Virus record (IMG/VR): IMGVR_UViG_3300028833_000001
Coordinates: 63,171 to 127,170 of that record
Length of the DNA stretch: 64,000 nt
Strand: one strand, 5' to 3'
Source: a virus
Lineage: Duplodnaviria; Heunggongvirae; Uroviricota; Caudoviricetes
Shown: positions 1-64,000 of the stretch, piece after piece
How positions within the stretch are numbered: position 1 is the first letter of the stretch
Layout: every line of letters begins with the position of its first letter
The notes under the pieces: generated by a model
Told to the model about the DNA's origin: nothing
What the model saw: the letters and a program-made list of their open reading frames with translations, nothing else
Database searches by the model: none
Position numbers and translations under genes: made by a program

Positions 1-9
1 ATAGAAGGA

Positions 10-360
10 ATGATTGAACTTGAAAACCTTGCGTATAAGACAAGAGTCGAATCGTTCATTCGTGGTGATGACATTTACCTTACTGAAGGAATGACTGTTT
101 ACATGATGGATGACAGATTCTTTGAAATTGCCGAGGAAGTGGAATACGATTGTTTTGTATACCCAGCTAAGAAAGACTGGTCTATTGACGATGTTAGATA
201 CATGCAATGGAATATGCTTGGAAATGTCGGAACACATTGGTACGCCAAGATTGGAAAGCGTGACATCTACGACAGCGAAGGAAACATGAAATGGGACACG
301 AAAGAAGAGGCCGAAAATGCCGCCGAGTGGTACCTGTACAATAAAATCAAATCAAAATAA
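10..360 (+). CDS. hypothetical phage protein
   Basis: 116-aa ORF with normal composition; no recognised motif. Confidence 0.6.
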   Translation: MIELENLAYKTRVESFIRGDDIYLTEGMTVYMMDDRFFEIAEEVEYDCFVYPAKKDWSIDDVRYMQWNMLGNVGTHWYAKIGKRDIYDSEGNMKWDTKEEAENAAEWYLYNKIKSK

Positions 361-454
361 GCATGAAAGACGAAGACATAGATTTCAACAAATATTATGA
401 ACTTGATTGCAATATGCCTATGATTGTTCCATTAAAATTAATCCATTATTAATT

Positions 455-820
455 ATGCAGAATGAATTATTAGAATCAGTCTCAAAAACACTGAGAAAAT
501 TAAAAGAAATATCCGAGCCAGCTCCATCTGATTGGAGGGAACATGCAAAGTGGAGACAAGAAAACAGATATTGGACAAGATACTCTGGATGTATAGTGTT
601 ATATTTATTAATGCATAAAGGAGGAACATGTGGTGTACACGATTACATAAAAGAAAAACTATCTTGTGATGATTCTACAGTAAGAAAAATATGTAAAGGT
701 GATTATGATTTCAAGATGAGCGAGGCGCTTAAACTTGTAACACCAGAAGAACTTAGCAACATAATATCTGGAGGATATAAATATTTTAAAGATAAAGAAG
801 AAAAAAACGGCAATGATTAA
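455..820 (+). CDS. XRE-family HTH protein resembling Bacteroidota HigA-like antitoxins
   Basis: PSDWREHAKWRQENRYWTRYS..IV..LL followed by an HTH-like TVRKICKGDYDFKMSEALKL matches my recollection of this Bacteroidota family; ATG at 455 preferred to the track start at 407. Confidence 0.55.
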   Translation: MQNELLESVSKTLRKLKEISEPAPSDWREHAKWRQENRYWTRYSGCIVLYLLMHKGGTCGVHDYIKEKLSCDDSTVRKICKGDYDFKMSEALKLVTPEELSNIISGGYKYFKDKEEKNGND

Positions 821-3105
821 AATTCATTGCCGTTATTATTTTGGTGTTGAATTAAAGTGTTTATGTTTACAGTGTCAATTATTCCAGAATAATTGTATTT
901 GTTGTGTTTATCAGGGTTAGTAATTATATTACGTAATCCGCTTGAATAAAACGCGTCGATTCCCCATGATGACCTGTTTTCAATTCTAAAAATTGTTGGG
1001 TCTGATTCTGTGTGATATGGATTAGTCAAAAAAGTTATTGTGTCTAGGTTTAATATTCTTGCATACACTTCTTTTGGGTGACTGGTGTCATATTCGTTAT
1101 CAATAACAAACATCAAATATTTATCATCAGTTGTTACCACGTATTCATCAAATATTTTTATTGGGTCTCCATTGTTATATTGTAATAATCTGTTATTCTT
1201 CGCATCTCCAATAAACATAATTCTTCTATTAGACCTGCTTGTACATAAAAACAATTCATTGTCTTTAAGATTATGAATGTCAGAGAAATATTCGTTCGTG
1301 CCTAAATCAAGTGGAACTCCTTTTTCCCTATCATATAATATAGTTGCGTCATATCCTCTGAAAGTACTGTCGTTAGTACAGGCCTTAACGGTTACAAATT
1401 TTCCACATGTTGAACCAATATTAAACGGGTACGGATTTGAATCATCAAGTGGAAATCCTTCTGGAATTAAATTTGTTAAAAATTTATTTAAACCAGTATC
1501 GAAAAAATATTTTTCGCCAGAAGACTCGTCATATAATAAGCATATAACAGTATTTTCTGGTAGTAAACGTGCTCCGTATTTACCGCGATGTGACCTCCAG
1601 TCATAAGACGAAATTTTAATAGCATTAGACCAATATTCCCCGTTTGGTAATTGAATTGGCCGTTTTGTTATTGAATCAATTAAGGCAAAATCACTTGCTG
1701 AACGATTCACTGTAAAATATCTATTACTATCATCACTAATTATTGATGGTACTGATAAAAATTTAACATATCCACCGACATCTAAGAGTCTATGTGATTT
1801 TATGTCATACATAAATCCAACATTTTTCTCGTAATTTGACAATTCAAAAACAGCCAATCCATTTTTTATTCCTGAAATACTTGGATATACGTTTTTAATT
1901 GCCGTTTCATAAATAATTTTACCCCTATCGACTAAAAAATAAAAATCAAGTACAGGTCTTCTATCTGTGTCGCCTTCTTTCTGTACTCTACAAAAAGAGA
2001 CGCAATTTTGGATTTTACTATCTCTATTTCCAGCTAACACATAATGTTTAGCCAACAAGGAATTTGGGTTTTCTCCAGCATTTATTCGCATTTGTACATA
2101 TTTTAAATCGCGAATGGCTAATTTATTTTCCTCTCTTGTTTTTGCCGCGCCGTTATCGCTACGATTTGATGCTGGTTTATTTGCCTTCCAAATATCGTAA
2201 ATTCTTTTCAAATCGTCATCTGTCACTCCAGTGATTTGTTGGAACTCTTCTTTTGTATAAGCATGGTCAGCCTCGCAAGAAACCTCTCTACCGTGATTCC
2301 AACGTGACGTTATATAAACAGGTTCTGGGCTTTTATTGCTCTGTAATAATGCGATTAGTGAATTGCCGTAGGCATCATGTGGTTTTGCTCGTGTAAAACC
2401 TGGTGATGACAAAGGGTCTTTGGGTCTTTCTATATTTTCCCATCCGTTTTGTCTAAAAATAACATAGTGTATACCCAAATGTCTTACATAATAATTGTAA
2501 TGGCCTTCGCCGTATGTAATACACCACGAACCAGGAGCCGTAGGCCTTTCGTATTTCTGGCAATCGGCCTGTGAATACATTATCTCAAATGTATAGTTTT
2601 TACCAACATTTGGGTCCATATCTATTTGAGGGGCCTCTTTTTCTTTTTTAGGGGTAACGATTCCTAGAACCTTATTTATTGCCTTGTTGTATTTTCTTAA
2701 TAATTTACCTATTGGCAACGTGCCGAAATCTTCTGGTTGTTCAAATGTGGTGCCAACAGAATCTATATATGCATTTCTAAGAACCTTAATACAAGCGTCC
2801 AGTCTTTTACAAACTTCATCGTTCCAGTCATCAAGAACAGCCACATCTCCTTCCCAAGCCTTTGGGTTTAGCATAGACAAATTTTTATTAAGTGTTAAAT
2901 CACCGTTAAAATAATATCTTGCGGCTCCAGCCAAGTAATAATTTGAACGTTCAGATAAGCTGTGTATTCCGCCTCCAGATGATAATGTTTGTAATAATTT
3001 TGATTTAAATTGCCCAAAACTTATTTGTAATCCAGATTCTACAATAGCGTTATAATAGCTAAGTAGCAAATTGTCCCTCTTTGATTCACGTAGTAAAATA
3101 TCCAT
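817..3105 (-). CDS. WCIT/RWNH-family protein (family E) with aromatic beta-repeat C-terminus; possible virion protein
   Basis: 762 aa; WCITYGE..YNYY...DAYGNSLIA...SRWNH aligns with 61211..63121 (WCITHDE..FDYY...DDYGLSMIA...CRWNH). Confidence 0.6.
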   Translation of the reverse strand: MDILLRESKRDNLLLSYYNAIVESGLQISFGQFKSKLLQTLSSGGGIHSLSERSNYYLAGAARYYFNGDLTLNKNLSMLNPKAWEGDVAVLDDWNDEVCKRLDACIKVLRNAYIDSVGTTFEQPEDFGTLPIGKLLRKYNKAINKVLGIVTPKKEKEAPQIDMDPNVGKNYTFEIMYSQADCQKYERPTAPGSWCITYGEGHYNYYVRHLGIHYVIFRQNGWENIERPKDPLSSPGFTRAKPHDAYGNSLIALLQSNKSPEPVYITSRWNHGREVSCEADHAYTKEEFQQITGVTDDDLKRIYDIWKANKPASNRSDNGAAKTREENKLAIRDLKYVQMRINAGENPNSLLAKHYVLAGNRDSKIQNCVSFCRVQKEGDTDRRPVLDFYFLVDRGKIIYETAIKNVYPSISGIKNGLAVFELSNYEKNVGFMYDIKSHRLLDVGGYVKFLSVPSIISDDSNRYFTVNRSASDFALIDSITKRPIQLPNGEYWSNAIKISSYDWRSHRGKYGARLLPENTVICLLYDESSGEKYFFDTGLNKFLTNLIPEGFPLDDSNPYPFNIGSTCGKFVTVKACTNDSTFRGYDATILYDREKGVPLDLGTNEYFSDIHNLKDNELFLCTSRSNRRIMFIGDAKNNRLLQYNNGDPIKIFDEYVVTTDDKYLMFVIDNEYDTSHPKEVYARILNLDTITFLTNPYHTESDPTIFRIENRSSWGIDAFYSSGLRNIITNPDKHNKYNYSGIIDTVNINTLIQHQNNNGNEF

Positions 3106-3186
3106 ATATTAATAATGTTTTATTTTATTTTAATGTTAATCTTCAACTATATAAATAGCTTATAAGCATATAAATAATGCCGTTTT

Positions 3187-3215
3187 TTGTTTTTTTATTA
3201 AGATGATTGTATTAT
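3187..3215 (+). promoter_or_regulatory. sigma70-like promoter
   Basis: TTGTTT-17 nt-TATTAT upstream of the 3230 ORF. Confidence 0.5.
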
Positions 3216-3229
3216 AAATATAAACTAAA

Positions 3230-3523
3230 TTGCATATGAATAAGTCAGAATTACAAGCAAAAGATTTTTTAGAAAAAGTTAAAAATATACACGACATATA
3301 TGACGAGTTAATTAATCTCAAAAAAATAATAGCGGGTTTTACCGATATTATCACTAGTCCGTCATCGCTTGAATATAAAATTTATGGGGATTCTAACGAA
3401 ATTACGTGTATTCGTGGCGTTGATTGCGATATTGTGAAAAACGCTTTTAACAAAGCCAATGAGGTGTTTTCTGAAGAATATCAAAATAAAATTGATAAAC
3501 TGAATGAATTGTTAAAACAATAA
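3230..3523 (+). CDS. hypothetical protein
   Basis: 97-aa ORF downstream of a promoter motif. Confidence 0.6.
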   Translation: MHMNKSELQAKDFLEKVKNIHDIYDELINLKKIIAGFTDIITSPSSLEYKIYGDSNEITCIRGVDCDIVKNAFNKANEVFSEEYQNKIDKLNELLKQ

Positions 3524-3595
3524 CCGCCGTTTTGACGCATATCTACACGCTTTTTTAATATGTTCAAATATGACTATTTATAATTAAAATACAAT

Positions 3596-3778
3596 ATGGT
3601 TATATTAGGATATATTTTAGCTTTTTTACTTGCTATAGTTGTCTTAGCGCTTATAACATATGTTGTTTGTGCTGGAGGAATCACACTTGCAATAGCATTT
3701 GTTGCAAGTTTAATAACTGTTTCTATATGTGCAACAGTAATAATAATTATCAAAATGTTTAAAAAGAAAAAACAATGA
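3596..3778 (+). CDS. small membrane protein
   Basis: about 50 hydrophobic residues followed by a KKKKQ tail; ATGA-coupled to the next gene. Confidence 0.6.
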   Translation: MVILGYILAFLLAIVVLALITYVVCAGGITLAIAFVASLITVSICATVIIIIKMFKKKKQ

Positions 3779-4392
3779 TATCGTTACCGATTATTTCAAT
3801 AGTATCCTGTCTTGCATATACGATATTCGTTATATTTAGATTTGGTGTTCCAACTTCATTATCTGAAACATTTTATCTGCTACCAGAAAAATGGAGATGG
3901 CTATTTTCTGCCTGGTGTGTATTAACATCAGCACCGCTTGGGATTTACTGGTTTACAATATCTCCAACAAAGCTGTGCTGGATTCCAATTGTTTGCATGA
4001 TTGGGTTATTGTTTGTTGCAGTGTCTTGCGATTACAAAGCACCAGAAGTCACGGATAATGATAGAGTTTGTGGCAATTTAGTGAAATCTAAATCAATTAA
4101 AGATTTAATAAAATCATTATCGTTCAAGGAATTATTTAAAAATGGATGGGCAAAGCCAATACATTATTTCAATTCAATATTGACAATAATATTATCAACA
4201 ATTTACTTATGTATCATCAGCCCAAATGCAATTATGACAACATTATTGCTATACCCGATGTTCATAATTATAGGTTTAAAAGTTGATGGTGTATATAACG
4301 CCCTTTATAGTGCTGACGTGGATAACAAAGCATGGATTTTCTTTATGGAGGTTATATGCTTTATGAATCTTTTTGCGTTCATACTGATATGA
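3775..4392 (+). CDS. multi-pass membrane protein
   Basis: about six hydrophobic segments in 205 aa. Confidence 0.65.
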   Translation: MISLPIISIVSCLAYTIFVIFRFGVPTSLSETFYLLPEKWRWLFSAWCVLTSAPLGIYWFTISPTKLCWIPIVCMIGLLFVAVSCDYKAPEVTDNDRVCGNLVKSKSIKDLIKSLSFKELFKNGWAKPIHYFNSILTIILSTIYLCIISPNAIMTTLLLYPMFIIIGLKVDGVYNALYSADVDNKAWIFFMEVICFMNLFAFILI

Positions 4393-4423
4393 ATTTAAAT
4401 CTTATTTATAATATAGCAAACTA

Positions 4424-4450
4424 AGCGGCCAAACTGGTCGCTTTTTTTTT
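4424..4450 (+). terminator. intrinsic terminator
   Basis: agcggcca-aac-tggtcgct hairpin followed by a T run. Confidence 0.75.
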
Positions 4451-4459
4451 GCTTGGAGT

Positions 4460-4488
4460 TTGCTTGTTTTATGAAAAAAATGTATTAT
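4460..4488 (+). promoter_or_regulatory. sigma70-like promoter
   Basis: TTGCTT-17 nt-TATTAT just after the terminator. Confidence 0.55.
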
Positions 4489-4518
4489 TTCAATAAAATA
4501 TTAAAAATAAAAATTAAG

Positions 4519-5169
4519 ATGAGAAAAGATAAATTAGACGGACAATTATGTTTATTTGATTACACAGAGCCTGGTATTCCAGAAATTTCAAAGCTTGAAA
4601 ACGGCGAATATTATGGGTTCCAATATGATTGGATATTTGAGCTGCATAATGGCGATAAATATCATATGCCGTATGGTATTGACCGTAGCAAAGACGAGGC
4701 TAATATGTTACTATATAGAGTTATTGATGGTAATATTAAACCAATCGAACATCTTATTTCGTCAAGAATACGAACTCCAGATGGTACTATTTTAACGTCA
4801 AAGCACGTTCACGATTTTGTTGAACATTATGATACTTTGGCAAAAGATACGTATTTCGTTGACGGTGGAGGTGAGTATTTCAGGACAACAGTTAATAAAA
4901 TACCAGCGGCAAACGTTTCAATATACTCAACGCACCCGTTTGAAGATATTAGAAACAATGTTTATCGAGGCACATTTGACGAAAATGGCCATAGAATTTG
5001 GAAACCAATTTCTAAATGCAGTAACGAACACTTGAAAAATATCCTAACATACAATGAAGAACGTGGTTTAACTGACATATATTATACGTGGGTAATAGAA
5101 AGAGAATTAAAATATAGAGAAGATAACAATATCATTATTACTGACAATTGGAAAAAACAAAATAATTAA
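4519..5169 (+). CDS. conserved phage protein (S.H.HDF...VDGG motif)
   Basis: RTPDGTILTSKHVHDF...YFVDGGGEYFR, a motif seen in many phage hypotheticals; ATG at 4519 preferred. Confidence 0.6.
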   Translation: MRKDKLDGQLCLFDYTEPGIPEISKLENGEYYGFQYDWIFELHNGDKYHMPYGIDRSKDEANMLLYRVIDGNIKPIEHLISSRIRTPDGTILTSKHVHDFVEHYDTLAKDTYFVDGGGEYFRTTVNKIPAANVSIYSTHPFEDIRNNVYRGTFDENGHRIWKPISKCSNEHLKNILTYNEERGLTDIYYTWVIERELKYREDNNIIITDNWKKQNN

Positions 5170-5170
5170 A

Positions 5171-5350
5171 ATGACTATACAAGAAATTGGTAAAATAAAT
5201 AGCCTGACATCAGATTGGTTATATCACGAACAGGAAATAAGAAGAGGCTCTGATAAAACATATCATCAAGGGCAACAGAAAAAGGATGAAAAATTGTTAA
5301 TTGAAATTATTTCAAACATAGAAGACATTAAAACATATAATGACAGATAA
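5171..5350 (+). CDS. small hypothetical protein (below track cutoff)
   Basis: 59-aa ATG..TAA ORF filling the gap after 5169. Confidence 0.5.
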   Translation: MTIQEIGKINSLTSDWLYHEQEIRRGSDKTYHQGQQKKDEKLLIEIISNIEDIKTYNDR

Positions 5351-5530
5351 AGAAAGACTTTCAGAATTGTATGGAAATGGACAAGTAAGTGAAGATTGTT
5401 TAAATTTCGGAAGAAAAATGCCATATCGAAAACCCTCATTTTATAATTGAATAAAATTAACTTTATGACAAGAGAAACATTTATTGGTTATCAAATTTTT
5501 TTTCAAAAAATCTATGGAAGAATATGTACT

Positions 5531-5791
5531 ATGAATAAGATATTCGTAATATTATTATTGGCATCCACAATGCTGTTTGGATGCAAAATGCAAGTGACAG
5601 ACAAAATCGAATGCACTTCTAGCGAAAGTCGTTTTGTTGTTGTCGAACAGACAGTAAACTGGCAAATCGTTTATGATAAAGAAACACTTGTAATGTATTC
5701 AGTATCTGACGGGGCTTACAATTATGGAACCTTCACAGTACTGGTTAATTCCGACGGCAAACCACTTTTATGGAAAGGAGTGGCTGAATGA
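5531..5791 (+). CDS. predicted lipoprotein, DUF6440-like
   Basis: signal peptide ending LFGC; RF...IVYDKET.VMY...GTFTVLVNSDGKP motif. Confidence 0.6.
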   Translation: MNKIFVILLLASTMLFGCKMQVTDKIECTSSESRFVVVEQTVNWQIVYDKETLVMYSVSDGAYNYGTFTVLVNSDGKPLLWKGVAE

Positions 5792-6084
5792 CAAATCAAG
5801 AAAAGTCAAAAGAACTTGGAATAAAGTATGAAAGACTATATGCAAGACAATATTATCACAATGTCTACCCAGAATACTCAAACGACAGCGGCTTTGTGTA
5901 CAGCAACAAGGAGATAGAGATGGCCTGTCAGGAGATGGCAGAATGGAAAGAGAAATGTATGATGGCCGATATTCGAGCTTGGTTACGTGAGATTTGTCGT
6001 GTTTGTGATATAACTGACGAGAATGGGTATAGTATAGATGAACATTCGCTCTTTGCAAGTTTTGAAAAAACGTTGAAACGTTAA
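5788..6084 (+). CDS. family C/D small protein
   Basis: MTNQEKSKE...MAEWKEK shared with 56532..56747. Confidence 0.55.
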   Translation: MTNQEKSKELGIKYERLYARQYYHNVYPEYSNDSGFVYSNKEIEMACQEMAEWKEKCMMADIRAWLREICRVCDITDENGYSIDEHSLFASFEKTLKR

Positions 6085-6116
6085 TCAGAATTAAAATTTT
6101 AAGAAAGACTTGAAAG

Positions 6117-6977
6117 ATGAAAAGAAACAGAATAAGCAAGGAGAAAAGAGCCAAAGTATACGCTAAATACGGAGGCCGTTGTGCATACTGTGGAAAGGAA
6201 ATTAGCATTAATGATATGCAAATTGACCATATCAAAGCGTTTGCACAAAGCATATATGGTAAAGAAAACGATAGAAAACAGGTAGCTGAAATGATTGATG
6301 ACGGCTCCATAGACGATATGGATAATTTATTACCGTCATGCCGTGCATGTAATTATTATAAAAACATTAATGGAATAGATGGTTTTAGACAAAGAATATT
6401 AAATCAGTTGTCACATACATGTATTGATACCTTTCAAGCCCGTTTAGCAATGCAATATGGAATAATAGAGTACAAACCATGGGACGGCGAATTTTATTTT
6501 GAGAAAATAAAAAAAAATAACAAACATATTTCCAATCAGTTAACTTGGTTTGAAAATGAATCTTTGAATTTAGTTTTAAAAAACAAAGAACGTTTAAGTT
6601 ATGAGTATCAATTAGAAATAAATCGTCAAATTGGTGATGAAATAGATAGAATATCAAACTCTGATAAGTCTTTGTACACTATTACGTTTAATGTTATGAC
6701 ATCCCTTGACGCATACAAAAAAATTGTGTCTGATAAAATTCAAATTGTTAATGGCTATTTTGATGAGGAATCCGACATAAAATATAATGTAATAAATAAT
6801 GAATGTATGGCCAATTTTATCATTGTTGCTGAATTTGATGATGGTAAAAAATATGGAATGTTTAAAAAAAATGTAACCGTTTCAACAAAAAACATATCAC
6901 CAATTAAATTATACGACATTATCATGGAAGGGTGTCAAGATGAATATCCACAAATTTTTGCTGGGTTTTGTCACTAA
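6117..6977 (+). CDS. HNH endonuclease with extra C-terminal domain
   Basis: GRCAYCG...QIDHIK...NLLPSCRACNYYK. Confidence 0.85.
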   Translation: MKRNRISKEKRAKVYAKYGGRCAYCGKEISINDMQIDHIKAFAQSIYGKENDRKQVAEMIDDGSIDDMDNLLPSCRACNYYKNINGIDGFRQRILNQLSHTCIDTFQARLAMQYGIIEYKPWDGEFYFEKIKKNNKHISNQLTWFENESLNLVLKNKERLSYEYQLEINRQIGDEIDRISNSDKSLYTITFNVMTSLDAYKKIVSDKIQIVNGYFDEESDIKYNVINNECMANFIIVAEFDDGKKYGMFKKNVTVSTKNISPIKLYDIIMEGCQDEYPQIFAGFCH

Positions 6978-7016
6978 TATTTGCTAAACACATAAAATAA
7001 TTGTAATATCATAATT

Positions 7017-7967
7017 ATGAAATTTTATAAAGGAAATATTGAACCAGAAGAAAAAACTATTTTTGTTTTTGGAAGCAATCCAGAAGGTAGACATGGTGCT
7101 GGGTCCGCAAAGGCTGCTCATGATAAATTCGGCGCCATATATGGACAAGGAGAAGGCATTCAAGGCCAATCATATGCTTTGCCCACTAAGGATTTGAGGA
7201 TACCAGGCACTAGAAGCATATCAGAAACTGATATAATTAAAAACATAGAAAAACTATATCAGGTTGCCAGGTCAATGCCAGATAAGGATTTCAAAGTAGC
7301 ATATCGCACCAAAATGAACGAAACGTCATTGAATGGCTATACTGGACGAGAAATGCTTGATATGTTTACAATCAATCCAGTTCCAAACAATATATATTTC
7401 TCTGAAGAATGGCATGATATTTTTTGTCAGATACATCATTATGATGGCTATTATGTAAATCATTCTGGCGGGGCAATTGGAAGTGATACAATGTGGGGTG
7501 AGATTGGTGCTCAATACGGTATTGTGTCTGAGCATTATTGGCACGGAACAAGAACACAAAATGGTAACCATGAAGTAACAGACGAAGAGTTTGAAGAGGG
7601 TAAAGAACATGTACTATTTGCCAATAAAACCCTAAACAGACACCCATGGAAATATATGGACCTACTTGCCAGGAATTATATGCAGGTTAAATATTCTGAT
7701 GAGGTGTTCGGCATTGGAAAGTTTAAGAACAAAATGGTGGATGGAGGTACTGGTTGGGCCGTTCAAATGGCCATAGACGACGGAAAACCAGTTAACTTTT
7801 ACGACCAAGATAGAGATGTATGGGGTAGGTTTGAAAATGGTAAATGGACCCAAATAAAAACCCCAATTTTAACTAAAAACTTTGCTGGTATTGGAACTCG
7901 CAATATTAACACTAATGGTATAATAGCAATAAAAGACACGATAATAAAAACATTTGAAGCAAAATAA
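7017..7967 (+). CDS. two-domain protein: macro-like (A1S_2505-type) N-domain plus SLOG-like C-domain
   Basis: FVFGSNPEGRHGAGSA...QGQSYALPT; HSGGAIGSD...GGTGWAVQMAIDDGKPV. Confidence 0.6.
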   Translation: MKFYKGNIEPEEKTIFVFGSNPEGRHGAGSAKAAHDKFGAIYGQGEGIQGQSYALPTKDLRIPGTRSISETDIIKNIEKLYQVARSMPDKDFKVAYRTKMNETSLNGYTGREMLDMFTINPVPNNIYFSEEWHDIFCQIHHYDGYYVNHSGGAIGSDTMWGEIGAQYGIVSEHYWHGTRTQNGNHEVTDEEFEEGKEHVLFANKTLNRHPWKYMDLLARNYMQVKYSDEVFGIGKFKNKMVDGGTGWAVQMAIDDGKPVNFYDQDRDVWGRFENGKWTQIKTPILTKNFAGIGTRNINTNGIIAIKDTIIKTFEAK

Positions 7968-7969
7968 CT

Positions 7970-7998
7970 TTGGTTAATTAAATTATTATTCGTAATAT
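7970..7998 (+). promoter_or_regulatory. sigma70-like promoter
   Basis: TTGGTT-17 nt-TAATAT. Confidence 0.5.
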
Positions 7999-8024
7999 AG
8001 TTTTAGTATTAAATGAATTAAAGT

Positions 8025-8255
8025 ATGAAAAAATTTTTAATTTTTATTTTTGGTGTTATCTTGATGTGCGGATGTTTTGAAAGAGACCATAGTTATGATG
8101 ATAAAATGCCGTTTACCAATAGCGTTGTTATTGTTGATGGTTGCGAATATATACAAGGTCCGTATGCGATGACTCATAAGGGAAACTGCAAATATTGCGC
8201 TGCCAGAAGAAAAGCCGAAATTGAAGAAGCCATAAATAATTTAAATTTAAAATAA
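8025..8255 (+). CDS. small predicted lipoprotein
   Basis: MKKFLIFIFGVILMCGC signal/lipobox; DGCEYI...HKGNCKYC. Confidence 0.6.
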   Translation: MKKFLIFIFGVILMCGCFERDHSYDDKMPFTNSVVIVDGCEYIQGPYAMTHKGNCKYCAARRKAEIEEAINNLNLK

Positions 8256-8290
8256 ACTGTATAATAACGCACTAAACAAAGTTTATTATT

Positions 8291-8554
8291 ATGACACAGG
8301 ACGAAATAAAAGAATTAATTAATGAAATTGGCTATGAAGAAGTTCTATTGTTTGAAGACCCTTGTTATGATAGTGCCTTTGTTGGGCTGTCAGATGATGA
8401 CAGGGCTGTTTATGACTATGACCTAATGGTCGAATACCTTGTTGAAAGAGATGGTATGGAGCCAGACGAGGCTATGGAGTTTATTGATTATAACACAATT
8501 AGGTCATTACCTTATTATAGTAATCACCCAATCGTTTTTAGAAAACTTAAATAG
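8291..8554 (+). CDS. conserved phage hypothetical protein
   Basis: DSAFVG...AVYDYDLMVE...EAMEFIDYN motif common in phages. Confidence 0.65.
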   Translation: MTQDEIKELINEIGYEEVLLFEDPCYDSAFVGLSDDDRAVYDYDLMVEYLVERDGMEPDEAMEFIDYNTIRSLPYYSNHPIVFRKLK

Positions 8555-8614
8555 CACAAATATAGACGGTAGATTTTGTATAACATTTTAATAAAATTTA
8601 ATTTTATAATTATT

Positions 8615-8935
8615 ATGAAAGCTAAAAATAACAACACAGGTGAAATAGTCACCCATTTCAACATTTCAAGTGAATATGGCAACGTAAGTTATGTTGACAG
8701 TAATGGTGTTTTACGTATATCAAATATAAATGACGGTGAATGGTCTATTATTGAAGAGCCAAAACAAATTGACTGGAATGCATTTAGAATGAATGCGGCT
8801 AAAGAGATTGCGGCAAGCATTTCAATGCGTCGATTTGTGAACGATTATACAGAAGAAGGCATAGCGAAACTTGCACTGAAAAGCGCTGACGAGCTTATCA
8901 GACAACTGAAAATGGTAGAAATTGACAATGAATAG
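8615..8935 (+). CDS. hypothetical protein
   Basis: ORF; ATG at 8615 preferred; IDWNAFRMNAAKE motif. Confidence 0.6.
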   Translation: MKAKNNNTGEIVTHFNISSEYGNVSYVDSNGVLRISNINDGEWSIIEEPKQIDWNAFRMNAAKEIAASISMRRFVNDYTEEGIAKLALKSADELIRQLKMVEIDNE

Positions 8936-8964
8936 TTATTAAATAGACAATTAAACATCGAAAT

Positions 8965-9300
8965 ATGATTAAGGTGTACGCAGATTTGCACAAAGAACAA
9001 GATATAGTTTACATTGAAGATGTTATTTCGGCGCACGATATGCATACAATAAAAAAAGACGACCTTAAAAAGTTAATTGATGATATGGTTGGCAAATATG
9101 GGTCACTGCATACTAGTTATCCAGATTTTTTGAGCCGTGTGGGTAGGTTTGTAAGTGATTACGGTAAAAGATGGTGCGGCCAAGAGTTTGTTGTTTATAC
9201 AACAGTTGTAAAGCCAGGAGGAGTTGAAACAAAGAAGAAAGAGAAACACAAATTTGACCTGTCTGGACATTTATCTTCTTGGTCAATCGGGTATTTTTAA
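8965..9300 (+). CDS. hypothetical protein
   Basis: 111-aa ORF in the co-oriented array. Confidence 0.55.
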   Translation: MIKVYADLHKEQDIVYIEDVISAHDMHTIKKDDLKKLIDDMVGKYGSLHTSYPDFLSRVGRFVSDYGKRWCGQEFVVYTTVVKPGGVETKKKEKHKFDLSGHLSSWSIGYF

Positions 9301-9336
9301 AATTATTGTTTTATTTAACTAAAATTTGATTAAATC

Positions 9337-9723
9337 ATGTATATAGCGTTATTAATAATATCATTAATTGCAGGGGTTGGTCTTATTGTTTTGCACTTCT
9401 GTTTTGACATATTTCAAGAAGGGCCACTATTTGGGACTTTGCTTATTCTTTATAGCATATATGCCACTGTTGCATTATGCTTTTGCCAAACAAAGGAAGA
9501 AGATTTCGAAAAATACGAAAAAGCGAAAACTGAATATGAAATAATCAAAAACAAATGTGTGGATATCAGCACATCAACACTGGTTGATTACATTGATGAC
9601 ATCAAAGAAGCAAATAAGCTGATTGAAAAGTCAAAAAAATGGCACAACAATTGGTATTTAAAAAATTTTTATTATAAAGAAATCGGCGAATTGCCTGTTC
9701 TTGAACTAAAAAATTTAATTTAG
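9337..9723 (+). CDS. membrane protein with two N-terminal TM segments
   Basis: two hydrophobic stretches then a charged domain. Confidence 0.6.
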   Translation: MYIALLIISLIAGVGLIVLHFCFDIFQEGPLFGTLLILYSIYATVALCFCQTKEEDFEKYEKAKTEYEIIKNKCVDISTSTLVDYIDDIKEANKLIEKSKKWHNNWYLKNFYYKEIGELPVLELKNLI

Positions 9724-9727
9724 TATT

Positions 9728-10183
9728 ATGGATGCTGAAACTTTTATTGAAAAATACAACAGTCTAAGAAAGTGGGATGGTGAAATATACGACTCTGTCA
9801 AATACTTGATGGATGAGAGCGATTTGGAGTGTTTTGAGGATTTATTATACAACGAACTGCTAGACCATGAAGAAATCTGTAGATATTCTATCGAGATTGA
9901 TACGGGCGAAGTTGACGAATACGACAACTATTTTGAACTTAGAATATTAGATAGTCTTGGCTATCCAGTACACTATTCATTATATAAGGAAGATACGAAT
10001 TTGGACGAAAAAGCATACAAAATGAAAAAATCAGCTGAGGTGCTTAAAGAAATTATAACAATAAAAAAACACATATCATCTGAAATCAACAGAATGCAAC
10101 GGAAGGGACAAACAATCGAAACAATTGAATCTATTTTAGCAAACACTTTTTTAATGTCAAATGGAAATAATCAAACACGGTGA
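9728..10183 (+). CDS. acidic hypothetical protein
   Basis: 151-aa ORF. Confidence 0.55.
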   Translation: MDAETFIEKYNSLRKWDGEIYDSVKYLMDESDLECFEDLLYNELLDHEEICRYSIEIDTGEVDEYDNYFELRILDSLGYPVHYSLYKEDTNLDEKAYKMKKSAEVLKEIITIKKHISSEINRMQRKGQTIETIESILANTFLMSNGNNQTR

Positions 10184-10667
10184 AGTAAAACAGAAATACG
10201 AAGCAAAATGCTATAACTGCGGGTGTGAGTTCATCGCAGACAGGTCTGAGACCTACACAATCGCCACACCTGTAACTGGAGCCATTTGTAACAGAATTAT
10301 TAGAAAATTTCGGTACTGCGACTGTCCAGAGTGTAAAAACATGATTATGATTGAGGAAGTTGATATCAATGGGAACTCACTCAACAATGTTTCGAAAAGC
10401 ACCAAAGAAGATGGTGAAATTTATGGACTGTCTGGAACAAAAATACCTGAATATCCCGAGACTTACGATAATGGATTCGTTGGATGTCAGAGACTGTCAG
10501 AATCCCCTGCAATTCCAGTTGATGTATTGGAAAAGAACAAGGTAACAACTAGAGAGCTTATGGAAGCATACGATGAAATTGAAAAACTAAGGTACGAGGA
10601 CAACCTTCCATGGTGGAAAAAGCTATTTACCAAAGCTAAATTATTTAAAAGATTTAAAACACTGTAA
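10161..10667 (+). CDS. zinc-ribbon protein
   Basis: CYNCGC...CDCPEC. Confidence 0.6.
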   Translation: MEIIKHGEVKQKYEAKCYNCGCEFIADRSETYTIATPVTGAICNRIIRKFRYCDCPECKNMIMIEEVDINGNSLNNVSKSTKEDGEIYGLSGTKIPEYPETYDNGFVGCQRLSESPAIPVDVLEKNKVTTRELMEAYDEIEKLRYEDNLPWWKKLFTKAKLFKRFKTL

Positions 10668-10669
10668 AT

Positions 10670-11062
10670 ATGATTGAATACGACGAATATATGGACAAAG
10701 AGTGCATTCCGATTTGCGATGCATTAAACGAGTTGCCTGGTGTGACCACATTCGAATCATGTTGTGGTCATCTTCAAAGGCAGTATGTTGTGTATCTTTA
10801 TACCGAAAACCAATATTCGATGGCTGTAATTGCTAGGACATTTGACAGGAGATACCTCCCCACAAAATCTATATGGAAAGTGACAATCGAGACAATTGAT
10901 GTTGAAAGGGTTCCACAATTCTGCATAGGTATATATTCTGAAAAACCATTCGAAGATTATGACACAATGATGCAAGACGTAAACGAGGTTGTTGAGTCGA
11001 TAAACTATTGGAAGCAACCTGAATTCTACGGACATTTCAAATTTTATAGGTACAATATTTAG
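10670..11062 (+). CDS. conserved phage hypothetical protein
   Basis: ICDALNELPGVTTFESCCGH motif. Confidence 0.6.
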   Translation: MIEYDEYMDKECIPICDALNELPGVTTFESCCGHLQRQYVVYLYTENQYSMAVIARTFDRRYLPTKSIWKVTIETIDVERVPQFCIGIYSEKPFEDYDTMMQDVNEVVESINYWKQPEFYGHFKFYRYNI

Positions 11063-11066
11063 TGAC

Positions 11067-11513
11067 ATGAACAAACAGGAAAATAGACTTTTAATAAAAG
11101 TAATATGTGAAATGATGCCGTATGGAATCATTGTCCATAGAAAGAGTGACAATAGAGACCTTGAATTTATGTATGCCGACCCTATGGAGAGCATGGACCA
11201 TTTTGTCCATTGTTTTGAAAGTCAATTGGAACTGGATGATATGAAGTTGTATCTCCGTCCAATGTCAAGCATGAGTGAGGACGAGAAAATTAAACTAAAA
11301 GAATATTTGGAGGCAGAGGAGGTTGATTGTAATGGTTTCGGTTATATAGAAGGAGGAACGCTTGAGGATTATGTTTCAAGATTATCTTATAGTTTATGCA
11401 ACGATGTAATAGATTGGCTCAGCGCCCGCCATTTCGACTACCGAGGACTCATAGAAAAATGTCTGGCTTTGCAAGCGCCAGATGGAATGTATAAAACAAA
11501 TGATATTATATAA
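11067..11513 (+). CDS. family A protein
   Basis: ICEMMPYG...LYLRPMSSMSEDE...HFDYRGLIEKCLALQAPDGMY. Confidence 0.8.
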   Translation: MNKQENRLLIKVICEMMPYGIIVHRKSDNRDLEFMYADPMESMDHFVHCFESQLELDDMKLYLRPMSSMSEDEKIKLKEYLEAEEVDCNGFGYIEGGTLEDYVSRLSYSLCNDVIDWLSARHFDYRGLIEKCLALQAPDGMYKTNDII

Positions 11514-11526
11514 AAATAAGGACAAT

Positions 11527-12465
11527 ATGAAGGTGAATAAACAGGCCAAAAAATTAATGGATAAGCTTGATTTTTTAAACAAAGAGCTAGGAACCGAATA
11601 CAAGTCATTTGATGATGTGGATTGGAATTTGATTTCATTACGCTATAAACTCTCTGAGGATTTCATCAGAGAGTTCAAGGATAAATTTAATTGGGTTTAC
11701 ATTTCAAAATATCAGAAATTATCAGAGGACTTCATCCGTGAATTCCGTTACAAAGTGGATTGGTGGTATGTGTCACGATACCAGAAACTCTCTGAGAATT
11801 TCATTCGCAAGTTCAATGACAGGGTTAATTGGTCTAATATTTCAAGCCACCAACAACTTTCAGCAGATTTTATTAACGAGTTCCAGCGCTATGTTGTTTG
11901 GTATGACATCTCAAAATATCAGAAATTATCAGAGGACACTATTCGTGAGTTTAAGGATAAAGTTTTTTGGCATTATGTTTCAAAATATCAAAATCTGTCT
12001 GAGGATTTTATTCGTGAGTTTCAGCGCAGTGTTTATTGGGAGTGTATTTCAAAATACCAGAAATTGTCGAATGAATTTATTACTGAATTTTCTGACGAAC
12101 TAATTTCTTCTTTGATAGACGATAATTGGGCATACAGAGACACGGAGTTCCTGAAACAGCAGGTCGAGTCCACTTGCCTGTACGAATGTCATGACGATTA
12201 CTTCATTGCCTATAAGGGGATTAGGTCTGACAGGTATTCTAATTTCAACTTTAAGTATAAATACTTGCCTAATGAAACATATGAGTCTTTTTGCGATTGT
12301 TCATCCGATGAAAATTCATTTGGTCTGTCCGTATGGACCGAAAATAAGGCCAAGGAGTACTGCGGTCAACTTGTCGTCAGGGTAAAAGTCAGATACGAGG
12401 ATGTTGGGCGTGTTGTATATAACGGAGGAAAGATAAGGTGCCGTAAAATAACAATTCTGGATTGA
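11527..12465 (+). CDS. tryptophan-repeat protein with C-terminal domain
   Basis: about eight 22-aa repeats (V.W..ISKYQKLSEDFIREF.DK), then FIAYKGIR...GLSVWT domain. Confidence 0.75.
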   Translation: MKVNKQAKKLMDKLDFLNKELGTEYKSFDDVDWNLISLRYKLSEDFIREFKDKFNWVYISKYQKLSEDFIREFRYKVDWWYVSRYQKLSENFIRKFNDRVNWSNISSHQQLSADFINEFQRYVVWYDISKYQKLSEDTIREFKDKVFWHYVSKYQNLSEDFIREFQRSVYWECISKYQKLSNEFITEFSDELISSLIDDNWAYRDTEFLKQQVESTCLYECHDDYFIAYKGIRSDRYSNFNFKYKYLPNETYESFCDCSSDENSFGLSVWTENKAKEYCGQLVVRVKVRYEDVGRVVYNGGKIRCRKITILD

Positions 12466-12530
12466 AATAAACCAAATCATCAAACAATAAAAAAAAAGAA
12501 ACTAAGAGTAGTGAAATAGTTAAATAATAT

Positions 12531-13265
12531 ATGATGAAAAAAGAAATATTGAGTGATATCATACATTATACATCTATTGTTTTAACAGTTGCAGGTGTAG
12601 TTGGTTTGATGATATTTGGTATGTTTTCTTGCCATAAGTATATGTCGAGCCAAGAGCATATTGATAAACAAGACTCTATTAGAAATGAAAAACACCGACA
12701 GGATTCGATACAGGAATGTATACGGAACGAGAAGCTAAAACCATTTGATTATAAAATAAAATTTGGTTTGAAAAGCCTTAAGTATAATAAAGAGAAAAAT
12801 ATTTGTGGAGGAGGTTCATTCTTTTTAGGTTGCGGTAGCGTTAGTATATCCGAAAACGTATGGGAAGATTATTACTTTTACGTGGAAACTAAACAAGGTA
12901 TATTACTTGCTCACGTTCCTGTAGAAGCAGCATACATCATAGAGACTGACAGTATAGAACCCTGTATAGTAAAAACATATGGGAGTATACAGTACCAAGA
13001 AAAAATACAAAGTTTCTTTCATGGTAGCCAGCGTGAGGGTTATTTAATTTATGCAACACATGAAAATATGCGTCCAGCAATAGTGTATATATCTAATTAC
13101 AAGTCACTTGAAAATTTAAATTCATACCCATTAGATTATGGGTTAACCTATTCAAATTATGACCAAATAGAACGTCGTACCAAGAGGCATCGAATAAATC
13201 AAAACTATATACAGATATACGTCCCAAAGAATACTATTATAGAAAAATTTGAAGTATATCAATAA
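12531..13265 (+). CDS. membrane-anchored protein
   Basis: single N-terminal TM ending GMFSC. Confidence 0.6.
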   Translation: MMKKEILSDIIHYTSIVLTVAGVVGLMIFGMFSCHKYMSSQEHIDKQDSIRNEKHRQDSIQECIRNEKLKPFDYKIKFGLKSLKYNKEKNICGGGSFFLGCGSVSISENVWEDYYFYVETKQGILLAHVPVEAAYIIETDSIEPCIVKTYGSIQYQEKIQSFFHGSQREGYLIYATHENMRPAIVYISNYKSLENLNSYPLDYGLTYSNYDQIERRTKRHRINQNYIQIYVPKNTIIEKFEVYQ

Positions 13266-13281
13266 CAAGAGAAATAATATT

Positions 13282-13710
13282 ATGACTAAAGAAGAATACA
13301 AAAAAGAAACAAAACTTGCTGTTGACATAATCAACGCAATGAATAGTTTGGTTGGAACTGAATATTACCCAAATTACGCACAATCTATTTTTGATACGGA
13401 TACACTAGTAAGAGGCTTGAAACTGTTTAAAAATTTCATAGAGGACACGATAGAACATATTGAAAATGTGGATAATGCATATAAAGAAGGTTCTAAGTAT
13501 GATGTTTTTGTTGAAAAATGTTCTCGCGGTGAATTTAGTATTGCAAAATGGGGCGAAATACCAAATGTGGCAAGGAAAGAACTTATGGACACATATCTAG
13601 GGCTTGTTTGTGGCTTAAACAACTTATCACCTGAAGATTATGGACACCTGTTCAGTAAATCTGTGCAAATATTCAAGGACAAATACAACATTAATAAAAT
13701 TGAAATATAA
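13282..13710 (+). CDS. hypothetical protein
   Basis: ORF; ATG at 13282 preferred. Confidence 0.55.
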   Translation: MTKEEYKKETKLAVDIINAMNSLVGTEYYPNYAQSIFDTDTLVRGLKLFKNFIEDTIEHIENVDNAYKEGSKYDVFVEKCSRGEFSIAKWGEIPNVARKELMDTYLGLVCGLNNLSPEDYGHLFSKSVQIFKDKYNINKIEI

Positions 13711-13728
13711 TAAAGAAGGGGACGAATA

Positions 13729-14127
13729 ATGCTAAGAATAAGCGAAATAATCCTTAAAAGTATTGATTATGGGAAGAAGACCCACTCTGATTACGATGAT
13801 GGGAAATATGATTTATATGATTTGGAACAAGCGTTTGAAGAAGGAGCGAAGTGGGCAGACGATAATCCGTCACCAAAATCTCTTGCTAAAGAATTGCATC
13901 GTCTTGGATATACGATAACTCTAAATGGCGATATTATACCAAGAGCTGAAGAAGAAGAGGCTATTAAGCGTTATATCGAATATCAGAAAAGTCAATTTAT
14001 TAAAAAGGCTTGCGAGTGGCTGGAAAAACACGTAAGAGATTATAAGTATTATGACTCAGATTTAGCAGATGGAAACATTGATGTTGACGATTTGATTTAT
14101 GGATTCAAAAAAGCAATGGAGAAATAA
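13729..14127 (+). CDS. family C protein
   Basis: AFEEGAKWAD...FIKKACEWL...FKKAMEK. Confidence 0.7.
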   Translation: MLRISEIILKSIDYGKKTHSDYDDGKYDLYDLEQAFEEGAKWADDNPSPKSLAKELHRLGYTITLNGDIIPRAEEEEAIKRYIEYQKSQFIKKACEWLEKHVRDYKYYDSDLADGNIDVDDLIYGFKKAMEK

Positions 14128-14128
14128 T

Positions 14129-14341
14129 ATGAGAATGCTAGTAGTATCATTAATAATCTCTATCGTTTTCACAGTTGTTGTAGCGATTGGAGTGATTGCA
14201 GTCTGGATAGCTATTGGCCCTGGGCTAGTGCTTTTGAAAGCCGTGCTGGCTGGATTGATAATAGTAGGAGTGAGCCAGACGGTATACTTTATAACAAGAC
14301 TTGTAGCACAAAACAAAGAGAATAAAATAAAAGGATGTTAA
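14129..14341 (+). CDS. small membrane protein
   Basis: long hydrophobic stretch. Confidence 0.6.
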   Translation: MRMLVVSLIISIVFTVVVAIGVIAVWIAIGPGLVLLKAVLAGLIIVGVSQTVYFITRLVAQNKENKIKGC

Positions 14342-14352
14342 TTGTATAAAAT

Positions 14353-14577
14353 ATGAAAAAGACTGAAGACATAAAAGAAGGATATGTTTATGCCCCTTGG
14401 GTGCCGAGATATACATCAACGTATATAAACAATATCCAGGTGTGGGATTATCGTTGGTGGAAGAACATACTTTGCAAGATAAACTGGTTCTTCCATTTCA
14501 AGCAGCGAAAGGCATTCAAAAAATATGCTAACGCTAAAGTGTGCGCAAAATTCGATTTTGTAAAATCAAAATTTTAA
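14353..14577 (+). CDS. hypothetical protein
   Basis: 74-aa ORF, GYVYAPWVP. Confidence 0.55.
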   Translation: MKKTEDIKEGYVYAPWVPRYTSTYINNIQVWDYRWWKNILCKINWFFHFKQRKAFKKYANAKVCAKFDFVKSKF

Positions 14578-14586
14578 TTATATAAT
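14558..14586 (+). promoter_or_regulatory. sigma70-like promoter
   Basis: TTGTAA-17 nt-TATAAT. Confidence 0.55.
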
Positions 14587-14628
14587 TACTTTATAAGATA
14601 TAACATAAATTGAATAACAAATAAAATT

Positions 14629-14796
14629 ATGGAAGAAGTTTTGGAAGACATTTCAAAAGAAGTTTACAAGTGGATTTTGTTCAACATCAACGGATACACA
14701 AAGGAGGAAATCGAAAACATGGATTTCGAATCCGAATACACATATCATCAGCTTCTCGACATCATTGTCGAAGGTTGCAAATACGATGAAGTCTAA
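14629..14796 (+). CDS. small acidic protein (below track cutoff)
   Basis: 55-aa ORF MEEVLEDISKE...KYDEV downstream of the promoter. Confidence 0.55.
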   Translation: MEEVLEDISKEVYKWILFNINGYTKEEIENMDFESEYTYHQLLDIIVEGCKYDEV

Positions 14797-14823
14797 AAAT
14801 TATAGAAAAACGAAGAGAAAATT

Positions 14824-15033
14824 ATGGAAAACGAAGAGATGCCCAAAGGTTATTCAGTTGCTAAATGTGGCGAATGCCCATTTTATTGGGGAGACGAGAG
14901 AAATGTTGGAAACAGCTTTTGCAGATATGGCAACGGTTGGGGATGGGGGCTGTTGCCGACAGAAGAATGCCACTTCAATCATTCACTGGCTAGACTAAGA
15001 AACTTGGCCAAGATAACACGAATCACATGGTAA
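14824..15033 (+). CDS. small Cys-rich protein
   Basis: CGECPFY...CRYG...CHFN. Confidence 0.5.
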   Translation: MENEEMPKGYSVAKCGECPFYWGDERNVGNSFCRYGNGWGWGLLPTEECHFNHSLARLRNLAKITRITW

Positions 15034-15272
15034 GCAGAAAGCACAAATATTATGTCGAATACGTATACGAATACGAGATATTTCTTCCAGAAGACAACGA
15101 ATGGTTCAAGGATGAAATGTGCGATGCCGAAATCGTATGCAACAAATTGAAACGTGATATTCAAAAATATCTGAAAGAAAAAGTCTTGAATGACTTGAAA
15201 TCCGACAACATAAGGAACTTCAAGTTCAAAATAACTGATATGTACTTGACAAGTGATGATGCTTGCCTATAA
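15027..15272 (+). CDS. hypothetical protein
   Basis: 81-aa ORF. Confidence 0.5.
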   Translation: MVSRKHKYYVEYVYEYEIFLPEDNEWFKDEMCDAEIVCNKLKRDIQKYLKEKVLNDLKSDNIRNFKFKITDMYLTSDDACL

Positions 15273-15315
15273 TTTCGTTTTTTTTTATTCTATTATTATA
15301 TAAATTATATATGCA

Positions 15316-15759
15316 ATGAGCGCAAAAGATTTGACAAAAGAAGATAAAACATTATTAACAACAGCACTATGCGAGTATTTACCATATGGCGTTATGGTTG
15401 AATATAATGGATTATATACGCGGCTTGACATTTTATTTGTTGAACATATATATAATTACACAAACACAATACAAGAACTTGATGGGTCTGTGGATTTTTT
15501 TCATGACAACGATTATATTGATATTGAGAACGTCAAATTATATCTTAGACCGTTTTCAAGCATGACAGAAAAAGAGAAAGTCGAATACTGTGTACTGCAA
15601 GATAGAATTGTATATGGGGGAATAAATCATCCTCCAGTTAATGAAGATGTTGTTAATTATGTTAATTTTTTGAAATCCCATTATATTGATTATTTCGGTT
15701 TAATTGATAAAGGATTGGCATATGAAGATAAAGATAATTTATATGTAATTGAAGATTAA
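15316..15759 (+). CDS. family A protein
   Basis: LCEYLPYGV...LYLRPFSSMTEKE...IDYFGLIDKGLAYE. Confidence 0.8.
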   Translation: MSAKDLTKEDKTLLTTALCEYLPYGVMVEYNGLYTRLDILFVEHIYNYTNTIQELDGSVDFFHDNDYIDIENVKLYLRPFSSMTEKEKVEYCVLQDRIVYGGINHPPVNEDVVNYVNFLKSHYIDYFGLIDKGLAYEDKDNLYVIED

Positions 15760-15763
15760 TAAT

Positions 15764-16135
15764 ATGACAGAAAAAGAAATAAGATTAGAAGCAGAAGAAA
15801 GATACTTGTTTCCAAGTGTTGAACATGATGATTATGACAGCGTTAATGCCTTTATTGAAGGTGCAAAATGGGCGGCAGAAAAATTAGCAAAACAAACATC
15901 AGATTTTAATTGTTTTGATTGTGGATTTTCAGATGAGAATGAAATATATTTTATTGATGGTGTAAAATACAAACTCATACATCATATAGATAATTCAGCT
16001 CCATGTAGCTTTTGCGCGTTTTTTAATAGAGGTACTCTTGGCTGTAATTTTCCAGAGAACGAAAACAAAAAATGCGAAATTAAATTGGGGACAACTCATG
16101 GATGGAATACTTTGGAGTATTTAAATATTTCATAA
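15764..16135 (+). CDS. family C N-terminus fused to a Cys-rich domain
   Basis: MTEKEIRLEA...AFIEGAKWAAEK then CSFCAF...C. Confidence 0.55.
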   Translation: MTEKEIRLEAEERYLFPSVEHDDYDSVNAFIEGAKWAAEKLAKQTSDFNCFDCGFSDENEIYFIDGVKYKLIHHIDNSAPCSFCAFFNRGTLGCNFPENENKKCEIKLGTTHGWNTLEYLNIS

Positions 16136-16188
16136 AAACTATTTAATCGTAAACAAAAATAATTTTAAATTAAAAAAAACAAAAAAAA

Positions 16189-16800
16189 ATGAAAAACTTA
16201 TTTAACAAATGTGGAACATTCACACTTATGTTACTTATGTGTATGCTTATGGTTTTTACTTCTTGTGATAGGCGTCAAAAGAATGTTACTCCTCCAGAAG
16301 ACAAGCCAGTTGCAGCTTTAACTTATGACTATGACAAAGTGGTAATTGAAGATTATGATTGGATTGCTTCACAGTACAAAATCTTTAGGTTTCTAGAAGT
16401 TGACGCAATGTTTGACAAATTGTTAACCGAAGAAGGTGATATCAATGTAATGTCAATTAGAACAATTTTCCAAGTTGGAGACACTTGCATTATGATTGAG
16501 CATCCAGAAGGTTATGTTGATTCAATGCCTATTATCACAAAAGAAAATGACTATTGGATGGAATGTGGAGTGATTAATGCGCGCAATGCTGTTACTCTTG
16601 ATTCTTGCATGAAACTTATCGAGCCTTACAGATGCATGTTGCCGACACGCCATTTGACTTTCAGACGCCTCATTGGGCCTCCATTCCCAGAACACGGGGA
16701 ATTTATCTTTGGTAATGGCATGCTTTTTGTCGATGCAGCAACAGGGGCAATGAGAGGCGATGCACTTGACAACGGACTAACTGGAAGATTCCAGAAATAA
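16189..16800 (+). CDS. predicted lipoprotein
   Basis: hydrophobic signal ending VFTSC. Confidence 0.65.
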   Translation: MKNLFNKCGTFTLMLLMCMLMVFTSCDRRQKNVTPPEDKPVAALTYDYDKVVIEDYDWIASQYKIFRFLEVDAMFDKLLTEEGDINVMSIRTIFQVGDTCIMIEHPEGYVDSMPIITKENDYWMECGVINARNAVTLDSCMKLIEPYRCMLPTRHLTFRRLIGPPFPEHGEFIFGNGMLFVDAATGAMRGDALDNGLTGRFQK

Positions 16801-16823
16801 CTAAAAGCAAACATTATATAAGC

Positions 16824-16858
16824 AATGGCGCTATTCGTTAGCGCCATTTTTGTTTTTT
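16824..16858 (+). terminator. intrinsic terminator
   Basis: aatggcgcta-ttcgt-tagcgccatt followed by a T-rich run. Confidence 0.8.
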
Positions 16859-16897
16859 ATAATTTTTTTTGTATTATAAAAAAAAAATGAATACTAT

Positions 16898-17548
16898 ATG
16901 TGGCCACTATTATTTACAGGATTAAGAGATACTAAAGAAAAAAATGAAAAATGGCTTGATTCATTGAATGAATTGCTTGTTGAAAAATTTGATGAAATTG
17001 GATATGAAGCAGTTACCACACTAGCAGGAAATCATGGCGCTTCATGCTTTGTTATAAGCAGAAAATACCCAAATCTTTATTCAAAATTTACAATTTCTGA
17101 TTCATATGTAAGTAATTCAATAACTTGGATATATTATATTAACGAAAAAAAATGGGCGTCATTTGAAATTAGTCTTACTGCGTTATTGTCAATACTTGAT
17201 TTAATTGAGGAACCAAAACATAAAAGAAGATGGTTCAAAAAGAAAAACCATAACGAGAAGAAAAACAATGTTACAATAACAACAGACTACCTGGATAATC
17301 TTATAAAAAACACGTTAGATACCTATGGACTAAAAAGCTCGCCATATAAATTTGTATATCAAGACAAAGAAAGTGATTTGGAATTTGAATTGGATAAGGA
17401 TACTGATTGGTTCTCTAACAATAGCGTTTATGTGTATTGCTACGTTAAAGATTTTCAGGTAGTTAAAGAAGAATTCCATATCGACCAAGCACAATACACA
17501 TTATTGAATAAGTATAAAAATTTTGCTTTAAAAAATAATTTAAAATGA
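16898..17548 (+). CDS. hypothetical protein
   Basis: 216-aa ORF. Confidence 0.55.
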   Translation: MWPLLFTGLRDTKEKNEKWLDSLNELLVEKFDEIGYEAVTTLAGNHGASCFVISRKYPNLYSKFTISDSYVSNSITWIYYINEKKWASFEISLTALLSILDLIEEPKHKRRWFKKKNHNEKKNNVTITTDYLDNLIKNTLDTYGLKSSPYKFVYQDKESDLEFELDKDTDWFSNNSVYVYCYVKDFQVVKEEFHIDQAQYTLLNKYKNFALKNNLK

Positions 17549-18036
17549 TTGAAAATTTTGTGTTTAATGACGTTGTTTTATATTCTAAGGGCTGGTATAG
17601 AAAGACTGATTTGGTCTCTGACCTTGGATATATTTTCAGTAAAATTTATGGATGGACACCTAAAACTGAAGAAGAAGTCGCCAGATTTATGCTGATTGCG
17701 ATAGACCATCTATATACAGAACTGGAAATACCGTTTGATTATAACTGTAACGGTAAATATAAAAATTCATTCGCATCGTTTAGCGATGAGATTAGAAAAC
17801 GAATGAGATTATATGATGTGTCATATGATATGGCCATTATACTTTTTGGCTTATCTATTTTCCAACAACTAGATAACAATCAAATTAAACTTAATCCACC
17901 TCATTTCGGCAAAAAAGAACATTTCAGACTAGGTATGTTGCTTGGAGAATATCCAACTTCACAAACTTATGCGGAAATGAATAAACGCGTAAATAATTTT
18001 TTTAATAAAAATAAAAAAGAAAAAAATATCAAATAA
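17545..18036 (+). CDS. hypothetical protein
   Basis: 163-aa ORF, translationally coupled on both sides. Confidence 0.6.
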   Translation: MIENFVFNDVVLYSKGWYRKTDLVSDLGYIFSKIYGWTPKTEEEVARFMLIAIDHLYTELEIPFDYNCNGKYKNSFASFSDEIRKRMRLYDVSYDMAIILFGLSIFQQLDNNQIKLNPPHFGKKEHFRLGMLLGEYPTSQTYAEMNKRVNNFFNKNKKEKNIK

Positions 18037-18500
18037 TGATTACAACTTGTGCGATGATTTTAATAAACAAAAATGGCGATATTCTTGCTTGCCATGGAAC
18101 TGGAAAACCAAAGAACTATGGTTACGATTTTCCAAAAGGATGTGTTGACGATGATGAAACACATTTTGAGGCCGCTTGCCGTGAATTGAAAGAAGAAACT
18201 GGACTCACTATAGAACAACTTGAATCGGATGGTCTTACAGTGTCAGAATACATAATAGACGGCGGAGTGTATAAACACAATGATAAAAAAAATATTCATT
18301 TGTTTTTATGTCCGCTTAAAACATTCCCAAATCTTGAATCATTGGAATGCACAACTTTTTTTCAGACAAAGGAAGGAAAATCATTGCCAGAAATGGATGG
18401 ATACAAAATCATCACAAAAGAAGAAAGGAATTTATTCAATAAAGTTCTTTGGGATAAATTTGATATTATTGACGGATTAAACCAAAATGTGCAATATTGA
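18036..18500 (+). CDS. NUDIX hydrolase
   Basis: Nudix box G-CVDDD-E-THFEAAC-RELKEETGL. Confidence 0.9.
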   Translation: MITTCAMILINKNGDILACHGTGKPKNYGYDFPKGCVDDDETHFEAACRELKEETGLTIEQLESDGLTVSEYIIDGGVYKHNDKKNIHLFLCPLKTFPNLESLECTTFFQTKEGKSLPEMDGYKIITKEERNLFNKVLWDKFDIIDGLNQNVQY

Positions 18501-18564
18501 TAAATATTGCTCAAGAAATCTAGAAACTTGCTTTGTTTCCATTAACAATAAAAAATAACTTTAA

Positions 18565-18825
18565 ATGGCTGACAATATAATTGACATAGGTTTTAAAATA
18601 AAACCGATTTTATATCTGCATGTTGGAAAAGAGGAATTATGCTTCGATATTTCCAATATATCAGAAATTCGTGATGCTGAAGATGGTACATCAATAGTGA
18701 CATATGAAAATGTTGAATATAACGTTTTTGAAGACAAGCCAAGTATTGACGCAGCTTTCAAAAAGGCTGTGTATTATAGGGAAGAGGCAATAAAACACCT
18801 ACAAACTATTTTTCAGTTTGAATGA
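18565..18825 (+). CDS. hypothetical protein
   Basis: 86-aa ORF. Confidence 0.55.
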   Translation: MADNIIDIGFKIKPILYLHVGKEELCFDISNISEIRDAEDGTSIVTYENVEYNVFEDKPSIDAAFKKAVYYREEAIKHLQTIFQFE

Positions 18826-18863
18826 TATTCAAGACATTTCAGCAGAATCAAACTTATAAAATA

Positions 18864-18892
18864 TTGTTTTTTATTAACTTTGTTTGTATAAT
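18864..18892 (+). promoter_or_regulatory. sigma70-like promoter
   Basis: TTGTTT-17 nt-TATAAT upstream of the cca-like gene. Confidence 0.55.
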
Positions 18893-18909
18893 CACGGTAA
18901 ATTAAAATT

Positions 18910-20220
18910 TTGGATATGACAAGAGATAAATTTAATGAGATAGCAAACAGACTGGCTGATATCCTTAACGGTACCAAGTTTGACGGTGTTACATACATTG
19001 TCGGAGGCGCTGTTAGGGATTATGTTATGTATAATGATATCAAAGATATTGACATTGTTGTAGAACTTGAAAACGGAGGTATAGATTTGGCAACATGGCT
19101 TGACAAAAACGGATATCTAAGCCAAAAAGTTGTAACTTATCCTACATTTGGAACCGCAATGTTCAAACTTAAAGAATTTCCAGAATATGAATTGGAAGCC
19201 GTTTATACTCGTGGAGAAAAATATACCCAGGGCTCAAGAAATCCAGAAACTTGCTTTGCATCCATTAAGGATGACGCTTTCAGACGTGACCTTACTATTA
19301 ACGCACTCTATTATAATATTAAGACTGGTGAAATTGAAGACATAACTGGAAAAGGACTTGATGATATCAAAAACCATATAATCAGAGTGACAAACGACAA
19401 CCCAGATATCGTTTTCTCAGATGACCCTTTAAGAATCCTTCGTGTAATCAGATTCGCATCACGATATGGTTGGGAAATTGAAGACTCAACGTATGAGTCT
19501 ATGGTCAAAAACGCAAATGACTTGGCAATTATTTCGCAAGAAAGAATTACTGCTGAGTTTAACAAAATGATTATGTGCGACAACCCAACATATGCAATGG
19601 AGCTTATTAATAAAACTATTGATAATTTGGATTTGGTTTGCGGCTTCGGAGAAGTCCTTAGGTCCAATATAATGTCAAATTATTATTTTTTATATTATTC
19701 TCCTGTTGATTTATGCACTAGAATTGCAATTCTACTTATTGGCAATAATACAGAAACGGTTAATAATATCCTAAGACACATGAAGTATCCGAACACAATA
19801 ATTTCGGAAATCGAAAAAATCGGCCAGACAAACCATTTACATGAATTGGCAAATTCTGACTTGTCTTCAAGGGAAAAAATCTATTATACAATAGCAAAAG
19901 AACAGTATAGATGCGGAAACGATGAAAGTTATAATAGACTTCTTGCTGTGTTTGAACACTTTTGTGAAAGATTTTATAATAACACAGAAGCGCCGTATAA
20001 ATTAGGTAAATATTCACAATACATATCAATGTACGAATATAAACTGCCAATCAATGGTTATGATATAATGCAAATCCTTGATTGTGGGCCTTCTAATTAC
20101 GTGTCAACCGCTAAATTCATGCTGCTTGACTATGCGTTCCATTATCCAAATTGCAGCGCTTATGACTGCATCAATTACCTTACTGAAAATAAGGAAAATA
20201 TTATGAAAATGAAGTTTTAA
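18910..20220 (+). CDS. cca: class II tRNA nucleotidyltransferase (CCA-adding enzyme)
   Basis: VGGAVRD..DIDIV, TFGTA, DAFRRDLTINAL, DDPLRILRVIRFASR, ISQERI. Confidence 0.85.
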   Translation: MDMTRDKFNEIANRLADILNGTKFDGVTYIVGGAVRDYVMYNDIKDIDIVVELENGGIDLATWLDKNGYLSQKVVTYPTFGTAMFKLKEFPEYELEAVYTRGEKYTQGSRNPETCFASIKDDAFRRDLTINALYYNIKTGEIEDITGKGLDDIKNHIIRVTNDNPDIVFSDDPLRILRVIRFASRYGWEIEDSTYESMVKNANDLAIISQERITAEFNKMIMCDNPTYAMELINKTIDNLDLVCGFGEVLRSNIMSNYYFLYYSPVDLCTRIAILLIGNNTETVNNILRHMKYPNTIISEIEKIGQTNHLHELANSDLSSREKIYYTIAKEQYRCGNDESYNRLLAVFEHFCERFYNNTEAPYKLGKYSQYISMYEYKLPINGYDIMQILDCGPSNYVSTAKFMLLDYAFHYPNCSAYDCINYLTENKENIMKMKF

Positions 20221-20501
20221 TTTGACCAAACTAAATTTCCGTTTACAATTTTTAATACCTTTCCATTATCTGTAGACGGATTAAAAGAAGGTATTTGTAC
20301 ACCTAAAGTTGGCTTGTGCTTTATAAATGCTGGAGAACCACTATCTGTTTCAGTCCAGTCTGCTTGTATATTCTCATCTATAAATGTAATGTCAGTACCA
20401 CTTATAAACCCACTCTGATAAGCGGCTTGATAATCTGCAAGCGTATCGAAATGATTGATAATTAATTCTTGTAATTCTGAATCATTATAGTTAAGAGGCA
20501 T
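20217..20501 (-). CDS. small fibre-motif protein
   Basis: QADWTETDSGSPAFIKHKPT resembles the QSDWN..ILNKPT fibre motif of 26385..28166. Confidence 0.55.
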   Translation of the reverse strand: MPLNYNDSELQELIINHFDTLADYQAAYQSGFISGTDITFIDENIQADWTETDSGSPAFIKHKPTLGVQIPSFNPSTDNGKVLKIVNGNLVWSN

Positions 20502-20627
20502 ATTTAAAATATATTTTTTACTTTTATGTTATTTATTAGGCCAATACAATTGGTTTAAAATATGTTGTACATTTTATACAAACATATATTAAATAATTAG
20601 TTTTAAAAAACACATTGTCTAATATTA

Positions 20628-21257
20628 TTACATATTGAATTCTGGCATTTCTGGGTATCCAGAAGTCACATCAAATGATATTATATCATCAATGTCATCC
20701 ATTGACTGAACGGTAACAATGTGCTGTGACGTAACGTTGTAACAATCTGTAGCATACATTTCCAAAACGGACAACATCATCCTCGCGTCGGCCAACGGAA
20801 GAGTTATATAAACACTACCGAACCATATATCAAGCTCAGTTCTTCCTACCAGTGCAGCCGATTCTATAGTGTTCCTTAAACTGGCCCTTGTTTCCCTGTC
20901 AAGCCACATAAGATTACCGTTTAACCTGAAGCCATTAACGTTGGTTGAATTATCATATGCCCTTATGTCTCTTAGTTTTGAAGCTCTTGCCGTCTCAAGC
21001 GGATTTTCTACATGCTCGTTGCTATTGTTTTCACCACTATCAGGCTCGACAAATGGCTCATCTCCTGGTTCGATGATTGGTTCGTCTGGCTCTTGTATAA
21101 CTGGAAATTGCTCGACTGGAAGCTCGTTGTAGTTATCAGGCGAATCATATATTCCAAGAATAATTTCAAAACCATAAAGAGTCATGTCTTTATTCGCAAG
21201 AAATTTACCGTCATCGGCTTTTATAATAACATACCCGTTTTTGTTTTCTGTTGTCAT
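20628..21257 (-). CDS. DUF4376-family tail-associated protein
   Basis: KLRDIRAYD...NGFRLNG..MWLDRETR...LEMYA..CYNVT..H...GYP. Confidence 0.75.
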   Translation of the reverse strand: MTTENKNGYVIIKADDGKFLANKDMTLYGFEIILGIYDSPDNYNELPVEQFPVIQEPDEPIIEPGDEPFVEPDSGENNSNEHVENPLETARASKLRDIRAYDNSTNVNGFRLNGNLMWLDRETRASLRNTIESAALVGRTELDIWFGSVYITLPLADARMMLSVLEMYATDCYNVTSQHIVTVQSMDDIDDIISFDVTSGYPEMPEFNM

Positions 21258-21301
21258 ATTTGAATATAATTTATTATTTTTATATTTATATATATTTTTT
21301 T

Positions 21302-24300
21302 TTAAAAATTAACTAGTCGCCATCCAGCAGGAACGGCAGAGGTTCCACTTGTAATACTCAACGAACTTGGTTTATAAAAAGTACCGTTGCTGGACACATT
21401 TGAAACCCAATTGTTAGCATAACTAGTATTCCATGTTTTGGCAAAGACTTTTATGTAATTAAGTGTTGAACAACTAGAGAACATGTAATAATAACAATTT
21501 CTTGTAAGCGCTGTTGCTGGAAGTTCTGGTGCTGTTGTGAGGCCTCTACAGTCTCCGAACATATATTGATAACAATTATCAGCAAGCTTTGTTGCTGGAA
21601 GTTCTGGTGCCGTTGTTAGACTTGTACAACCTTGGAACATAGAATAATAACAGCTACTTGCAAGTGTTGTTGCTGGAAGTTCTGGAGGTGGTGTTACGAG
21701 ACTTGTACAACCTTGGAACATAGAATAATAACAGCTACTTGCAAGTGTTGTTGCTGGAAGTTCTGGTGCGGTTGTCAGACTTGTACAGTTAGAGAACATA
21801 TATCGATAACAAAAATAAGCAAGCGTTGTTGCTGGAAGTTCTGGAGCGGTTGTCAGACTTGTACAGTTAGAGAACATATATCGATAACAATAATCCGCAA
21901 GCGTTGTTGCTGGAAGTTCTGGTGCCGTTGTGAGACTTGAACAACCTTGGAACATATAAGTATAACAATAATTTGCAAGCGTTGTTGCTGGAAGTTCTGG
22001 GGCCGTTGTGAGACTTGTGCAGTTATAGAACATATAACCATAACAACCACTTGCTAGCGTTGTTGCTGGAAGTTCTGGTGCCGTTGTTAGACTTGTACAG
22101 TTATAGAACATGGTACTATAACAATCAATTTTAAGTGTTGTTGCTGGAAGTTCTGGAGCGGTTGTAAGACTCGTACAGTTAGAGAACATACTTTGATAAC
22201 AATAATTCGCAAGCGTTGTTGCTGGAAGTTCTGGAGCCGTTATTAGATTTGTACAATTGTCGAACATATGAGCATAACAATAAATTGCAAGCGTTGTTGC
22301 TGGAAGCTCTGGGGTTGTTATTAGATGTGAACAACCTTGGAACATATATTGATAACAATTGTTTACAAGTGTTGTTGCTGGAAGTTCTGGAGCCGTTATT
22401 AGACTTGTACAGTTATAGAACAACCTATAAAAACCATAATCTTTTCCAGACAGGCTTTTAAGCTGCCCAGTTTTATCAAGTAGGTACATAATATTCCCCT
22501 GACAATAAGTGTTACCAGTAAAAGAAAAATTAGAATAAGCAGAAGTACTTGATTCAAATTTGTCATTATTCCCCCTAATATAGACAGTCTCGCCAGATTG
22601 AAGGGTTATTGTGTCAAAAACACCGTTAGAATTTCTATTCCATGGTGTCCAATTGATTTTATCGGTTGATGTCTCCAAAGTTATTGTCAATGCAGTCGGG
22701 GTTGACAACTTAATCTGTGATGTTGTATTTCCAGCTTGAAACGAAAATTTGTCACTATAGTTAATCACCGACCATCCAATTGGGACTCCATCACTGCTGT
22801 TCAACGGTATTGTTGTGTCTTCATTTTTGACAAATGTACCAGCGGAAGCGACATTATAAACCCAATTACCAGCATAACTTGCAGTCCAACCAGTAGCCAA
22901 GGTCTTTATGTAGTTAATACTTCTACAATTTTGGAACATATATCGATAACAATAACTTGCAAGTGTTGTTGCTGGAAGTTCTGGTGCCGTTGTGAGACTT
23001 GTACAATTTTGGAACATATAAGCATAACAATTATCAGCAAGTGTTGTTGCTGGAAGTTCTGGAGCCGTTGTGAGACTTGAACAACCTTGGAACATATAAC
23101 CATAACAATAATTTGCAAGTGTTGTTGCTGGAAGTTCTGGTGCCGTTGTGAGACTTGTGCAGTTATAGAACATAGAATTATAACAATTGTATGTAAGCGT
23201 TGTTGCTGGAAGTTCTGGTGCCGTTGTGAGACTTGTACAGTTAGAGAACATAGATTGATAACAATTGTTTACAAGTGTTGTTGCTGGAAGTTCTGGAGCC
23301 GTTGTGAGATTTATACAACTTAGGAACATACTTTGATAACAATAAATTGCAAGCGTTGTTGCTGGAAGTTCTGGAGCAGTTGTCAGACTTGTACAGTAAG
23401 AGAACATAGATAGATAACAATTGTTTACAAGTGTTGTTGCTGGAAGTTCTGGTGCCGTTGTGAGACTTGTACAATTTTGGAACATATAACCATAACAATA
23501 AATTGCAAGCGTTGTTGCTGGAAGTTCTGGTGCGGTTGTCAGACTTGTGCAGTTATAGAACAAACGATAAAAAGAATAAGATTTTATATTTGTTAATGAG
23601 TCTGGCCATAATAATGACATGCAATTGCCCGTCGCAGATATTTTACCGTTCATTACAAAAGATGAATAATTGTTGGTACTTTTAGAAATGCCATTTGGGT
23701 TTTCTCCGACCATATAAATGGTACTTCCAACATTTGCTAGTGTTTTGGTTGAATAGTCCCATTGGGTAAACGTTGCCTTATTGTCAGTTGAAATATAAAT
23801 AATAGGTTTTGTTGTTCCAGTATTAGTACCGTAATGATTCATTCCAATTGTCGAATTTGACTCTTGCGCGGTAAAACTTAAAATATTAGGTATATCAGAA
23901 ATCTTTCTGCATGATATTGTACAATTGTTAGTTATATCGTCATAAGTTAATGTTGCATTTGGCCCAATTTTTTTATATTTTCCATTAATTGAGATATAAT
24001 AGTTAGAATTTGAGGTTGCTATAGTAATTCCTTCTGGATGTGTCAATGTTACTTGCGTAATTTGACCATTAGATATAGAATAATTATTACCATTAATAGA
24101 ATATGAAAACGGGTATTCATTACCTCCGCTGGCTGATAATGTAATAGTTTTTGACATTGTTTCAGTACTCCATCCAACAGGAACACCATGTGGGCTTGAA
24201 GTTGGAATATCAGTTAGATTTGACGGTTTATACAATGTGCCAGCACTAGCTACGTTTAGCAGCCAATTATTAAAATATGACGTGGTCCACGATGATACAT

Positions 24301-25087
24301 TTGGTGCCCAAGCCATGTTTAATTTCAAACATCCATTATACATGTATGAACAGCAATTTGAGGCAAGTATGGTTGCGGCTTGTAAATCACTACCACTAGT
24401 TAGACTTTTACAGCTATCGAACATGTAATAATAACAATAACTTGCAAGTGTTGTTGCTGGAAGCCCTGGTACTGTTGTGAGACTTGTACAATCTTTAAAC
24501 ATATAAGCATAACAATAATTTGCAAGCGTTGTTGCTGGAAGTTCTGGGGCCGTTATTAGACTTGTACAACCTTGGAACATAGAATAATAACAGCTACTTG
24601 CAAGTGTTGTTGCTGGAAGTTCTGGAGCAGTTGTCAGACTTGTACAGTTATAGAATAACCTATAAAAACAATAAGTGGCCGTTATTGTGTTAACAAGTAT
24701 GTTTTTATTTATTAATGAATTTATATTTCCACCGCAAGCGATTTTTTTAACGCCAAAATGAAAATTCATGTATGACGAAACATCACCAACCCAAGTATTT
24801 ATATTTGTGGCTCTTATGAATACATAATCTCCACGTTTTAATAATGTTATTTTATTAAAATAATGATAAATACCAATAACAGTTTTTTCCCAATCAATCC
24901 AATTATTTCCGTCTTGTGAAATTTCAAGAGACATATTAAAACTTAATGGGGATTTAAGAGAAACAGTCGCACCATCTTCTACAGCCTGAAAATACATATA
25001 ATTTTTATCCGACTTAGGCGGTTTTAAACTAGCAATGGTTGGTATTAATGTTTCAACACCATAATTTTTGTTTTTACTATATAACAT
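21302..25087 (-). CDS. BspA/DUF285-like leucine-rich-repeat protein, three beta-domain plus LRR modules
   Basis: about 24 copies of 26-aa xxMFxxCTSLTTAPELPATTLAxxCY in three blocks, each capped by a YIK..W..N motif (first block divergent). Confidence 0.85.
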   Translation of the reverse strand: MLYSKNKNYGVETLIPTIASLKPPKSDKNYMYFQAVEDGATVSLKSPLSFNMSLEISQDGNNWIDWEKTVIGIYHYFNKITLLKRGDYVFIRATNINTWVGDVSSYMNFHFGVKKIACGGNINSLINKNILVNTITATYCFYRLFYNCTSLTTAPELPATTLASSCYYSMFQGCTSLITAPELPATTLANYCYAYMFKDCTSLTTVPGLPATTLASYCYYYMFDSCKSLTSGSDLQAATILASNCCSYMYNGCLKLNMAWAPNVSSWTTSYFNNWLLNVASAGTLYKPSNLTDIPTSSPHGVPVGWSTETMSKTITLSASGGNEYPFSYSINGNNYSISNGQITQVTLTHPEGITIATSNSNYYISINGKYKKIGPNATLTYDDITNNCTISCRKISDIPNILSFTAQESNSTIGMNHYGTNTGTTKPIIYISTDNKATFTQWDYSTKTLANVGSTIYMVGENPNGISKSTNNYSSFVMNGKISATGNCMSLLWPDSLTNIKSYSFYRLFYNCTSLTTAPELPATTLAIYCYGYMFQNCTSLTTAPELPATTLVNNCYLSMFSYCTSLTTAPELPATTLAIYCYQSMFLSCINLTTAPELPATTLVNNCYQSMFSNCTSLTTAPELPATTLTYNCYNSMFYNCTSLTTAPELPATTLANYCYGYMFQGCSSLTTAPELPATTLADNCYAYMFQNCTSLTTAPELPATTLASYCYRYMFQNCRSINYIKTLATGWTASYAGNWVYNVASAGTFVKNEDTTIPLNSSDGVPIGWSVINYSDKFSFQAGNTTSQIKLSTPTALTITLETSTDKINWTPWNRNSNGVFDTITLQSGETVYIRGNNDKFESSTSAYSNFSFTGNTYCQGNIMYLLDKTGQLKSLSGKDYGFYRLFYNCTSLITAPELPATTLVNNCYQYMFQGCSHLITTPELPATTLAIYCYAHMFDNCTNLITAPELPATTLANYCYQSMFSNCTSLTTAPELPATTLKIDCYSTMFYNCTSLTTAPELPATTLASGCYGYMFYNCTSLTTAPELPATTLANYCYTYMFQGCSSLTTAPELPATTLADYCYRYMFSNCTSLTTAPELPATTLAYFCYRYMFSNCTSLTTAPELPATTLASSCYYSMFQGCTSLVTPPPELPATTLASSCYYSMFQGCTSLTTAPELPATKLADNCYQYMFGDCRGLTTAPELPATALTRNCYYYMFSSCSTLNYIKVFAKTWNTSYANNWVSNVSSNGTFYKPSSLSITSGTSAVPAGWRLVNF

Positions 25088-25935
25088 ATATACTTATTTG
25101 GCTACTTGAATTATTTTTTTTTTTAAAAACTAACCAGCTCCCATCCATTAGGTACGGCAGATGTTCCAGTTGTAATACTCAACGAACTTGGCTTATAAAA
25201 AGTACCTACAGCAGACACGCCGTAAACCCACGAATTAGCATAACTAGAATTCCAATTTCCTGTGGCATAAATTTTTATGTAGTTAAGACTGGAACAGTTA
25301 TAGAACATATAATAATAACAATTAGTTGCTAGCGTTGTTGCTGGAAGTTCTGGTGCCGTTGTTAGACTTGTACAACCTTGGAACATATAATAATAACAAT
25401 TAGTTGCTAGCGTTGTTGCTGGAAGCTCTGGAGGTGCTGTTGTGAGACTTGTACAGTCATAGAACATAAAATTATAACAATCAACTGCAAGAGTCATTGC
25501 TGGAAGTTCTGGGGCCGTTGTGAGATTTATACAACTTAGGAACATATTTTGATAACAATTATCAGCAAGTGTTGTTGCTGGAAGTTCTGGAGCAGTTGTC
25601 AGACTTGTACAGTAAGAGAACATACTACTATAACAACCATAAGCAAGCGTTGTTGCTGGAAGTTCTGGTGCCGTTGTGAGACTTGTACAGTTATAGAACA
25701 TAGATTGATAACAACCATCAGCAAGTGTTGTTGCTGGAAGTTCTGGAGCCGTTGTGAGACTTGAACAACCTTGGAACATATAAGTATAACAATAATTTGC
25801 AAGTGTTGTTGCTGGAAGTTCTGGAGCGGTTGTCAGACTTGTACAGTGAGAGAACATATTTTGATAACAATTGTTTACAAGTGTTGTTGCTGGAAGTTCT
25901 GGGGCCGTTGTGAGACTTGTACAGTTATAGAACAT
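21500..25935 (-). repeat. 78-bp coding tandem repeats (about 32 copies in four blocks)
   Basis: gttgttgctggaagttctgg recurs at 78-nt spacing, e.g. 23121 and 23199. Confidence 0.95.
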
Positions 25936-26367
25936 ACTTGCACAGGCTAAATTAACAGAAGTCTTATTAGTTGGGTCGTTATACATTAATGACATTATGC
26001 TACCTCCAGCCTTAACTTTTCCTTGTGAAATATTAAAGGATAACGAGGAATTGGTACTGTATGACCAATTATTTTGGCTTTTAGCCCTTATAAGTACATA
26101 ATCCCCGTACGTCTTCAATGTAATTGTGTCAAACACTTTCAAACTATTTGCCGTAGTTGAGTTCCAATCACTCCATGTCTGGCAATCAAATGAAATTTCA
26201 AAAGAAACGGTTCCACCTGTTGGCGCAGACAACAAGATTGTTGCATTGTGTTCTACGGCTTGGAAATACAGATAGTTTTTTTCTGCATTCGGTGGTATAA
26301 CATCTCTTTTAAGCGCCACCATTTTGCATATTTTCCCATTAAAAGCTATTGCCATAATACTAAACAA
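25123..26367 (-). CDS. BspA/DUF285-like LRR protein, single module
   Basis: 8 repeats of the same 26-aa unit; KNYLYFQAVE N-domain shared with 21302..25087. Confidence 0.85.
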   Translation of the reverse strand: MFSIMAIAFNGKICKMVALKRDVIPPNAEKNYLYFQAVEHNATILLSAPTGGTVSFEISFDCQTWSDWNSTTANSLKVFDTITLKTYGDYVLIRAKSQNNWSYSTNSSLSFNISQGKVKAGGSIMSLMYNDPTNKTSVNLACASMFYNCTSLTTAPELPATTLVNNCYQNMFSHCTSLTTAPELPATTLANYCYTYMFQGCSSLTTAPELPATTLADGCYQSMFYNCTSLTTAPELPATTLAYGCYSSMFSYCTSLTTAPELPATTLADNCYQNMFLSCINLTTAPELPAMTLAVDCYNFMFYDCTSLTTAPPELPATTLATNCYYYMFQGCTSLTTAPELPATTLATNCYYYMFYNCSSLNYIKIYATGNWNSSYANSWVYGVSAVGTFYKPSSLSITTGTSAVPNGWELVSF

Positions 26368-26384
26368 TTAAATTTGATGAGTTA

Positions 26385-28166
26385 TTAGTTAGACCAGTTT
26401 CTCATTATTATTTTAGTTCCTACATTTGAATTAGTAACACCTATTGTTATTTTATCGTTGGTTGTATCTGGGGTTAAAGTGATATTATCACCAGCCACTA
26501 ATTCTATCGTATCTGTTTTACTGTCGGCGGCAATTGTAGAACTGCCTATTTTAACATTTGAAAATGCTTTTTGATTTACTTCGGCTCTAGACGCAATGCC
26601 ATTAAGTTTCGTGACCATAGCAGAAGACATATAACCGCTTGCCGCAGTGGTTGCTATTGTTGCGGTTAAATTACCTAACTTAGTTTGCTCGGCAGCTGTA
26701 TAGTCTTTAGTAGACAAACCTTTTCCATTCACCTTGTCAACTTTATTACTTAATGCAGTGACAACATTAGCACTTGTTATAATAGTCGGCTTGTTTAATA
26801 TAAGCGCATCTCCGCTTGTGGCGTTCCAGTCCGACTGTACATTAACTTCAGCTCCAGCCGCAATTCCAGCTAATTTGTTTTTATCGTCTGTTGTGTAGTC
26901 GTTAGTTGACAAATCTTTTCCATTCACCTTGTCAACTTTATTACTTAATGCAGTAACGACATTTCCAGAAATTATATACTTATTTGTGTCTAATGACCAT
27001 GTGTTTGCAGCTGTTTTCTTTAACAATCCGCTTGTACCAGTTAAATCCTCTATTGCTTTCAAGTCATCAGCTCCAGTTATAGTACTTAAAGCCTGATTAT
27101 GAGAAGCAGTAGCATACGTACCAGAAGATGTATATGCAGCAGAACCAAGGCCAGCAACACTAACATTTTGTCCAGCTATCTTTACTTGTCCGTTTGCATC
27201 ACCAGTTGCAACTTCAATTTTGTGTTGGTGGTCTTCTCTTGCGTATTTTACGCTTGTACCAACGGCCGATGTTGACGCAACATTCTTTGGGCTTGCTGTT
27301 CCAGCTGTATATGTCGTATTTGTCGCAGCGATTGTTATACCGTCATTACTAGAGTTTGGGGTAAGTGTAATGTTATCTCCAGCAGTAATAGTTAAAGTAT
27401 CCGCGCTTGAATCTGCAACAATATTTGTGCTGCCAACAGTTATGGTTTTAAACGCAACATCTGGTTTTTTGTTAAGGGCTGTAACTACGTTAGCGGATGT
27501 TGCATAGTTTGTCATTGCAGTTACGCCGCTTGTAATGAAACCAGAATCGTTAGTGAACTGGCTTAACTTTGTAGGTTTGTTTAATATAAGGGCGTCTCCG
27601 CTTGTAGCATTCCAGTCAGACTGCACATTAACTTCAGCGCCAGCAGCGATTCCGTTAAGTTTTGTCACCATAGCAGAAGACATATAACCACTTGCACCAG
27701 TAGTTGCTATTGTTGCGGTTAAATTACCTAACTTAGTTTTCTCGGCTGCTGTATAGTCGTTAGTCGATAGGCCTTTGCCTGTCACCTTGTCAACCTTGTT
27801 GCTTAATGCAGTAACGACATTAGCGCTTGTTACAATAGTTGGTTTGTTTAATATCAGTGCATCCCCACTTGTAGCATTCCAGTCCGACTGTACATTAACT
27901 TCAGCTCCAGCCGCAATTCCAGCCAATTTGTTTTTCTCGTCTGTTGTGTAGTCGTTAGTTGACAAACCTTTTCCATTCACCTTGTCAACCTTGTTGCTCA
28001 ACGAATTAACAACATTAGCGCTAGTTGCATAATTGCTCATGTTAGTTGTCGCGCTTGTTAAATACTTAGCAATCAAAGGCACTCCGCCTTCTATAAATTC
28101 TGAAGCCTGAACGTCTCCAATACAATTTGTCTGTCCTAAAACCAGTAAATCTTTAACTATTGCCAT
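26385..28166 (-). CDS. tail-fibre-like protein with internal repeats
   Basis: repeated KVDKVNGKGLSTNDYT...AGAEVNVQSDWNATSGDALILNKPT. Confidence 0.75.
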   Translation of the reverse strand: MAIVKDLLVLGQTNCIGDVQASEFIEGGVPLIAKYLTSATTNMSNYATSANVVNSLSNKVDKVNGKGLSTNDYTTDEKNKLAGIAAGAEVNVQSDWNATSGDALILNKPTIVTSANVVTALSNKVDKVTGKGLSTNDYTAAEKTKLGNLTATIATTGASGYMSSAMVTKLNGIAAGAEVNVQSDWNATSGDALILNKPTKLSQFTNDSGFITSGVTAMTNYATSANVVTALNKKPDVAFKTITVGSTNIVADSSADTLTITAGDNITLTPNSSNDGITIAATNTTYTAGTASPKNVASTSAVGTSVKYAREDHQHKIEVATGDANGQVKIAGQNVSVAGLGSAAYTSSGTYATASHNQALSTITGADDLKAIEDLTGTSGLLKKTAANTWSLDTNKYIISGNVVTALSNKVDKVNGKDLSTNDYTTDDKNKLAGIAAGAEVNVQSDWNATSGDALILNKPTIITSANVVTALSNKVDKVNGKGLSTKDYTAAEQTKLGNLTATIATTAASGYMSSAMVTKLNGIASRAEVNQKAFSNVKIGSSTIAADSKTDTIELVAGDNITLTPDTTNDKITIGVTNSNVGTKIIMRNWSN

Positions 28167-28199
28167 ATTATATTTTTTATGCTATATTTCATTATTTTC

Positions 28200-31100
28200 C
28201 TAATATTCTAATAATTGATTCGTCAATATTGATTCTTTATAAAACGCTGTCGTACCACTTATATTTGAGCCTTTGAGTTTTTCGTCGCTTACCCTAACAT
28301 ATAAATCAAGATATCCAGTGGTTATAACATTACCAAACCCTGGTATTCCTCCCTGGTAAGGAGTATAAGAACCACAACATCCCCACCACGTATTTCCGTT
28401 ATGCATACAACCATAATTCCCGTTTGTCAGTAGTCCTCTATAACTGTAGGATGAGCTTCCGCTTATTGCAGAAAAACCAGTTATCGTTGAACTAACAGAT
28501 GGGTTTGATGTCTGTTTCCATCTGAACACGGTCTCGGTTGACGCACTTGTAAGTTTTTCACAAGCCAAAAACTCGTATTGTCCTTGCGAGTTTTTGAAAT
28601 CACCGTTTTTCAACAAAAACAGCGCAGAATAAAGGTTTGTACCGTTGTCATAATTCCAACAATTGCTTTGTGTGAATAAATTGGTGCTTGGGTTATTATG
28701 ATGCAACAACTGAACCCAAACACTTCCGTCACTCAACACTTTAAATTTACTTGTTTGGCCTTCTAAAATCAAGGATGATTTCACAACGCCAGTCTTTCCT
28801 ATCTGTGGTTCGGTACCACGTTCATCGAATTCATAACAACTAAGGTTCCCGTTTTTGTCTATCATTGCCACGTCATCATATAATTCTTTAATGTCAGAAG
28901 CTGACAGTGCAGTGGCATATAATCTGGCATCAGACATTAAGCCCTTATAGTTTTGACGACTAGATGTTTTCCATGACCCCAAAAAATAATCCCCAGATGG
29001 TATTGAACCAGCGCTGCCAGTATAATACAATTCTCCGTTTAGATAAAATTTACAATTAGAAGTGGTCCTTACCATAGACACCATATTCCAGGTATTCAAT
29101 GTATATGGTTGACCGCCACTGCCGCTCTGTCCCCACGAATATGCCACAAGCGTCGGTTCAGTACCAGTTGACCTTCTAGACTGAAACTCAAATCCGCTCG
29201 GACCGCCTATAATTGTGCCCCAGCTTTTACTGCCAAGAGATTCAACCTTAAACCAACAATTAAACGTGAAAGTTCCAGATGGTGTTATTGTAGACAAATT
29301 ACCGATTCCAATTGAATTGTCAGAACCATTAAATTTAACTGCATAGGAATGTCTTGGCGTCACGTCGTTTTGTGTGAATGTACCGTAAAGAGTGCCATTA
29401 TGCTTATATCCAGAACAATCATAAACATATTCAGTAACAATCGGTCCAGATGTAAAAGAACCTGTTCCTGCGTTTGGATAAAATTTTAATTCAAACTTAT
29501 CAAATAACCCCAATACTCCATTGCAAGACACAGGGATAAAATCCCTAAGAATAGTATTACCTTCCCAGAATTTACAATAATATATTTTTCCAGCACGAAT
29601 TGAACCCACTGCGTTTGCTACATTTCTAGCAAAAAGATAAACTTCAATATTTGGGTGTGATGTATGTCTATTAGCTGGATATGAAGTTCCGTCTATTGAA
29701 AAAGTACTTCCTTGAAGCTTAACAATAAATGGAGTACCAGCAGTTGTTGTTTTTGTGGATGTATCATATGCCTTGTTTTTAAAAGTATATAAAAGGGACC
29801 CAGTCTTAAGAATATCCAATGAATAATTGTTTCCATTCGCATATCCTGATTGTGTACTGCACCCAAAATAAACATTTTCATTATTTAAATCGCTGGTAGC
29901 ATATTTCATTTCGAAATTAGTAGAAGTCGTTGGAATGATTCCACTCTTTATGTAAGAAGCAGTATCGCACTGTAGATATTCATATTCAATTAAACTTATC
30001 TTGTTTCCAAGTATAAAATTACCAGTACCAATATTATGGAAGAATTTTTTTGTAACAGTGTCATACATTCCAGGTTCACCATGGAAAGTTGCTGGTATAA
30101 AATTGCCTAGCATCGTATTTCCATCCCAAATAGTCCAATAATAAAGAATTGTGTTACTTAAACAAGACACATTATTTTGCAAATCACCTTGTACAAACAA
30201 ATAAAATATAGATTGAGTATCTGTTCCAACCGCCGTTCCGTAATTATATGTTGTTGAGGTTCCATTTACAGTACATACTACAGAAGAATTAGTCATTACC
30301 ACTTCTTTTATATCAGAATTTGTACCCGATAAAATCACTCGTGAACCTGCACTACCCGCTCCTGTATTATAAAACACAGCCATCCTTGCGTTACTATCTA
30401 GTCTAAGTATTCTGAGAGTTTTGTGTGATTCACTTCGGTATGCACCGAAAACTGCATCATACTGACCGATATTAGCTGGTTGACTAAATTTGCATTGTAT
30501 CTTATATGTTGTTTTTGTTGAATCGTACGGAATCAAGGTATTTATCCAAGATTTTCCATCGCCTTGCAAACTGTCATAAAGCTCTATTCCTGGAGGTAAT
30601 ATCTGGTTAAGTATATTACTTGTTTTATCCAATTTATAATGCAACACTAAGCCTTTTGATATATCCTTTATCTCTTTCTTTGAAAGACAGTGGTCATAGA
30701 TACGTATGTCATTAATTAAACCATTGAATCCAAAATATCCGTTAGCATAAGTTTCTCGCCCGATACAAGTGTTTTGGGCATCACTATCAAAGTCACTAGA
30801 GCATGTATAGCTAGCTACAAACTCACCGTTTTTGTATAATGTACATACTTTATTATTATATACTGAAACTAAATGTGTCCATTCGTTTACTGGGACTGAG
30901 CAATTAACATAGGTATTATGACCATAGCATAATACATCCACCTTTGTATTGTCTTGACTGACGCCAAAAGCCCATCGTTTAGTGTTCCAATCTCCAGAAC
31001 TTAAGATGGTCCCATTATAATGATAATGGTTTCCAAGTGGCTTTACCCAAACGGCCACACTACAAGTTTTTTTTTCGTTAAACATGTCCAAAAAATTGGT

Positions 31101-31265
31101 GTTTAAACTAATGCCATTAGTTACTTGAGTTTCGCCACCTGATTTGAAAGCCGTCCCTATTTTTCCAGCTTGATATGCAACAGTGCCCAAACTGGTACAA
31201 AGAATTTTCTTTATTCCTTTATTTTCCAAATTCCCATTCAACGGGAGCCACACTTGTAATGCCAT
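28200..31265 (-). CDS. LamG/concanavalin-A-like tail protein (paralog 3)
   Basis: MALQVWLPLNG; WTHLVSVY; INDIRIYDHCLS; two internal duplicated domains. Confidence 0.75.
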   Translation of the reverse strand: MALQVWLPLNGNLENKGIKKILCTSLGTVAYQAGKIGTAFKSGGETQVTNGISLNTNFLDMFNEKKTCSVAVWVKPLGNHYHYNGTILSSGDWNTKRWAFGVSQDNTKVDVLCYGHNTYVNCSVPVNEWTHLVSVYNNKVCTLYKNGEFVASYTCSSDFDSDAQNTCIGRETYANGYFGFNGLINDIRIYDHCLSKKEIKDISKGLVLHYKLDKTSNILNQILPPGIELYDSLQGDGKSWINTLIPYDSTKTTYKIQCKFSQPANIGQYDAVFGAYRSESHKTLRILRLDSNARMAVFYNTGAGSAGSRVILSGTNSDIKEVVMTNSSVVCTVNGTSTTYNYGTAVGTDTQSIFYLFVQGDLQNNVSCLSNTILYYWTIWDGNTMLGNFIPATFHGEPGMYDTVTKKFFHNIGTGNFILGNKISLIEYEYLQCDTASYIKSGIIPTTSTNFEMKYATSDLNNENVYFGCSTQSGYANGNNYSLDILKTGSLLYTFKNKAYDTSTKTTTAGTPFIVKLQGSTFSIDGTSYPANRHTSHPNIEVYLFARNVANAVGSIRAGKIYYCKFWEGNTILRDFIPVSCNGVLGLFDKFELKFYPNAGTGSFTSGPIVTEYVYDCSGYKHNGTLYGTFTQNDVTPRHSYAVKFNGSDNSIGIGNLSTITPSGTFTFNCWFKVESLGSKSWGTIIGGPSGFEFQSRRSTGTEPTLVAYSWGQSGSGGQPYTLNTWNMVSMVRTTSNCKFYLNGELYYTGSAGSIPSGDYFLGSWKTSSRQNYKGLMSDARLYATALSASDIKELYDDVAMIDKNGNLSCYEFDERGTEPQIGKTGVVKSSLILEGQTSKFKVLSDGSVWVQLLHHNNPSTNLFTQSNCWNYDNGTNLYSALFLLKNGDFKNSQGQYEFLACEKLTSASTETVFRWKQTSNPSVSSTITGFSAISGSSSYSYRGLLTNGNYGCMHNGNTWWGCCGSYTPYQGGIPGFGNVITTGYLDLYVRVSDEKLKGSNISGTTAFYKESILTNQLLEY

Positions 31266-31268
31266 ATA

Positions 31269-32729
31269 TTAATTAAAACTAAATTTTAAACATTCATTTT
31301 CATCATCAATATATATATAAGATTTTGATGTATTCTTTTGTATTGTAACACCAGACGTAAATGTCTTTGCTCCAGTAATTGTTTCTTCTCCAGTTATATG
31401 GACGCAATTATTAAGAGCCGTGACAACATTTGCTGATGTAGCATAGTTTGTCATTGCCGTAACTGCACTGGTGATAAAATGAGAATTGTTGTTTAAATCG
31501 CTGATATTTCCAGTGGTTACGACTTTGTGAAGCTTTATCGACGTATTAGTTGCCTGGTTTGCCGAAAAGTTTCCGACAGCCATACCAGTCGTGGCGGTTG
31601 TTATAGAAATATAGCCATTGTTCACAACTGGTATTGTTGGTTTATTATTCAAATCATTGTAACTACCTGTTCCAGCAACCTTATGTAAAGTAATAGTCGT
31701 ATTACCTGTTTGGTTTGCGGAAAAAGAGCCAAGGCTTGCAGATGTGCCAGTTGTAATTGTCAAATAACCGTTTCCAATTGTTGGTAATCCAGTTATAGTA
31801 TTATATGCATGAGTGTGTGAAGACAATGAGAACGCTGATGCATGTTTACCGTCTAGTAAATCTGCGTCCAATCCGCTTCCAGAACCATCATTGCCAGCAT
31901 GCCATATTGTATAACCGCTTTTTGTGATATTTGTTTTAAAATCAATGGCTCCGCTTTGATTCATTACAGCCGCTTGGATTTGTGTTCCGCCTTGATTATC
32001 TGCATATATGGCTAAACTGTTGCTTACACCAGTTCCAGTTCCCAAATATTTAAGGCCGAAACCGTAGCTTGCTGTTGTACCGTAGTTGTATGAACCGTCA
32101 GAAACCCTCCAAATCCATACATCTTGATTTAAGGATGACACGTTAATCGTTGGGTCATCACTTGCTGAACCATAATACCTTTTAATCGCCCCAGTCATTA
32201 TACCGCCAGACAATGGCAAGTAGTTGGTTATAGTATCAAGTTTTGCCACCATAGCAGATGACATATACCCGCTAGAACTTGTAGTAGCGATTGTTGAGGC
32301 CAAATTACCAAGTTTGGTTTTCTCTTCTGTTGTGTAGTCGTTTGTAGACAAACCTTTGCCTGTCACCTTGTCAACTTTGTTGTTCAATGCAGTGACAACA
32401 TTAGCGCTAGTTGCATATTTTGCCATTGCAGTAACGGCGCTGGTGATAAAATAAGAATCGTTGTTTAAATCACTAATATTACCAGTAGCTACAACTTTAT
32501 GAAGTTTAATAGTTGTGTTTGTTGATTGGTTAGCTGAAAAGTTTCCTACAGCAGCCATTCCAGTTGTGGCTGTGGTTATTGATAAATAACCATTATTAAC
32601 CGCAGGAGTTGTTGCACTTGTCAAATACTTGTTAATTAACGATACGCCTCCCTCGACAAATTCTGGAGCTTGTATTTTTTCTAAACCTTTAGTTTGGCCT
32701 TGAATTATTAAATCTTTTAATATTGCCAT
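31269..32729 (-). CDS. tail-fibre-like protein
   Basis: HAGNDGSGSGLDADLLDG fibre motif; modules shared with 26385..28166. Confidence 0.75.
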   Translation of the reverse strand: MAILKDLIIQGQTKGLEKIQAPEFVEGGVSLINKYLTSATTPAVNNGYLSITTATTGMAAVGNFSANQSTNTTIKLHKVVATGNISDLNNDSYFITSAVTAMAKYATSANVVTALNNKVDKVTGKGLSTNDYTTEEKTKLGNLASTIATTSSSGYMSSAMVAKLDTITNYLPLSGGIMTGAIKRYYGSASDDPTINVSSLNQDVWIWRVSDGSYNYGTTASYGFGLKYLGTGTGVSNSLAIYADNQGGTQIQAAVMNQSGAIDFKTNITKSGYTIWHAGNDGSGSGLDADLLDGKHASAFSLSSHTHAYNTITGLPTIGNGYLTITTGTSASLGSFSANQTGNTTITLHKVAGTGSYNDLNNKPTIPVVNNGYISITTATTGMAVGNFSANQATNTSIKLHKVVTTGNISDLNNNSHFITSAVTAMTNYATSANVVTALNNCVHITGEETITGAKTFTSGVTIQKNTSKSYIYIDDENECLKFSFN

Positions 32730-32737
32730 AATATATA

Positions 32738-35317
32738 TTATATTTCGTTTATTCTATTTGCGTTGAAATCGGCCACACCAATGAACGCGACATCTGTGTC
32801 TTCTACAAATTGGCCAGTTTCAGTAGTTCCATTCCTATAAATATTAGTGTCTTTCAATTCAGTTATAAAAGAATCTGCACGAACATAAAATGCTGTTGAT
32901 GTATAGTAATAAATACCTATTTTTGATACAGTTTTTCCAGCTGGTGTTATTACTAGAATATGCTGCCAGCCAATTGGTGAAGAATGGTCACCAGTTTTAA
33001 TACATTCTGTGGCCGTACTTCCATCTGTATAATAGATATAAAAGCCTCCTGGACGATTAATGTCTTGATATACAACATCATCGGTGTCTATCCATACATC
33101 GAACAGATATTGTGTGTTTTCTTTAAATTTTCCAATCATAGTGGTATATGGACTTGCATACCAATTAGGTCTAACAGGGAAGGCTTTCACTCCGTTTCGT
33201 GTTGTATATGATGTGTAGTTAGATTTGCTTTTAGCAAATTCATTTAAGTTTTCTATTTGTAATATATTCAATGATTTTTCAACGATTTCAAAAGAATGCA
33301 AATCACCAAGATTGTCAATAAATGCAGATGTGTGGTACAAATCAGCTATATCGTCTGAAGATAATGCTGTTGAATATAATCTTGCGTCTGACAATTGCAT
33401 ATCCTTACAGCCATACGATGTATTGGTGCCATATCTACCAAAATAATAAGATTGTTGTGTCGCGTTCAGTGTACCAGTAACGCTTGTACTATTATCCAAC
33501 ACAGCGTCGATGTATCTTTTTATTGTAGTTCCGTCATAAGTCATGGTAATCATATGCCAATTTCCATCAAGCAAAATATGTTTTGTGGAGTTTCGAACAT
33601 ATCTTGTACCATTAACATATAACCCCCCTCTTAGAAGTCCTGTTGTATATATAGACATTTCGCAATAGCCAGGACTTGAACTTTCAAATGGCATATGATA
33701 AGAGCCTATTGGTGAAGTATTAGTTGATTTAACCCAAATATTAAGAGTTATTTCTTTTCCGTCTATGTTTATTTGTGGTGATGTTATGTAATTCGATAAA
33801 CCGTCGGTTATTAAAGTTGAACTATCGTATCTACTGCTATCTTTACCAATCATAAGCCTTCCTGTTATTGTCCCGTTGTTTCCGTATCCAGAACAGTCAA
33901 CAATGGTTGGCTCAACACTTGTATCTACCAGCGTTAATCCAGCAGTATAATTTTGTGACATAGCATAAGCCTGAACATATGCAGCAGCTTTTAAATATTG
34001 AGTAGCATTCGGTTTAAAACTAGCCGATATCAAATGCCAATCAGAATCAGTGGCATAATATGTTTTTGGATAATAATAAGTATAACCATCAGAACTCAAA
34101 CAAATTGAAGTGCCAGATGGAATCTTTTGCCCAGGATAAGGTGAAAGAAGAGTAACAGTTTTATTTTGTAAATCTATATTTGATTTGTCTTTTGTTGTTC
34201 CGTATGCATAAATCTTTCGTGTATATACCAAATCTGGATATGTATAGCCAAAACTGTTTTTATACCCAAATATCGCCACATAGTTTTGATGTGTTGAAGG
34301 ATTAGACCAACCATTTACGTTTGCCAAATGTATAACTGTATCACCTGAATTTAAATCCTGTGTAATAGTAGTTAAAGAACTTGTTTTAAAATCAATATTA
34401 GTATAATGGATTCTATTTTTATCGACATCATATGGTATAAGAGCCAAATAACAAGTTGTATTTGCTGTTGACGGCCTTTTTACATAACCACTCATTGTAT
34501 ATGTATGTGTTGAATCTAAAGGTATATATTGTAGAGTGTTTGTACCGTTTATATATGAATTTGTAATCCCAGACACATTTGGTACGCTTGTTGAAACATA
34601 GCTACTTGTTTTTAGCGACCAGTTATCCGTTCCACCCCAACCATTGGCAATAAGATTAACATTTCCTACGTTGCCATTTAAATTGTCCAATTTATAATGC
34701 AGTACAAGGGCCTTTGATATTTCATGTATTTCTTTTACTGACAAACAATGGTCGTATACTCTAAAATCGTTTAAATTACCGTTCCAATCATATGTGTGGC
34801 CTGGAGAGCCTATACCTCCAGCACCGCCAGCAATTCTTAATACGGTTGATGTAGGATTCCTATATGTTTGAGCTTTTCCTTTGTATTCCCCGTCTATATA
34901 TAATTTTGCATTAACAGAATCAAAAGTGATTGCAAAATGATGCCAGTTTCCATCGTGCAAGCAACTTATGTTGGCCCCGCTGTCAGTTTTAAATGGATTA
35001 TTTGTGCTGTCGCCAACGTTTAAATAATAATTTGTGTATTCCCAACAATTTAATGTCCAGTTAGCGGCTGATGGTGCTTCTATCACCCAAGGCATTTTAT
35101 TGTTCGTTGTAGTTTTAGACCACCACGCTATAGTCGCATTGTTTCCAATAGAACAACCGCTTATATTCCAATAAGTTGACCCGTTACAAGATAGGCATTG
35201 ACCCGTTTTTCCAGAAGTTGAATAAGACGTAGAGCCACCAACTGGGGTCACTGTTATTTGTGCGAACCCATTGTTATTCAAATCCCCATTAAGCGGTAAC
35301 CATACTTGCAAAGCCAT
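32738..35317 (-). CDS. LamG/concanavalin-A-like tail protein (paralog 2)
   Basis: MALQVWLPLNG; WHHFAITFD; LNDFRVYDHCLS; WHMITMTYDG. Confidence 0.75.
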   Translation of the reverse strand: MALQVWLPLNGDLNNNGFAQITVTPVGGSTSYSTSGKTGQCLSCNGSTYWNISGCSIGNNATIAWWSKTTTNNKMPWVIEAPSAANWTLNCWEYTNYYLNVGDSTNNPFKTDSGANISCLHDGNWHHFAITFDSVNAKLYIDGEYKGKAQTYRNPTSTVLRIAGGAGGIGSPGHTYDWNGNLNDFRVYDHCLSVKEIHEISKALVLHYKLDNLNGNVGNVNLIANGWGGTDNWSLKTSSYVSTSVPNVSGITNSYINGTNTLQYIPLDSTHTYTMSGYVKRPSTANTTCYLALIPYDVDKNRIHYTNIDFKTSSLTTITQDLNSGDTVIHLANVNGWSNPSTHQNYVAIFGYKNSFGYTYPDLVYTRKIYAYGTTKDKSNIDLQNKTVTLLSPYPGQKIPSGTSICLSSDGYTYYYPKTYYATDSDWHLISASFKPNATQYLKAAAYVQAYAMSQNYTAGLTLVDTSVEPTIVDCSGYGNNGTITGRLMIGKDSSRYDSSTLITDGLSNYITSPQINIDGKEITLNIWVKSTNTSPIGSYHMPFESSSPGYCEMSIYTTGLLRGGLYVNGTRYVRNSTKHILLDGNWHMITMTYDGTTIKRYIDAVLDNSTSVTGTLNATQQSYYFGRYGTNTSYGCKDMQLSDARLYSTALSSDDIADLYHTSAFIDNLGDLHSFEIVEKSLNILQIENLNEFAKSKSNYTSYTTRNGVKAFPVRPNWYASPYTTMIGKFKENTQYLFDVWIDTDDVVYQDINRPGGFYIYYTDGSTATECIKTGDHSSPIGWQHILVITPAGKTVSKIGIYYYTSTAFYVRADSFITELKDTNIYRNGTTETGQFVEDTDVAFIGVADFNANRINEI

Positions 35318-35348
35318 ATATAATATCTTCTTTTTATTTTATTTTTAT

Positions 35349-37817
35349 TTAATATTCTATCATATTATTGGGTTTCATAACACCATCCCTAAATATTCTT
35401 GCTGTATACTCTTCCTCCATAAATTCAGACATTTTAACTGAACCATTTTTTAGAATTTGAGGGTCGGAAAAATTGGTAATGTCGTATATACGGAAATTAC
35501 GTATGTACAAATCAGTCCCTAATTCTCCAGTATTCTTATAATCAAAAGCAAATGCAAAATGACGATACGACAAATATGTGTTGCCTGAGACAAAAGATGA
35601 AGCACTTCTTTCGCACACTTTCCATATATCGTCGTTGATTGTTAGTTCATGTGTTATAGTAACCCAATCCTGGCTATTAAAATTCGCCTTTACTGGATTG
35701 TTAGTGTACACGTTACTTGGTTCTGGCATTAATCCAGAGTTTGCAAAATTATTACCAAAATTAAATGAAAACCCAAAATGCGCGACACTATTAGATGTCT
35801 GGCCCTTAACCTCAAATTGAACTACATATCTGTGTCCAGTTTGAAGACCAAATCGATTATTCGTGTTTGTAACAAGAAATCCGCCATACATTGTTCTTGT
35901 AGCACTTGTTCCATCATATGTAATATTTGGAGTTCTATAAATCCGATATCCTTCATTCGTCAACGTACACACGCAATTCCTTTGTTGAAAACTCGATAAA
36001 CCATCGGCATATTGTTTGTCTATTATTCCAAGATTGGTTTTAAATGCTATATTAGAACATGTTTCTTCAAAATTATAGGCTAATAAATTTCCAGTATTGT
36101 CAATAAATGCTGATGTATGATACAAATCCAAAATATCATTATCTGACAGTGCTGTAGCATATATTCTTAAGTCTGACCATTTGCCTTTGCATTGTCTACT
36201 TAAACTGCCTGCATTAGAATAACCAAGGAAAAGTGATTTGAAACCAACCAATGTTGTAGGACATGCGGTCGTATATTTCAATTCACCATTTACATATGTC
36301 TTCAGATTCTCTCCGTCGTGAGTTAATACAACATATTTCCAAGTATTTACTTGAACCACGCCAGTTCCGCATGCAACGGTATATGTCGTTCCATTTGTTC
36401 CTCTACAATAAAAATATGTGTCACAATGGTTACATGTTGTTGCCGTGTAATCATATGGATTAGTTGTAGAAATTGTTGATGTTGACCACAATCCGCTTCC
36501 TTGAGCACCCCATGCCGTTAAATAAATCCAACAAGCGATAGTCAAGCCATTAGATTCTGGAAAATCAAAAGTAGTTCGCAATGGATAATTTTCAGCGTTT
36601 GATACGCAGGTTTTGTATCTTGGCGAATCTGTATTGATAGATACATCAGTCATTATGATTCCATGATGCCCATATCCAGAACAGTCAGTAACGATGTTGG
36701 CTGGCCATAAAATATCGGAGCATACTGTTTTATTATCCTCCAAATAAAATTCTGAAATGTACAATGGAAGGTCCATGGCATATGTATTAAGAGCAATCAA
36801 ATCATCTGTCCCAGTTTGATATAATCCTTCTCTTTTTATTAAATAAAATCCGTCTCTAAGTGGAGTTATAGAAAACTTACCATAATTAGTTATTGCATTT
36901 CCGCCAAGACCCACTTTGCCTGTTGGGTCAGAACCATCTTGAAATTTTATGATTGCCTGTACGCTTCTATATCCCCCATCAAACGCTGGTGATTGGTGAA
37001 TCATGTATCTTTGACCACCAGTCAATGTCATTTTGTGGGAATATTGATTTGATTTATTCCATATAAATTCTTTGTCAGTATTTTGAGACCAAGTAGCTTC
37101 GCTTCCGCTTGGCCCCCAATGTGGCCAACCGCCATTTGACGCTGATGTGTTAAAAGTTGGATAAGAAAACACATTATTCATCACTTGATAATTTTCATCA
37201 AGTTTATAATGTAAAACAAGTCCTTTGGACAGCTCATTTATTTCTTTAGCCGAAAGACAGTGGTCATATATTCTAAAGTCATTAACTTTGCATTTACCTT
37301 GATATGACGAGCCGTTAAGTGCATCTCCACCTATATACAGCCTATTGTGAGGGTTCATTGACGTGCCTGTATGAAAAGTTAAATTATTGGTCAATAAACC
37401 ATTTTGGTACATATGAACTATTCCGTTATCATATACTATAGTAACATGAATCCATTTATTTAGTGGCAAAGAAGTAATAGACTTATCAAGTCTACTACCT
37501 GTTACTCCAACAGAAGTATCACGAACCCTGATATAGTTTTGTCCAAACACAAATTGCCAATAACCGCTTGTGTCTTCCGATGTAAAAATAGTATATGAAG
37601 AACTTGTTATATAAACCCAACACGCAATAGAAAACTCTTTTAAACCAGCCAATATATTCCCAGACAACAATGTATATCCTGTTGTTGGATAGCTATAACA
37701 TTTACCTATTTTACCAGAATTATCAACTGTACCAGTATTCGTAATCGTTATACTTGTATCCAAATGACCGTTATTATTAAAGTTTCCGTTAAGTGGTAGC
37801 CACACCTGTAATGCCAT
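35349..37817 (-). CDS. LamG/concanavalin-A-like tail protein (paralog 1)
   Basis: MALQVWLPLNG; WIHVTIVYD; VNDFRIYDHCLS. Confidence 0.75.
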   Translation of the reverse strand: MALQVWLPLNGNFNNNGHLDTSITITNTGTVDNSGKIGKCYSYPTTGYTLLSGNILAGLKEFSIACWVYITSSSYTIFTSEDTSGYWQFVFGQNYIRVRDTSVGVTGSRLDKSITSLPLNKWIHVTIVYDNGIVHMYQNGLLTNNLTFHTGTSMNPHNRLYIGGDALNGSSYQGKCKVNDFRIYDHCLSAKEINELSKGLVLHYKLDENYQVMNNVFSYPTFNTSASNGGWPHWGPSGSEATWSQNTDKEFIWNKSNQYSHKMTLTGGQRYMIHQSPAFDGGYRSVQAIIKFQDGSDPTGKVGLGGNAITNYGKFSITPLRDGFYLIKREGLYQTGTDDLIALNTYAMDLPLYISEFYLEDNKTVCSDILWPANIVTDCSGYGHHGIIMTDVSINTDSPRYKTCVSNAENYPLRTTFDFPESNGLTIACWIYLTAWGAQGSGLWSTSTISTTNPYDYTATTCNHCDTYFYCRGTNGTTYTVACGTGVVQVNTWKYVVLTHDGENLKTYVNGELKYTTACPTTLVGFKSLFLGYSNAGSLSRQCKGKWSDLRIYATALSDNDILDLYHTSAFIDNTGNLLAYNFEETCSNIAFKTNLGIIDKQYADGLSSFQQRNCVCTLTNEGYRIYRTPNITYDGTSATRTMYGGFLVTNTNNRFGLQTGHRYVVQFEVKGQTSNSVAHFGFSFNFGNNFANSGLMPEPSNVYTNNPVKANFNSQDWVTITHELTINDDIWKVCERSASSFVSGNTYLSYRHFAFAFDYKNTGELGTDLYIRNFRIYDITNFSDPQILKNGSVKMSEFMEEEYTARIFRDGVMKPNNMIEY

Positions 37818-37819
37818 AA

Positions 37820-38404
37820 TTAATCAAATATGAATTTCAAACATTTATTAGTAGTGTCAAATTCCTGGTAACATTGTGATTTGGCACTTACTCCAACATA
37901 AACGCCAGTGTTTGCACGAATATCACCGTTAACGTGAAGCTTATCTGTTGGCGATGTTGTTCCAACCCCCAAATTTCCTATTTCGTTGTGTCCATTAATA
38001 CTGACGTTTCCTCCTTCCAAATTAATATATAAAGGAGCACTAGAAGAGCCGCTTCTTGACATAATTTCATTTGAGTCAATAGATATATTGGTTTTTGCTA
38101 TATCACCGACAACAAGAGCGCCACCACCAGTAAGGCTTGTATCCCCAGTAACATTTATGTATAATTGTCCAGTCATTGTTCCACCGCTAAGAGGAACGTA
38201 TCTTCCAACATACGCTTTATCTACAAATTGTGTAACTCCACCAGTGGAATTCTTTATAAACAATGACGGTTCGGCAACATTATTATTTATAGCAATTTCT
38301 CCGACATACAAGTTTGCCGCTGTAGGCTTCCTAATAACGCCAGAAGTAATTCCACTGCTATGATAATGTATTAATCCTTGTCCGTTTCGTATTCTTTCTG
38401 CCAT
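37820..38404 (-). CDS. short tail-fibre-like protein
   Basis: GEIAIN..., YVPLSGGTMTG, GVGTTSPTDKLHVNGDI; C-terminal CLKFIFD. Confidence 0.65.
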   Translation of the reverse strand: MAERIRNGQGLIHYHSSGITSGVIRKPTAANLYVGEIAINNNVAEPSLFIKNSTGGVTQFVDKAYVGRYVPLSGGTMTGQLYINVTGDTSLTGGGALVVGDIAKTNISIDSNEIMSRSGSSSAPLYINLEGGNVSINGHNEIGNLGVGTTSPTDKLHVNGDIRANTGVYVGVSAKSQCYQEFDTTNKCLKFIFD

Positions 38405-38563
38405 ATTTATTCATGTTTTACTATTACATAAATATCAATTATGTCGTTAAAATATCCCAAAAAGCCAATAATATCAAATAATTAAACTGTGATGCAGCAA
38501 TAAAAAATATACGTCCATACGGAACACATACTCGTCCACGTAGAGTTGTTGGTAATACTAAAC

Positions 38564-38596
38564 AAAAACGCCCGCAAGACATTGTCCCACGGGCGG
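38564..38596 (-). terminator. intrinsic terminator ending the - strand accessory array
   Basis: minus strand cgcccgtgggacaatgtcttgcgggcg followed by TTTTT. Confidence 0.7.
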
Positions 38597-38651
38597 TTCA
38601 ACAGATTTTTGTGCAATCAAATATTTAGGCACCAAAAAATTAACTATCAAA

Positions 38652-38894
38652 TTAAACAGTTTTTTGGCTCATTCTTTTCTCGTATTCATATTTGTAATCA
38701 TCCCAAGCATTGCTTAGAGCCGTACTGCTTGAGTTATTAAAATCGCAACAAGGAAGGATTGAATCTATAATGTAATTTAGTAATTCATTCGTTTCGCTTT
38801 CATTATAATCCCCGCCATAATCACTACTCAACGATTTACCATTTGATGTTTTTTTATATGTAAAAGTAACAGAAAAAGTATTATTATCGCCCAT
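38652..38894 (-). CDS. hypothetical protein
   Basis: 80-aa ORF. Confidence 0.55.
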   Translation of the reverse strand: MGDNNTFSVTFTYKKTSNGKSLSSDYGGDYNESETNELLNYIIDSILPCCDFNNSSSTALSNAWDDYKYEYEKRMSQKTV

Positions 38895-38897
38895 AAT

Positions 38898-39155
38898 CTA
38901 TAGTTCATTAATTAAAACTTGTTTAAAATCGTTGGTAATATTAGTGAAACTCTCATTGTCAAGCACAATCTTTCCCAAAATGTTTTCAAACTTCCAAAGA
39001 ATAGCTTGTTCGTGTTTTCTAAGTTCCTCATCTTTTGTGTCGGCCATTTTTTTCGCCCCATATTCGACACTGATTTTATCGTATTTGTAATTATTTACAT
39101 ACTGGGACTTAAAACCAATCATTTTAACGGTAACAGAATTTTTGTTTGTAAACAT
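38898..39155 (-). CDS. hypothetical protein
   Basis: 85-aa ORF downstream of a promoter. Confidence 0.55.
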   Translation of the reverse strand: MFTNKNSVTVKMIGFKSQYVNNYKYDKISVEYGAKKMADTKDEELRKHEQAILWKFENILGKIVLDNESFTNITNDFKQVLINEL

Positions 39156-39184
39156 AATAATTTTAAATTAATTGATACACGTGA

Positions 39185-39213
39185 ATTATACAAAAATTAT
39201 ATATTTTTACCAA
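39185..39213 (-). promoter_or_regulatory. sigma70-like promoter
   Basis: TTGGTA-17 nt-TATAAT. Confidence 0.6.
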
Positions 39214-39227
39214 GAAAAACGAATACT

Positions 39228-39419
39228 TTAATCATTTATATTATTTTTTTGCCTTGATAAAAACCAATGCTCAATTTCTCTTGCCAGTAATTGAGGGCAT
39301 TTATTGTGTTTTTTATTGCATGATTGACACGCAAATTGGTTATCGTGAGGATTAAACTTACACGACCTATCCAATTTTTTGATTAATTTTTTAATTTTTC
39401 TATCAGTTAATTTAATCAT
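39228..39419 (-). CDS. small Cys-containing protein
   Basis: CKF...CQSC...C. Confidence 0.5.
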   Translation of the reverse strand: MIKLTDRKIKKLIKKLDRSCKFNPHDNQFACQSCNKKHNKCPQLLAREIEHWFLSRQKNNIND

Positions 39420-39483
39420 ATTGATAATGTATGGTTAATAAGTAATTTAATTATATTGCTGTTCATACCAATGAATGCAAGCA

Positions 39484-39762
39484 CTAATAGCGATTTATAA
39501 GTTCTTCTATGTAATAAACTACGTGATGGACGCTTGTGTCATATGGGTCAGAAGCGTCGCAGCATATGTTCCAAACATCATATATTTTATCATCCAGTAT
39601 TTTTTCACGAACACCATTAGGAAATGACCATGTTGTTTCTCCACCATGATGCAAACTATCATGCATTTCATATCCATAATATGTTTGATGAGGTATGTCT
39701 TCAAACTTTAGTATTCCACTATAAATGTTTCTAACATACTCATCAGACGGTTTCTTCATCAA
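39484..39762 (-). CDS. hypothetical protein
   Basis: start at MKKPSDE preferred. Confidence 0.5.
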   Translation of the reverse strand: MMKKPSDEYVRNIYSGILKFEDIPHQTYYGYEMHDSLHHGGETTWSFPNGVREKILDDKIYDVWNICCDASDPYDTSVHHVVYYIEELINRY

Positions 39763-39779
39763 AATGGTTTTATTTTTTT

Positions 39780-39998
39780 TTAAAAATCCCATCTATTATG
39801 TCTTCCTAATATCAATTCAACCAAGTCCTCTTTCGACAGCGCCATAAGTTCTTTTTTACGTCTCTCGTACATCATATCAATATCATTCTGTGTTATTGAT
39901 ATAGCGGTAGGCGTATTCTTTTTAATGCATCCACCAGTAGTAAGGCTATCGCAGCCATCGCACACCAATCTTCCGATAGGACAGTTCCAGGCTATCAT
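39780..39998 (-). CDS. small Cys-rich protein
   Basis: CPIGRLVCDGC...C; ATGA-coupled. Confidence 0.55.
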   Translation of the reverse strand: MIAWNCPIGRLVCDGCDSLTTGGCIKKNTPTAISITQNDIDMMYERRKKELMALSKEDLVELILGRHNRWDF

Positions 39999-40165
39999 TC
40001 CTCACCTCCTTTCGCATCATCTGTAACTTTCATTTTGTTGATGAACACCATTAATTCTGATAACGCATCATCCCTGCCTTCCATATAATCCCAACCACCT
40101 TTGGCAACTTTGCCATAAATGCTATCAATTTTTTTTAATATTGTATCTTTTTCTTCTTTTGTCAT
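39995..40165 (-). CDS. small protein ending KGGEE (below track cutoff)
   Basis: 56-aa ORF MTKEEKDTIL...AKGGEE, stop overlaps the next ATG. Confidence 0.6.
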   Translation of the reverse strand: MTKEEKDTILKKIDSIYGKVAKGGWDYMEGRDDALSELMVFINKMKVTDDAKGGEE

Positions 40166-40168
40166 ATA

Positions 40169-40636
40169 TTACATTGTTTTATCTATTCTTGATATTGTAG
40201 CCAACGGTTCGGTCCCATGTCTCGTAGGTTTGTACGAGTCAACTGTAATGTTAGACTTCTCATCGTCTGTGCTGTCTAGCCACAATTGATGACGAATCAC
40301 CTGGTGCAAATCAAACAGCATGTCCGCAGTGTCATCGTATCCAAGTCCATTCATCCCAGTAGAATCTGACCCCCAAAACCTCTTTTTCGTTTCCTCCCAG
40401 TAACTTTTAGCGTCATACATCATCTCTTCCCATCCGCCATCCCATTTTTCATCCATTGTTTCTCCAGTAGCTTCTTTACAACGTTTTTCCCATGCAGATT
40501 TGAAAAGCTCCTGATAAGCCCAGTCTTGTCCACAGATTAGTCGAGAGAAATTGTCACAAACATATGATAAGACCTTTGCCTGCTTTTCAGTAATTTCAAT
40601 ACGATAAATTTGTTTTTCGTCGTCTTTTTGTGCCAT
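40169..40636 (-). CDS. hypothetical protein
   Basis: 155-aa ORF. Confidence 0.6.
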   Translation of the reverse strand: MAQKDDEKQIYRIEITEKQAKVLSYVCDNFSRLICGQDWAYQELFKSAWEKRCKEATGETMDEKWDGGWEEMMYDAKSYWEETKKRFWGSDSTGMNGLGYDDTADMLFDLHQVIRHQLWLDSTDDEKSNITVDSYKPTRHGTEPLATISRIDKTM

Positions 40637-40666
40637 ATTTTATCGGTATTAAAAGTGTTATAATTT

Positions 40667-41791
40667 TTATTTTTTATCGAAAATATAAATGTAATTGTTG
40701 AAATCGAGCCAGTATTTTCTGTCTTTTAATGGATATTTCTTATTATAGTCAAGATATAGATTACCGTCGTCGTCAATAACCATTTCGACACCGATGACAT
40801 AATCAACAAGGTCCTTCACTCCTTTGTAAATTCTTATTTCATAGCCATTTCTATTGACTATTTTAGTGAATAGTCCACTTTGTTTTTGGATAACTTCATC
40901 TTTTATCTGATAGTCAAACATTTTTTCCATTGCGCCAGTTTCGTCAGTGAAATCTAGCCTAATCCGTGTGTTTTCAAAACCAGTTTCATTTGAGAAATCA
41001 GAAAACCTTACAAGAAAATAAACCCAATCAGCAAAACCAATTTGGCTGTTAATAACAGCAATTGATGTTGTTTTTATACCATGACTAGCAAGTGCATTAT
41101 TTATTGACTTAAGGTCATTGTTTGAAGGTATGTATTTGGTCTTGAAGATGTCTGAACGCCTGACTTCATAGTCGTAATGGTGGACCGAAATATTCACAAC
41201 GTCAACAACACCATCAAGCATGTCAATACACTCAAACAAATGATATCCGTTTGTCGTCAAAACTACCTTGTCAATCAGTGAGCCGAACCTGGCTTTGTAA
41301 CTTCTTAAAAGGTCCATAACCTCTCTGAATTGTTCGGTATTGAAAGTCGGTTCATTTCCAGTAATATCCAAAGAAATTTTTCTATTTGAAATATTATTGA
41401 ACAAAAGGTCAAGAGACAAGTTTAAATTATCATAAAAAACACCAAAATTATGAACCTGTGTTTCCGATGTCTGCTTATTGAAACAGAACGGACAATTTGC
41501 CTGACAATAACAAGGCATCACAATTTTCACCGATAACGTATGCCCGTGACCGATGTTTGAATCGTTATCAATTTTAACCGAAGTTGATTTTCTCTTCAAT
41601 TCATTTTTAATGAAATTTTCGGCAGTATCCATAGATTTATTTTCCAAAATAGTGTTAATTGTAATTGAACTTAATGTTGTTTCTTTGATGGCGTTCACAT
41701 ATACAGTGTTGTCATCCTCATTGTATTTCACATCTATAATTCTAAAATCATTCATGTAATTAATTATAATAATATTTTTTCTGTTTTCCAA
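40667..41791 (-). CDS. radical SAM protein
   Basis: CQANCPFC (CxxxCxxC), ITGNEPT, LTTNG, VNISVHHYD. Confidence 0.9.
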   Translation of the reverse strand: MENRKNIIIINYMNDFRIIDVKYNEDDNTVYVNAIKETTLSSITINTILENKSMDTAENFIKNELKRKSTSVKIDNDSNIGHGHTLSVKIVMPCYCQANCPFCFNKQTSETQVHNFGVFYDNLNLSLDLLFNNISNRKISLDITGNEPTFNTEQFREVMDLLRSYKARFGSLIDKVVLTTNGYHLFECIDMLDGVVDVVNISVHHYDYEVRRSDIFKTKYIPSNNDLKSINNALASHGIKTTSIAVINSQIGFADWVYFLVRFSDFSNETGFENTRIRLDFTDETGAMEKMFDYQIKDEVIQKQSGLFTKIVNRNGYEIRIYKGVKDLVDYVIGVEMVIDDDGNLYLDYNKKYPLKDRKYWLDFNNYIYIFDKK

Positions 41792-41812
41792 GTAACGATT
41801 TCTTTTACTTTG

Positions 41813-42127
41813 TTAGAAAGGGCAAGGATACCAGCCACCACCTTCATCTTCCTGATAATGAATTAACGGTTCTGGCGTTTCACCATAACCATATTCAACA
41901 GTTTCTTTTTCCTTGTTATCAGCTTCTATTGACTTGTTAATGCCTGTTATTTGCGGATTTGATAATATATTGTAATCGTCTAGCCACATTCCCGCATTGC
42001 TTTTCACCCAATCAACAATTTCACCAAGTGTTGCTTTTTCATCAAATGTTTTGGTAATTGATTTTGGTATACAGTTGCTGTCACTGTCATATTGTTCTCT
42101 TTTCTTAAATTCAATGATGTAATCCAT
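41813..42127 (-). CDS. hypothetical protein
   Basis: 104-aa ORF. Confidence 0.55.
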   Translation of the reverse strand: MDYIIEFKKREQYDSDSNCIPKSITKTFDEKATLGEIVDWVKSNAGMWLDDYNILSNPQITGINKSIEADNKEKETVEYGYGETPEPLIHYQEDEGGGWYPCPF

Positions 42128-42145
42128 AATATGCGTTGTTATTCT

Positions 42146-42520
42146 TTAATTTTTAATTTTGTAGATTCCTTCTGTGGCCTCCAAAGCCAGCCCCTTTTCG
42201 ATAAGTCCACGGTAGTCGAAATGATGGGCATTAAGCCAATCAACCATATGAATTGTGCAATTTTCTACATCTCCTTTTAAAATCCAATATTTAAAATTAT
42301 GAAAGTATGACTTCTCTTCATCCGTCATGCTTGACATTGGACGAAGGTATGGTTTAATATTGCCTTCTTGAAGAAATTCTGTTAGCCAATAGGCGTTGAG
42401 TGTTTCTACAGATTCAATTGTGTCTGTGTGGGTTGTATAAATTATTCTTCTAATCTTTACACCATAAGGTAATCTTGCACAGATATCCTGCAATAATATT
42501 TCTTTATACTGATTTGGCAT
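42146..42520 (-). CDS. family A protein
   Basis: DICARLPYGVK...KPYLRPMSSMTDEE...HHFDYRGLIEKGLALEA. Confidence 0.85.
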   Translation of the reverse strand: MPNQYKEILLQDICARLPYGVKIRRIIYTTHTDTIESVETLNAYWLTEFLQEGNIKPYLRPMSSMTDEEKSYFHNFKYWILKGDVENCTIHMVDWLNAHHFDYRGLIEKGLALEATEGIYKIKN

Positions 42521-42522
42521 AC

Positions 42523-42924
42523 TTAAACTAAGTTTCTTAAACAATAAATGATTCCGTTTTCAACAGCTTCATGGTACATTTCGCAAATACCACCGAAAAC
42601 AGAGCCGTCAGTTTGAGATATTGGATATTCCAGGCAATTTTCCCTTATAACAACTGGTGTCCAAGCATACATTGTTTTGTTGTCTTCGCCGTATTTGCAT
42701 ACATCAATAACAATCACAATATTATGTACTTCCCTAAGCCATTTAGTTGTCATTTGAAGAGTAGGGTACAAATATTTATTATCACCTAGCTCATAAACAC
42801 CTTGTTGAAACGGCAACATATAAACCTCATTGTCAGTGTTAATATATCCCTGGGTTATCTCCTTAAAACCCTTTTCCTTTAATAATTTTGCTGTCTCAAA
42901 AGATACGTAATCCTCTTTAATCAT
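42523..42924 (-). CDS. family B protein
   Basis: EDYVSFETAKLLKEKGF...PTLQMTTKWLRE...YCLRNLV. Confidence 0.85.
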   Translation of the reverse strand: MIKEDYVSFETAKLLKEKGFKEITQGYINTDNEVYMLPFQQGVYELGDNKYLYPTLQMTTKWLREVHNIVIVIDVCKYGEDNKTMYAWTPVVIRENCLEYPISQTDGSVFGGICEMYHEAVENGIIYCLRNLV

Positions 42925-42929
42925 AATTT

Positions 42930-43310
42930 TCAAATTAAATTTGTTCTATCATAATCAAAAATTTCAAGACAATACTTTATTGCTGCTTCACAGGCTTCCT
43001 CATAAGTATTGAAATATTGTGGATGTGAATCAATATTTTCAATCGTGGTTGGTGAATGTATAATTACATACCTGTAAATGTTTGGCATCGGGAAGTATCT
43101 AGGTTCAATATGAATGCTATAATTTACCCTCAACCACTTCATCGCCATTTGGAGAGTGGGCGCTGGATATTCTGAATCCCAAGATGGACCAGAAAATTCA
43201 CCATCCATATTATAATAATAATGTGGAGAATTTTTACAAACCACACTATTAAACCCTTTCTCTTTCAATAGCTTTGCTGTTTCAAAACTTACGTAATCCT
43301 CATTAATCAT
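42930..43310 (-). CDS. family B protein
   Basis: EDYVSFETAKLLKEKGF...APTLQMAMKWLR...YEEACEAAIKYCL. Confidence 0.85.
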   Translation of the reverse strand: MINEDYVSFETAKLLKEKGFNSVVCKNSPHYYYNMDGEFSGPSWDSEYPAPTLQMAMKWLRVNYSIHIEPRYFPMPNIYRYVIIHSPTTIENIDSHPQYFNTYEEACEAAIKYCLEIFDYDRTNLI

Positions 43311-43344
43311 ACTGCTTTTTTGCTTAAAAGTTGTTTACAAATTA

Positions 43345-43572
43345 TTAATCAGTGAGAACTATATTTCTCGATTCAATCTCTGCAATAGCTGCATCCCTGT
43401 CTATGCGCTCACATATGTGTGAAAGTTCCTCATTCATTCGGCGCATTTCTTCGTCGCTTACCGTGAAAACTTCACCGTTCGGTATGACGAAATCATCTAT
43501 TGAGCAGCCTTCCCATTCGTCAGCTTCTTTGTAAGACCCACAAACATTTTTTTGTACTATCTCTGTCATATC
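43345..43572 (-). CDS. small acidic protein
   Basis: start at MTEIVQK preferred. Confidence 0.5.
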   Translation of the reverse strand, partial: DMTEIVQKNVCGSYKEADEWEGCSIDDFVIPNGEVFTVSDEEMRRMNEELSHICERIDRDAAIAEIESRNIVLTD

Positions 43573-43591
43573 TTTTAATCTGTTTATATTA

Positions 43592-43969
43592 TTACACAAC
43601 CACGTCCATATCATATCCGCACAGCCGCAGCAGTTGCTGCATCTCGTGCACGAACTGTACTTTTGAAACTTCTACAAATCGTTTTTTCAATGAGCCAGCT
43701 GCGCCAGCTGTAATCATCCAATCTTTAAACTCTTTTACAAAAGTACAATTTATGTAAGGTTCGTTCAAACATAATGTCTTATATTTTTCATCTTCCATTA
43801 AAAACTTAAACCCATTCTTTTCAAGTATTTCAGCCGTAAGTTGTATTGGTTCGTAATAATCAAGAATATATTCTCCGCCGTTACGAAAATCTTTGACGTC
43901 AACTTGACATTCAATGTCGTTGTTAATATCAAACACCCAGTCACCAATCATAAGTTTCTTCATATTCAT
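43592..43969 (-). CDS. conserved phage protein (IGDWV...PIQLTAEILEKNGF...VHEMQQLL)
   Basis: motif pattern common in Bacteroidota phages. Confidence 0.65.
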   Translation of the reverse strand: MNMKKLMIGDWVFDINNDIECQVDVKDFRNGGEYILDYYEPIQLTAEILEKNGFKFLMEDEKYKTLCLNEPYINCTFVKEFKDWMITAGAAGSLKKRFVEVSKVQFVHEMQQLLRLCGYDMDVVV

Positions 43970-43971
43970 AT

Positions 43972-44179
43972 TTATTCGGCCTTAGTTTATACATTCCTTC
44001 AGGTGCTTCACGAGCAAGCCCTTTTTCAATTTGCGCCGTACATAGGCATTCGTGCAGTCGGTTTGTCAAAGCCTGCATACGCAGTCGTCTTTCGGGAATG
44101 TTTCAACAAACACATACATCCCGTATGGAATCCTCGCGCATAGGTCTGCGTATTTTATCTTTTCTTTTTCTTTATTCAT
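43972..44179 (-). pseudogene. degraded family A gene
   Basis: MNKEKEKIKYADLCARIPYG, TGA at 44066-44068, then IEKGLAREAPEGMY in another frame; the central anchor is missing. Confidence 0.8.
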
Positions 44180-44183
44180 ACAA

Positions 44184-44804
44184 TTAAAGTTTGAAACAGT
44201 TGCTTTCGTTTATCTTGCCGCTTATGACATCGTTCACAAGTTCTCTGTCAACAGTATCGTCACAGCCGTCACAGAAACTTTCCTTGCATTGCCTGCATCT
44301 CGGATGCACAACATTGTGCTGACGAATGAACGCCTTTGCTTCTTCAACGGTCATCGGAGTATGTGTTTCTTTATTCAAGGCAGCATACATTCCTGCTGGT
44401 GCTTCGAGTGCGAGACCCCTTTCAATTAAACCACGGTAATCAAACATTTTCTTATTAAGAAAATCAAATGACTTGTATGACATACAAGAATCATAATGAC
44501 CGTTAATATAGATGGTATCGAATGTTGCGTCATATTCCACTTCTTCTTCCTCCGTCATACTTGACATACGGCGCAAGTACGGTTTGACATTCTCAATCGG
44601 GTAGAACACATTGTTCACGAATCCCGAATGGAGCGGTACGTCCTCGTAGTAGTTGCTGATGACACCGTAGCAGTTGCCGACATATTTCAGCACGCCATTT
44701 TCGGTTTTACCGCCGCCCAAGCCGCTCACGCATTTGCATCTCACCTTATACGGCAACCTGCCGCAAAGGTCTTTCATTAAAAGGTCTCTATCTTCAGTCG
44801 TCAT
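44184..44804 (-). CDS. family A protein with fused C-terminal Cys domain
   Basis: A anchors, then an extension containing CRQCKESFCDGC after ALEAPAGMY. Confidence 0.85.
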   Translation of the reverse strand: MTTEDRDLLMKDLCGRLPYKVRCKCVSGLGGGKTENGVLKYVGNCYGVISNYYEDVPLHSGFVNNVFYPIENVKPYLRRMSSMTEEEEVEYDATFDTIYINGHYDSCMSYKSFDFLNKKMFDYRGLIERGLALEAPAGMYAALNKETHTPMTVEEAKAFIRQHNVVHPRCRQCKESFCDGCDDTVDRELVNDVISGKINESNCFKL

Positions 44805-44818
44805 ATCTTTTAATTTGT

Positions 44819-45019
44819 TTATATGTCTTTATTTACTTTTGGACAATATTCCAAATCTGTAAGCGGTATTCCGTGGCAACCGAATTCTGTTATCGAACCG
44901 CAATACATTGGAATATAATCATTTGGTGTCGGGTATGGATAAAAATGATTTCTACAATCTCTTTCAAATATACACTTATCGCAATTTACACATTGTGTTT
45001 TTATAAATTCATTCGTCAT
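44819..45019 (-). CDS. small Cys-rich protein
   Basis: CVNCDKC...C. Confidence 0.5.
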   Translation of the reverse strand: MTNEFIKTQCVNCDKCIFERDCRNHFYPYPTPNDYIPMYCGSITEFGCHGIPLTDLEYCPKVNKDI

Positions 45020-45130
45020 AATTTTAACAATTATATATTCCCTCTTTAGTATACGATTTGATTAGTTTGTATTCGTCTTCTTCGTTATAACATTTTGGTT
45101 TTATGCCACCGATTATTATTTATAAGTCAA

Positions 45131-45643
45131 TTAACTATCTGATTCTTTGATAAATTCAAAGAAATACGGAACACGCCACATGTACGAATTTGGATTTTCT
45201 TTTTCATAATTTTGTGACCATTTACGACATTTTTCTTCATTATTAATCAGTTTCCAACCATTTGGCAAAACTACTTTTCCGAAGCCTTCTGGCGTAGTCT
45301 CCCAATATCTAATCCAGTATGTCAGAAAATCATATAATTTAGAGTATAAGCTGACTTCATATTTTATAATTCCCAAAAATGCTTCGTCTCTGAACAATTT
45401 CAATTTCATATCAGTTGCATTTCTTATTGCTCCTGGGTCCGCATTTTCATCAGTATCATATTGCTTAAAATTACAAGAAGTTTCAAACTTATCACCAAAA
45501 ACGCAACAATCACACTTTAAACAATTCTTGTTATTATCAAGTGCACACTGTCCTCCTTCTCCACTAACCCAGTTCTCAAAATTGGTACACCTTCTTTTCA
45601 TTTCATTTGTTAACTCCAGCTTATTTGTCATATTTTTTTTCAA
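45131..45643 (-). CDS. hypothetical protein
   Basis: 170-aa ORF with a Cys-rich N-half. Confidence 0.55.
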   Translation of the reverse strand: MKKNMTNKLELTNEMKRRCTNFENWVSGEGGQCALDNNKNCLKCDCCVFGDKFETSCNFKQYDTDENADPGAIRNATDMKLKLFRDEAFLGIIKYEVSLYSKLYDFLTYWIRYWETTPEGFGKVVLPNGWKLINNEEKCRKWSQNYEKENPNSYMWRVPYFFEFIKESDS

Positions 45644-45647
45644 ATTT

Positions 45648-46016
45648 TTAACGATACATTCCTTCTGGCGCTTTGAGTGCCAATCCTTTATGGATTAGTC
45701 CTCTAACATCAAACCCTTTAGATAATAACCAATCATTAACCATTGTAGTTGCCGATTCATTATTTGCAAAACTACAATCTTGTGATTTAACTATCATCTT
45801 ATGATATTCTTTACTCTCTTTCTCCGTCATACTTGATAGAGGGCGGAGATAAGGTTTGTAATTGTAGTATTCAATATTATGCAGAAGCTCGTTCAGTATG
45901 TCTGTTGTCAAGAAACACTTATAGTCTGTGTCATCATCTGTACAATTAATGACAACATTATAAGCCAATCTTCCACAAAGGTCTTTCAACAATAAAATTT
46001 TCTCTTCTTGTGTCAT
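45648..46016 (-). CDS. family A protein
   Basis: DLCGRLAY...KPYLRPLSSMTEKE...GLALKAPEGMY. Confidence 0.85.
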   Translation of the reverse strand: MTQEEKILLLKDLCGRLAYNVVINCTDDDTDYKCFLTTDILNELLHNIEYYNYKPYLRPLSSMTEKESKEYHKMIVKSQDCSFANNESATTMVNDWLLSKGFDVRGLIHKGLALKAPEGMYR

Positions 46017-46225
46017 AATATTAAAAAATTTTGTTCTATCATTTGTAATGTATCAAACATATCAGAAGCAAGAATAATATAGTCAATATCATCACATTGT
46101 GTGGTATCAGAAGACTTGGCGATTTGATTCTCGTAATATTCCATTTTCTCACTCAAATATCTTCCGATGAGAACTTTCCTTTTATGAATACTGTCCTCTG
46201 TTTGAATTTCTTGTAATGTTGTCAT
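46013..46225 (-). CDS. cargo gene X, copy 1
   Basis: 70 aa; differs from 57193..57405 by one residue. Confidence 0.8.
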   Translation of the reverse strand: MTTLQEIQTEDSIHKRKVLIGRYLSEKMEYYENQIAKSSDTTQCDDIDYIILASDMFDTLQMIEQNFLIL

Positions 46226-46227
46226 AA

Positions 46228-46641
46228 CTATTCAGTTTTAGTGTTATACATACCTTCTGGGGCTTCGAGAGCTAGACCTTTTTCGATTAACCCATTATAG
46301 TCTATATGATGTTCGTTTAACCATTCAAGTGGTTCTGAAATGTTTCCAACTTTCGGTAGTGTATACCGTGAATGCGGGTGACACCAGTTGTATATGTTTG
46401 TGAACTCCTCCCATTCTCTTTCCGTCATTTTTTCTATCGGACGCAGATATGGCTTGACAAAACCAATTTCAATAGGCGCAATACCTTTTACAGTAACAGC
46501 ATATTCCCAATTGCCTTCATCTGTAACGATTAAATCAATTCCTTTAGCAGTATAGACGTTTTTATTCAATGCAATTTTAACGCCATACATCAATCTTGCA
46601 CAAAGGTCTTTCAATAATAAACTTTTTTCTTCTCGCGTCAT
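46228..46641 (-). CDS. family A protein
   Basis: DLCARLMYGVK...KPYLRPIEKMTERE...GLALEAPEGMYNTKTE. Confidence 0.85.
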   Translation of the reverse strand: MTREEKSLLLKDLCARLMYGVKIALNKNVYTAKGIDLIVTDEGNWEYAVTVKGIAPIEIGFVKPYLRPIEKMTEREWEEFTNIYNWCHPHSRYTLPKVGNISEPLEWLNEHHIDYNGLIEKGLALEAPEGMYNTKTE

Positions 46642-46654
46642 AATACTTATTTTA

Positions 46655-47071
46655 TTATTGATACATTTCTACTTTGGCTTCGAGTGCCAACCCCATTCCA
46701 ATCAGACCACGGTAGTCGAAGTGGTGGGCGTTCAACCATTCAACCTGCCTGCTGTCGCACTTAAACACGTTGGCTGAATGTTTCAACCGTTCAGTCGGCT
46801 CATAATTTTTCCAATTCGGGCATGGTATGTCATGTATACCAGAAGCAATCATGCACTCGTTCAGTTCTTCTATTGACATTGATTCCATAGGACGCAGGTA
46901 TGGACGCACCTCGTCAACATAGTAGGCATCGTTTATCAGCCACTTGCTGTCGTTGATTCTTGCCGAAAAGAGATATTCATCATCGTCATCGGGCAGCAAC
47001 TTGATTACGACTTCGTGTGCGAGCCGTCCGAACAAATCCTCGGTCAATATGTTTCTTTCTTCGTCTGTCAT
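46655..47071 (-). CDS. family A protein (visibly GC-richer)
   Basis: RPYLRPMESMS...HHFDYRGLIGMGLALEAKV. Confidence 0.85.
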   Translation of the reverse strand: MTDEERNILTEDLFGRLAHEVVIKLLPDDDDEYLFSARINDSKWLINDAYYVDEVRPYLRPMESMSIEELNECMIASGIHDIPCPNWKNYEPTERLKHSANVFKCDSRQVEWLNAHHFDYRGLIGMGLALEAKVEMYQ

Positions 47072-47397
47072 TGCTTTTCCTTTTCTAATTTGAATAACAC
47101 GTTACTTTTTTTAATGTCGTATGTGTGACCATCGTGGATTATTCTGTAATAAGAACCGTAGAAATTAATCCAATATACATTAAGTGTAACTTCCGTTCCT
47201 GCCGAAATCTTTTTAGGATTCTTTCTGAAATAGTGAATGTCCTCCTCGTTATAGCAATCCTTCTTTATAACGGCTTTCACGTTATCGAATTGGTACATTT
47301 TTCCGATATGGCCGAATGTACCGTCATTGTCAAGGTTATGGCATACAACAGCCAATTTCGTATAGTTACCGTCAGTTATGACACCAATTCTTTTCAT
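47068..47397 (-). CDS. hypothetical protein
   Basis: 109-aa ORF, ATGA-coupled to an A gene. Confidence 0.6.
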   Translation of the reverse strand: MKRIGVITDGNYTKLAVVCHNLDNDGTFGHIGKMYQFDNVKAVIKKDCYNEEDIHYFRKNPKKISAGTEVTLNVYWINFYGSYYRIIHDGHTYDIKKSNVLFKLEKEKQ

Positions 47398-47433
47398 AGT
47401 ATGATGAATTTGCTGTTTTGTACTTTATCTCTA

Positions 47434-47646
47434 TCAGAAATTCAATTCAATGTCAGTTCCGCCGTAGGTTTCATAAGCCTCGTAACGCTCGTTGCCCGTC
47501 CAATCTTGGGTGTCCCAACATTCGAGGTCATCGTGTTCGTCAATCACTTTCTTGATTTCGTCTGAAACACGCTCCTTGGTGATTTCGTTTTCGGGAATGT
47601 CAAGGTCAACTGTCAGAAATAGTTTTTTAATTATTGTCACTTCCAT
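47434..47646 (-). CDS. small acidic protein
   Basis: start at MEVTII preferred. Confidence 0.55.
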   Translation of the reverse strand: MEVTIIKKLFLTVDLDIPENEITKERVSDEIKKVIDEHDDLECWDTQDWTGNERYEAYETYGGTDIELNF

Positions 47647-48112
47647 AATCTTTTGTGTTTTTGTTGTACATATCTTTTGGCGCTTCAAGGGCCAAACCAA
47701 TTTGAATCAACCCTCGATAGTCAAAATGATGGGCATTAAGCCAGTCGAATTTGTTATATGCTAACAACAGTGGGGCGTATTGGTCTAATTTGGATTTATG
47801 CTGTCTGTTTACCTCGTTCAAAGCAATGTCGATGTCCTTTCGCGCTGCTTTCTCGAAATCCTTTCTCTCTTCCTCAGTCATGCTTGATAGCTGACGGAGA
47901 TACGGTTTAATCTCATTAATGGAGCAAAAATTAAAATTTCCATAATCATCAATAAAATCAACGGTGTAATATATTTTATGTTGATTAAACCTGTCAACAT
48001 CTTGTTCTATGTTCAATAAAGTTTTAACATTGCCATCTACGTACAGTTTGACACCATATAATTGTCTTGCACAAAGGTCTTTTACCAGTAGTTCTTTTTC
48101 TTCTTGCGTCAT
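47627..48112 (-). CDS. family A protein
   Basis: DLCARQLYGVK...KPYLRQLSSMTEEE...GLALEAPKDMY. Confidence 0.85.
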   Translation of the reverse strand: MTQEEKELLVKDLCARQLYGVKLYVDGNVKTLLNIEQDVDRFNQHKIYYTVDFIDDYGNFNFCSINEIKPYLRQLSSMTEEERKDFEKAARKDIDIALNEVNRQHKSKLDQYAPLLLAYNKFDWLNAHHFDYRGLIQIGLALEAPKDMYNKNTKDYGSDNN

Positions 48113-48137
48113 AATACTTACTTTATTGTTGATATAT

Positions 48138-48200
48138 TCATACTTTGGCTTCGAGTGCCAAGCCCATTCCGAATGGTTTTGTCCAATTTCCGTCTTTTGT
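48138..48200 (-). pseudogene. orphan family A 3' end
   Basis: 48141-48170 matches 46670-46699 at 29/30 nt (GMGLALEAKV). Confidence 0.75.
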
Positions 48201-48214
48201 CAATTGTTGTTGTT

Positions 48215-49057
48215 TTATTCTTCGCCTTTCCAACCGAGAATGATTTTCACAACCTCCCAAAGTTCATCTGGCATTGTGTATGAATAGTGGTCTTTGTCTT
48301 TTACAGAACCGAATCTCTTGTCAAGGTCATTATTGCTGTAATTGTTTTCGTCTATGCCTTCGTATAAGGCGTATTCCACCATATATCTTGGAGCAGTGCG
48401 ATATGCTTTTAGAATAGATATTTTGCTTGTGAGTGCAACAAAATCGTCAAGTTTCTCTTGCAGTGAGTTGAACTTTTCGGTTACATCGTATGGGTCGTAC
48501 TTCATGCCAAAATACTCCTCAACCCTACTGAAAAGGTAGCCTGGTGCAATGGAATCATAGCGTGAGAAGTCGTCATTTTTGTATTCGTACACTGTTTTTT
48601 TCTCCTTGAGTGCCCACTCATTGCCACAGTCTTTGCATTTGTTCACTGGGAACGTATCCAATTCTCCGTCAATCTTTGAACTGCCGTATGAATTGTGTAT
48701 GTAACTTCCGCCGAACAAAATGTGCGATGCATATGAGTATGAACTGTGAGAACCGCCGCCGTGAACCTCTCCCTTTACTCTCTTGATGTGGTTGATGACA
48801 TTTTGACTGCCGCACTTCGGGCAAATGCTGTTCTCTTTGTCAATCATCTCGTTTTTCTCATCAACATACTCTTTTGCAATGTCGTATTGCTTGCTGCTGT
48901 ATTCTTCGAGATAATTTTCAATTTGTCTCTTGCGGGATTGATACGCCTCTTTGTCACGTCTCGCTTGTTCTAGGCGTTCCGCTTCGGCTTTTTCTCTTTC
49001 TGCTTTTTTGCGTGCAAGCCTTGCCTGCTTTCTAGCTTTGAATCCAAATAAGCCCAT
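48215..49057 (-). CDS. zinc-ribbon protein with coiled-coil N-terminus
   Basis: CPKCGS...CKDCG. Confidence 0.65.
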   Translation of the reverse strand: MGLFGFKARKQARLARKKAEREKAEAERLEQARRDKEAYQSRKRQIENYLEEYSSKQYDIAKEYVDEKNEMIDKENSICPKCGSQNVINHIKRVKGEVHGGGSHSSYSYASHILFGGSYIHNSYGSSKIDGELDTFPVNKCKDCGNEWALKEKKTVYEYKNDDFSRYDSIAPGYLFSRVEEYFGMKYDPYDVTEKFNSLQEKLDDFVALTSKISILKAYRTAPRYMVEYALYEGIDENNYSNNDLDKRFGSVKDKDHYSYTMPDELWEVVKIILGWKGEE

Positions 49058-49089
49058 TTCTTCTTAAATTGCTTTGTTCTTTATTTTAT

Positions 49090-49117
49090 ATAATATTTTT
49101 TTAATTGTTTTTGTCAA
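49090..49117 (-). promoter_or_regulatory. sigma70-like promoter
   Basis: TTGACA-16 nt-TATTAT. Confidence 0.55.
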
Positions 49118-49673
49118 CTATTCTTATTTGTCTCCTACCACCATAAGGGAGCTGTACAAGATACGGACGCATCCATGGGTTTGAACTTCTTCCGTTCGAG
49201 TCAATTGTACCCCAGAAATTATTACCGTCATTACTCTCACGGATGAATCGGATTCGGTTTGTTTTCATTCTAGAAATACACTCACGGAAATGATTCTCAT
49301 CAAACTCCACGTCATCATAAGACGACGGGATATATTCCACAAAATCATCTTCTTTTATTTCGTACAAACCAAATATCTCACACATTTTTCTTTTGAGATT
49401 CTGGTGTAGAAGGCACTTCGTGTCACCGTACGAAATCGTTAATTTAACAAGTTCGATTTTGTCACCATATTTTCCTGTGGTGTATTCGAGGCCATCTATA
49501 CTGTTCTCAGTGAACTGGTGTTGCAACATCCACAACACAAGCGCATCTTTCAACTCATAATATTGGTTTCTAGTGATGATTTTGCTCACATCGAACTTTT
49601 TCGTCACCTTGTTGGTGTATTCGATATCTTCGAGCAATTGTCTGAAATCTACCTTTACTGCTATATAATCCAT
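49101..49673 (-). CDS. hypothetical protein
   Basis: true start probably at MDYIAV, after the duplicated promoter element. Confidence 0.6.
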   Translation of the reverse strand: MDYIAVKVDFRQLLEDIEYTNKVTKKFDVSKIITRNQYYELKDALVLWMLQHQFTENSIDGLEYTTGKYGDKIELVKLTISYGDTKCLLHQNLKRKMCEIFGLYEIKEDDFVEYIPSSYDDVEFDENHFRECISRMKTNRIRFIRESNDGNNFWGTIDSNGRSSNPWMRPYLVQLPYGGRRQIRIVDKNN

Positions 49674-49745
49674 TGCTTTGTTATTTATTTTATGTGAACC
49701 TATATTACTATTTTTTTTTCGTTTTTCCAAAAACAGTTTCATTAT
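49670..49745 (-). promoter_or_regulatory. duplicated promoter and leader element, copy 1
   Basis: TTGGAA-17-TAATAT...aacaaagcaATG; near-identical to 51212..51287. Confidence 0.7.
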
Positions 49746-49746
49746 G

Positions 49747-50133
49747 TCAGATAAGGTTTTCAAGACAATATTTTATAGCAGCTTCACAGGCTTCTTCATA
49801 AGTGTTATATGCTGTTTCAGATTCATATTCGGAAACTGAATTGGGGTATTTTATTATTTCAAGCCACCACTTATTACCCACTTTTGGAAAGTCATGATAT
49901 GGATATATTTCTAAAGAATATATTTCCCTTAGCCACTTCATGGCCATTTGAAGAGTTGGAGTGGCATATTCTAAATCATCAAGTGCTGAATTTTTATAAT
50001 AAAGCTGTCCGTCTACCTCCAATCCAGGTGTACCATAATCAATATTGTTGTAAAAACAACTACATTCTTCATCAAATCCTTTTTCTTTCAAGAGCTTTGC
50101 TGTTTCAAAACTAACGTAATCTTCTTTAATCAT
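49747..50133 (-). CDS. family B protein
   Basis: all three B anchors present. Confidence 0.85.
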   Translation of the reverse strand: MIKEDYVSFETAKLLKEKGFDEECSCFYNNIDYGTPGLEVDGQLYYKNSALDDLEYATPTLQMAMKWLREIYSLEIYPYHDFPKVGNKWWLEIIKYPNSVSEYESETAYNTYEEACEAAIKYCLENLI

Positions 50134-50138
50134 AAAAC

Positions 50139-50555
50139 TTAAACTAAATTTTCCAGACACCACTTGATACCAGCTTCACAAGCCCCTTCAAATGTAGCAA
50201 AGTATCTTTCGTCATCAGACATTCGACTGCTGTCGTATATTCTATACACTGTGAAATACCAGACAGGTGTTTGATAATATTTTGTTCCACGTTCATCTTC
50301 ATAGTAATCGGTTTCCGACTGAACAACGACTTCAAATGACAACTCTCTCAGCCACTTCATGGCCATCTGAAGAGTTGGGGCAGGATATGCCTTTGGATGT
50401 GGTCTTGATGTTGAAACATCATTTATTTTCCCTGTTGGTGAATATTCCATCCACACCTTTGTTTCTGAGCCAAATGAACCATCGCCATATACATCGAAAC
50501 CCTTTTCTTTCAAGAGTTTTGCAGTTTCAAAGCTGACGTAATCTTCTTCAATCAT
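50139..50555 (-). CDS. family B protein
   Basis: all three B anchors present. Confidence 0.85.
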   Translation of the reverse strand: MIEEDYVSFETAKLLKEKGFDVYGDGSFGSETKVWMEYSPTGKINDVSTSRPHPKAYPAPTLQMAMKWLRELSFEVVVQSETDYYEDERGTKYYQTPVWYFTVYRIYDSSRMSDDERYFATFEGACEAGIKWCLENLV

Positions 50556-50745
50556 AACTTCATTTACTTTTTTTTAATTCAAAACACAATTGGAATTTCA
50601 ACCAAAGAAAAGTTATCCCAAACACAAACGGCCAATCTTTTCCGAAGTTTGGGGAGTTGTAGGTACCTAATGTTATTGTTGGGATAACAAAGAAAGTCAT
50701 TGAAGATTCCCATCTAAAAATTATTTTCATATTCTTATATATATC

Positions 50746-50946
50746 TCATTTGCTTTTAAAGTTTTCAATAAGTTTTCTTATTTGCCATTCCCCGCATTTG
50801 GCTATTTCTTCCGCAATTTTCTTATCATAAAACCTATAAACATTAGATACATAAACTGGGTAATGGGAATTGACTTCACGTTTTATTACAAGTCTTAATA
50901 AATCATCCATTTCATTCTTATAAAGTTCACAATCTTCTTTATACAT
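50746..50946 (-). CDS. hypothetical protein
   Basis: 66-aa ORF. Confidence 0.5.
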   Translation of the reverse strand: MYKEDCELYKNEMDDLLRLVIKREVNSHYPVYVSNVYRFYDKKIAEEIAKCGEWQIRKLIENFKSK

Positions 50947-50963
50947 AATGCAAATTATTTTTC

Positions 50964-51215
50964 TTAAAGTCCAAAATCGTGCTCATATCCTTGATGGATA
51001 TCAATGAATCTGTAAATCTCTACAATGCTATTATATGCATCGCTTCCACCTTTTGCGTATCTGTAAAGCACATATGCGCACCCTTCGAATTCATCGTACA
51101 TTATATAGAATTCAGGGTAATCTGGATTTACCCACAAAAATCCGCCTTTCGGTTTGCTTGGGTCTCCTGTTTTATGCCATCCCCATTCCAGTAAATCAAT
51201 TTTTTCTAATTTCAT
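50964..51215 (-). CDS. hypothetical protein
   Basis: true start probably at MKLEKID, after the duplicated promoter element. Confidence 0.55.
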   Translation of the reverse strand: MKLEKIDLLEWGWHKTGDPSKPKGGFLWVNPDYPEFYIMYDEFEGCAYVLYRYAKGGSDAYNSIVEIYRFIDIHQGYEHDFGL

Positions 51216-51287
51216 TGCTTTGTTGTTTATTTTGCATAAACCTATATTACTATTTTTTTTCCGTTTTTCCAAAAACGGTTTCATAAT
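51212..51287 (-). promoter_or_regulatory. duplicated promoter and leader element, copy 2, with inverted repeat
   Basis: CCGTTTTT-GG-AAAAACGG overlapping TTGGAA-17-TAATAT. Confidence 0.7.
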
Positions 51288-51384
51288 GTTTCAACGTGTA
51301 ACACTTCTTGCATTGTTCTTTTGGTTTTAAACATCTAATGTTGCACCATTGTTTTGTTATTTCATATTCTGCTTTTGTCATAGG

Positions 51385-51852
51385 TCAAATAAGGTGTTCC
51401 AGACAATACTTTATCGCGGCTTCGCAGGCTTCCTCAGACGTGCTGAAACCTTTGGGCGTTAAAGTCTCGTCTTCAACAAGCGCACATATTTCCTTGATGC
51501 AGGATTCGCCCGTTTCTGTGTTCGATATGCAAGCATAATAATCGGGATGAAAATCTTCGTGGTTTTCAGAATAGGTAATGTTGACCGCAATATGGATGTT
51601 ATGCACCTCCCTCAGCCACTTAATGGCCATTTGAAGGGTTGGACGCAGATATTCATCATAATCCAAATCAGAGTTTGTCAAATCATCGTATACAATACCA
51701 ATTTCTTGACCACTTTGGGTTTTAATACCATATCCAGATTCATAACATCTTTCGGAATAAAAGCCTCCATGACATCCAACCACATCCGAATCAAAACCCT
51801 TTTCTTTCAAAAGCTTTGCTGTTTCAAAACTAGCATAATCCTCTGTAATCAT
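51385..51852 (-). CDS. family B protein
   Basis: all three B anchors present. Confidence 0.85.
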   Translation of the reverse strand: MITEDYASFETAKLLKEKGFDSDVVGCHGGFYSERCYESGYGIKTQSGQEIGIVYDDLTNSDLDYDEYLRPTLQMAIKWLREVHNIHIAVNITYSENHEDFHPDYYACISNTETGESCIKEICALVEDETLTPKGFSTSEEACEAAIKYCLEHLI

Positions 51853-51854
51853 AA

Positions 51855-52232
51855 TCAAATCAAGTTTTTCAAAACATATGATAATGCTTCTTCAACGGCT
51901 TGTTCATAAGAATCAAAGTAAATTGTCTTGCCTTCTTCTTGAGAAAAGAATCTACCTTTTTCATGCCCAACCCATCTGAATTGAATATTCTTTCCTGTTG
52001 TGTAGGTAAGAATATCAATATAGATATTATGCTCTTTTCTCAACCACTTCATTGCCATCTGCATGGTCGGGGCCGATATAAACGGGCAATCATTCTTGTC
52101 ATTCCAATTGATATCCACCATGAACGACATTAGTCCATTGCCGCAGTCATATAATCCGCTCGTTGCTTCGGAAAATCCTTTCGCCTTCAACAACTTTGCA
52201 GTCTCAAAGCTGACGTAATCTTCTTTTATCAT
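51855..52232 (-). CDS. family B protein
   Basis: all three B anchors present. Confidence 0.85.
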   Translation of the reverse strand: MIKEDYVSFETAKLLKAKGFSEATSGLYDCGNGLMSFMVDINWNDKNDCPFISAPTMQMAMKWLRKEHNIYIDILTYTTGKNIQFRWVGHEKGRFFSQEEGKTIYFDSYEQAVEEALSYVLKNLI

Positions 52233-52243
52233 ATTATCTTATA

Positions 52244-52570
52244 TTATTCGGTTTTGGTATTGTACATTTTTGAAGATTTTTCCATATGTTGTTTAACGAG
52301 GTCATTTAAGAATTTCTCACTCGCAGATTTTACGCTATAAGCATAATAACCATTAAAAAAAACATGATATTTTCCGTCAAATGTTTGTATGACATGTGTC
52401 CATGCAAAAGTAATTGATGAACCGCCAATACTACTAAAGCCACGAGCCGTACTATCCCATGCTTGTTCAAAAACAAACACTTGTGATATTTGGTCATTAT
52501 TATAATTACTTAATATGTAACCATTTACTTTGGCAGTTGTAATAGTTAAATCACTTAATATATTTTCCAT
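52244..52570 (-). CDS. hypothetical protein carrying a family A C-terminal tail
   Basis: unrelated body ending MYNTKTE. Confidence 0.65.
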   Translation of the reverse strand: MENILSDLTITTAKVNGYILSNYNNDQISQVFVFEQAWDSTARGFSSIGGSSITFAWTHVIQTFDGKYHVFFNGYYAYSVKSASEKFLNDLVKQHMEKSSKMYNTKTE

Positions 52571-52591
52571 ATTACTAATAAATTATCTAAT

Positions 52592-53047
52592 TTAATACAT
52601 TCCTTGTGGAGCTTCCAAGGCTAGACCTTTTGGAATTAAGCCACGGTAATCGAAGTGGTGAGAGTTAAGATAGTCAAGTACCCAATAATTTATTGTACTC
52701 TCACTGTATTTTTCATTAGTGACACAATATTCACTTATAATTTCAATTCCATAATGGGAATAAGAATCATAATCGTTATAAGGCTGTTCAAAATCACATC
52801 CATCACACAATTCTTCTAACTCTTCCTCCGTCATGCTTGACATTGGACGGAGGTATGGTTTTATCTTTTCAAGATTATAGCAATTGTGTTCGGCAATTAC
52901 AATCATCAACGAAAAGTCGACACCAACTAATTTCTGGACATCCAAACCCCTTTCTCTTAGAAAATCGCTATCAATGTTTATTTTAACTCCATACGGCAAA
53001 TATCCACAGAGTGCATTTACAACCAATTCTTTTTCTTCTTGCGTCAT
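52592..53047 (-). CDS. family A protein
   Basis: all three A anchors present. Confidence 0.85.
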   Translation of the reverse strand: MTQEEKELVVNALCGYLPYGVKINIDSDFLRERGLDVQKLVGVDFSLMIVIAEHNCYNLEKIKPYLRPMSSMTEEELEELCDGCDFEQPYNDYDSYSHYGIEIISEYCVTNEKYSESTINYWVLDYLNSHHFDYRGLIPKGLALEAPQGMY

Positions 53048-53297
53048 AACTGTTTATCCTTTTAATTTATATCAAATTAAGTAAATCAAGTTCTTCTTTA
53101 CTGAATAAACGAGGATGTCTACCATCCATCATATAATGCCAGCGACACCACCAATGTTCTTTACGTTCGACAATATAACGGACTAACCCAATTCCTAAAT
53201 ACAAACTTGTTATTCTAACTTTCATTTATAAGTTTCTAAAATTCAAATCAAATTTTCAAAGCAATATTTTATTACGTCCATCTCAGATTGTTCATAA

Positions 53298-53513
53298 TTA
53301 AATGGAATAGATAACTCCCTCAGGATATAATTTCTTAAAAGTAATTTCATCATTGCAAGTATCTATTACGTAACCATAGCAATCATACACATTATTAGTA
53401 TTAGGGTCGTAGGTATATTTAGGAGGTAGAGGTGCATATTTACCCATTCCAAATAGATAATCTTCATACTCATCTGAAAATAAATCGCTAAAACACTCAG
53501 GAACTAATTTCAT
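53298..53513 (-). CDS. hypothetical protein
   Basis: 71-aa ORF. Confidence 0.5.
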   Translation of the reverse strand: MKLVPECFSDLFSDEYEDYLFGMGKYAPLPPKYTYDPNTNNVYDCYGYVIDTCNDEITFKKLYPEGVIYSI

Positions 53514-53522
53514 GCTAATTCA

Positions 53523-53561
53523 TCAAAATTTTAACAATAATTCTTTTTCTTCTTGTGCCAT
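53523..53561 (-). pseudogene. orphan family A 5' end
   Basis: MAQEEKELLLKF then stop. Confidence 0.7.
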
Positions 53562-53563
53562 AA

Positions 53564-53938
53564 TTAAATCAAATTTTCTAAGCAATATTTTATGGCAGCT
53601 TCGCAGGCTTCTTTATATGTCTTGTAAATAATATCGGATTCATGTTTGGTTAAACCACATCCTTTGGAATGTTGTTCAATCCTGTACCACCAATCATTAT
53701 TTTCTTGAATTGCATCGTGAAACGGATAGATTTCAAGGTGAAAAATATCTCTAAGCCATTTCATAGCCATTTGAAGAGTTGGACATTCTATTCTGTCTTT
53801 CTTATCAAAATCATGATAGTGTTGATAACACCAACGTATTGAACTGTCTGGTACATAATAGCAAGAGGTGTCACCCTCAAACCCCTTCTCTTTCAGGAGT
53901 TTCGCTGTTTCAAATGAAACATAATCTTCTGTAATCAT
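53564..53938 (-). CDS. family B protein
   Basis: all three B anchors present. Confidence 0.85.
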   Translation of the reverse strand: MITEDYVSFETAKLLKEKGFEGDTSCYYVPDSSIRWCYQHYHDFDKKDRIECPTLQMAMKWLRDIFHLEIYPFHDAIQENNDWWYRIEQHSKGCGLTKHESDIIYKTYKEACEAAIKYCLENLI

Positions 53939-53953
53939 CACCATTTTTCATTT

Positions 53954-54475
53954 TTATTTATACATCCCTTCTGGAGCTTCTAATGCAAGTCCTTTTTTAA
54001 TTAACCCACGGAAGTCAAAATGATTTTTAAAGAGGAATTCTTCCAAAAGTTCGAAGTCTTCGAAATCGTATTCTGATTTATCTTCATTGTCGTATAGGCA
54101 TTTTTTAATCTCAATGCCACGATGCGAATAATTGTCATAGTCATCAGATGGATGGCCAAAATACAGAATACCTCTCAACTCGTTTTTCTCTTCCTCCGTC
54201 ATGCTTGATAGTGGACGGAGAAATGGAATATCTTCACCAAGTACAAAAGGTCTTGTTGCAGTTGACATTCCGCACCCATCATACTCGTCATAACCAATCC
54301 AACCATCAATATCTGTTTTAATTAAATGTCCACTCCTACTATATGAAAGAGAACATAACTTAATAATTTTCCATTTATGATAATCATACTGGTTTTCTTT
54401 ATAATTAACCACAACCCCATACGGCAATCTCGCGCATAGGTCTCTTACCAATAGTTCTTTTTCTTCCTGTGTCAT
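53954..54475 (-). CDS. family A protein
   Basis: all three A anchors present. Confidence 0.85.
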   Translation of the reverse strand: MTQEEKELLVRDLCARLPYGVVVNYKENQYDYHKWKIIKLCSLSYSRSGHLIKTDIDGWIGYDEYDGCGMSTATRPFVLGEDIPFLRPLSSMTEEEKNELRGILYFGHPSDDYDNYSHRGIEIKKCLYDNEDKSEYDFEDFELLEEFLFKNHFDFRGLIKKGLALEAPEGMYK

Positions 54476-54478
54476 ATC

Positions 54479-54835
54479 TTACACAATTCCTTTTTGTTGT
54501 AAATACTCAGTTAGTTTGAGGCACGATGCAACCGATGGCCCCATTTCCTCATCGTCATAGCAGTAGGTTGCGTCACACAATTCACTCCAACCAATGTCGC
54601 CCTTGATGTAATTGTTCATTGCTGCGGTAATTTCGGCATAGTATTCCTTTTTTTCCTCGGCATCACTCTCGTTAAGCGATAGGTCGATGTTAAAAAGGAA
54701 AATGTTGCGGTAGATGTGGCAGGCTTCTTTCACTGTTAAATCACGATTCATCTGTAACCCATACATATACGGATTTTGCTCCGACCTGCGAAACGCAACA
54801 ACTGGGTTGAGTTTTATTCTTCTTTTAAGTTCCAT
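54479..54835 (-). CDS. hypothetical protein
   Basis: 118-aa ORF between two A genes. Confidence 0.6.
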   Translation of the reverse strand: MELKRRIKLNPVVAFRRSEQNPYMYGLQMNRDLTVKEACHIYRNIFLFNIDLSLNESDAEEKKEYYAEITAAMNNYIKGDIGWSELCDATYCYDDEEMGPSVASCLKLTEYLQQKGIV

Positions 54836-54846
54836 AATTTTTTATT

Positions 54847-55272
54847 TTAATACATTCCTTCTGGTGCTTCAATAGCAAGCCCCATTATAATCAAGTCACG
54901 GTAATCAAGATGATTAGAATTGAACAAATCAAAGGTTTCAATAGTATAACTACTAATATACATTTTATGGTATTTAATCCTATCATCCAATTCAGTTTCG
55001 GAAAGTGCATTCATCGCGCAAACCGTTTTTTTTTCTTCCATTGTCATGCTTGACATCTGGCGAAGATACGGTTTCACCTCGTTTATTCTAAACAAGCTGA
55101 ATGAATCGTCTGGATAATAAAATTCTACATACCCATTGTTTCGTAAACCCTTTATTTGTCCAACCACTTCAACAGGCATATTTGTTTCTTCATCATAACA
55201 CGTGACAGACCCAACTATACCATAAGGTATGCCACTTAATAAGGTATTATATATAAGTTCTCTATCTGTCAT
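54847..55272 (-). CDS. family A protein
   Basis: IPYG...KPYLRQMSSMTMEE...LDYRDLIIMGLAIEAPEGMY. Confidence 0.85.
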   Translation of the reverse strand: MTDRELIYNTLLSGIPYGIVGSVTCYDEETNMPVEVVGQIKGLRNNGYVEFYYPDDSFSLFRINEVKPYLRQMSSMTMEEKKTVCAMNALSETELDDRIKYHKMYISSYTIETFDLFNSNHLDYRDLIIMGLAIEAPEGMY

Positions 55273-55477
55273 AACTATTATGATTATTTGCTTGTTTGAC
55301 AATTTCTATTACTTCATTCGGTCTTATACATTCTCCGTCATCTAACCATATATGCCAATAAGTTGAGAACCAATACGGGTCATCCTCACATAGTTCCACT
55401 TTTGTCACTACATTGTAACGGTCTTCTTTGTCAGTGGCAATACGCCACTTTATTTTGTCTCCGACTTTAGGTATCAT
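55262..55477 (-). CDS. small hypothetical protein
   Basis: PKVGDKIKW, possibly an SH3-like beta fold. Confidence 0.5.
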   Translation of the reverse strand: MIPKVGDKIKWRIATDKEDRYNVVTKVELCEDDPYWFSTYWHIWLDDGECIRPNEVIEIVKQANNHNSYDR

Positions 55478-55506
55478 GATTATTATGTTTTATGATATTT
55501 TCATTA

Positions 55507-55779
55507 CTATTCCTCCATTGCATTCTTGAAAAAGTGTATAAGCTCACCCGTATTGTAATCATGTAATGAATTTGTCGGAGGCATAAAATCCTCCACGTGT
55601 TTCTCTAAGAACTTGCATGCCTTGTCAATCATCGTTTTGTCAGCCCAATTTGCACCTTCGATGAAACAATCACATTGTGCTTTCACAAATGTTGGCGATG
55701 AACCCATGGCATATCTACTATATGCAGCATGTTTTATTTCTTCTTCTCTTTTCATATCACTCACAATTTGTTTCCTCAA
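55507..55779 (-). CDS. family C protein
   Basis: FIEGANWADKTMIDKACKFL...FKNAMEE. Confidence 0.75.
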   Translation of the reverse strand: MRKQIVSDMKREEEIKHAAYSRYAMGSSPTFVKAQCDCFIEGANWADKTMIDKACKFLEKHVEDFMPPTNSLHDYNTGELIHFFKNAMEE

Positions 55780-56023
55780 TCAAGTCATAATATGCACACT
55801 TAATTGTGTTGATTACATTATCAACCAATTCCTTGCGCATGTCATTTAATGGGAAGTCAAAAGAATTCCTTGCATTGATGATAGCTTTTGAGAAAAGGAA
55901 ATCCTTTTTGCTTGCCATATCCATAGCGCCATTTCTATAGTAATCAATACCGCCTTGAGAACAACTTTTTCTACTCGCAAGAGCATCAACCATTTCGATG
56001 TTTTTTAAGTCAATTTTGTTCAT
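55757..56023 (-). CDS. hypothetical protein
   Basis: 88-aa ORF. Confidence 0.5.
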   Translation of the reverse strand: MNKIDLKNIEMVDALASRKSCSQGGIDYYRNGAMDMASKKDFLFSKAIINARNSFDFPLNDMRKELVDNVINTIKCAYYDLIEETNCE

Positions 56024-56214
56024 AATATTGTATTTTTTATATTGTTAACAATCATTAGTTGAATTTCACTTCCGAAAACTTTTCACCTTCCAATGACAAT
56101 ATTAGATAATATTTTCCTTCTTTGAAATCCACCGAAATTTTCAAATTATTCTTAATATAATCTTTTAATTCTTCTTTTTCCATATCACCCAAAAATTATT
56201 ATTTGTTTGTTGAA

Positions 56215-56242
56215 ATTATACAATAAAAATTTCAATTATCAA
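56215..56242 (-). promoter_or_regulatory. sigma70-like promoter
   Basis: TTGATA-16 nt-TATAAT. Confidence 0.45.
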
Positions 56243-56510
56243 ATTGATTATTAAAATTTTCAAGGCATTCTAGAATCTCGGACACTTTATTTTTATCTAA
56301 TACCTCAACAGATATTCTAGATATTTCATTTATTTTGTCTAAAATAACTACAGCAGGATAGCTTTTCGGAAAATCAGTAACCATGCTTCTTATGTCCTGT
56401 TTGGAATAAAAACAACCTTCATCGACTCTCATGAAGTCATATAGAGCATTATTGAAGCCGTTTTGGTTCTTTACCACAAATATATTATATGTAATCTTTA
56501 TGTAGTTCAT
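56232..56510 (-). CDS. hypothetical protein
   Basis: 92-aa ORF. Confidence 0.55.
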   Translation of the reverse strand: MNYIKITYNIFVVKNQNGFNNALYDFMRVDEGCFYSKQDIRSMVTDFPKSYPAVVILDKINEISRISVEVLDKNKVSEILECLENFNNQFDN

Positions 56511-56531
56511 TGTGATTTTTTTTGTTTTTGA

Positions 56532-56747
56532 TTATTCCAAGTCGATTCCTTCTATTTTATTACAACACATTAGTATTCCATTGCAAATTTCTTCAAATAA
56601 GGCGTTTTTGTATATTTCAAGTTCCCTTTGTTTTTCTTTCCATTCGGCCATTGCCATCGCCGACAGGTATAAGTGTTCTTCATTGTAACCTGTTTCTGGT
56701 CTATAAAAGCTTTCAGAAATTTCCTTCGCTCTTTCTTCTGTTGTCAT
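56532..56747 (-). CDS. family C/D small protein
   Basis: MTTEERAKE...MAEWKEK. Confidence 0.6.
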   Translation of the reverse strand: MTTEERAKEISESFYRPETGYNEEHLYLSAMAMAEWKEKQRELEIYKNALFEEICNGILMCCNKIEGIDLE

Positions 56748-56749
56748 AA

Positions 56750-57196
56750 CTATTCAGTTTTAGTGCTGTACATTCCTTCGGGTGCTTCAAGAGCCAATCC
56801 CATAGGAATGAGCCCGCGATAGTCGAAATGATGGGCGTTGAGCCAGTCAGTGTTTACACATGCTTCGTCAGCGCTACACGCGGCTTTTATTGTGACAGGT
56901 TCATAGTTAGCACCAGCCTCGTAGCATTCACTGGACTCATACTCGGAATTCTTGAAATAATCCTCAGCCTCTTTCTCCGTCATGCTTGACATCTGACGGA
57001 GATATGGTTTGATGTCCCATACCGTGTAAACCTTTGTGCCATTGATGTACCCGTCCTTGTCGATACTTTCCAATGTCCCAACTGCACACATTTGCTGGTC
57101 CCGTTCGTGGTCCCAATATTCCCTGCAATATTTTACCCCGTAAGGCAGTGTCGCGCATAGGTATTTTAGCAATAAATCTTTTTCTTCTTGTGTCAT
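56750..57196 (-). CDS. family A protein
   Basis: all three A anchors; ends GMYSTKTE. Confidence 0.85.
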   Translation of the reverse strand: MTQEEKDLLLKYLCATLPYGVKYCREYWDHERDQQMCAVGTLESIDKDGYINGTKVYTVWDIKPYLRQMSSMTEKEAEDYFKNSEYESSECYEAGANYEPVTIKAACSADEACVNTDWLNAHHFDYRGLIPMGLALEAPEGMYSTKTE

Positions 57197-57405
57197 AATA
57201 TTAAAAAATTTTGTTCTATCATTTGTAATGTACAAAACATATCAGAAGCAAGAATAATATAGTCAATATCATCACATTGTGTGGTATCAGAGGACTTGGC
57301 GATTTGATTCTCGTAATATTCCATTTTCTCACTCAAATATCTTCCGATGAGAACTTTCCTTTTATGAATACTGTCCTCTGTTTGAATTTCTTGTAGCGTT
57401 GTCAT
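57193..57405 (-). CDS. cargo gene X, copy 2
   Basis: near-identical to 46013..46225. Confidence 0.8.
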   Translation of the reverse strand: MTTLQEIQTEDSIHKRKVLIGRYLSEKMEYYENQIAKSSDTTQCDDIDYIILASDMFCTLQMIEQNFLIL

Positions 57406-57407
57406 GA

Positions 57408-57854
57408 CTATTCGGTTTTAGTGTTATAAATTCCTTCTGGAGCCTCCAATGCCAATTCTTTTTCTATTAAGCTACGGTAGTCAAAATAATGGACGTTAAG
57501 CCAATCGTATTTAGCATTATCACCAGACATTGCCGCCTTGAAATAGTCGCCACTTTTATTTAGTTCTTCTATTTCCGCATTTTGGTAATACTGAAACCAT
57601 TCATTGTGTTCCTCCTCCGTCATACTCGACATCGGACGGAGGTAAGGCACAAATTCAGTTATAGCGGTTAAACACCAACTGTCATTCTTGCATTGGATGA
57701 TGAAAATTTCATTATCGACATGTTCTTTACCAACAATAACACCTATTCCACTGTCGTAAGACAATACACCTTCCTCTTTTATTTTAACCTTAACTCCATA
57801 CGGAAGCCTCGCACAGAGGTCCACCAATAACAGTTCTTTTTCTTCTTTATTCAT
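57408..57854 (-). CDS. family A protein
   Basis: all three A anchors; ends GIYNTKTE. Confidence 0.85.
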   Translation of the reverse strand: MNKEEKELLLVDLCARLPYGVKVKIKEEGVLSYDSGIGVIVGKEHVDNEIFIIQCKNDSWCLTAITEFVPYLRPMSSMTEEEHNEWFQYYQNAEIEELNKSGDYFKAAMSGDNAKYDWLNVHYFDYRSLIEKELALEAPEGIYNTKTE

Positions 57855-58038
57855 ACCTATATGGTTTTATTGTATAATATTCATCCGCATAATCATACGG
57901 GTATCTTTTCATTTCTTCGCATTTTTTATGCAACGCAAATTTTGCTGCATTGTGTGATGGAAACGATTCAACAAACACCCAGTTGCAATACATGGCCCAA
58001 GGTTTCGGTTTGTACAGTTTCTCTTTTTTATTACTCAT
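57847..58038 (-). CDS. hypothetical protein
   Basis: 63-aa coupled ORF. Confidence 0.55.
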   Translation of the reverse strand: MSNKKEKLYKPKPWAMYCNWVFVESFPSHNAAKFALHKKCEEMKRYPYDYADEYYTIKPYRYE

Positions 58039-58238
58039 TCCTCGCCTCCTTCCTTTTGTTCGAAAATTATATGTTTAGCGGCTTCTGTGACAAGTTTCTT
58101 TGCACGAATCAAAAGTCTTCTTACATTTTCATCGCCCATGGCACCCTTCCTGTACGGTTCAACTGCTCCTCTTGTGTCAGATAAAGAGGTCTTGTAGGGG
58201 ATTCCATATCGACAGGTAACTTCTTTAGTCTTGGTCAT
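58035..58238 (-). CDS. hypothetical protein ending EGGEE
   Basis: ATGA-coupled on both sides. Confidence 0.55.
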   Translation of the reverse strand: MTKTKEVTCRYGIPYKTSLSDTRGAVEPYRKGAMGDENVRRLLIRAKKLVTEAAKHIIFEQKEGGEE

Positions 58239-58609
58239 TTGTCATAGTCGTAATTAGATGTTTTACCATTAAATTCAAATGAAATAATTTCATGTTCTTT
58301 CGGGTCAATTTGTTTTTCTTTCTTAACTGATTTCCAGGAAGACCCCTTATCCCTGTATACCCCATCGGTTTCATTGATAAAAGGAACCATAGTATCGCAT
58401 ATATGGTCCATAACATCTCCCAAAGTCCAAGTTTCACCAAAACTACGATATTTGCGATATATCATTTTAACTATATCGTAAATTTTCTCCATAGTCCATT
58501 TTTCGGAGTCGAAATAAAGATGACTCTTGCTGGTGTTCCATTCCTCGCGGTTAGACAAGCAAAGACCGTTGTCACCGCTGTAACTGTACATATAGCTAAT
58601 AAGTTTCAT
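58235..58609 (-). CDS. hypothetical protein
   Basis: 124-aa ORF. Confidence 0.55.
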   Translation of the reverse strand: MKLISYMYSYSGDNGLCLSNREEWNTSKSHLYFDSEKWTMEKIYDIVKMIYRKYRSFGETWTLGDVMDHICDTMVPFINETDGVYRDKGSSWKSVKKEKQIDPKEHEIISFEFNGKTSNYDYDK

Positions 58610-58629
58610 AAATTAATTTTTATAATATT

Positions 58630-59073
58630 TCATTTAATTTCATACAATCCTTCGGGTGCTTCTAGAGCAAGACCTATCTCAATCATTGTTTTACCATTGC
58701 CATCAGTTCTCCAATCAAAATGTTTTGAATCTAACCATTCTACATATCGATTCATATACAATATAAAATTATCACTCTTTGCGTCCTTCCGATACCATCT
58801 TGACTCTTGTTTTTCTTCTTTAGTCATCGAGGCCATCGGTCGGAGGTATGGCTTGATATTTTCAATCGGATAGAACACGTTGTTCACGAATCCTGAATGA
58901 AGTGGCACTCCTTCATAGTAGTTACTGATGACACCATGGCAGTTGCCAACATATTTTAGCACGCCATTTTTTGTTTCACCACCTCCCAAACCGCTCACAC
59001 ATTTGCATCTCACCTTATATGGCAACATTGCACAAAGGACTTTAAGCAATAATTCTTTTTCTTCGTTTTTCAT
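58630..59073 (-). CDS. family A protein
   Basis: shares its first variable segment with 44184..44804. Confidence 0.85.
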   Translation of the reverse strand: MKNEEKELLLKVLCAMLPYKVRCKCVSGLGGGETKNGVLKYVGNCHGVISNYYEGVPLHSGFVNNVFYPIENIKPYLRPMASMTKEEKQESRWYRKDAKSDNFILYMNRYVEWLDSKHFDWRTDGNGKTMIEIGLALEAPEGLYEIK

Positions 59074-59075
59074 TT

Positions 59076-59225
59076 CTATACGCCTTTTTTTTGATTTACA
59101 TAATTAACTATATCACAAATCTGGTCTAAGTTGAGAGAATAATATGTTTTATCATCCCACCATGCTTTATTTCCACATATTTCGTGCTCCATCAACCATT
59201 TAACGATTAAGTCTTTTATGTTCAT
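59076..59225 (-). CDS. small hypothetical protein (below track cutoff)
   Basis: 49-aa ORF MNIKDLIVKWLMEHE..., ATGA-coupled. Confidence 0.5.
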   Translation of the reverse strand: MNIKDLIVKWLMEHEICGNKAWWDDKTYYSLNLDQICDIVNYVNQKKGV

Positions 59226-59530
59226 TCCTCGCCCCCTTCCATTGCTTTTTTGAAGCTTTTTAAAGATTTTTCAACGTCAACAAGCCCATCGTAATCAGGA
59301 TTAAGTGTTGAAAGCAGACTGTTGAATTGTAAAAGTTCATCACGATATAATTTGCACGCCTTCTCAATCATTGTCTTGTCAGCATATTTTGCCCCTTCAA
59401 CAAAACCTTCGATAGATGCTTTGACATCTGTTTCATCATAAAAGTTATTCGAGCCATCATAAGGCACTCGAAACCCGTGTTTGTCGGCATATATATCCGC
59501 CTTGTTTTTTATTTCTTCTTTTCTTGTCAT
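59222..59530 (-). CDS. family C protein
   Basis: FVEGAKYADKTMIEKAC...FKKAMEGGEE. Confidence 0.75.
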   Translation of the reverse strand: MTRKEEIKNKADIYADKHGFRVPYDGSNNFYDETDVKASIEGFVEGAKYADKTMIEKACKLYRDELLQFNSLLSTLNPDYDGLVDVEKSLKSFKKAMEGGEE

Positions 59531-60133
59531 TTAGCCTATTGTTTGTTCATTTTTAAATTTATTTGATAACGTAAAAATAACGTCAATGAATTTTTTGGTT
59601 TTGTTTTCCTCTGTAAGTTCTTCCATTTTTTCTTTTGGAATGAAACATTTTTCTGGAAGGAAATTGCATTCAGTCAACACTTTCTTTGTGTTTTCGTCAT
59701 TACAGCCAAGTGTGTGAATAACCCCAAAGTCAATAAGGTTTGATAAATCATTGGATAAAGCCGTTGAAATCATTTTAGGAAAATCTACGGGTGTATTGAC
59801 TTTCTGTAAAGATACATTTCTTAAATATAGTTTTTCATATAGGTTGTATAATCGCTGTTCCTCACATAAAGGTTCGAACCCTTCATACAACGCTCTCACT
59901 TCATCACCAGCTTGGAACACATAGTATAAAACCTTCATTGTATCAAAATCCAGTCGTTTTTTAAACAAATCCTTAATTAAATTACGAAAGTTTATTTTGA
60001 TGTTTTCACCGTGGTCGGTAATGTCGTAATATTTTTTAGGTAAATACATAGACCAGAAATTTATGTCGAAACGCATTCCGTTTATTGCGTCTTCAAACAA
60101 TTTCACTTCGTCAAATCCTTCGAATCCTTCCAT
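59531..60133 (-). CDS. hypothetical protein
   Basis: start at MEGFEGF preferred. Confidence 0.55.
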   Translation of the reverse strand: MEGFEGFDEVKLFEDAINGMRFDINFWSMYLPKKYYDITDHGENIKINFRNLIKDLFKKRLDFDTMKVLYYVFQAGDEVRALYEGFEPLCEEQRLYNLYEKLYLRNVSLQKVNTPVDFPKMISTALSNDLSNLIDFGVIHTLGCNDENTKKVLTECNFLPEKCFIPKEKMEELTEENKTKKFIDVIFTLSNKFKNEQTIG

Positions 60134-60134
60134 A

Positions 60135-60539
60135 TTATTCGTTTTCGTATATTTTATAGCTCCAAGTATATTCTGGCTCGTGTACTTCACCAGTTTCAAT
60201 ATTAATTGTATGGCCTAAACTCATTCCTATAACTAACGGAAAAGGTGGATAAAACAACTGTAAATTTGATTTTGGCTCAACTCTCCATTGATGTTCTTCA
60301 TATCTGTCAAACTCGTGGTCCCTGAACGCATTTCTGTTTATTCTTATGGCATACGAATCTTCATTGAATTTTCTCACATCAACAAGAACAGCCAATGTTT
60401 CAACGTTAATATCTCCAGATTCAAAATCAACTTTCTTTAAAAACTGACAAGTCCATATTGCTGGTGTCATTTTATCTGGAGATTCATCAATATGTAAATC
60501 TAAATCACGAAAATAATAATCACGCAAAAAATCAACCAT
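60135..60539 (-). CDS. hypothetical protein
   Basis: 134-aa ORF. Confidence 0.55.
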   Translation of the reverse strand: MVDFLRDYYFRDLDLHIDESPDKMTPAIWTCQFLKKVDFESGDINVETLAVLVDVRKFNEDSYAIRINRNAFRDHEFDRYEEHQWRVEPKSNLQLFYPPFPLVIGMSLGHTINIETGEVHEPEYTWSYKIYENE

Positions 60540-60547
60540 ATACAGGC

Positions 60548-61111
60548 TTATAAGACCCCTTTACACTCAATAATTTTATTCTTGATATCTGATATGATTT
60601 CATCAATCAATACTGGCTTGCATCCATGAGCATCCATACCAACATGATACATGTAAGGAATATCATTATAGAATTTTTCCTTTGAATGTGTGTGTCCGAA
60701 TAAATTAAGAACGCATTGCTTCATTGACTCTTTCTCCAAATTCGATGTATAGCAAGGATAATGGGTCATGAAAAAACGATATCCGTCATATTTTAGCATT
60801 TCGGCATAAGACACCGCTGAAACCTGTGGAAGCCTAATGTATTTGGAAATCCTATTGTCAGTATCGTGGTTGCCCAAAATAATCCACATTTTTCCGTTCA
60901 AGCTTTTCAACATTTCAACACCCTTTTCAGTCCCAGCATCTCCACCAAGAACCAGGTCCCCAAGAATGTATACCGTATCGTCTGGCGCCACAGTTTCATT
61001 CCACGTCTTCACGATGAATTCGTTCATTTCATCAACATTGTCAAACCCACGCGGGCGATAAACAAACTCCCTGTCATGGCATAAATGCAAATCTGAAGTT
61101 ACATAAATCAT
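60548..61111 (-). CDS. calcineurin-like metallophosphoesterase
   Basis: SDLH, GD, GNHD, THYP, GHTH motifs. Confidence 0.9.
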   Translation of the reverse strand: MIYVTSDLHLCHDREFVYRPRGFDNVDEMNEFIVKTWNETVAPDDTVYILGDLVLGGDAGTEKGVEMLKSLNGKMWIILGNHDTDNRISKYIRLPQVSAVSYAEMLKYDGYRFFMTHYPCYTSNLEKESMKQCVLNLFGHTHSKEKFYNDIPYMYHVGMDAHGCKPVLIDEIISDIKNKIIECKGVL

Positions 61112-61166
61112 ATATTCCTGTTTTTAATTCTAATCAATAAAAAAATTGTATAATAAATCTAAACCT

Positions 61167-61195
61167 ATTATACAATTTTAATTCTTAAACAACAA
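61167..61195 (-). promoter_or_regulatory. sigma70-like promoter with overlapping inverted repeat
   Basis: TTGTTG-17-TATAAT; 14-bp perfect inverted repeat at 61142-61155 and 61166-61179. Confidence 0.6.
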
Positions 61196-61210
61196 AAATA
61201 AAGATTGAAT

Positions 61211-63121
61211 TTATTCTATTTTCCCGATTATCTTATTCTCAAAATAAACATTTCCGTTTGGGTCAATCTCGCTTGTCACCTTTTCGCCTAAATTCGCGTC
61301 GTAATAAATAACCCTTGCCCTTTGATACCCTTGATATATTGTACTGAAAGGACGGATAATTTCGTCAAACCACGTACGGAAAAGAGGCTTGCCAGTATCA
61401 TTATCGATAAAATTAAACTTTCCGTTCTTGTTCACTGTGCTTAAGTTTAAAGAAATTGACAATTTAATTCCATCGTACCACTGGTCACAAACCAAATCGC
61501 CTTCACTGTTGATTATATTCCAGCCCAATCCGTGGTCAAACACGCGAGCCACACCTTTAGAATTAAAATTACTGACAACATCGTACCATTTCTTAGATAA
61601 AGTTGTGCCGTCTTTTTTTAGGTAGTTCATTTTGCTGTTTTTGACCGCTATCGCCAGATTATATGGGCCATCAAAATTGGTAACGTGGTCATACCATGTG
61701 TTAAACACAAAATTACAATTTTTATCAATTAAATTAAAACCATAATATGTTGAAACTTTGGCATATCCATTATCTTCAAAGTCTTCCGCCGTTTCAAACC
61801 ATTCATCAAACATAAGTTCATTGTTTTCTGATAAATAATTATATTTGTTTCCAACCAATACCACAGTATATCCACATTTTTCATAATGCATCTCGTCGAA
61901 AATATCAGTCGGGTCAAAATATTTTCCAGAACTAAGAACCTTTTTTATGTTTTCAATTCTTGATTTCCAATTGTTATTTGGTTTGAAAACCGTATAAAAG
62001 TTTCTGCCAATGAGTTTGCTAATATCCATAACAGACAAAATATTTTCACTCCCACCATTGTCGTGATTCCATCTGCATGTACTGCTCGCCATAAACCCTT
62101 CACCATCAACACATACGGCAATCATAGAAAGGCCATAGTCGTCAAGCGGACAATTCTTACCAGCAATCTTATTGCAATCCATAAAATCATCCCTAAGACA
62201 AAAATAAAACTGATTCAAACCATCAGCTGTATAGTAGTCAAACATGTCTTCATCATGTGTTATGCACCAATCAGTATATTTGGAATATTTTCGTGCGGAA
62301 TTGAACGATTTTATTCTTATAACTTTGTAATTGGATGTCCTATCAAACTTCACCCCATTTAATTCTGCCATTTCATCATTCATGCTTTTTTTAGCCTCGT
62401 CTTTTACAATATACAATAAACTTGGTAATGACAAACCATTGAGATTCCTGTCAAACTCGTTTATTCGTTCATCAGAAGATATTATCTTCAATGCACGATT
62501 CAACCTTGTTCCAGCTTCTGGCCCCCAAAGCCAATGTTCTAAATATAGCCTGGTAACACCTAATATGAATTTTGACGCAGCATCTGTCCTTAGAATCGGA
62601 CATGTGTTTCTGATATTTACCCTCACAAACTGTTCGGCATCTTCATGGGTGCGGCCTTCCTTATCCATAATAAGCTTTATCGCGGCAGATATTGATTTCG
62701 ATGTCTGGTCCTCATTCAACAGCCTCTTAACACACTCACCCACCATTGACCTTATGTCTCCGCCGCATATACCAATGGCGACAGACTCTTTTATGGTTTC
62801 ATCCCCTCCAATAATCTTGAACCTGTCCTTATATCTCATAACCTTCCTTAGAATATCATTGGCACTTAAATTATTGTTGCTATAACTCTTAACCATCCTG
62901 CCAGACAAATCATTGTATATGGAAAGCCTGTACTTCGTTTCGTCATAAACATCAGTTGAATTATAATTGAACGATATTTTGAACAACACATCGGTCCCGT
63001 CATCCAATGGAATGTTAATTAAATGATATGGGTTTCTCTCATCAACCCCATATCTCTCATAAGCAAAATAATCGACATTGTTGTCCGACAAATATTTCTC
63101 TATAACTTTGTGCGCAAGCAT
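61211..63121 (-). CDS. family E protein with WG/KWG-like repeats
   Basis: WCIT...DDYGLS...CRWNHDNGG; C-terminal N(F/Y)ID.NG...F..W(F/Y)D repeats. Confidence 0.7.
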   Translation of the reverse strand: MLAHKVIEKYLSDNNVDYFAYERYGVDERNPYHLINIPLDDGTDVLFKISFNYNSTDVYDETKYRLSIYNDLSGRMVKSYSNNNLSANDILRKVMRYKDRFKIIGGDETIKESVAIGICGGDIRSMVGECVKRLLNEDQTSKSISAAIKLIMDKEGRTHEDAEQFVRVNIRNTCPILRTDAASKFILGVTRLYLEHWLWGPEAGTRLNRALKIISSDERINEFDRNLNGLSLPSLLYIVKDEAKKSMNDEMAELNGVKFDRTSNYKVIRIKSFNSARKYSKYTDWCITHDEDMFDYYTADGLNQFYFCLRDDFMDCNKIAGKNCPLDDYGLSMIAVCVDGEGFMASSTCRWNHDNGGSENILSVMDISKLIGRNFYTVFKPNNNWKSRIENIKKVLSSGKYFDPTDIFDEMHYEKCGYTVVLVGNKYNYLSENNELMFDEWFETAEDFEDNGYAKVSTYYGFNLIDKNCNFVFNTWYDHVTNFDGPYNLAIAVKNSKMNYLKKDGTTLSKKWYDVVSNFNSKGVARVFDHGLGWNIINSEGDLVCDQWYDGIKLSISLNLSTVNKNGKFNFIDNDTGKPLFRTWFDEIIRPFSTIYQGYQRARVIYYDANLGEKVTSEIDPNGNVYFENKIIGKIE

Positions 63122-63145
63122 ATAATTTTCAACAATTATAAATTA

Positions 63146-64000
63146 TTATTTGTTAAGTTTTTCCCGTCCCAAGATTTCACCGTCTGAATTGAATATCAAT
63201 GAATATTCGTCACCAGTTGCGTCATCTACATAAATACCAACACATTTACCGTTGCTCGTAAAGCCTGTTGACCTTACAAACCATTTATCGACTATCATAT
63301 TTCCATCAAAATCAACAAATGTTATGTAATTAAGGTTATCATCACCAAGTTTGTATATCTGATATAGATTAGGTTTACTGATTTGTATAATTGAATACAC
63401 CCATTCTTTTAATATGAAATTACCGTTGGTGTCAATAAGGTTATAACCCTTTCCGTCAATGTAAACCTTAGCGCGCTCTGTTTTCGTGGAAAAATCATAC
63501 ACCATATCAAACCACGTTTTGCACAATATGGTTTCGTCAACTCTCAAATAATTGTATTTTGAATTCATTTCAACAGCAGACAGCCCGCATCTTAACGGTG
63601 ATAACTGGTCATACCAAGTTTTAAACAAATACTTACCGTCTTCACCTATTAAATTGTCACCGTATTTTGTGGTCACAACCGCATAACCTTCACAAAATTC
63701 ACTGACATCATCAAACCATTCATCTGACAGTATTCTTCTGTCCGCCGAAATAAAATTGGCCTTGTCTTTATAATAAACTAACGACCATTTTTTTGTAGGA
63801 TAGTCCGCACCAATAAAATCAAAAATTTTTCCAAGCGGAACACCTTCGGCAAGTTTTTTCTTCATATCTTCAATGGCATAATTCCAATTGTTGTTAGGTT
63901 TGAATACATTGTAGAAGTTCCTTCCTATAACATTGCTTATCTCACCTGTGTTCATAACACTATCGTTTCCTCCATTGTCATGATTCCATCTGCAAGTGCA
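63146..64000 (-). CDS. family E protein, 5'-truncated by the window edge
   Basis: the frame stays open to 64000 and reads CTCRWNHDNGGNDSVMNTGEIS...FKPNNNW, aligning with 61211..63121. Confidence 0.75.
   Translation of the reverse strand, partial: CTCRWNHDNGGNDSVMNTGEISNVIGRNFYNVFKPNNNWNYAIEDMKKKLAEGVPLGKIFDFIGADYPTKKWSLVYYKDKANFISADRRILSDEWFDDVSEFCEGYAVVTTKYGDNLIGEDGKYLFKTWYDQLSPLRCGLSAVEMNSKYNYLRVDETILCKTWFDMVYDFSTKTERAKVYIDGKGYNLIDTNGNFILKEWVYSIIQISKPNLYQIYKLGDDNLNYITFVDFDGNMIVDKWFVRSTGFTSNGKCVGIYVDDATGDEYSLIFNSDGEILGREKLNK

Follow-up and report, generated by a model that had tools for sequence, protein, structure and literature searches.

How does a phage come to carry, within one array, a dozen small genes that agree in three constant segments and differ almost wholly in what lies between them? 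The question is raised by the window, a 64,000-nucleotide stretch of the 361,445-bp genome (G000) of a sheep-gut phage, in which these genes, here called family A, are concentrated. A sequence-only reading had proposed that crossovers inside the constant segments, or anchors (N, middle or M, and C), reassort the two variable segments, V1 and V2, and so generate a recombination-driven library of small proteins. Here we show that the architecture of three anchors and two variable cassettes holds across the family, that the cassettes have been reassorted with junctions in or close to the anchors, and that shared cassettes are under purifying selection. The shuffling is evolutionary rather than programmed, and occurs mostly between genomes. 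The features of the window on which the analysis draws are as follows.

11067..11513, plus strand: A13, a diverged copy on the plus arm
15316..15759, plus strand: A14, a diverged copy on the plus arm
42146..42544, minus strand: A01, family A gene; likely start is the ATG at 42520
43986..44179, minus strand: collapsed pseudo-copy; N-anchor remnant (open reading frame 44066-44179) and C-anchor remnant (43986-44030) in different frames
44184..44804, minus strand: A02, V1 of the A12 type, unique V2, Cys-rich C-terminal extension of about 65 aa
45648..46016, minus strand: A03, N anchor within the 300-nt duplicate D7
45961..46260, minus strand: D7 copy 1, comprising the A03 N anchor, a 70-aa gene (46013-46225) and the final 33 nt of A04
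46228..46641, minus strand: A04, structure modelled; L022 ortholog retains both cassettes
46655..47071, minus strand: A05; L022 ortholog retains both cassettes
47627..48112, minus strand: A06, intact family A gene
48113..48170, minus strand: orphan C-anchor remnant upstream of A06, a copy of the A05/A04 junction (D14, 82% identity)
52592..53047, minus strand: A07, V2 type in common with A08
53528..53563, minus strand: orphan N-anchor remnant, 12 codons followed by two stops, preceding an unrelated 71-aa gene
53954..54475, minus strand: A08, longest V1 and V2 among the copies, V2 of the A07 type
54847..55302, minus strand: A09, likely start 55272; V2 and C anchor reappear on an A02-type V1 in protein P0017
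56750..57235, minus strand: A10, likely start 57196; modelled (pLDDT 86.7); V2 reappears on a different V1 type in P0069
57141..57440, minus strand: D7 copy 2, comprising the A10 N anchor, a 70-aa gene (57193-57405) and the final 33 nt of A11
57408..57854, minus strand: A11, V1 in common with L060 (89% nucleotide identity), whose V2 is unrelated
58630..59073, minus strand: A12, V1 of the A02 type (dN 0.047, dS 1.02), V2 unrelated

The open reading frame list and an alignment place 12 intact family A genes on the minus strand between 42146 and 59073, and a profile search of the entire genome returned the 14 window copies, a fragment and, beyond the window, one further copy (G000 144970-145347), for a total of 15 copies. 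The earlier count of 12 copies plus two on the plus arm is borne out. Three broken remnants also lie in the array. All copies have the three anchors, which a consensus over 126 sequences reproduces. Residues kept in at least 90% of these sequences are L8, L9, L13, C14, R16, L17, P18 and Y19 in the N anchor; K63, P64, Y65, L66, R67, P68, S70, S71, M72, T73 and E76 in the M anchor; and D106, L108, N109, H111, H112, F113, D114, Y115, R116, G117, L118, I119, G122, L123, A124, E126, A127, P128, M131 and Y132 in the C anchor. The anchors of window paralogs are 50-92% identical, as against 4-32% for V1 and V2 in pairs other than those named below. The cassettes are whole modules of 25-69 and 15-60 amino acids that occur as discrete conserved types, within proteins that are small, mostly acidic and cytoplasmic-looking.

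Family A is large, with at least 8,656 representatives (clusters at 50% identity; E <= 0.001), and to date almost all its known members derive from phages or metagenomes. Of ten window copies scanned, eight match phrog_10841 of PHROGs v4 (E 1.7e-12 to 3.4e-4), the best over profile positions 6-157 of 163, while A09 and A12 fall short of E 0.01. The entry is without functional annotation, and no description of its cassette structure or reassortment was found in the literature searched. No Pfam family scored above the cut-off in any copy scanned, the weak chance hits including IBR_1 on the Cys-rich tail of A02, and the GenBank phage collection gave no match to the entire array by megablast or to A07 by tblastn.

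Two pairs of window genes show the reassortment directly, as the sequence-only reading had noticed. Genes 44184-44804 and 58630-59073 (A02 and A12) have a common V1 (90% amino acid identity) and a V2 at 23%, equal to background, whereas genes 52592-53047 and 53954-54475 (A07 and A08) have a common V2 (40%, with the motif DYDxYSHxGIEI) and a V1 at only 13-15%. For the family at large, since cassettes of different types do not align, cluster contingency and the mapping of DNA blocks took the place of classical V1 and V2 trees; a cassette was scored as shared at a normalised Smith-Waterman score of at least 0.5 among 308 distinct family members. V1 is shared by 531 pairs, just 14 of which also have V2 in common while about 500 have V2 at background; V2 is shared by 140 pairs, with V1 at background in 125. 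Nearly all multi-member clusters combine with more than one partner type (42/44 for V1, 57/61 for V2), the two largest V1 clusters being inflated by a P-protein sample ranked by the window-copy profile. Thus, as had been anticipated, V1 and V2 groupings are nearly independent across these 308 members. When the A02/A12 V1 alone was used as a query against 5.8 billion proteins, 26 were recovered, 25 of them with a V2, of 23 types; several of these V2s, among them those of A09, the A10 type and A11, reappear with a different type of V1.

The same pattern is evident in DNA. L050 and L012 are 100% identical in N, 98% in V1, 93% in M, 42% in V2 and 95% in C; L064 and L018 are 100% identical in V2 and 44% in V1; and L022 is 94% identical to A02 in both N and V1, 71% in M and 47% in V2. 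Nor is the array invariant in related isolates, since the arrays of related phages vary. Shared cassettes are under purifying selection: dN/dS is above 1 in no pair, and its median is 0.15 (V1) or 0.17 (V2). Logan contigs from the probable source run, an independent assembly, differ at no position over 42969-46032, 46222-51117 and 57366-59064, and the mosaics these pieces cover are therefore not chimeras of one assembly.

The breakpoints expected in the PYLRPM anchor were found there or within a few bases of it. Of the blocks that share V1, 18 of 20 end in the M anchor or no more than 2 nt past it, and 16 of 17 that share V2 begin in the M anchor or in the final 3 nt of V1. A scan that applied no pre-selection gave 118 internal block ends, 105 of them in anchors or at most 6 nt away. 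This clustering is partly inherent in the test, because every pair is similar in the anchors, and may partly be due to selection for foldable chimeras. The window itself carries further footprints: the two copies of D7 (45961-46260 and 57141-57440), 93% identical, end in one N and one C anchor, D14 is similar, and the three remnants are orphan anchors.

Models of A10 (pLDDT 86.7, pTM 0.78) and A04 (pLDDT 76.6) have the same order of helix, beta, helix, loop and helix. The constant segments are the N helix, the PYLR strand plus a capping-box helix, and the C helix and tail; V1 forms a beta-hairpin subdomain that constant strands close off, and V2 is a loop or hairpin joining the last two helices, modelled with low confidence in A10 (pLDDT 57-63). 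Hence the proposal that V1 and V2 are surface inserts on a constant fold agrees with the models as regards the anchors, which are predicted to form the core, and fails for V1, which makes up most of the beta subdomain. The anchors are also predicted to form a symmetric homodimer interface. The homodimer score was 0.70, as compared to 0.25 for the best control; of 30 proteins solved as same-chain pairs, 20 scored that high, against one of 23 solved as single chains. At least 70% of contacts agree among three runs, with partner pLDDT of at least 82, and the predicted interface comprises residues 7-18 of the N helix, strand 33-37 of V1 and, in the C helix, residues 100-108 and 115-116. No solved relative of the fold was found in the PDB by Foldseek or VIA-align wide. 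Searches of AFDB clusters, BFVD and the PDB with both models yielded nothing beyond uncharacterised relatives and weak resemblances to small barrels, the ESM Atlas only unnamed viral clusters, and a sequence search of solved structures with the family profile nothing below E 0.09. When the N helix and beta part were compared with small barrels, the best superposition of the A04 model is FlgD (Z 5.5, 54 residues, rmsd 2.1), and the best superposition of the better A10 model is SAWADEE (Z 2.9, 54 residues, rmsd 2.4); Hfq, Tudor and CarD (Sm, Tudor and SH3-like barrels) scored Z 2-4.

We consider it probable that family A is a constant core with two cassettes that are re-paired by rare recombination in the constant segments. 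Each protein consists of three constant segments and two exchangeable cassettes, with hundreds of discrete types for each cassette (roughly 400 effective V1 and 330 effective V2 types in the sampled phages) and every type held by purifying selection. Re-pairing would be rare and has its junctions in the constant segments, which retain short homology common to paralogs and alleles and within which an in-frame join yields a foldable protein. A RecA/UvsX-type recombinase encoded by the phage could carry this out; a RecA-family gene matches at G000 263766-263972 (31.1 bits; cut-off 27). The same junctions also shift entire adjoining genes, and the 15 copies in the 361-kb phage are a non-redundant sample of combinations. 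We infer that the mechanism is homology-guided crossover.

The anchors could instead act as a selection filter and not as a recombination substrate, with illegitimate or microhomology-level joining occurring anywhere in the gene and only joins at structurally equivalent anchor positions surviving. Within this genome the anchor DNA of paralogs is just 62-71% identical, the longest exact match having a median length of 8-9 nt, and is a poor substrate for classical homologous recombination; synonymous anchor sites are near saturation (same-codon use of 47% versus 41% expected), with no DNA-level homogenisation; and the collapsed and orphan anchor remnants show that non-productive events occur too. 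However, many shared blocks end in frame part-way through an anchor, for example at M+8, M+20 and M+22 of 42 nt, which is the outcome of crossover within shared sequence. Between alleles of related phages, moreover, anchors are 90-100% identical, sufficient for homologous exchange, and the phage has a RecA-type recombinase. We therefore regard the filter explanation as rather unlikely.

Anchor crossover as the source of V1/V2 reassortment is supported by the independent groupings, the anchor junctions and the varying arrays; an active generator within the array is not borne out. That the array is a high-frequency diversity generator in one phage population, through programmed or frequent gene conversion between paralogs as in antigenic-variation loci, might be suggested by the V1 common to paralogs A02 and A12, by the 300-nt duplicate and orphan anchors, and by public contigs that give many short-sided joints between paralogs. 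The dS of about 1.0 in the A02/A12 V1 nevertheless makes that exchange old, the anchors are not homogenised, and cassette sharing is no commoner within the genome (1 of 565 pairs per cassette, 0.18%) than between genomes (0.25-0.30%). The source-run contigs show zero differences over pieces of 1.6-4.9 kb, all 15 copies are full open reading frames with no silent cassettes, and the genome is without a reverse transcriptase. The paralog joints have sides of only 20-39 nt, the kind that stem from other organisms or repeats, and were rejected as evidence of recombination within the population. An active generator is accordingly very improbable. Least credible of all, and close to negligible, is descent alone, with V1 and V2 evolving fast and the mosaics reflecting rate variation or chimeric assembly. 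In the models the anchors do make up the core, and they are also simply what an old family has conserved; most proteins, moreover, come from short metagenome contigs. Yet both kinds of cassette are found again beside unrelated partners, at 71-100% nucleotide identity and a dN/dS of about 0.15, which rate variation is unable to produce. The DNA of shared cassettes mostly diverges by 5-25%, so they are not one molecule misjoined; for A02 and A12, two independent assemblies agree.

Rare recombination of old cassettes invites comparison with known systems. In polymorphic toxin/immunity loci (CDI, Rhs), the swappable C-terminal module begins at a conserved motif; there, as here, variable modules bounded by conserved sequence are exchanged by recombination and leave orphan fragments behind as footprints. 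Family A differs in having two cassettes between three anchors and in residing in a lytic-type jumbo phage, and gave no toxin or immunity domain hit. A diversity-generating retroelement is not indicated: RVT_1 had no match in the 361-kb genome while control genomes matched, and the array holds no template/variable repeat pair differing mainly at adenines, its sole V-region DNA repeat being that of A02/A12 (D9, 78% identity; both coding, dS about 1). A cassette locus for antigenic variation of the pilE/pilS or vls type was rejected, as 15 of 15 copies are complete open reading frames with start codons and three anchors. The closest known mechanism is the motif-guided shuffling of T-even gp38 adhesins. 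According to Trojet et al. (2011, PMC3157838; Tetart et al. 1996, 1998 cited there), glycine-rich motifs (GRM) separate hypervariable segments (HVS) in the gp38 tail-fibre adhesins of T2/T6-type phages. The likeness is one of mechanism only, in that conserved motifs forming the structural core alternate with variable segments and hold the exchange junctions. In contrast, gp38 occurs in one copy, as an adhesin of the virion that has four short loops and a glycine-rich core, whereas family A has 15 copies per genome, a predicted dimer and anchors that are not glycine-rich; there was no adhesin Pfam match at E <= 1 and no gp38 chain among the fold-search rows. The hyperplastic regions of T4-type phages, small accessory gene arrays, are described in the same source as shuffled via PeSL promoter/stem-loop cassettes (Arbiol et al. 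2010, PMC2839356, cited in PMC3157838), short conserved border sequences mediating modular shuffling. Similarly, D7 and D14 move a gene or gene junction via family A gene ends, except that the conserved elements are coding anchors in a protein family and shuffling is also intragenic.

Module exchange via conserved motifs is therefore already known in phage adhesins and at T4-type gene borders. Here the proteins concerned are small and non-structural-looking and belong to a huge uncharacterised family, and the exchange is unusually clean, with two cassettes, three anchors, near-free assortment and each type conserved by selection. This makes family A a natural experiment in protein modularity and a candidate engineering scaffold. 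The result is a very large natural set of cassette combinations. Family A also shows that a "variable" region in a family of this kind can be a set of old, discrete alleles instead of fast-evolving loops, which changes how such regions should be aligned, clustered and annotated. As to function, the proteins may possibly be two-site specificity modules (binders or adaptors) for variable host, defence or rival-phage targets, a tentative assignment that would make likely specificity factors of 10-25 genes in each jumbo phage, with targets to seek. More speculative still, and on balance doubtful, is a natural combinatorial binder scaffold with a constant dimerising core and two independently exchangeable specificity modules. 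Each jumbo phage would then field a repertoire of 10-25 such proteins, directed at variable host defence or surface-independent targets. With constant anchors forming the predicted interface, paralogs in one cell might also pair as heterodimers. If true, this would be a recombination-based, virus-side counterpart of an immune-type repertoire.

Longer fused forms number 29, with the A domain at either end and unknown regions, DUF6794, WDGH or class II aldolase-like domains as partners; they gave no usable functional lead. A sigma-54-type promoter pattern had no matches in the window. Among 79 related loci, the nearest neighbours are mostly unknown small genes and scattered nucleic-acid enzymes, the sole recurring one being phrog_12005 (family B; 11 of 145 neighbours), for which a cassette test by regular expressions caught just 11 genes and no pair with a common segment, too few to be informative. 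Like the fused forms, the neighbours gave no hint of function. In the window, tail-fibre-like genes occupy 21302-37817, and the family A array lies about 4 kb downstream of them.

The array described from the sequence alone, in which constant anchors alternate with variable segments, is confirmed. Every small gene at 42146-59073 lies on the same strand, and 12 are full-length members of family A, whose small proteins carry three anchors (N; middle, or M; and C) with two segments, V1 and V2, between them that we call cassettes. Open reading frames, alignment and a profile search of the whole genome bear out both the 12 intact array copies and the two on the + arm, and the profile search also turned up a fragment and, beyond the window, a 15th copy. 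The 361,445-bp IMG/VR record containing the window is rated complete by CheckV, and the public runs holding this phage genome are sheep gut metagenomes. The copies used below are:

42146-42544, -, A01
44184-44804, -, A02
45648-46016, -, A03
46228-46641, -, A04
46655-47071, -, A05
47627-48112, -, A06
52592-53047, -, A07
53954-54475, -, A08
54847-55302, -, A09
56750-57235, -, A10
57408-57854, -, A11
58630-59073, -, A12
11067-11513, +, family A copy on the + arm
15316-15759, +, family A copy on the + arm

That the three anchors are constant is equally clear from a 126-sequence alignment of the family: 6 invariant columns and about 34 more conserved in at least 90% of sequences all fall inside N, M and C, and the segments between have no consensus. 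Protein identity among the window copies is 50-92% in the anchors and 4-32% in V1 and V2, except for the two pairs singled out earlier, A02 and A12 having a common V1 (90% identity) and A07 and A08 a common V2 (40%).

The main inference of the sequence-only reading, that recombination in the anchors reassorts V1 and V2, is supported by the discordance of the two cassettes across the family. Using a profile HMM, 308 distinct members from the window, 79 related loci (L-numbers) and 120 database proteins (P-numbers) were cut into N, V1, M, V2 and C, and all V1 pairs and all V2 pairs were scored separately. V1 was clearly related in 531 pairs, yet V2 was also related in only 14 of these and at background in about 500; conversely, V1 was at background in 125 of the 140 pairs with related V2. 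At least two V2 types were found in 42 of 44 multi-member V1 clusters, and at least two V1 types in 57 of 61 V2 clusters. The frequency of cassette sharing corresponds to effectively about 400 V1 and 330 V2 types across the sample. Because the database sample had been ranked by a profile built from the window copies, a second, exhaustive test used only the A02/A12 V1 as query against 5.8 billion proteins. Of the 26 proteins recovered, 25 had a V2, and these were of 23 types, several of which sit elsewhere on other V1 types. Among proteins with the A02/A12-type V1, P0017 combines it with both the V2 and the C anchor of A09, P0013 has a V2 resembling that of A11, and P0081 has a V2 in common with P0016, whose V1 is of the A10 type; the A10 V2 is found on yet another V1 in P0069.

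For genes with DNA available, the mosaics are sharp. Nucleotide identity between L050 and L012 is 100% in N, 98% in V1, 93% in M, 42% in V2 and 95% in C; L064 and L018 are 100% identical in V2 and 44% in V1; and L022 matches window A02 at 94% in N, 94% in V1, 71% in M, 47% in V2 and 69% in C. The shuffling model called for breakpoints in the middle (PYLRPM) anchor, and in 34 of 37 discordant pairs the common block does end in the 42-nt M anchor or no more than 2-3 nt from it. An unselected scan, partly non-independent since every pair is similar in the anchors, put 105 of 118 internal block ends in anchors or at most 6 nt away and 13 inside a cassette. Two genes thus have either a whole cassette in common or none of it. 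Junctions occur at all four cassette borders, and therefore V1 and V2 are each replaceable between unchanged flanks. Common cassettes are under purifying selection: median dN/dS is 0.15 (V1) and 0.17 (V2), and every pair is at or below 1. For the V1 of A02 and A12, dN is 0.047 and dS 1.02, so this sharing event is old.

Variation in evolutionary rate cannot account for this pattern, because V1 and V2 both recur on unrelated partners. An assembly artefact is ruled out as the source of the mosaics: A01-A03, A04-A06 and A11-A12 show zero differences in Logan contigs of the probable source run, and common cassettes are usually 5-25% apart in DNA and so cannot represent one molecule wrongly joined. 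A diversity-generating retroelement is excluded, since the 361,445-bp genome has no reverse transcriptase. The genome does hold, outside the window, a RecA/UvsX-family recombinase gene (G000 C1:263766-263972, G000 being the whole record; 413-aa open frame, 31.1 bits on Pfam RecA).

The array also shows footprints of such exchange:

45961-46260 and 57141-57440, D7, a 300-nt duplicate, 93% identical, containing a 70-aa gene, with one end within the N anchor of a family A gene and the other within the C anchor of the following one
48113-48170, orphan C anchor left by a second duplicate, in which the A05/A04 junction was copied in front of A06
53528-53563, orphan N anchor of 12 codons
43986-44179, collapsed family A copy whose N and C anchor remnants lie in different reading frames

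The two ends of A02 match two L022 genes 3 kb apart. The C-terminal extension of A02 (44184-44381, -) has two CxxC pairs and resembles a zinc ribbon, with a weak IBR_1 match below cut-off; in L022 it occurs at 91% DNA identity in another gene, 3 kb from the A02-type V1. An unrelated 108-aa protein (52244-52570, -) ends in MYNTKTE, the tail of A04, A10 and A11, as if the 3' end of its gene had been captured at a C anchor. Through a 77-nt repeat (49671-49747 and 51213-51289, 90% identical), the otherwise different genes at 49101-49763 and 50964-51284 have some 25 N-terminal residues in common, which is another module shared at a gene start.

Shuffling appears to proceed slowly. At synonymous anchor sites the same codon is used in 47% of cases, where codon usage predicts 41%, and the anchors therefore show no homogenisation; the longest exact in-register run between two paralog anchors is 8-9 nt at the median and 23 at most. 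Two genes of one locus have a cassette in common no more often (1 of 565 pairs for V1 and 1 of 565 for V2) than genes of different loci (0.25% for V1, 0.30% for V2). Invariance of the array across relatives, which had been set against the shuffling model, was not seen: L022 retains A04 and A05 whole (90-98% nucleotide identity in most segments) while neighbouring genes differ, and at a divergence of roughly 5-10% the arrays of related phages are in flux.

The nearest known mechanism is that of the T-even gp38 adhesin, in which hypervariable segments are separated by conserved glycine-rich motifs and exchanges occur within or near those motifs (PMC3157838). Family A differs from gp38 in sequence and fold, in its many copies per genome, in being probably cytoplasmic rather than part of the virion, and in its large, discrete and conserved cassettes.

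AlphaFold2 models of A04 (pLDDT 76.6) and A10 (pLDDT 86.7, pTM 0.78) have the same order of elements: the N-anchor helix, V1 beta hairpins that the M-anchor PYLR strand closes off, a helix beginning at the SSMTEEE capping box, a V2 loop or hairpin modelled with low confidence, and the C-anchor helix, which runs into an extended tail. Among solved structures there was no match to the model as a whole, the best being small-barrel likenesses (Z 2.9-5.5), and AFDB and BFVD fold searches returned only uncharacterised relatives. A homodimer was predicted with a score of 0.70 against 0.25 for the best control, a mark that 20 of 30 proteins with solved one-chain pairs attain, as does 1 of 23 solved as single chains; across three runs at least 70% of contacts agreed, with partner pLDDT of at least 82. 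The predicted interface consists mainly of the helices of the N and C anchors and a single V1 strand, and the conserved C14 residues of both chains touch at the predicted two-fold axis. The sequence-only reading had asked whether V1 and V2 are surface inserts on a constant fold. The models and predicted interface point to the anchors as the core of the fold, and probably the dimer interface, with V1 and V2 as the changeable parts, but V1 is modelled as a subdomain and not a loop insert.

Family A is very large. A Pfam scan of the copies gave no matching family, 8 of 10 copies scanned match phrog_10841 (a PHROG of unknown function), and literature searches found no description. A word-indexed search scored at least 8,000 candidates, all at E ≤ 0.001, and when 1.84 billion representatives at 50% identity were searched exhaustively with the profile, 8,656 matched at E ≤ 0.001, 4,086 at 1e-10 and 996 at 1e-30. 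A relative is encoded in 338 IMG/VR stretches, many of them on contigs of 300-413 kb; locus L022 has 24 copies within 20 kb. The domain also occurs in tandem (P0001-P0004, P0133), at either end of larger unknown proteins, and fused to class II aldolase-like (PF00596; P0147, P0150, P0151, P0155), WDGH (PF25311; P0160) or DUF6794 (PF20594; P0042, P0139) domains.

Predicted pI is mostly acidic, 4.4-5.9, with A12 at 8.3, and no signal peptide is visible by eye in family A sequences. Neighbours in other phages are mostly small genes of unknown function, with scattered nucleic-acid enzymes; the only recurrent one, and the commonest nearest neighbour (11 of 145 neighbours in related phages), is phrog_12005, which is family B of the window. 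Our best guess, a rather doubtful one drawn entirely from the architecture, the selection on discrete cassette types and the accessory-gene setting, is that family A might be a dimeric two-site binder or adaptor against variable host or rival targets.

Family B itself likewise has two variable segments set between three conserved ones, and its seven copies lie amid family A. A third family of small paralogs, with a motif like GAKWADKTMIEKACKWLE, had no PHROG or Pfam match in the copies scanned. The 374-aa protein just upstream of the array has a CxxxCxxC motif typical of radical SAM enzymes and no PHROG match at E ≤ 1e-5. These genes and a cluster of tail genes lie at:

42523-42933, 42930-43310, 49747-50163, 50139-50555, 51385-51858, 51855-52232 and 53564-53944, -, family B
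59222-59530 and 55507-55779, -, third paralog family
13729-14127, 15749-16135 and 5788-6084, +, third paralog family
40667-41791, -, 374-aa protein
21302-37817, -, cluster of seven large genes with matches to tail-fibre, tail and virion-protein PHROGs, on the array's strand and about 4 kb upstream of it

Follow-up and report, generated by a model that had tools for sequence, protein, structure and literature searches.

In T4-type phages, promoter-early stem-loop (PeSL) cassettes mediate the modular shuffling of hyperplastic regions (Arbiol et al., 2010, PMC2839356; Comeau et al., 2014, PMC4122927), and in Neisseria, homologous recombination within conserved genes on either side exchanges the cassettes known as minimal mobile elements (PMC3787668). 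The locus described here lies in a 64,000-nt window of IMGVR_UViG_3300028833_000001, the whole stretch of DNA that was analysed (all coordinates are positions in this window), and belongs to a 361-kb phage from sheep rumen with a T4-type capsid gene (gp23 type, PF07068, E 4e-62). A small gene, termed X, is present there twice, each time between members of a protein family, termed A, of which the phage genome encodes 16 paralogs. X has probably been copied by general recombination at short conserved A termini into a second A–A junction.

Among known systems, the PeSL-mediated shuffling of T4-type phages comes closest. As there, the host belongs to the T4 type (by its gp23 capsid) and has a hyperplastic region, the region is crowded with small genes of unknown function (approximately 45 small minus-strand ORFs in 41.8–59.1 kb), a short sequence repeated many times flanks genes that differ by insertion, deletion, or replacement in relatives, and no dedicated recombinase is present; moreover, indels end in the repeated element, namely at the C-end of A4 in the relative L026/G002 and within A12 in the contig L014. 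The repeat here, however, is not a promoter plus terminator but coding sequence, namely the initial and terminal codons of a family of 16 proteins, with arms of only approximately 15–20 nt. The joints of X are 2 nt long or overlapping, so that a regulatory cassette would not fit, and a sigma-70-like early promoter with a stem-loop terminator is absent from them (only 9-of-12 promoter-like matches, none strong, and no terminator).

The Neisseria elements resemble this locus in carrying differing or no cargo between conserved flanks, in their use of general recombination, and in having a cassette without a mobility gene. Their flanks, nevertheless, are single-copy orthologs at one chromosomal site, with exchange after transformation, whereas the flanks here are dispersed paralogs, and the same cargo can therefore land at many sites per genome. 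In the MGFs of African swine fever virus and the 'genomic accordions' of poxviruses, the mutual homology of tandem paralogs drives gains, losses, and chimeras by recombination. Change in such multigene arrays of large DNA viruses concerns the copy number of the family, whereas here an unrelated passenger gene is carried.

Two copies of gene X between family A genes

The two copies of the repeat, at 46003..46248 and 57183..57428 (246 nt each, without assigned strand), differ at exactly seven positions in an ungapped comparison (46053, 46054, 46112, 46216, 46217, 46226, and 46234 in copy 1), as the initial annotation had counted, and the ORFs agree with its description of each copy as the YNTKTE-stop end of an A gene, X, and the MTQEEK start of the next A gene. 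All of these genes lie on the minus strand. X copy 1 (46013–46225, 70 aa) follows A4 (46228–46641, 137 aa, HMM E 1.6e-50, ending GMYNTKTE-stop) and precedes A3 (45648–46016, 122 aa, starting MTQEEK), the ATG of which overlaps the X stop (ATGA). X copy 2 (57193–57405, 70 aa) follows A11 (57408–57854, 148 aa, ending GIYNTKTE-stop) and precedes A10 (56750–57196, 148 aa from the ATG at 57196, starting MTQEEK and ending GMYSTKTE-stop). The four flanking A genes are all different, as had been claimed (protein identity 47% for A4/A11 and 52% for A3/A10).

Compared in 20-nt bins, the copies agree at 17–20 of 20 positions throughout 46003–46262, at 13–14 of 20 over approximately 40 nt to the left, and at 12–14 of 20 over approximately 60 nt to the right, beyond which agreement falls to the random level of approximately 5 of 20; the drop in identity within the A genes was thus correctly noticed. 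The corresponding match in a BLAST of the genome against itself is longer (45976–46260 and 57156–57440, 285 nt at 94%). Its 246-nt core is 97% identical, whereas the other self-matches of the 361-kb genome, among the approximately 60 highest-scoring listed, reach 74–89%, and the 11 kb separating the copies is itself unduplicated.

Both X copies are real. That one of them represents misplaced reads of a strain variant is conceivable, as the genome is a metagenome assembly, exact runs within the repeat reach 103 nt, and the sequencing-run evidence consists of short-read Logan contigs that break inside the repeat and thus do not bridge it. Such an artefact is nevertheless extremely improbable, given that L014, a 20.6-kb contig assembled independently from another JGI metagenome and 99.96% identical to window positions 58856–49193, spans A11-X-A10 with both flanks of copy 2, and that the two sides of copy 1 are confirmed by separate contigs, L011 and L018 (L011 being 100% identical to copy 1 from 46215 downwards). 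The seven differences between the copies are fixed and all four flanks are unique. In the sheep-gut runs, furthermore, the Logan contig over 57183–57395 has a depth of 80 and its flanks 46–49, which fits the 79.5 expected of two copies when 120 shared 31-mers are counted twice and 63 copy-specific ones once. Goat and bovine gut runs, with small shares only, were left out as habitat evidence, as were high-depth 'skips' between A genes as evidence; the latter are most likely A genes of other phages at 90% likeness.

Five of the differences lie inside X, three of them synonymous (dS between the X copies 0.03). Copy 1 retains the aspartate at position 58, as does the family at large, and copy 2 carries D58C (GAT to TGT); in the alignment, this position is D or N in all homologs, and the C58 form of copy 2 is also present on L014. 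Copy 1 has 24 homologs at 73–99% aa identity, and comparison with diverged homologs gives a dN/dS of 0.13–0.5. An exact look-up of the copy-1 protein returned no record, which is judged a matter of gene calling rather than true absence because a contig of the 20–50 kb class carries A4 and A3 exactly.

Junction sequences and the question of a dedicated mobile element

Family A comprises at least 7,969 metagenomic members, and its genes are fast-evolving mosaics of constant anchors and replaced variable parts. The A11 model (pLDDT 88) has an N-terminal helix, an SH3/KOW-like barrel in the variable part, and a C-terminal helical hairpin, and its fold matches are generic small-barrel (KOW/Tudor/SH3-like) and helical-hairpin folds (Z at most 6.3, best Foldseek E 0.05). 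ESM Atlas matches are confined to unnamed viral clusters, including some DUF6794 fusions; likewise, only unnamed PHROGs were matched (10841 for A and 12005 for B).

The NTKTE-stop tail (46228..46245, minus strand, five codons plus stop) travels with X rather than with A4. It stands upstream of X in both copies and in the contigs L004, L006, and L009, with the variants KSKTE in L008 and NDKTE in L019, and is absent from the A4 ortholog of L026 and from the A11-like gene of L020 (the ortholog of the A11 C-half). As it is no general feature of A genes, the tail is part of the X unit, and the mobile unit proposed in the initial annotation, in which cargo lies between an A C-end and an A N-end, requires revision in that its supposed A C-end is mainly this tail. 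A third copy of the tail junction (56739..56794, minus strand) consists of the A10 C-end with STKTE-stop, TT, and then ATGACAAC, and opens into a different gene of 71 aa (56532–56747); 27 nt of it are identical to the X junction, with 89% identity over 56 nt. Similarly, the A5 C-end, spacer, and A4 N-end (46624..46699, minus strand) are repeated at 48095–48170 (91% over 76 nt) without an A body, that is, as a junction-spanning repeat without cargo. A separate 77-nt repeated element of non-coding appearance is found at 49671–49747 and 51213–51289, away from the X joints.

The joints fall on the same few bases, following GMY and at ATGAC, in several genes: at X, at the 71-aa gene behind A10, at a 108-aa gene (52244–52570), and at a gene that L026 carries between its A5 and A4 orthologs. 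Such recurrence would be expected if the A-end joint were the target of a specific enzyme belonging to a dedicated mobile element, whether in the manner of an integron-like cassette, conversion by a homing endonuclease, or a miniature transposon. An 8-nt direct repeat, TTATGACA, on either side of X, and a single Logan contig joint from the source runs (46619 to 45999), itself uninterpreted, in which an A3/A10-type start is followed by an A4-type body, an arrangement expected of a circular or tandem form, point the same way. In these runs, which consist of contigs rather than reads, the joint also has the topology that PeSL-like mini-circles would have.

A dedicated element is nonetheless very improbable. 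No match to the tyrosine integrase PF00589 was found in the complete 361-kb record, although all control genomes matched, and no serine recombinase or resolvase was found in the genome. Pfam searches of 19 products of the region gave nothing over the cut-off, and neither X nor the 18 neighbouring products scanned match nucleases of the HNH, GIY-YIG, or LAGLIDADG types in Pfam or PHROG, as would be expected of a homing endonuclease. X itself is a predicted 70-aa two-helix hairpin (pLDDT 78) without a fold match (best E 2.9), and a BLAST of the locus against a phage database in distant mode was without match. The X unit has no terminal inverted repeats, such as transposons or MITEs carry, and its direct repeat arises simply because X and the A genes begin with the same letters; where X is accompanied by A stubs, moreover, these extend leftwards to differing points in different contexts. 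No attC-like inverted repeat was detected (only weak AT-rich palindromes of 17–22 nt with 73–76% complementarity), nor any Rfam family in 42000–59500.

The absence of an integrase from the 361-kb genome and of attC sites from the X joints, as first noted, is accordingly borne out. The locus shares with integron cassettes small promoterless genes arrayed in one orientation and gained or lost singly, but no IntI integrase, attC/attI site, or common promoter was found here, the joints lie within coding sequence, and the overlap of the X stop with the next ATG leaves no room for attC; the description of an integron-like array therefore holds as an analogy only.

Gene X in other phages and relatives

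X occurs in approximately 11 further metagenomic contexts at 81–97% DNA identity; profile scans of IMG/VR and JGI contigs added one locus (L019), and a junction pattern search in IMG/VR returned only the known contig. In four contexts, X lies between A genes with unrelated bodies, those of L008, L019, and the two copies here sharing 35–54% aa identity, like random paralogs, and one variable A body precedes X in L008 and follows it in L019. Three or four further contexts (L004, L006/7, L009) carry orphan A-end stubs with X but no A body, and in L006 twelve A-type start codons have been placed on a downstream non-A gene. The expectation that X would always be flanked by A termini with varying bodies thus holds in these four contexts but fails on the downstream side of L005 and in L010 and L013, where homology ends at the X reading frame and X has moved without A ends. 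In sum, X appears to be a small accessory gene of a hyperplastic small-gene region, usually residing at an A–A joint.

The complete 413-kb relative L026/G002 is 91–96% identical over window positions 47688–46236, and synteny with it breaks down at ATGTATAA, within the C-end of A4. Its A4 ortholog (91% nt) ends GMYNN-stop and is directly abutted by the next A gene, which is not the A3 ortholog, and a 184-aa gene lies exactly between its A5 and A4 orthologs; X was found in it by neither DNA nor profile search. No clean empty site was found for either X position. In the strain represented by L014, the first half of A12 differs, with the break inside A12, in sequence otherwise 99.96% identical, which indicates recombination at A anchors on a strain timescale.

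The absence of X from so close a relative implies that gain by transfer does happen, and the second copy may have been gained separately from a co-infecting relative through the same recombination at A termini. In this regard, X is an island of 90–97% identity in otherwise unrelated contigs, being the sole or almost sole DNA similarity to the genome in L004, L006, L009, and L010 (7–12 kb), and copy 1 is 96.7% identical to the X of L009, nearly the 97.7% that it shares with copy 2. Separate acquisition is nevertheless unlikely, since the two copies are each other's nearest relatives in the X tree (94% ultrafast bootstrap, with a copy 1 branch near zero and a longer copy 2 branch) and have two derived bases in common, the resulting T9 plus N33 in the protein alignment being combined in no sampled relative.

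An old tandem A-X duplication, after which the A bodies diverged rapidly and X was kept alike by selection or repeated gene conversion, would accord with the mosaic and fast-evolving character of the A genes and with the growth of such arrays by duplication. It is very improbable, however, as four of the five differences within X are not selected against (three being synonymous), dS is so low, the adjoining A DNA decays to the random level of identity in less than 60 nt, the intervening 11 kb is single, and the A4 neighbourhood is preserved in G002 yet without X.

Probable recombination at family A termini

The reading preferred here remains copying of X by general recombination at A termini. 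As expected of ectopic conversion or duplication, a near-identical tract is bounded by sequence common to the paralogs and is unrelated beyond: full identity spans the NTKTE tail to approximately nt 14 of the next A gene, and the A bodies flanking the copies are unalignable as DNA. The tract copied to the second A–A joint, 11 kb away, would have comprised one X, the 20 nt that lead into it (NTKTE-stop plus 2 nt), and approximately 14 nt from the start of the next A gene, with crossovers in short sequences common to all A genes (3' end, ..APEGMY; 5' end, ATGACnCAAGAAGA). The event may have been an ectopic gene conversion or a double crossover at very short, imperfect homology, presumably performed by the phage's own general recombination and replication machinery rather than by a site-specific recombinase; a UvsX/RecA-type protein is encoded (a 413-aa frame whose match exceeds the Pfam cut-off). 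Co-infection would allow X and other small genes to move in the same way between related phages, and A ends without bodies, chimeric A genes, and A ends on non-A genes would be left behind. The donor appears to have been the other copy in the same genome, although the likeness of the L009 gene means that it may instead have been a co-infecting relative.

The proposal that A genes serve as homology arms is upheld insofar as the joints lie in A termini, yet the arms are very short: beyond approximately 15–20 nt, the flanking termini resemble random A pairs (N-end nt 16–45 of A3/A10, 0.70 versus a family mean of 0.64; APEGMY codons of A4/A11, 0.83 versus 0.78). As imperfect arms of this length are short for classical homologous recombination, microhomology-mediated or copy-choice joining plus selection would give the same picture. 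Joints after GMY and at ATG are consistent with survivorship alone, since only intergenic joints leave both genes whole. The ATGTAY (GMY) codons were also considered as a possible recombination hot spot, a view that is unsupported, as selection for intact genes would by itself place surviving joints there. The contexts in which X moved without A ends (the downstream side of L005, L010, and L013) count against the preferred reading.

What is seen here is gene shuffling of a kind known from phages, in a coding-sequence variant, and it does not reveal new machinery. A broader view, in which A ends form a genome-wide docking system, the coding counterpart of PeSLs, allowing giant rumen phages to take up, duplicate, and swap single small genes wherever two A genes meet, possibly via circular or tandem A-X intermediates, and in which the constant termini are kept partly for this purpose, is rather doubtful. 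For annotation, A-type starts and tails on unrelated genes and mini-A frames of 28–43 aa should be treated as recombination scars rather than domains. The PeSL idea, framed for regulatory cassettes, is widened here to coding termini: a paralog family with repeated ends would provide numerous landing sites in a single genome and in related phages, and giant phages may thereby spread and duplicate single accessory genes without a mobility enzyme.

Structure and limits of the duplicated tract

The window covers bases 63171-127170 of a virus record that is rated complete at 361,445 bp; a T4 gp23-type major capsid protein (PF07068, E 4e-62) is among the products of this record. Between about 41.8 and 59.1 kb of the window, all genes are small and lie on the minus strand; this block holds 12 full-length genes of family A, a repeated family with conserved ends (16 genes in the genome), and a second repeated family, B, has nine genes in the genome, both families having been counted with profiles built from the window copies. 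Pfam returned no matches for family A, family B, or gene X (a 70-aa minus-strand gene), and the PHROGs matched by A and B are unnamed ones only; in metagenomes, family A is represented by at least 7,969 proteins at E ≤ 0.001. Elsewhere in the window, three large adjacent genes (1021, 859, and 822 aa; 28200-37817, minus strand) each contain a Laminin_G_3/concanavalin-like domain (E 1e-33 to 1e-41), and a BspA-type leucine-rich-repeat protein is encoded at 25123-26367; a role in host recognition or in tail fibres is probable for these proteins. Only two runs contain the window stretch in full; both derive from a single sheep-gut sample, possibly the source.

Segments 46003-46248 and 57183-57428 are 246-nt copies that differ at exactly seven positions, as the initial annotation had counted, and at 97% identity over this core they are the closest pair among the highest-scoring genome self-matches listed (74-89% for the others). 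Each copy comprises the five final codons of an A gene with their stop (NTKTE-stop), a 2-nt spacer, gene X (46013-46225 and 57193-57405), and the opening codons of the next A gene, the ATG of which overlaps the X stop; copy 1 lies between A4 (upstream) and A3 (downstream), copy 2 between A11 and A10. Both copies are real: L014, a contig of 20.6 kb assembled from another JGI metagenome and 99.96% identical to window 58856-49193, covers A11-X-A10, and both sides of copy 1 are borne out by contigs L011 and L018. The sheep-gut runs give the contig over the repeat a depth of 80 against 46-49 for its flanks, where 79.5 is predicted for two copies.

Four of the seven differences are synonymous (three in X and one in the A tail), a fifth is intergenic, and the other two fall in a single codon, where a two-base change from GAT to TGT in copy 2 (57232-57234) yields D58C at a position occupied by D or N in 22 of 22 homologs; the independent contig L014 also carries D58C. 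The tree pairs the two X copies as sisters (94% support; two derived bases in common), the branch to copy 1 being near zero and the changes sitting on copy 2. Nearly all post-duplication change falls there, a hint that copy 2 is under relaxed or new selection. A dN/dS of 0.13-0.5 (diverged pairs) indicates that X is a real gene; its product is predicted to form a two-helix hairpin (pLDDT 78), and a fold search with this model returned no match.

As originally described, the repeat was a mobile unit made of an A C-end, cargo, and an A N-end, set among four different A genes. The flanking A genes are indeed all different (47% and 52% identical in pairs), and DNA identity between the copies drops to random level within 40-60 nt on both sides. 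Outside the tract, the starts of A3 and A10 resemble each other no more than random A-gene pairs do, nor do the ends of A4 and A11; only over the first 15 nt is similarity slightly above background (0.93 vs. a mean of 0.80). What was duplicated thus comprises the NTKTE-stop tail, X, and roughly the first 14 nt of the start that all A genes share. The "A C-end" in the repeat is mainly the NTKTE-stop tail, and this tail is not a general feature of A genes: the A4 ortholog in a complete 413-kb relative (G002; contig L026) terminates GMYNN-stop, and a gene with a C-terminal half 88% identical in nucleotides to A11 terminates MYNC-stop. In seven contexts X is preceded by this tail, either unchanged or slightly altered (KSKTE, NDKTE). 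Exchange must have been sited in the roughly 15-20 nt common to A genes on each side.

Gene X in other genomic contexts

Metagenomes contain 24 X homologs (73-99% amino acid identity). Genomic contexts were obtained from 11 further contigs. Of these, L011 and L014 match this genome almost exactly; the other nine include an alike pair (L006/L007) and give eight new contexts, which were tabulated with the two copies here and with protein P0004, the context of which is inferred from the protein only. The expectation that X would always lie between A termini with varying A bodies survives in part. The A-X-A order is found at both copies here and in L008 and L019, with eight flanking A bodies, all different, and with one variable A body that precedes X in L008 and follows it in L019. 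In L004, L006/7, and L009, X follows an A-end stub with the A body missing (a 28-aa mini-A in L004, a mini-A interrupted by a stop in L009); the non-A gene after X in L006 opens with 12 A-type codons, and in L012 an A start is joined in frame to X. Homology is confined to the X frame in L005 (downstream side), L010, and L013. In the context of P0004, X apparently sits behind a tRNA. The DNA similarity of L004, L006, L009, and L010 to this genome is essentially X alone.

The 413-kb relative is 91-96% identical across window 47688-46236; synteny ends at the A4 C-end, where its A|A joint is direct, and X was found in it by neither DNA nor profile search. No clean empty site was found for either present X position. 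Exactly between its A5 and A4 orthologs, the relative carries a 184-aa gene (L026:1937-2500) that is absent here (vs. window 46642-46654). A5 here ends ..MYQ-stop with TATCAATAAT, matching the end of the 184-aa gene, and because the two ends share this sequence, their comparison suggests that the gene was lost here by deletion at a TAT microhomology.

Probable recombination at A-gene termini

The genome encodes a RecA/UvsX-type recombinase, with no tyrosine integrase or serine recombinase found in it, and no nuclease domain was detected in X or 18 other region products scanned. The X joints have no inverted repeats, convincing promoter or terminator, or Rfam family. Most likely, X was copied into a second A|A joint by general recombination on short conserved A termini. 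The event, perhaps mediated by microhomology, would have been an ectopic gene conversion or a double crossover, and co-infecting relatives would exchange X in this way too. The shortness of the arms counts against this mechanism. Joints at gene ends would also result from survivorship bias alone, and the donor of X may be another phage.

Several features of the array fit the general-recombination reading. A cargo-free junction-spanning repeat (A5 C-end, spacer, and A4 start) occupies 46624-46699 and 48095-48170 (91% over 76 nt); its second copy, upstream of A6, lacks the A body and has a broken frame (..EAKV-stop). Orphan ends lie in spacers: an A C-end (43989-44021, 91% to A9), an A start together with the final 7 nt of X (53528-53564, 92% to the joint of X copy 2 and A10), and a B C-end (53245-53272, 96% to B7). 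A 108-aa non-A gene (52244-52570, minus strand) ends MYNTKTE-stop, the tail of the A genes upstream of X. The A gene immediately before it closes with ..GMY-stop; the 108-aa gene looks as though inserted into an A tail. A2 and A12 have their first variable body segment in common (86% over 174 nt; 44584-44757 and 58853-59026), with unlike ends, and in the L014 strain (99.96% identical elsewhere) the first half of A12 and the region upstream are replaced (L014:1-362), the break falling inside the gene at window 58856.

An A gene on contig L020 (2501-2923) is a chimera that switches at the central KPYLRP..SMTEEE anchor: its first half resembles the A gene following X in L008, and its second half is 88% identical in nucleotides to A11. 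In the sheep-gut runs (X1/X2), contig joints from 46619 to 45999 (and to 57177) attach an A3/A10-type start to the front of an A4-type body (MTQEEKELLLKDLCAR). This joint, which has genome-like depth and is not in the assembled genome, may reflect an A4-X form in tandem or as a circle, a co-resident relative, or an artefact of contig placement. Lastly, a 77-nt element at 49671-49747 recurs at 51213-51289 (90% identity). Its copies lie before two genes that are unrelated (220 and 106 aa), each just downstream of a B gene, and L008 shares the copy that precedes the 106-aa gene (85%). Long ORF calls probably read through this element (common FLEKRKKNSNIG..KINNKAM), which may be a regulatory cassette of the promoter-early stem-loop (PeSL) kind.

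Relation to known shuffling systems

The proposed likeness to an integron array fails on the integron's defining features, namely an integrase in the genome and inverted repeats at the joints. PeSL-mediated modular shuffling, known in T4-type phages (PMC2839356, PMC4122927), is the nearest known system, with phage type, kind of region, and outcome in common, although the repeated element there is a promoter-terminator cassette, a place taken here by the coding ends of a family of paralogs. Likewise, the minimal mobile elements of Neisseria share cargo that lies between conserved flanks and is moved by general recombination (PMC3787668). The duplication of X is a clear, well-documented variant of junction-based shuffling rather than a new kind of system.
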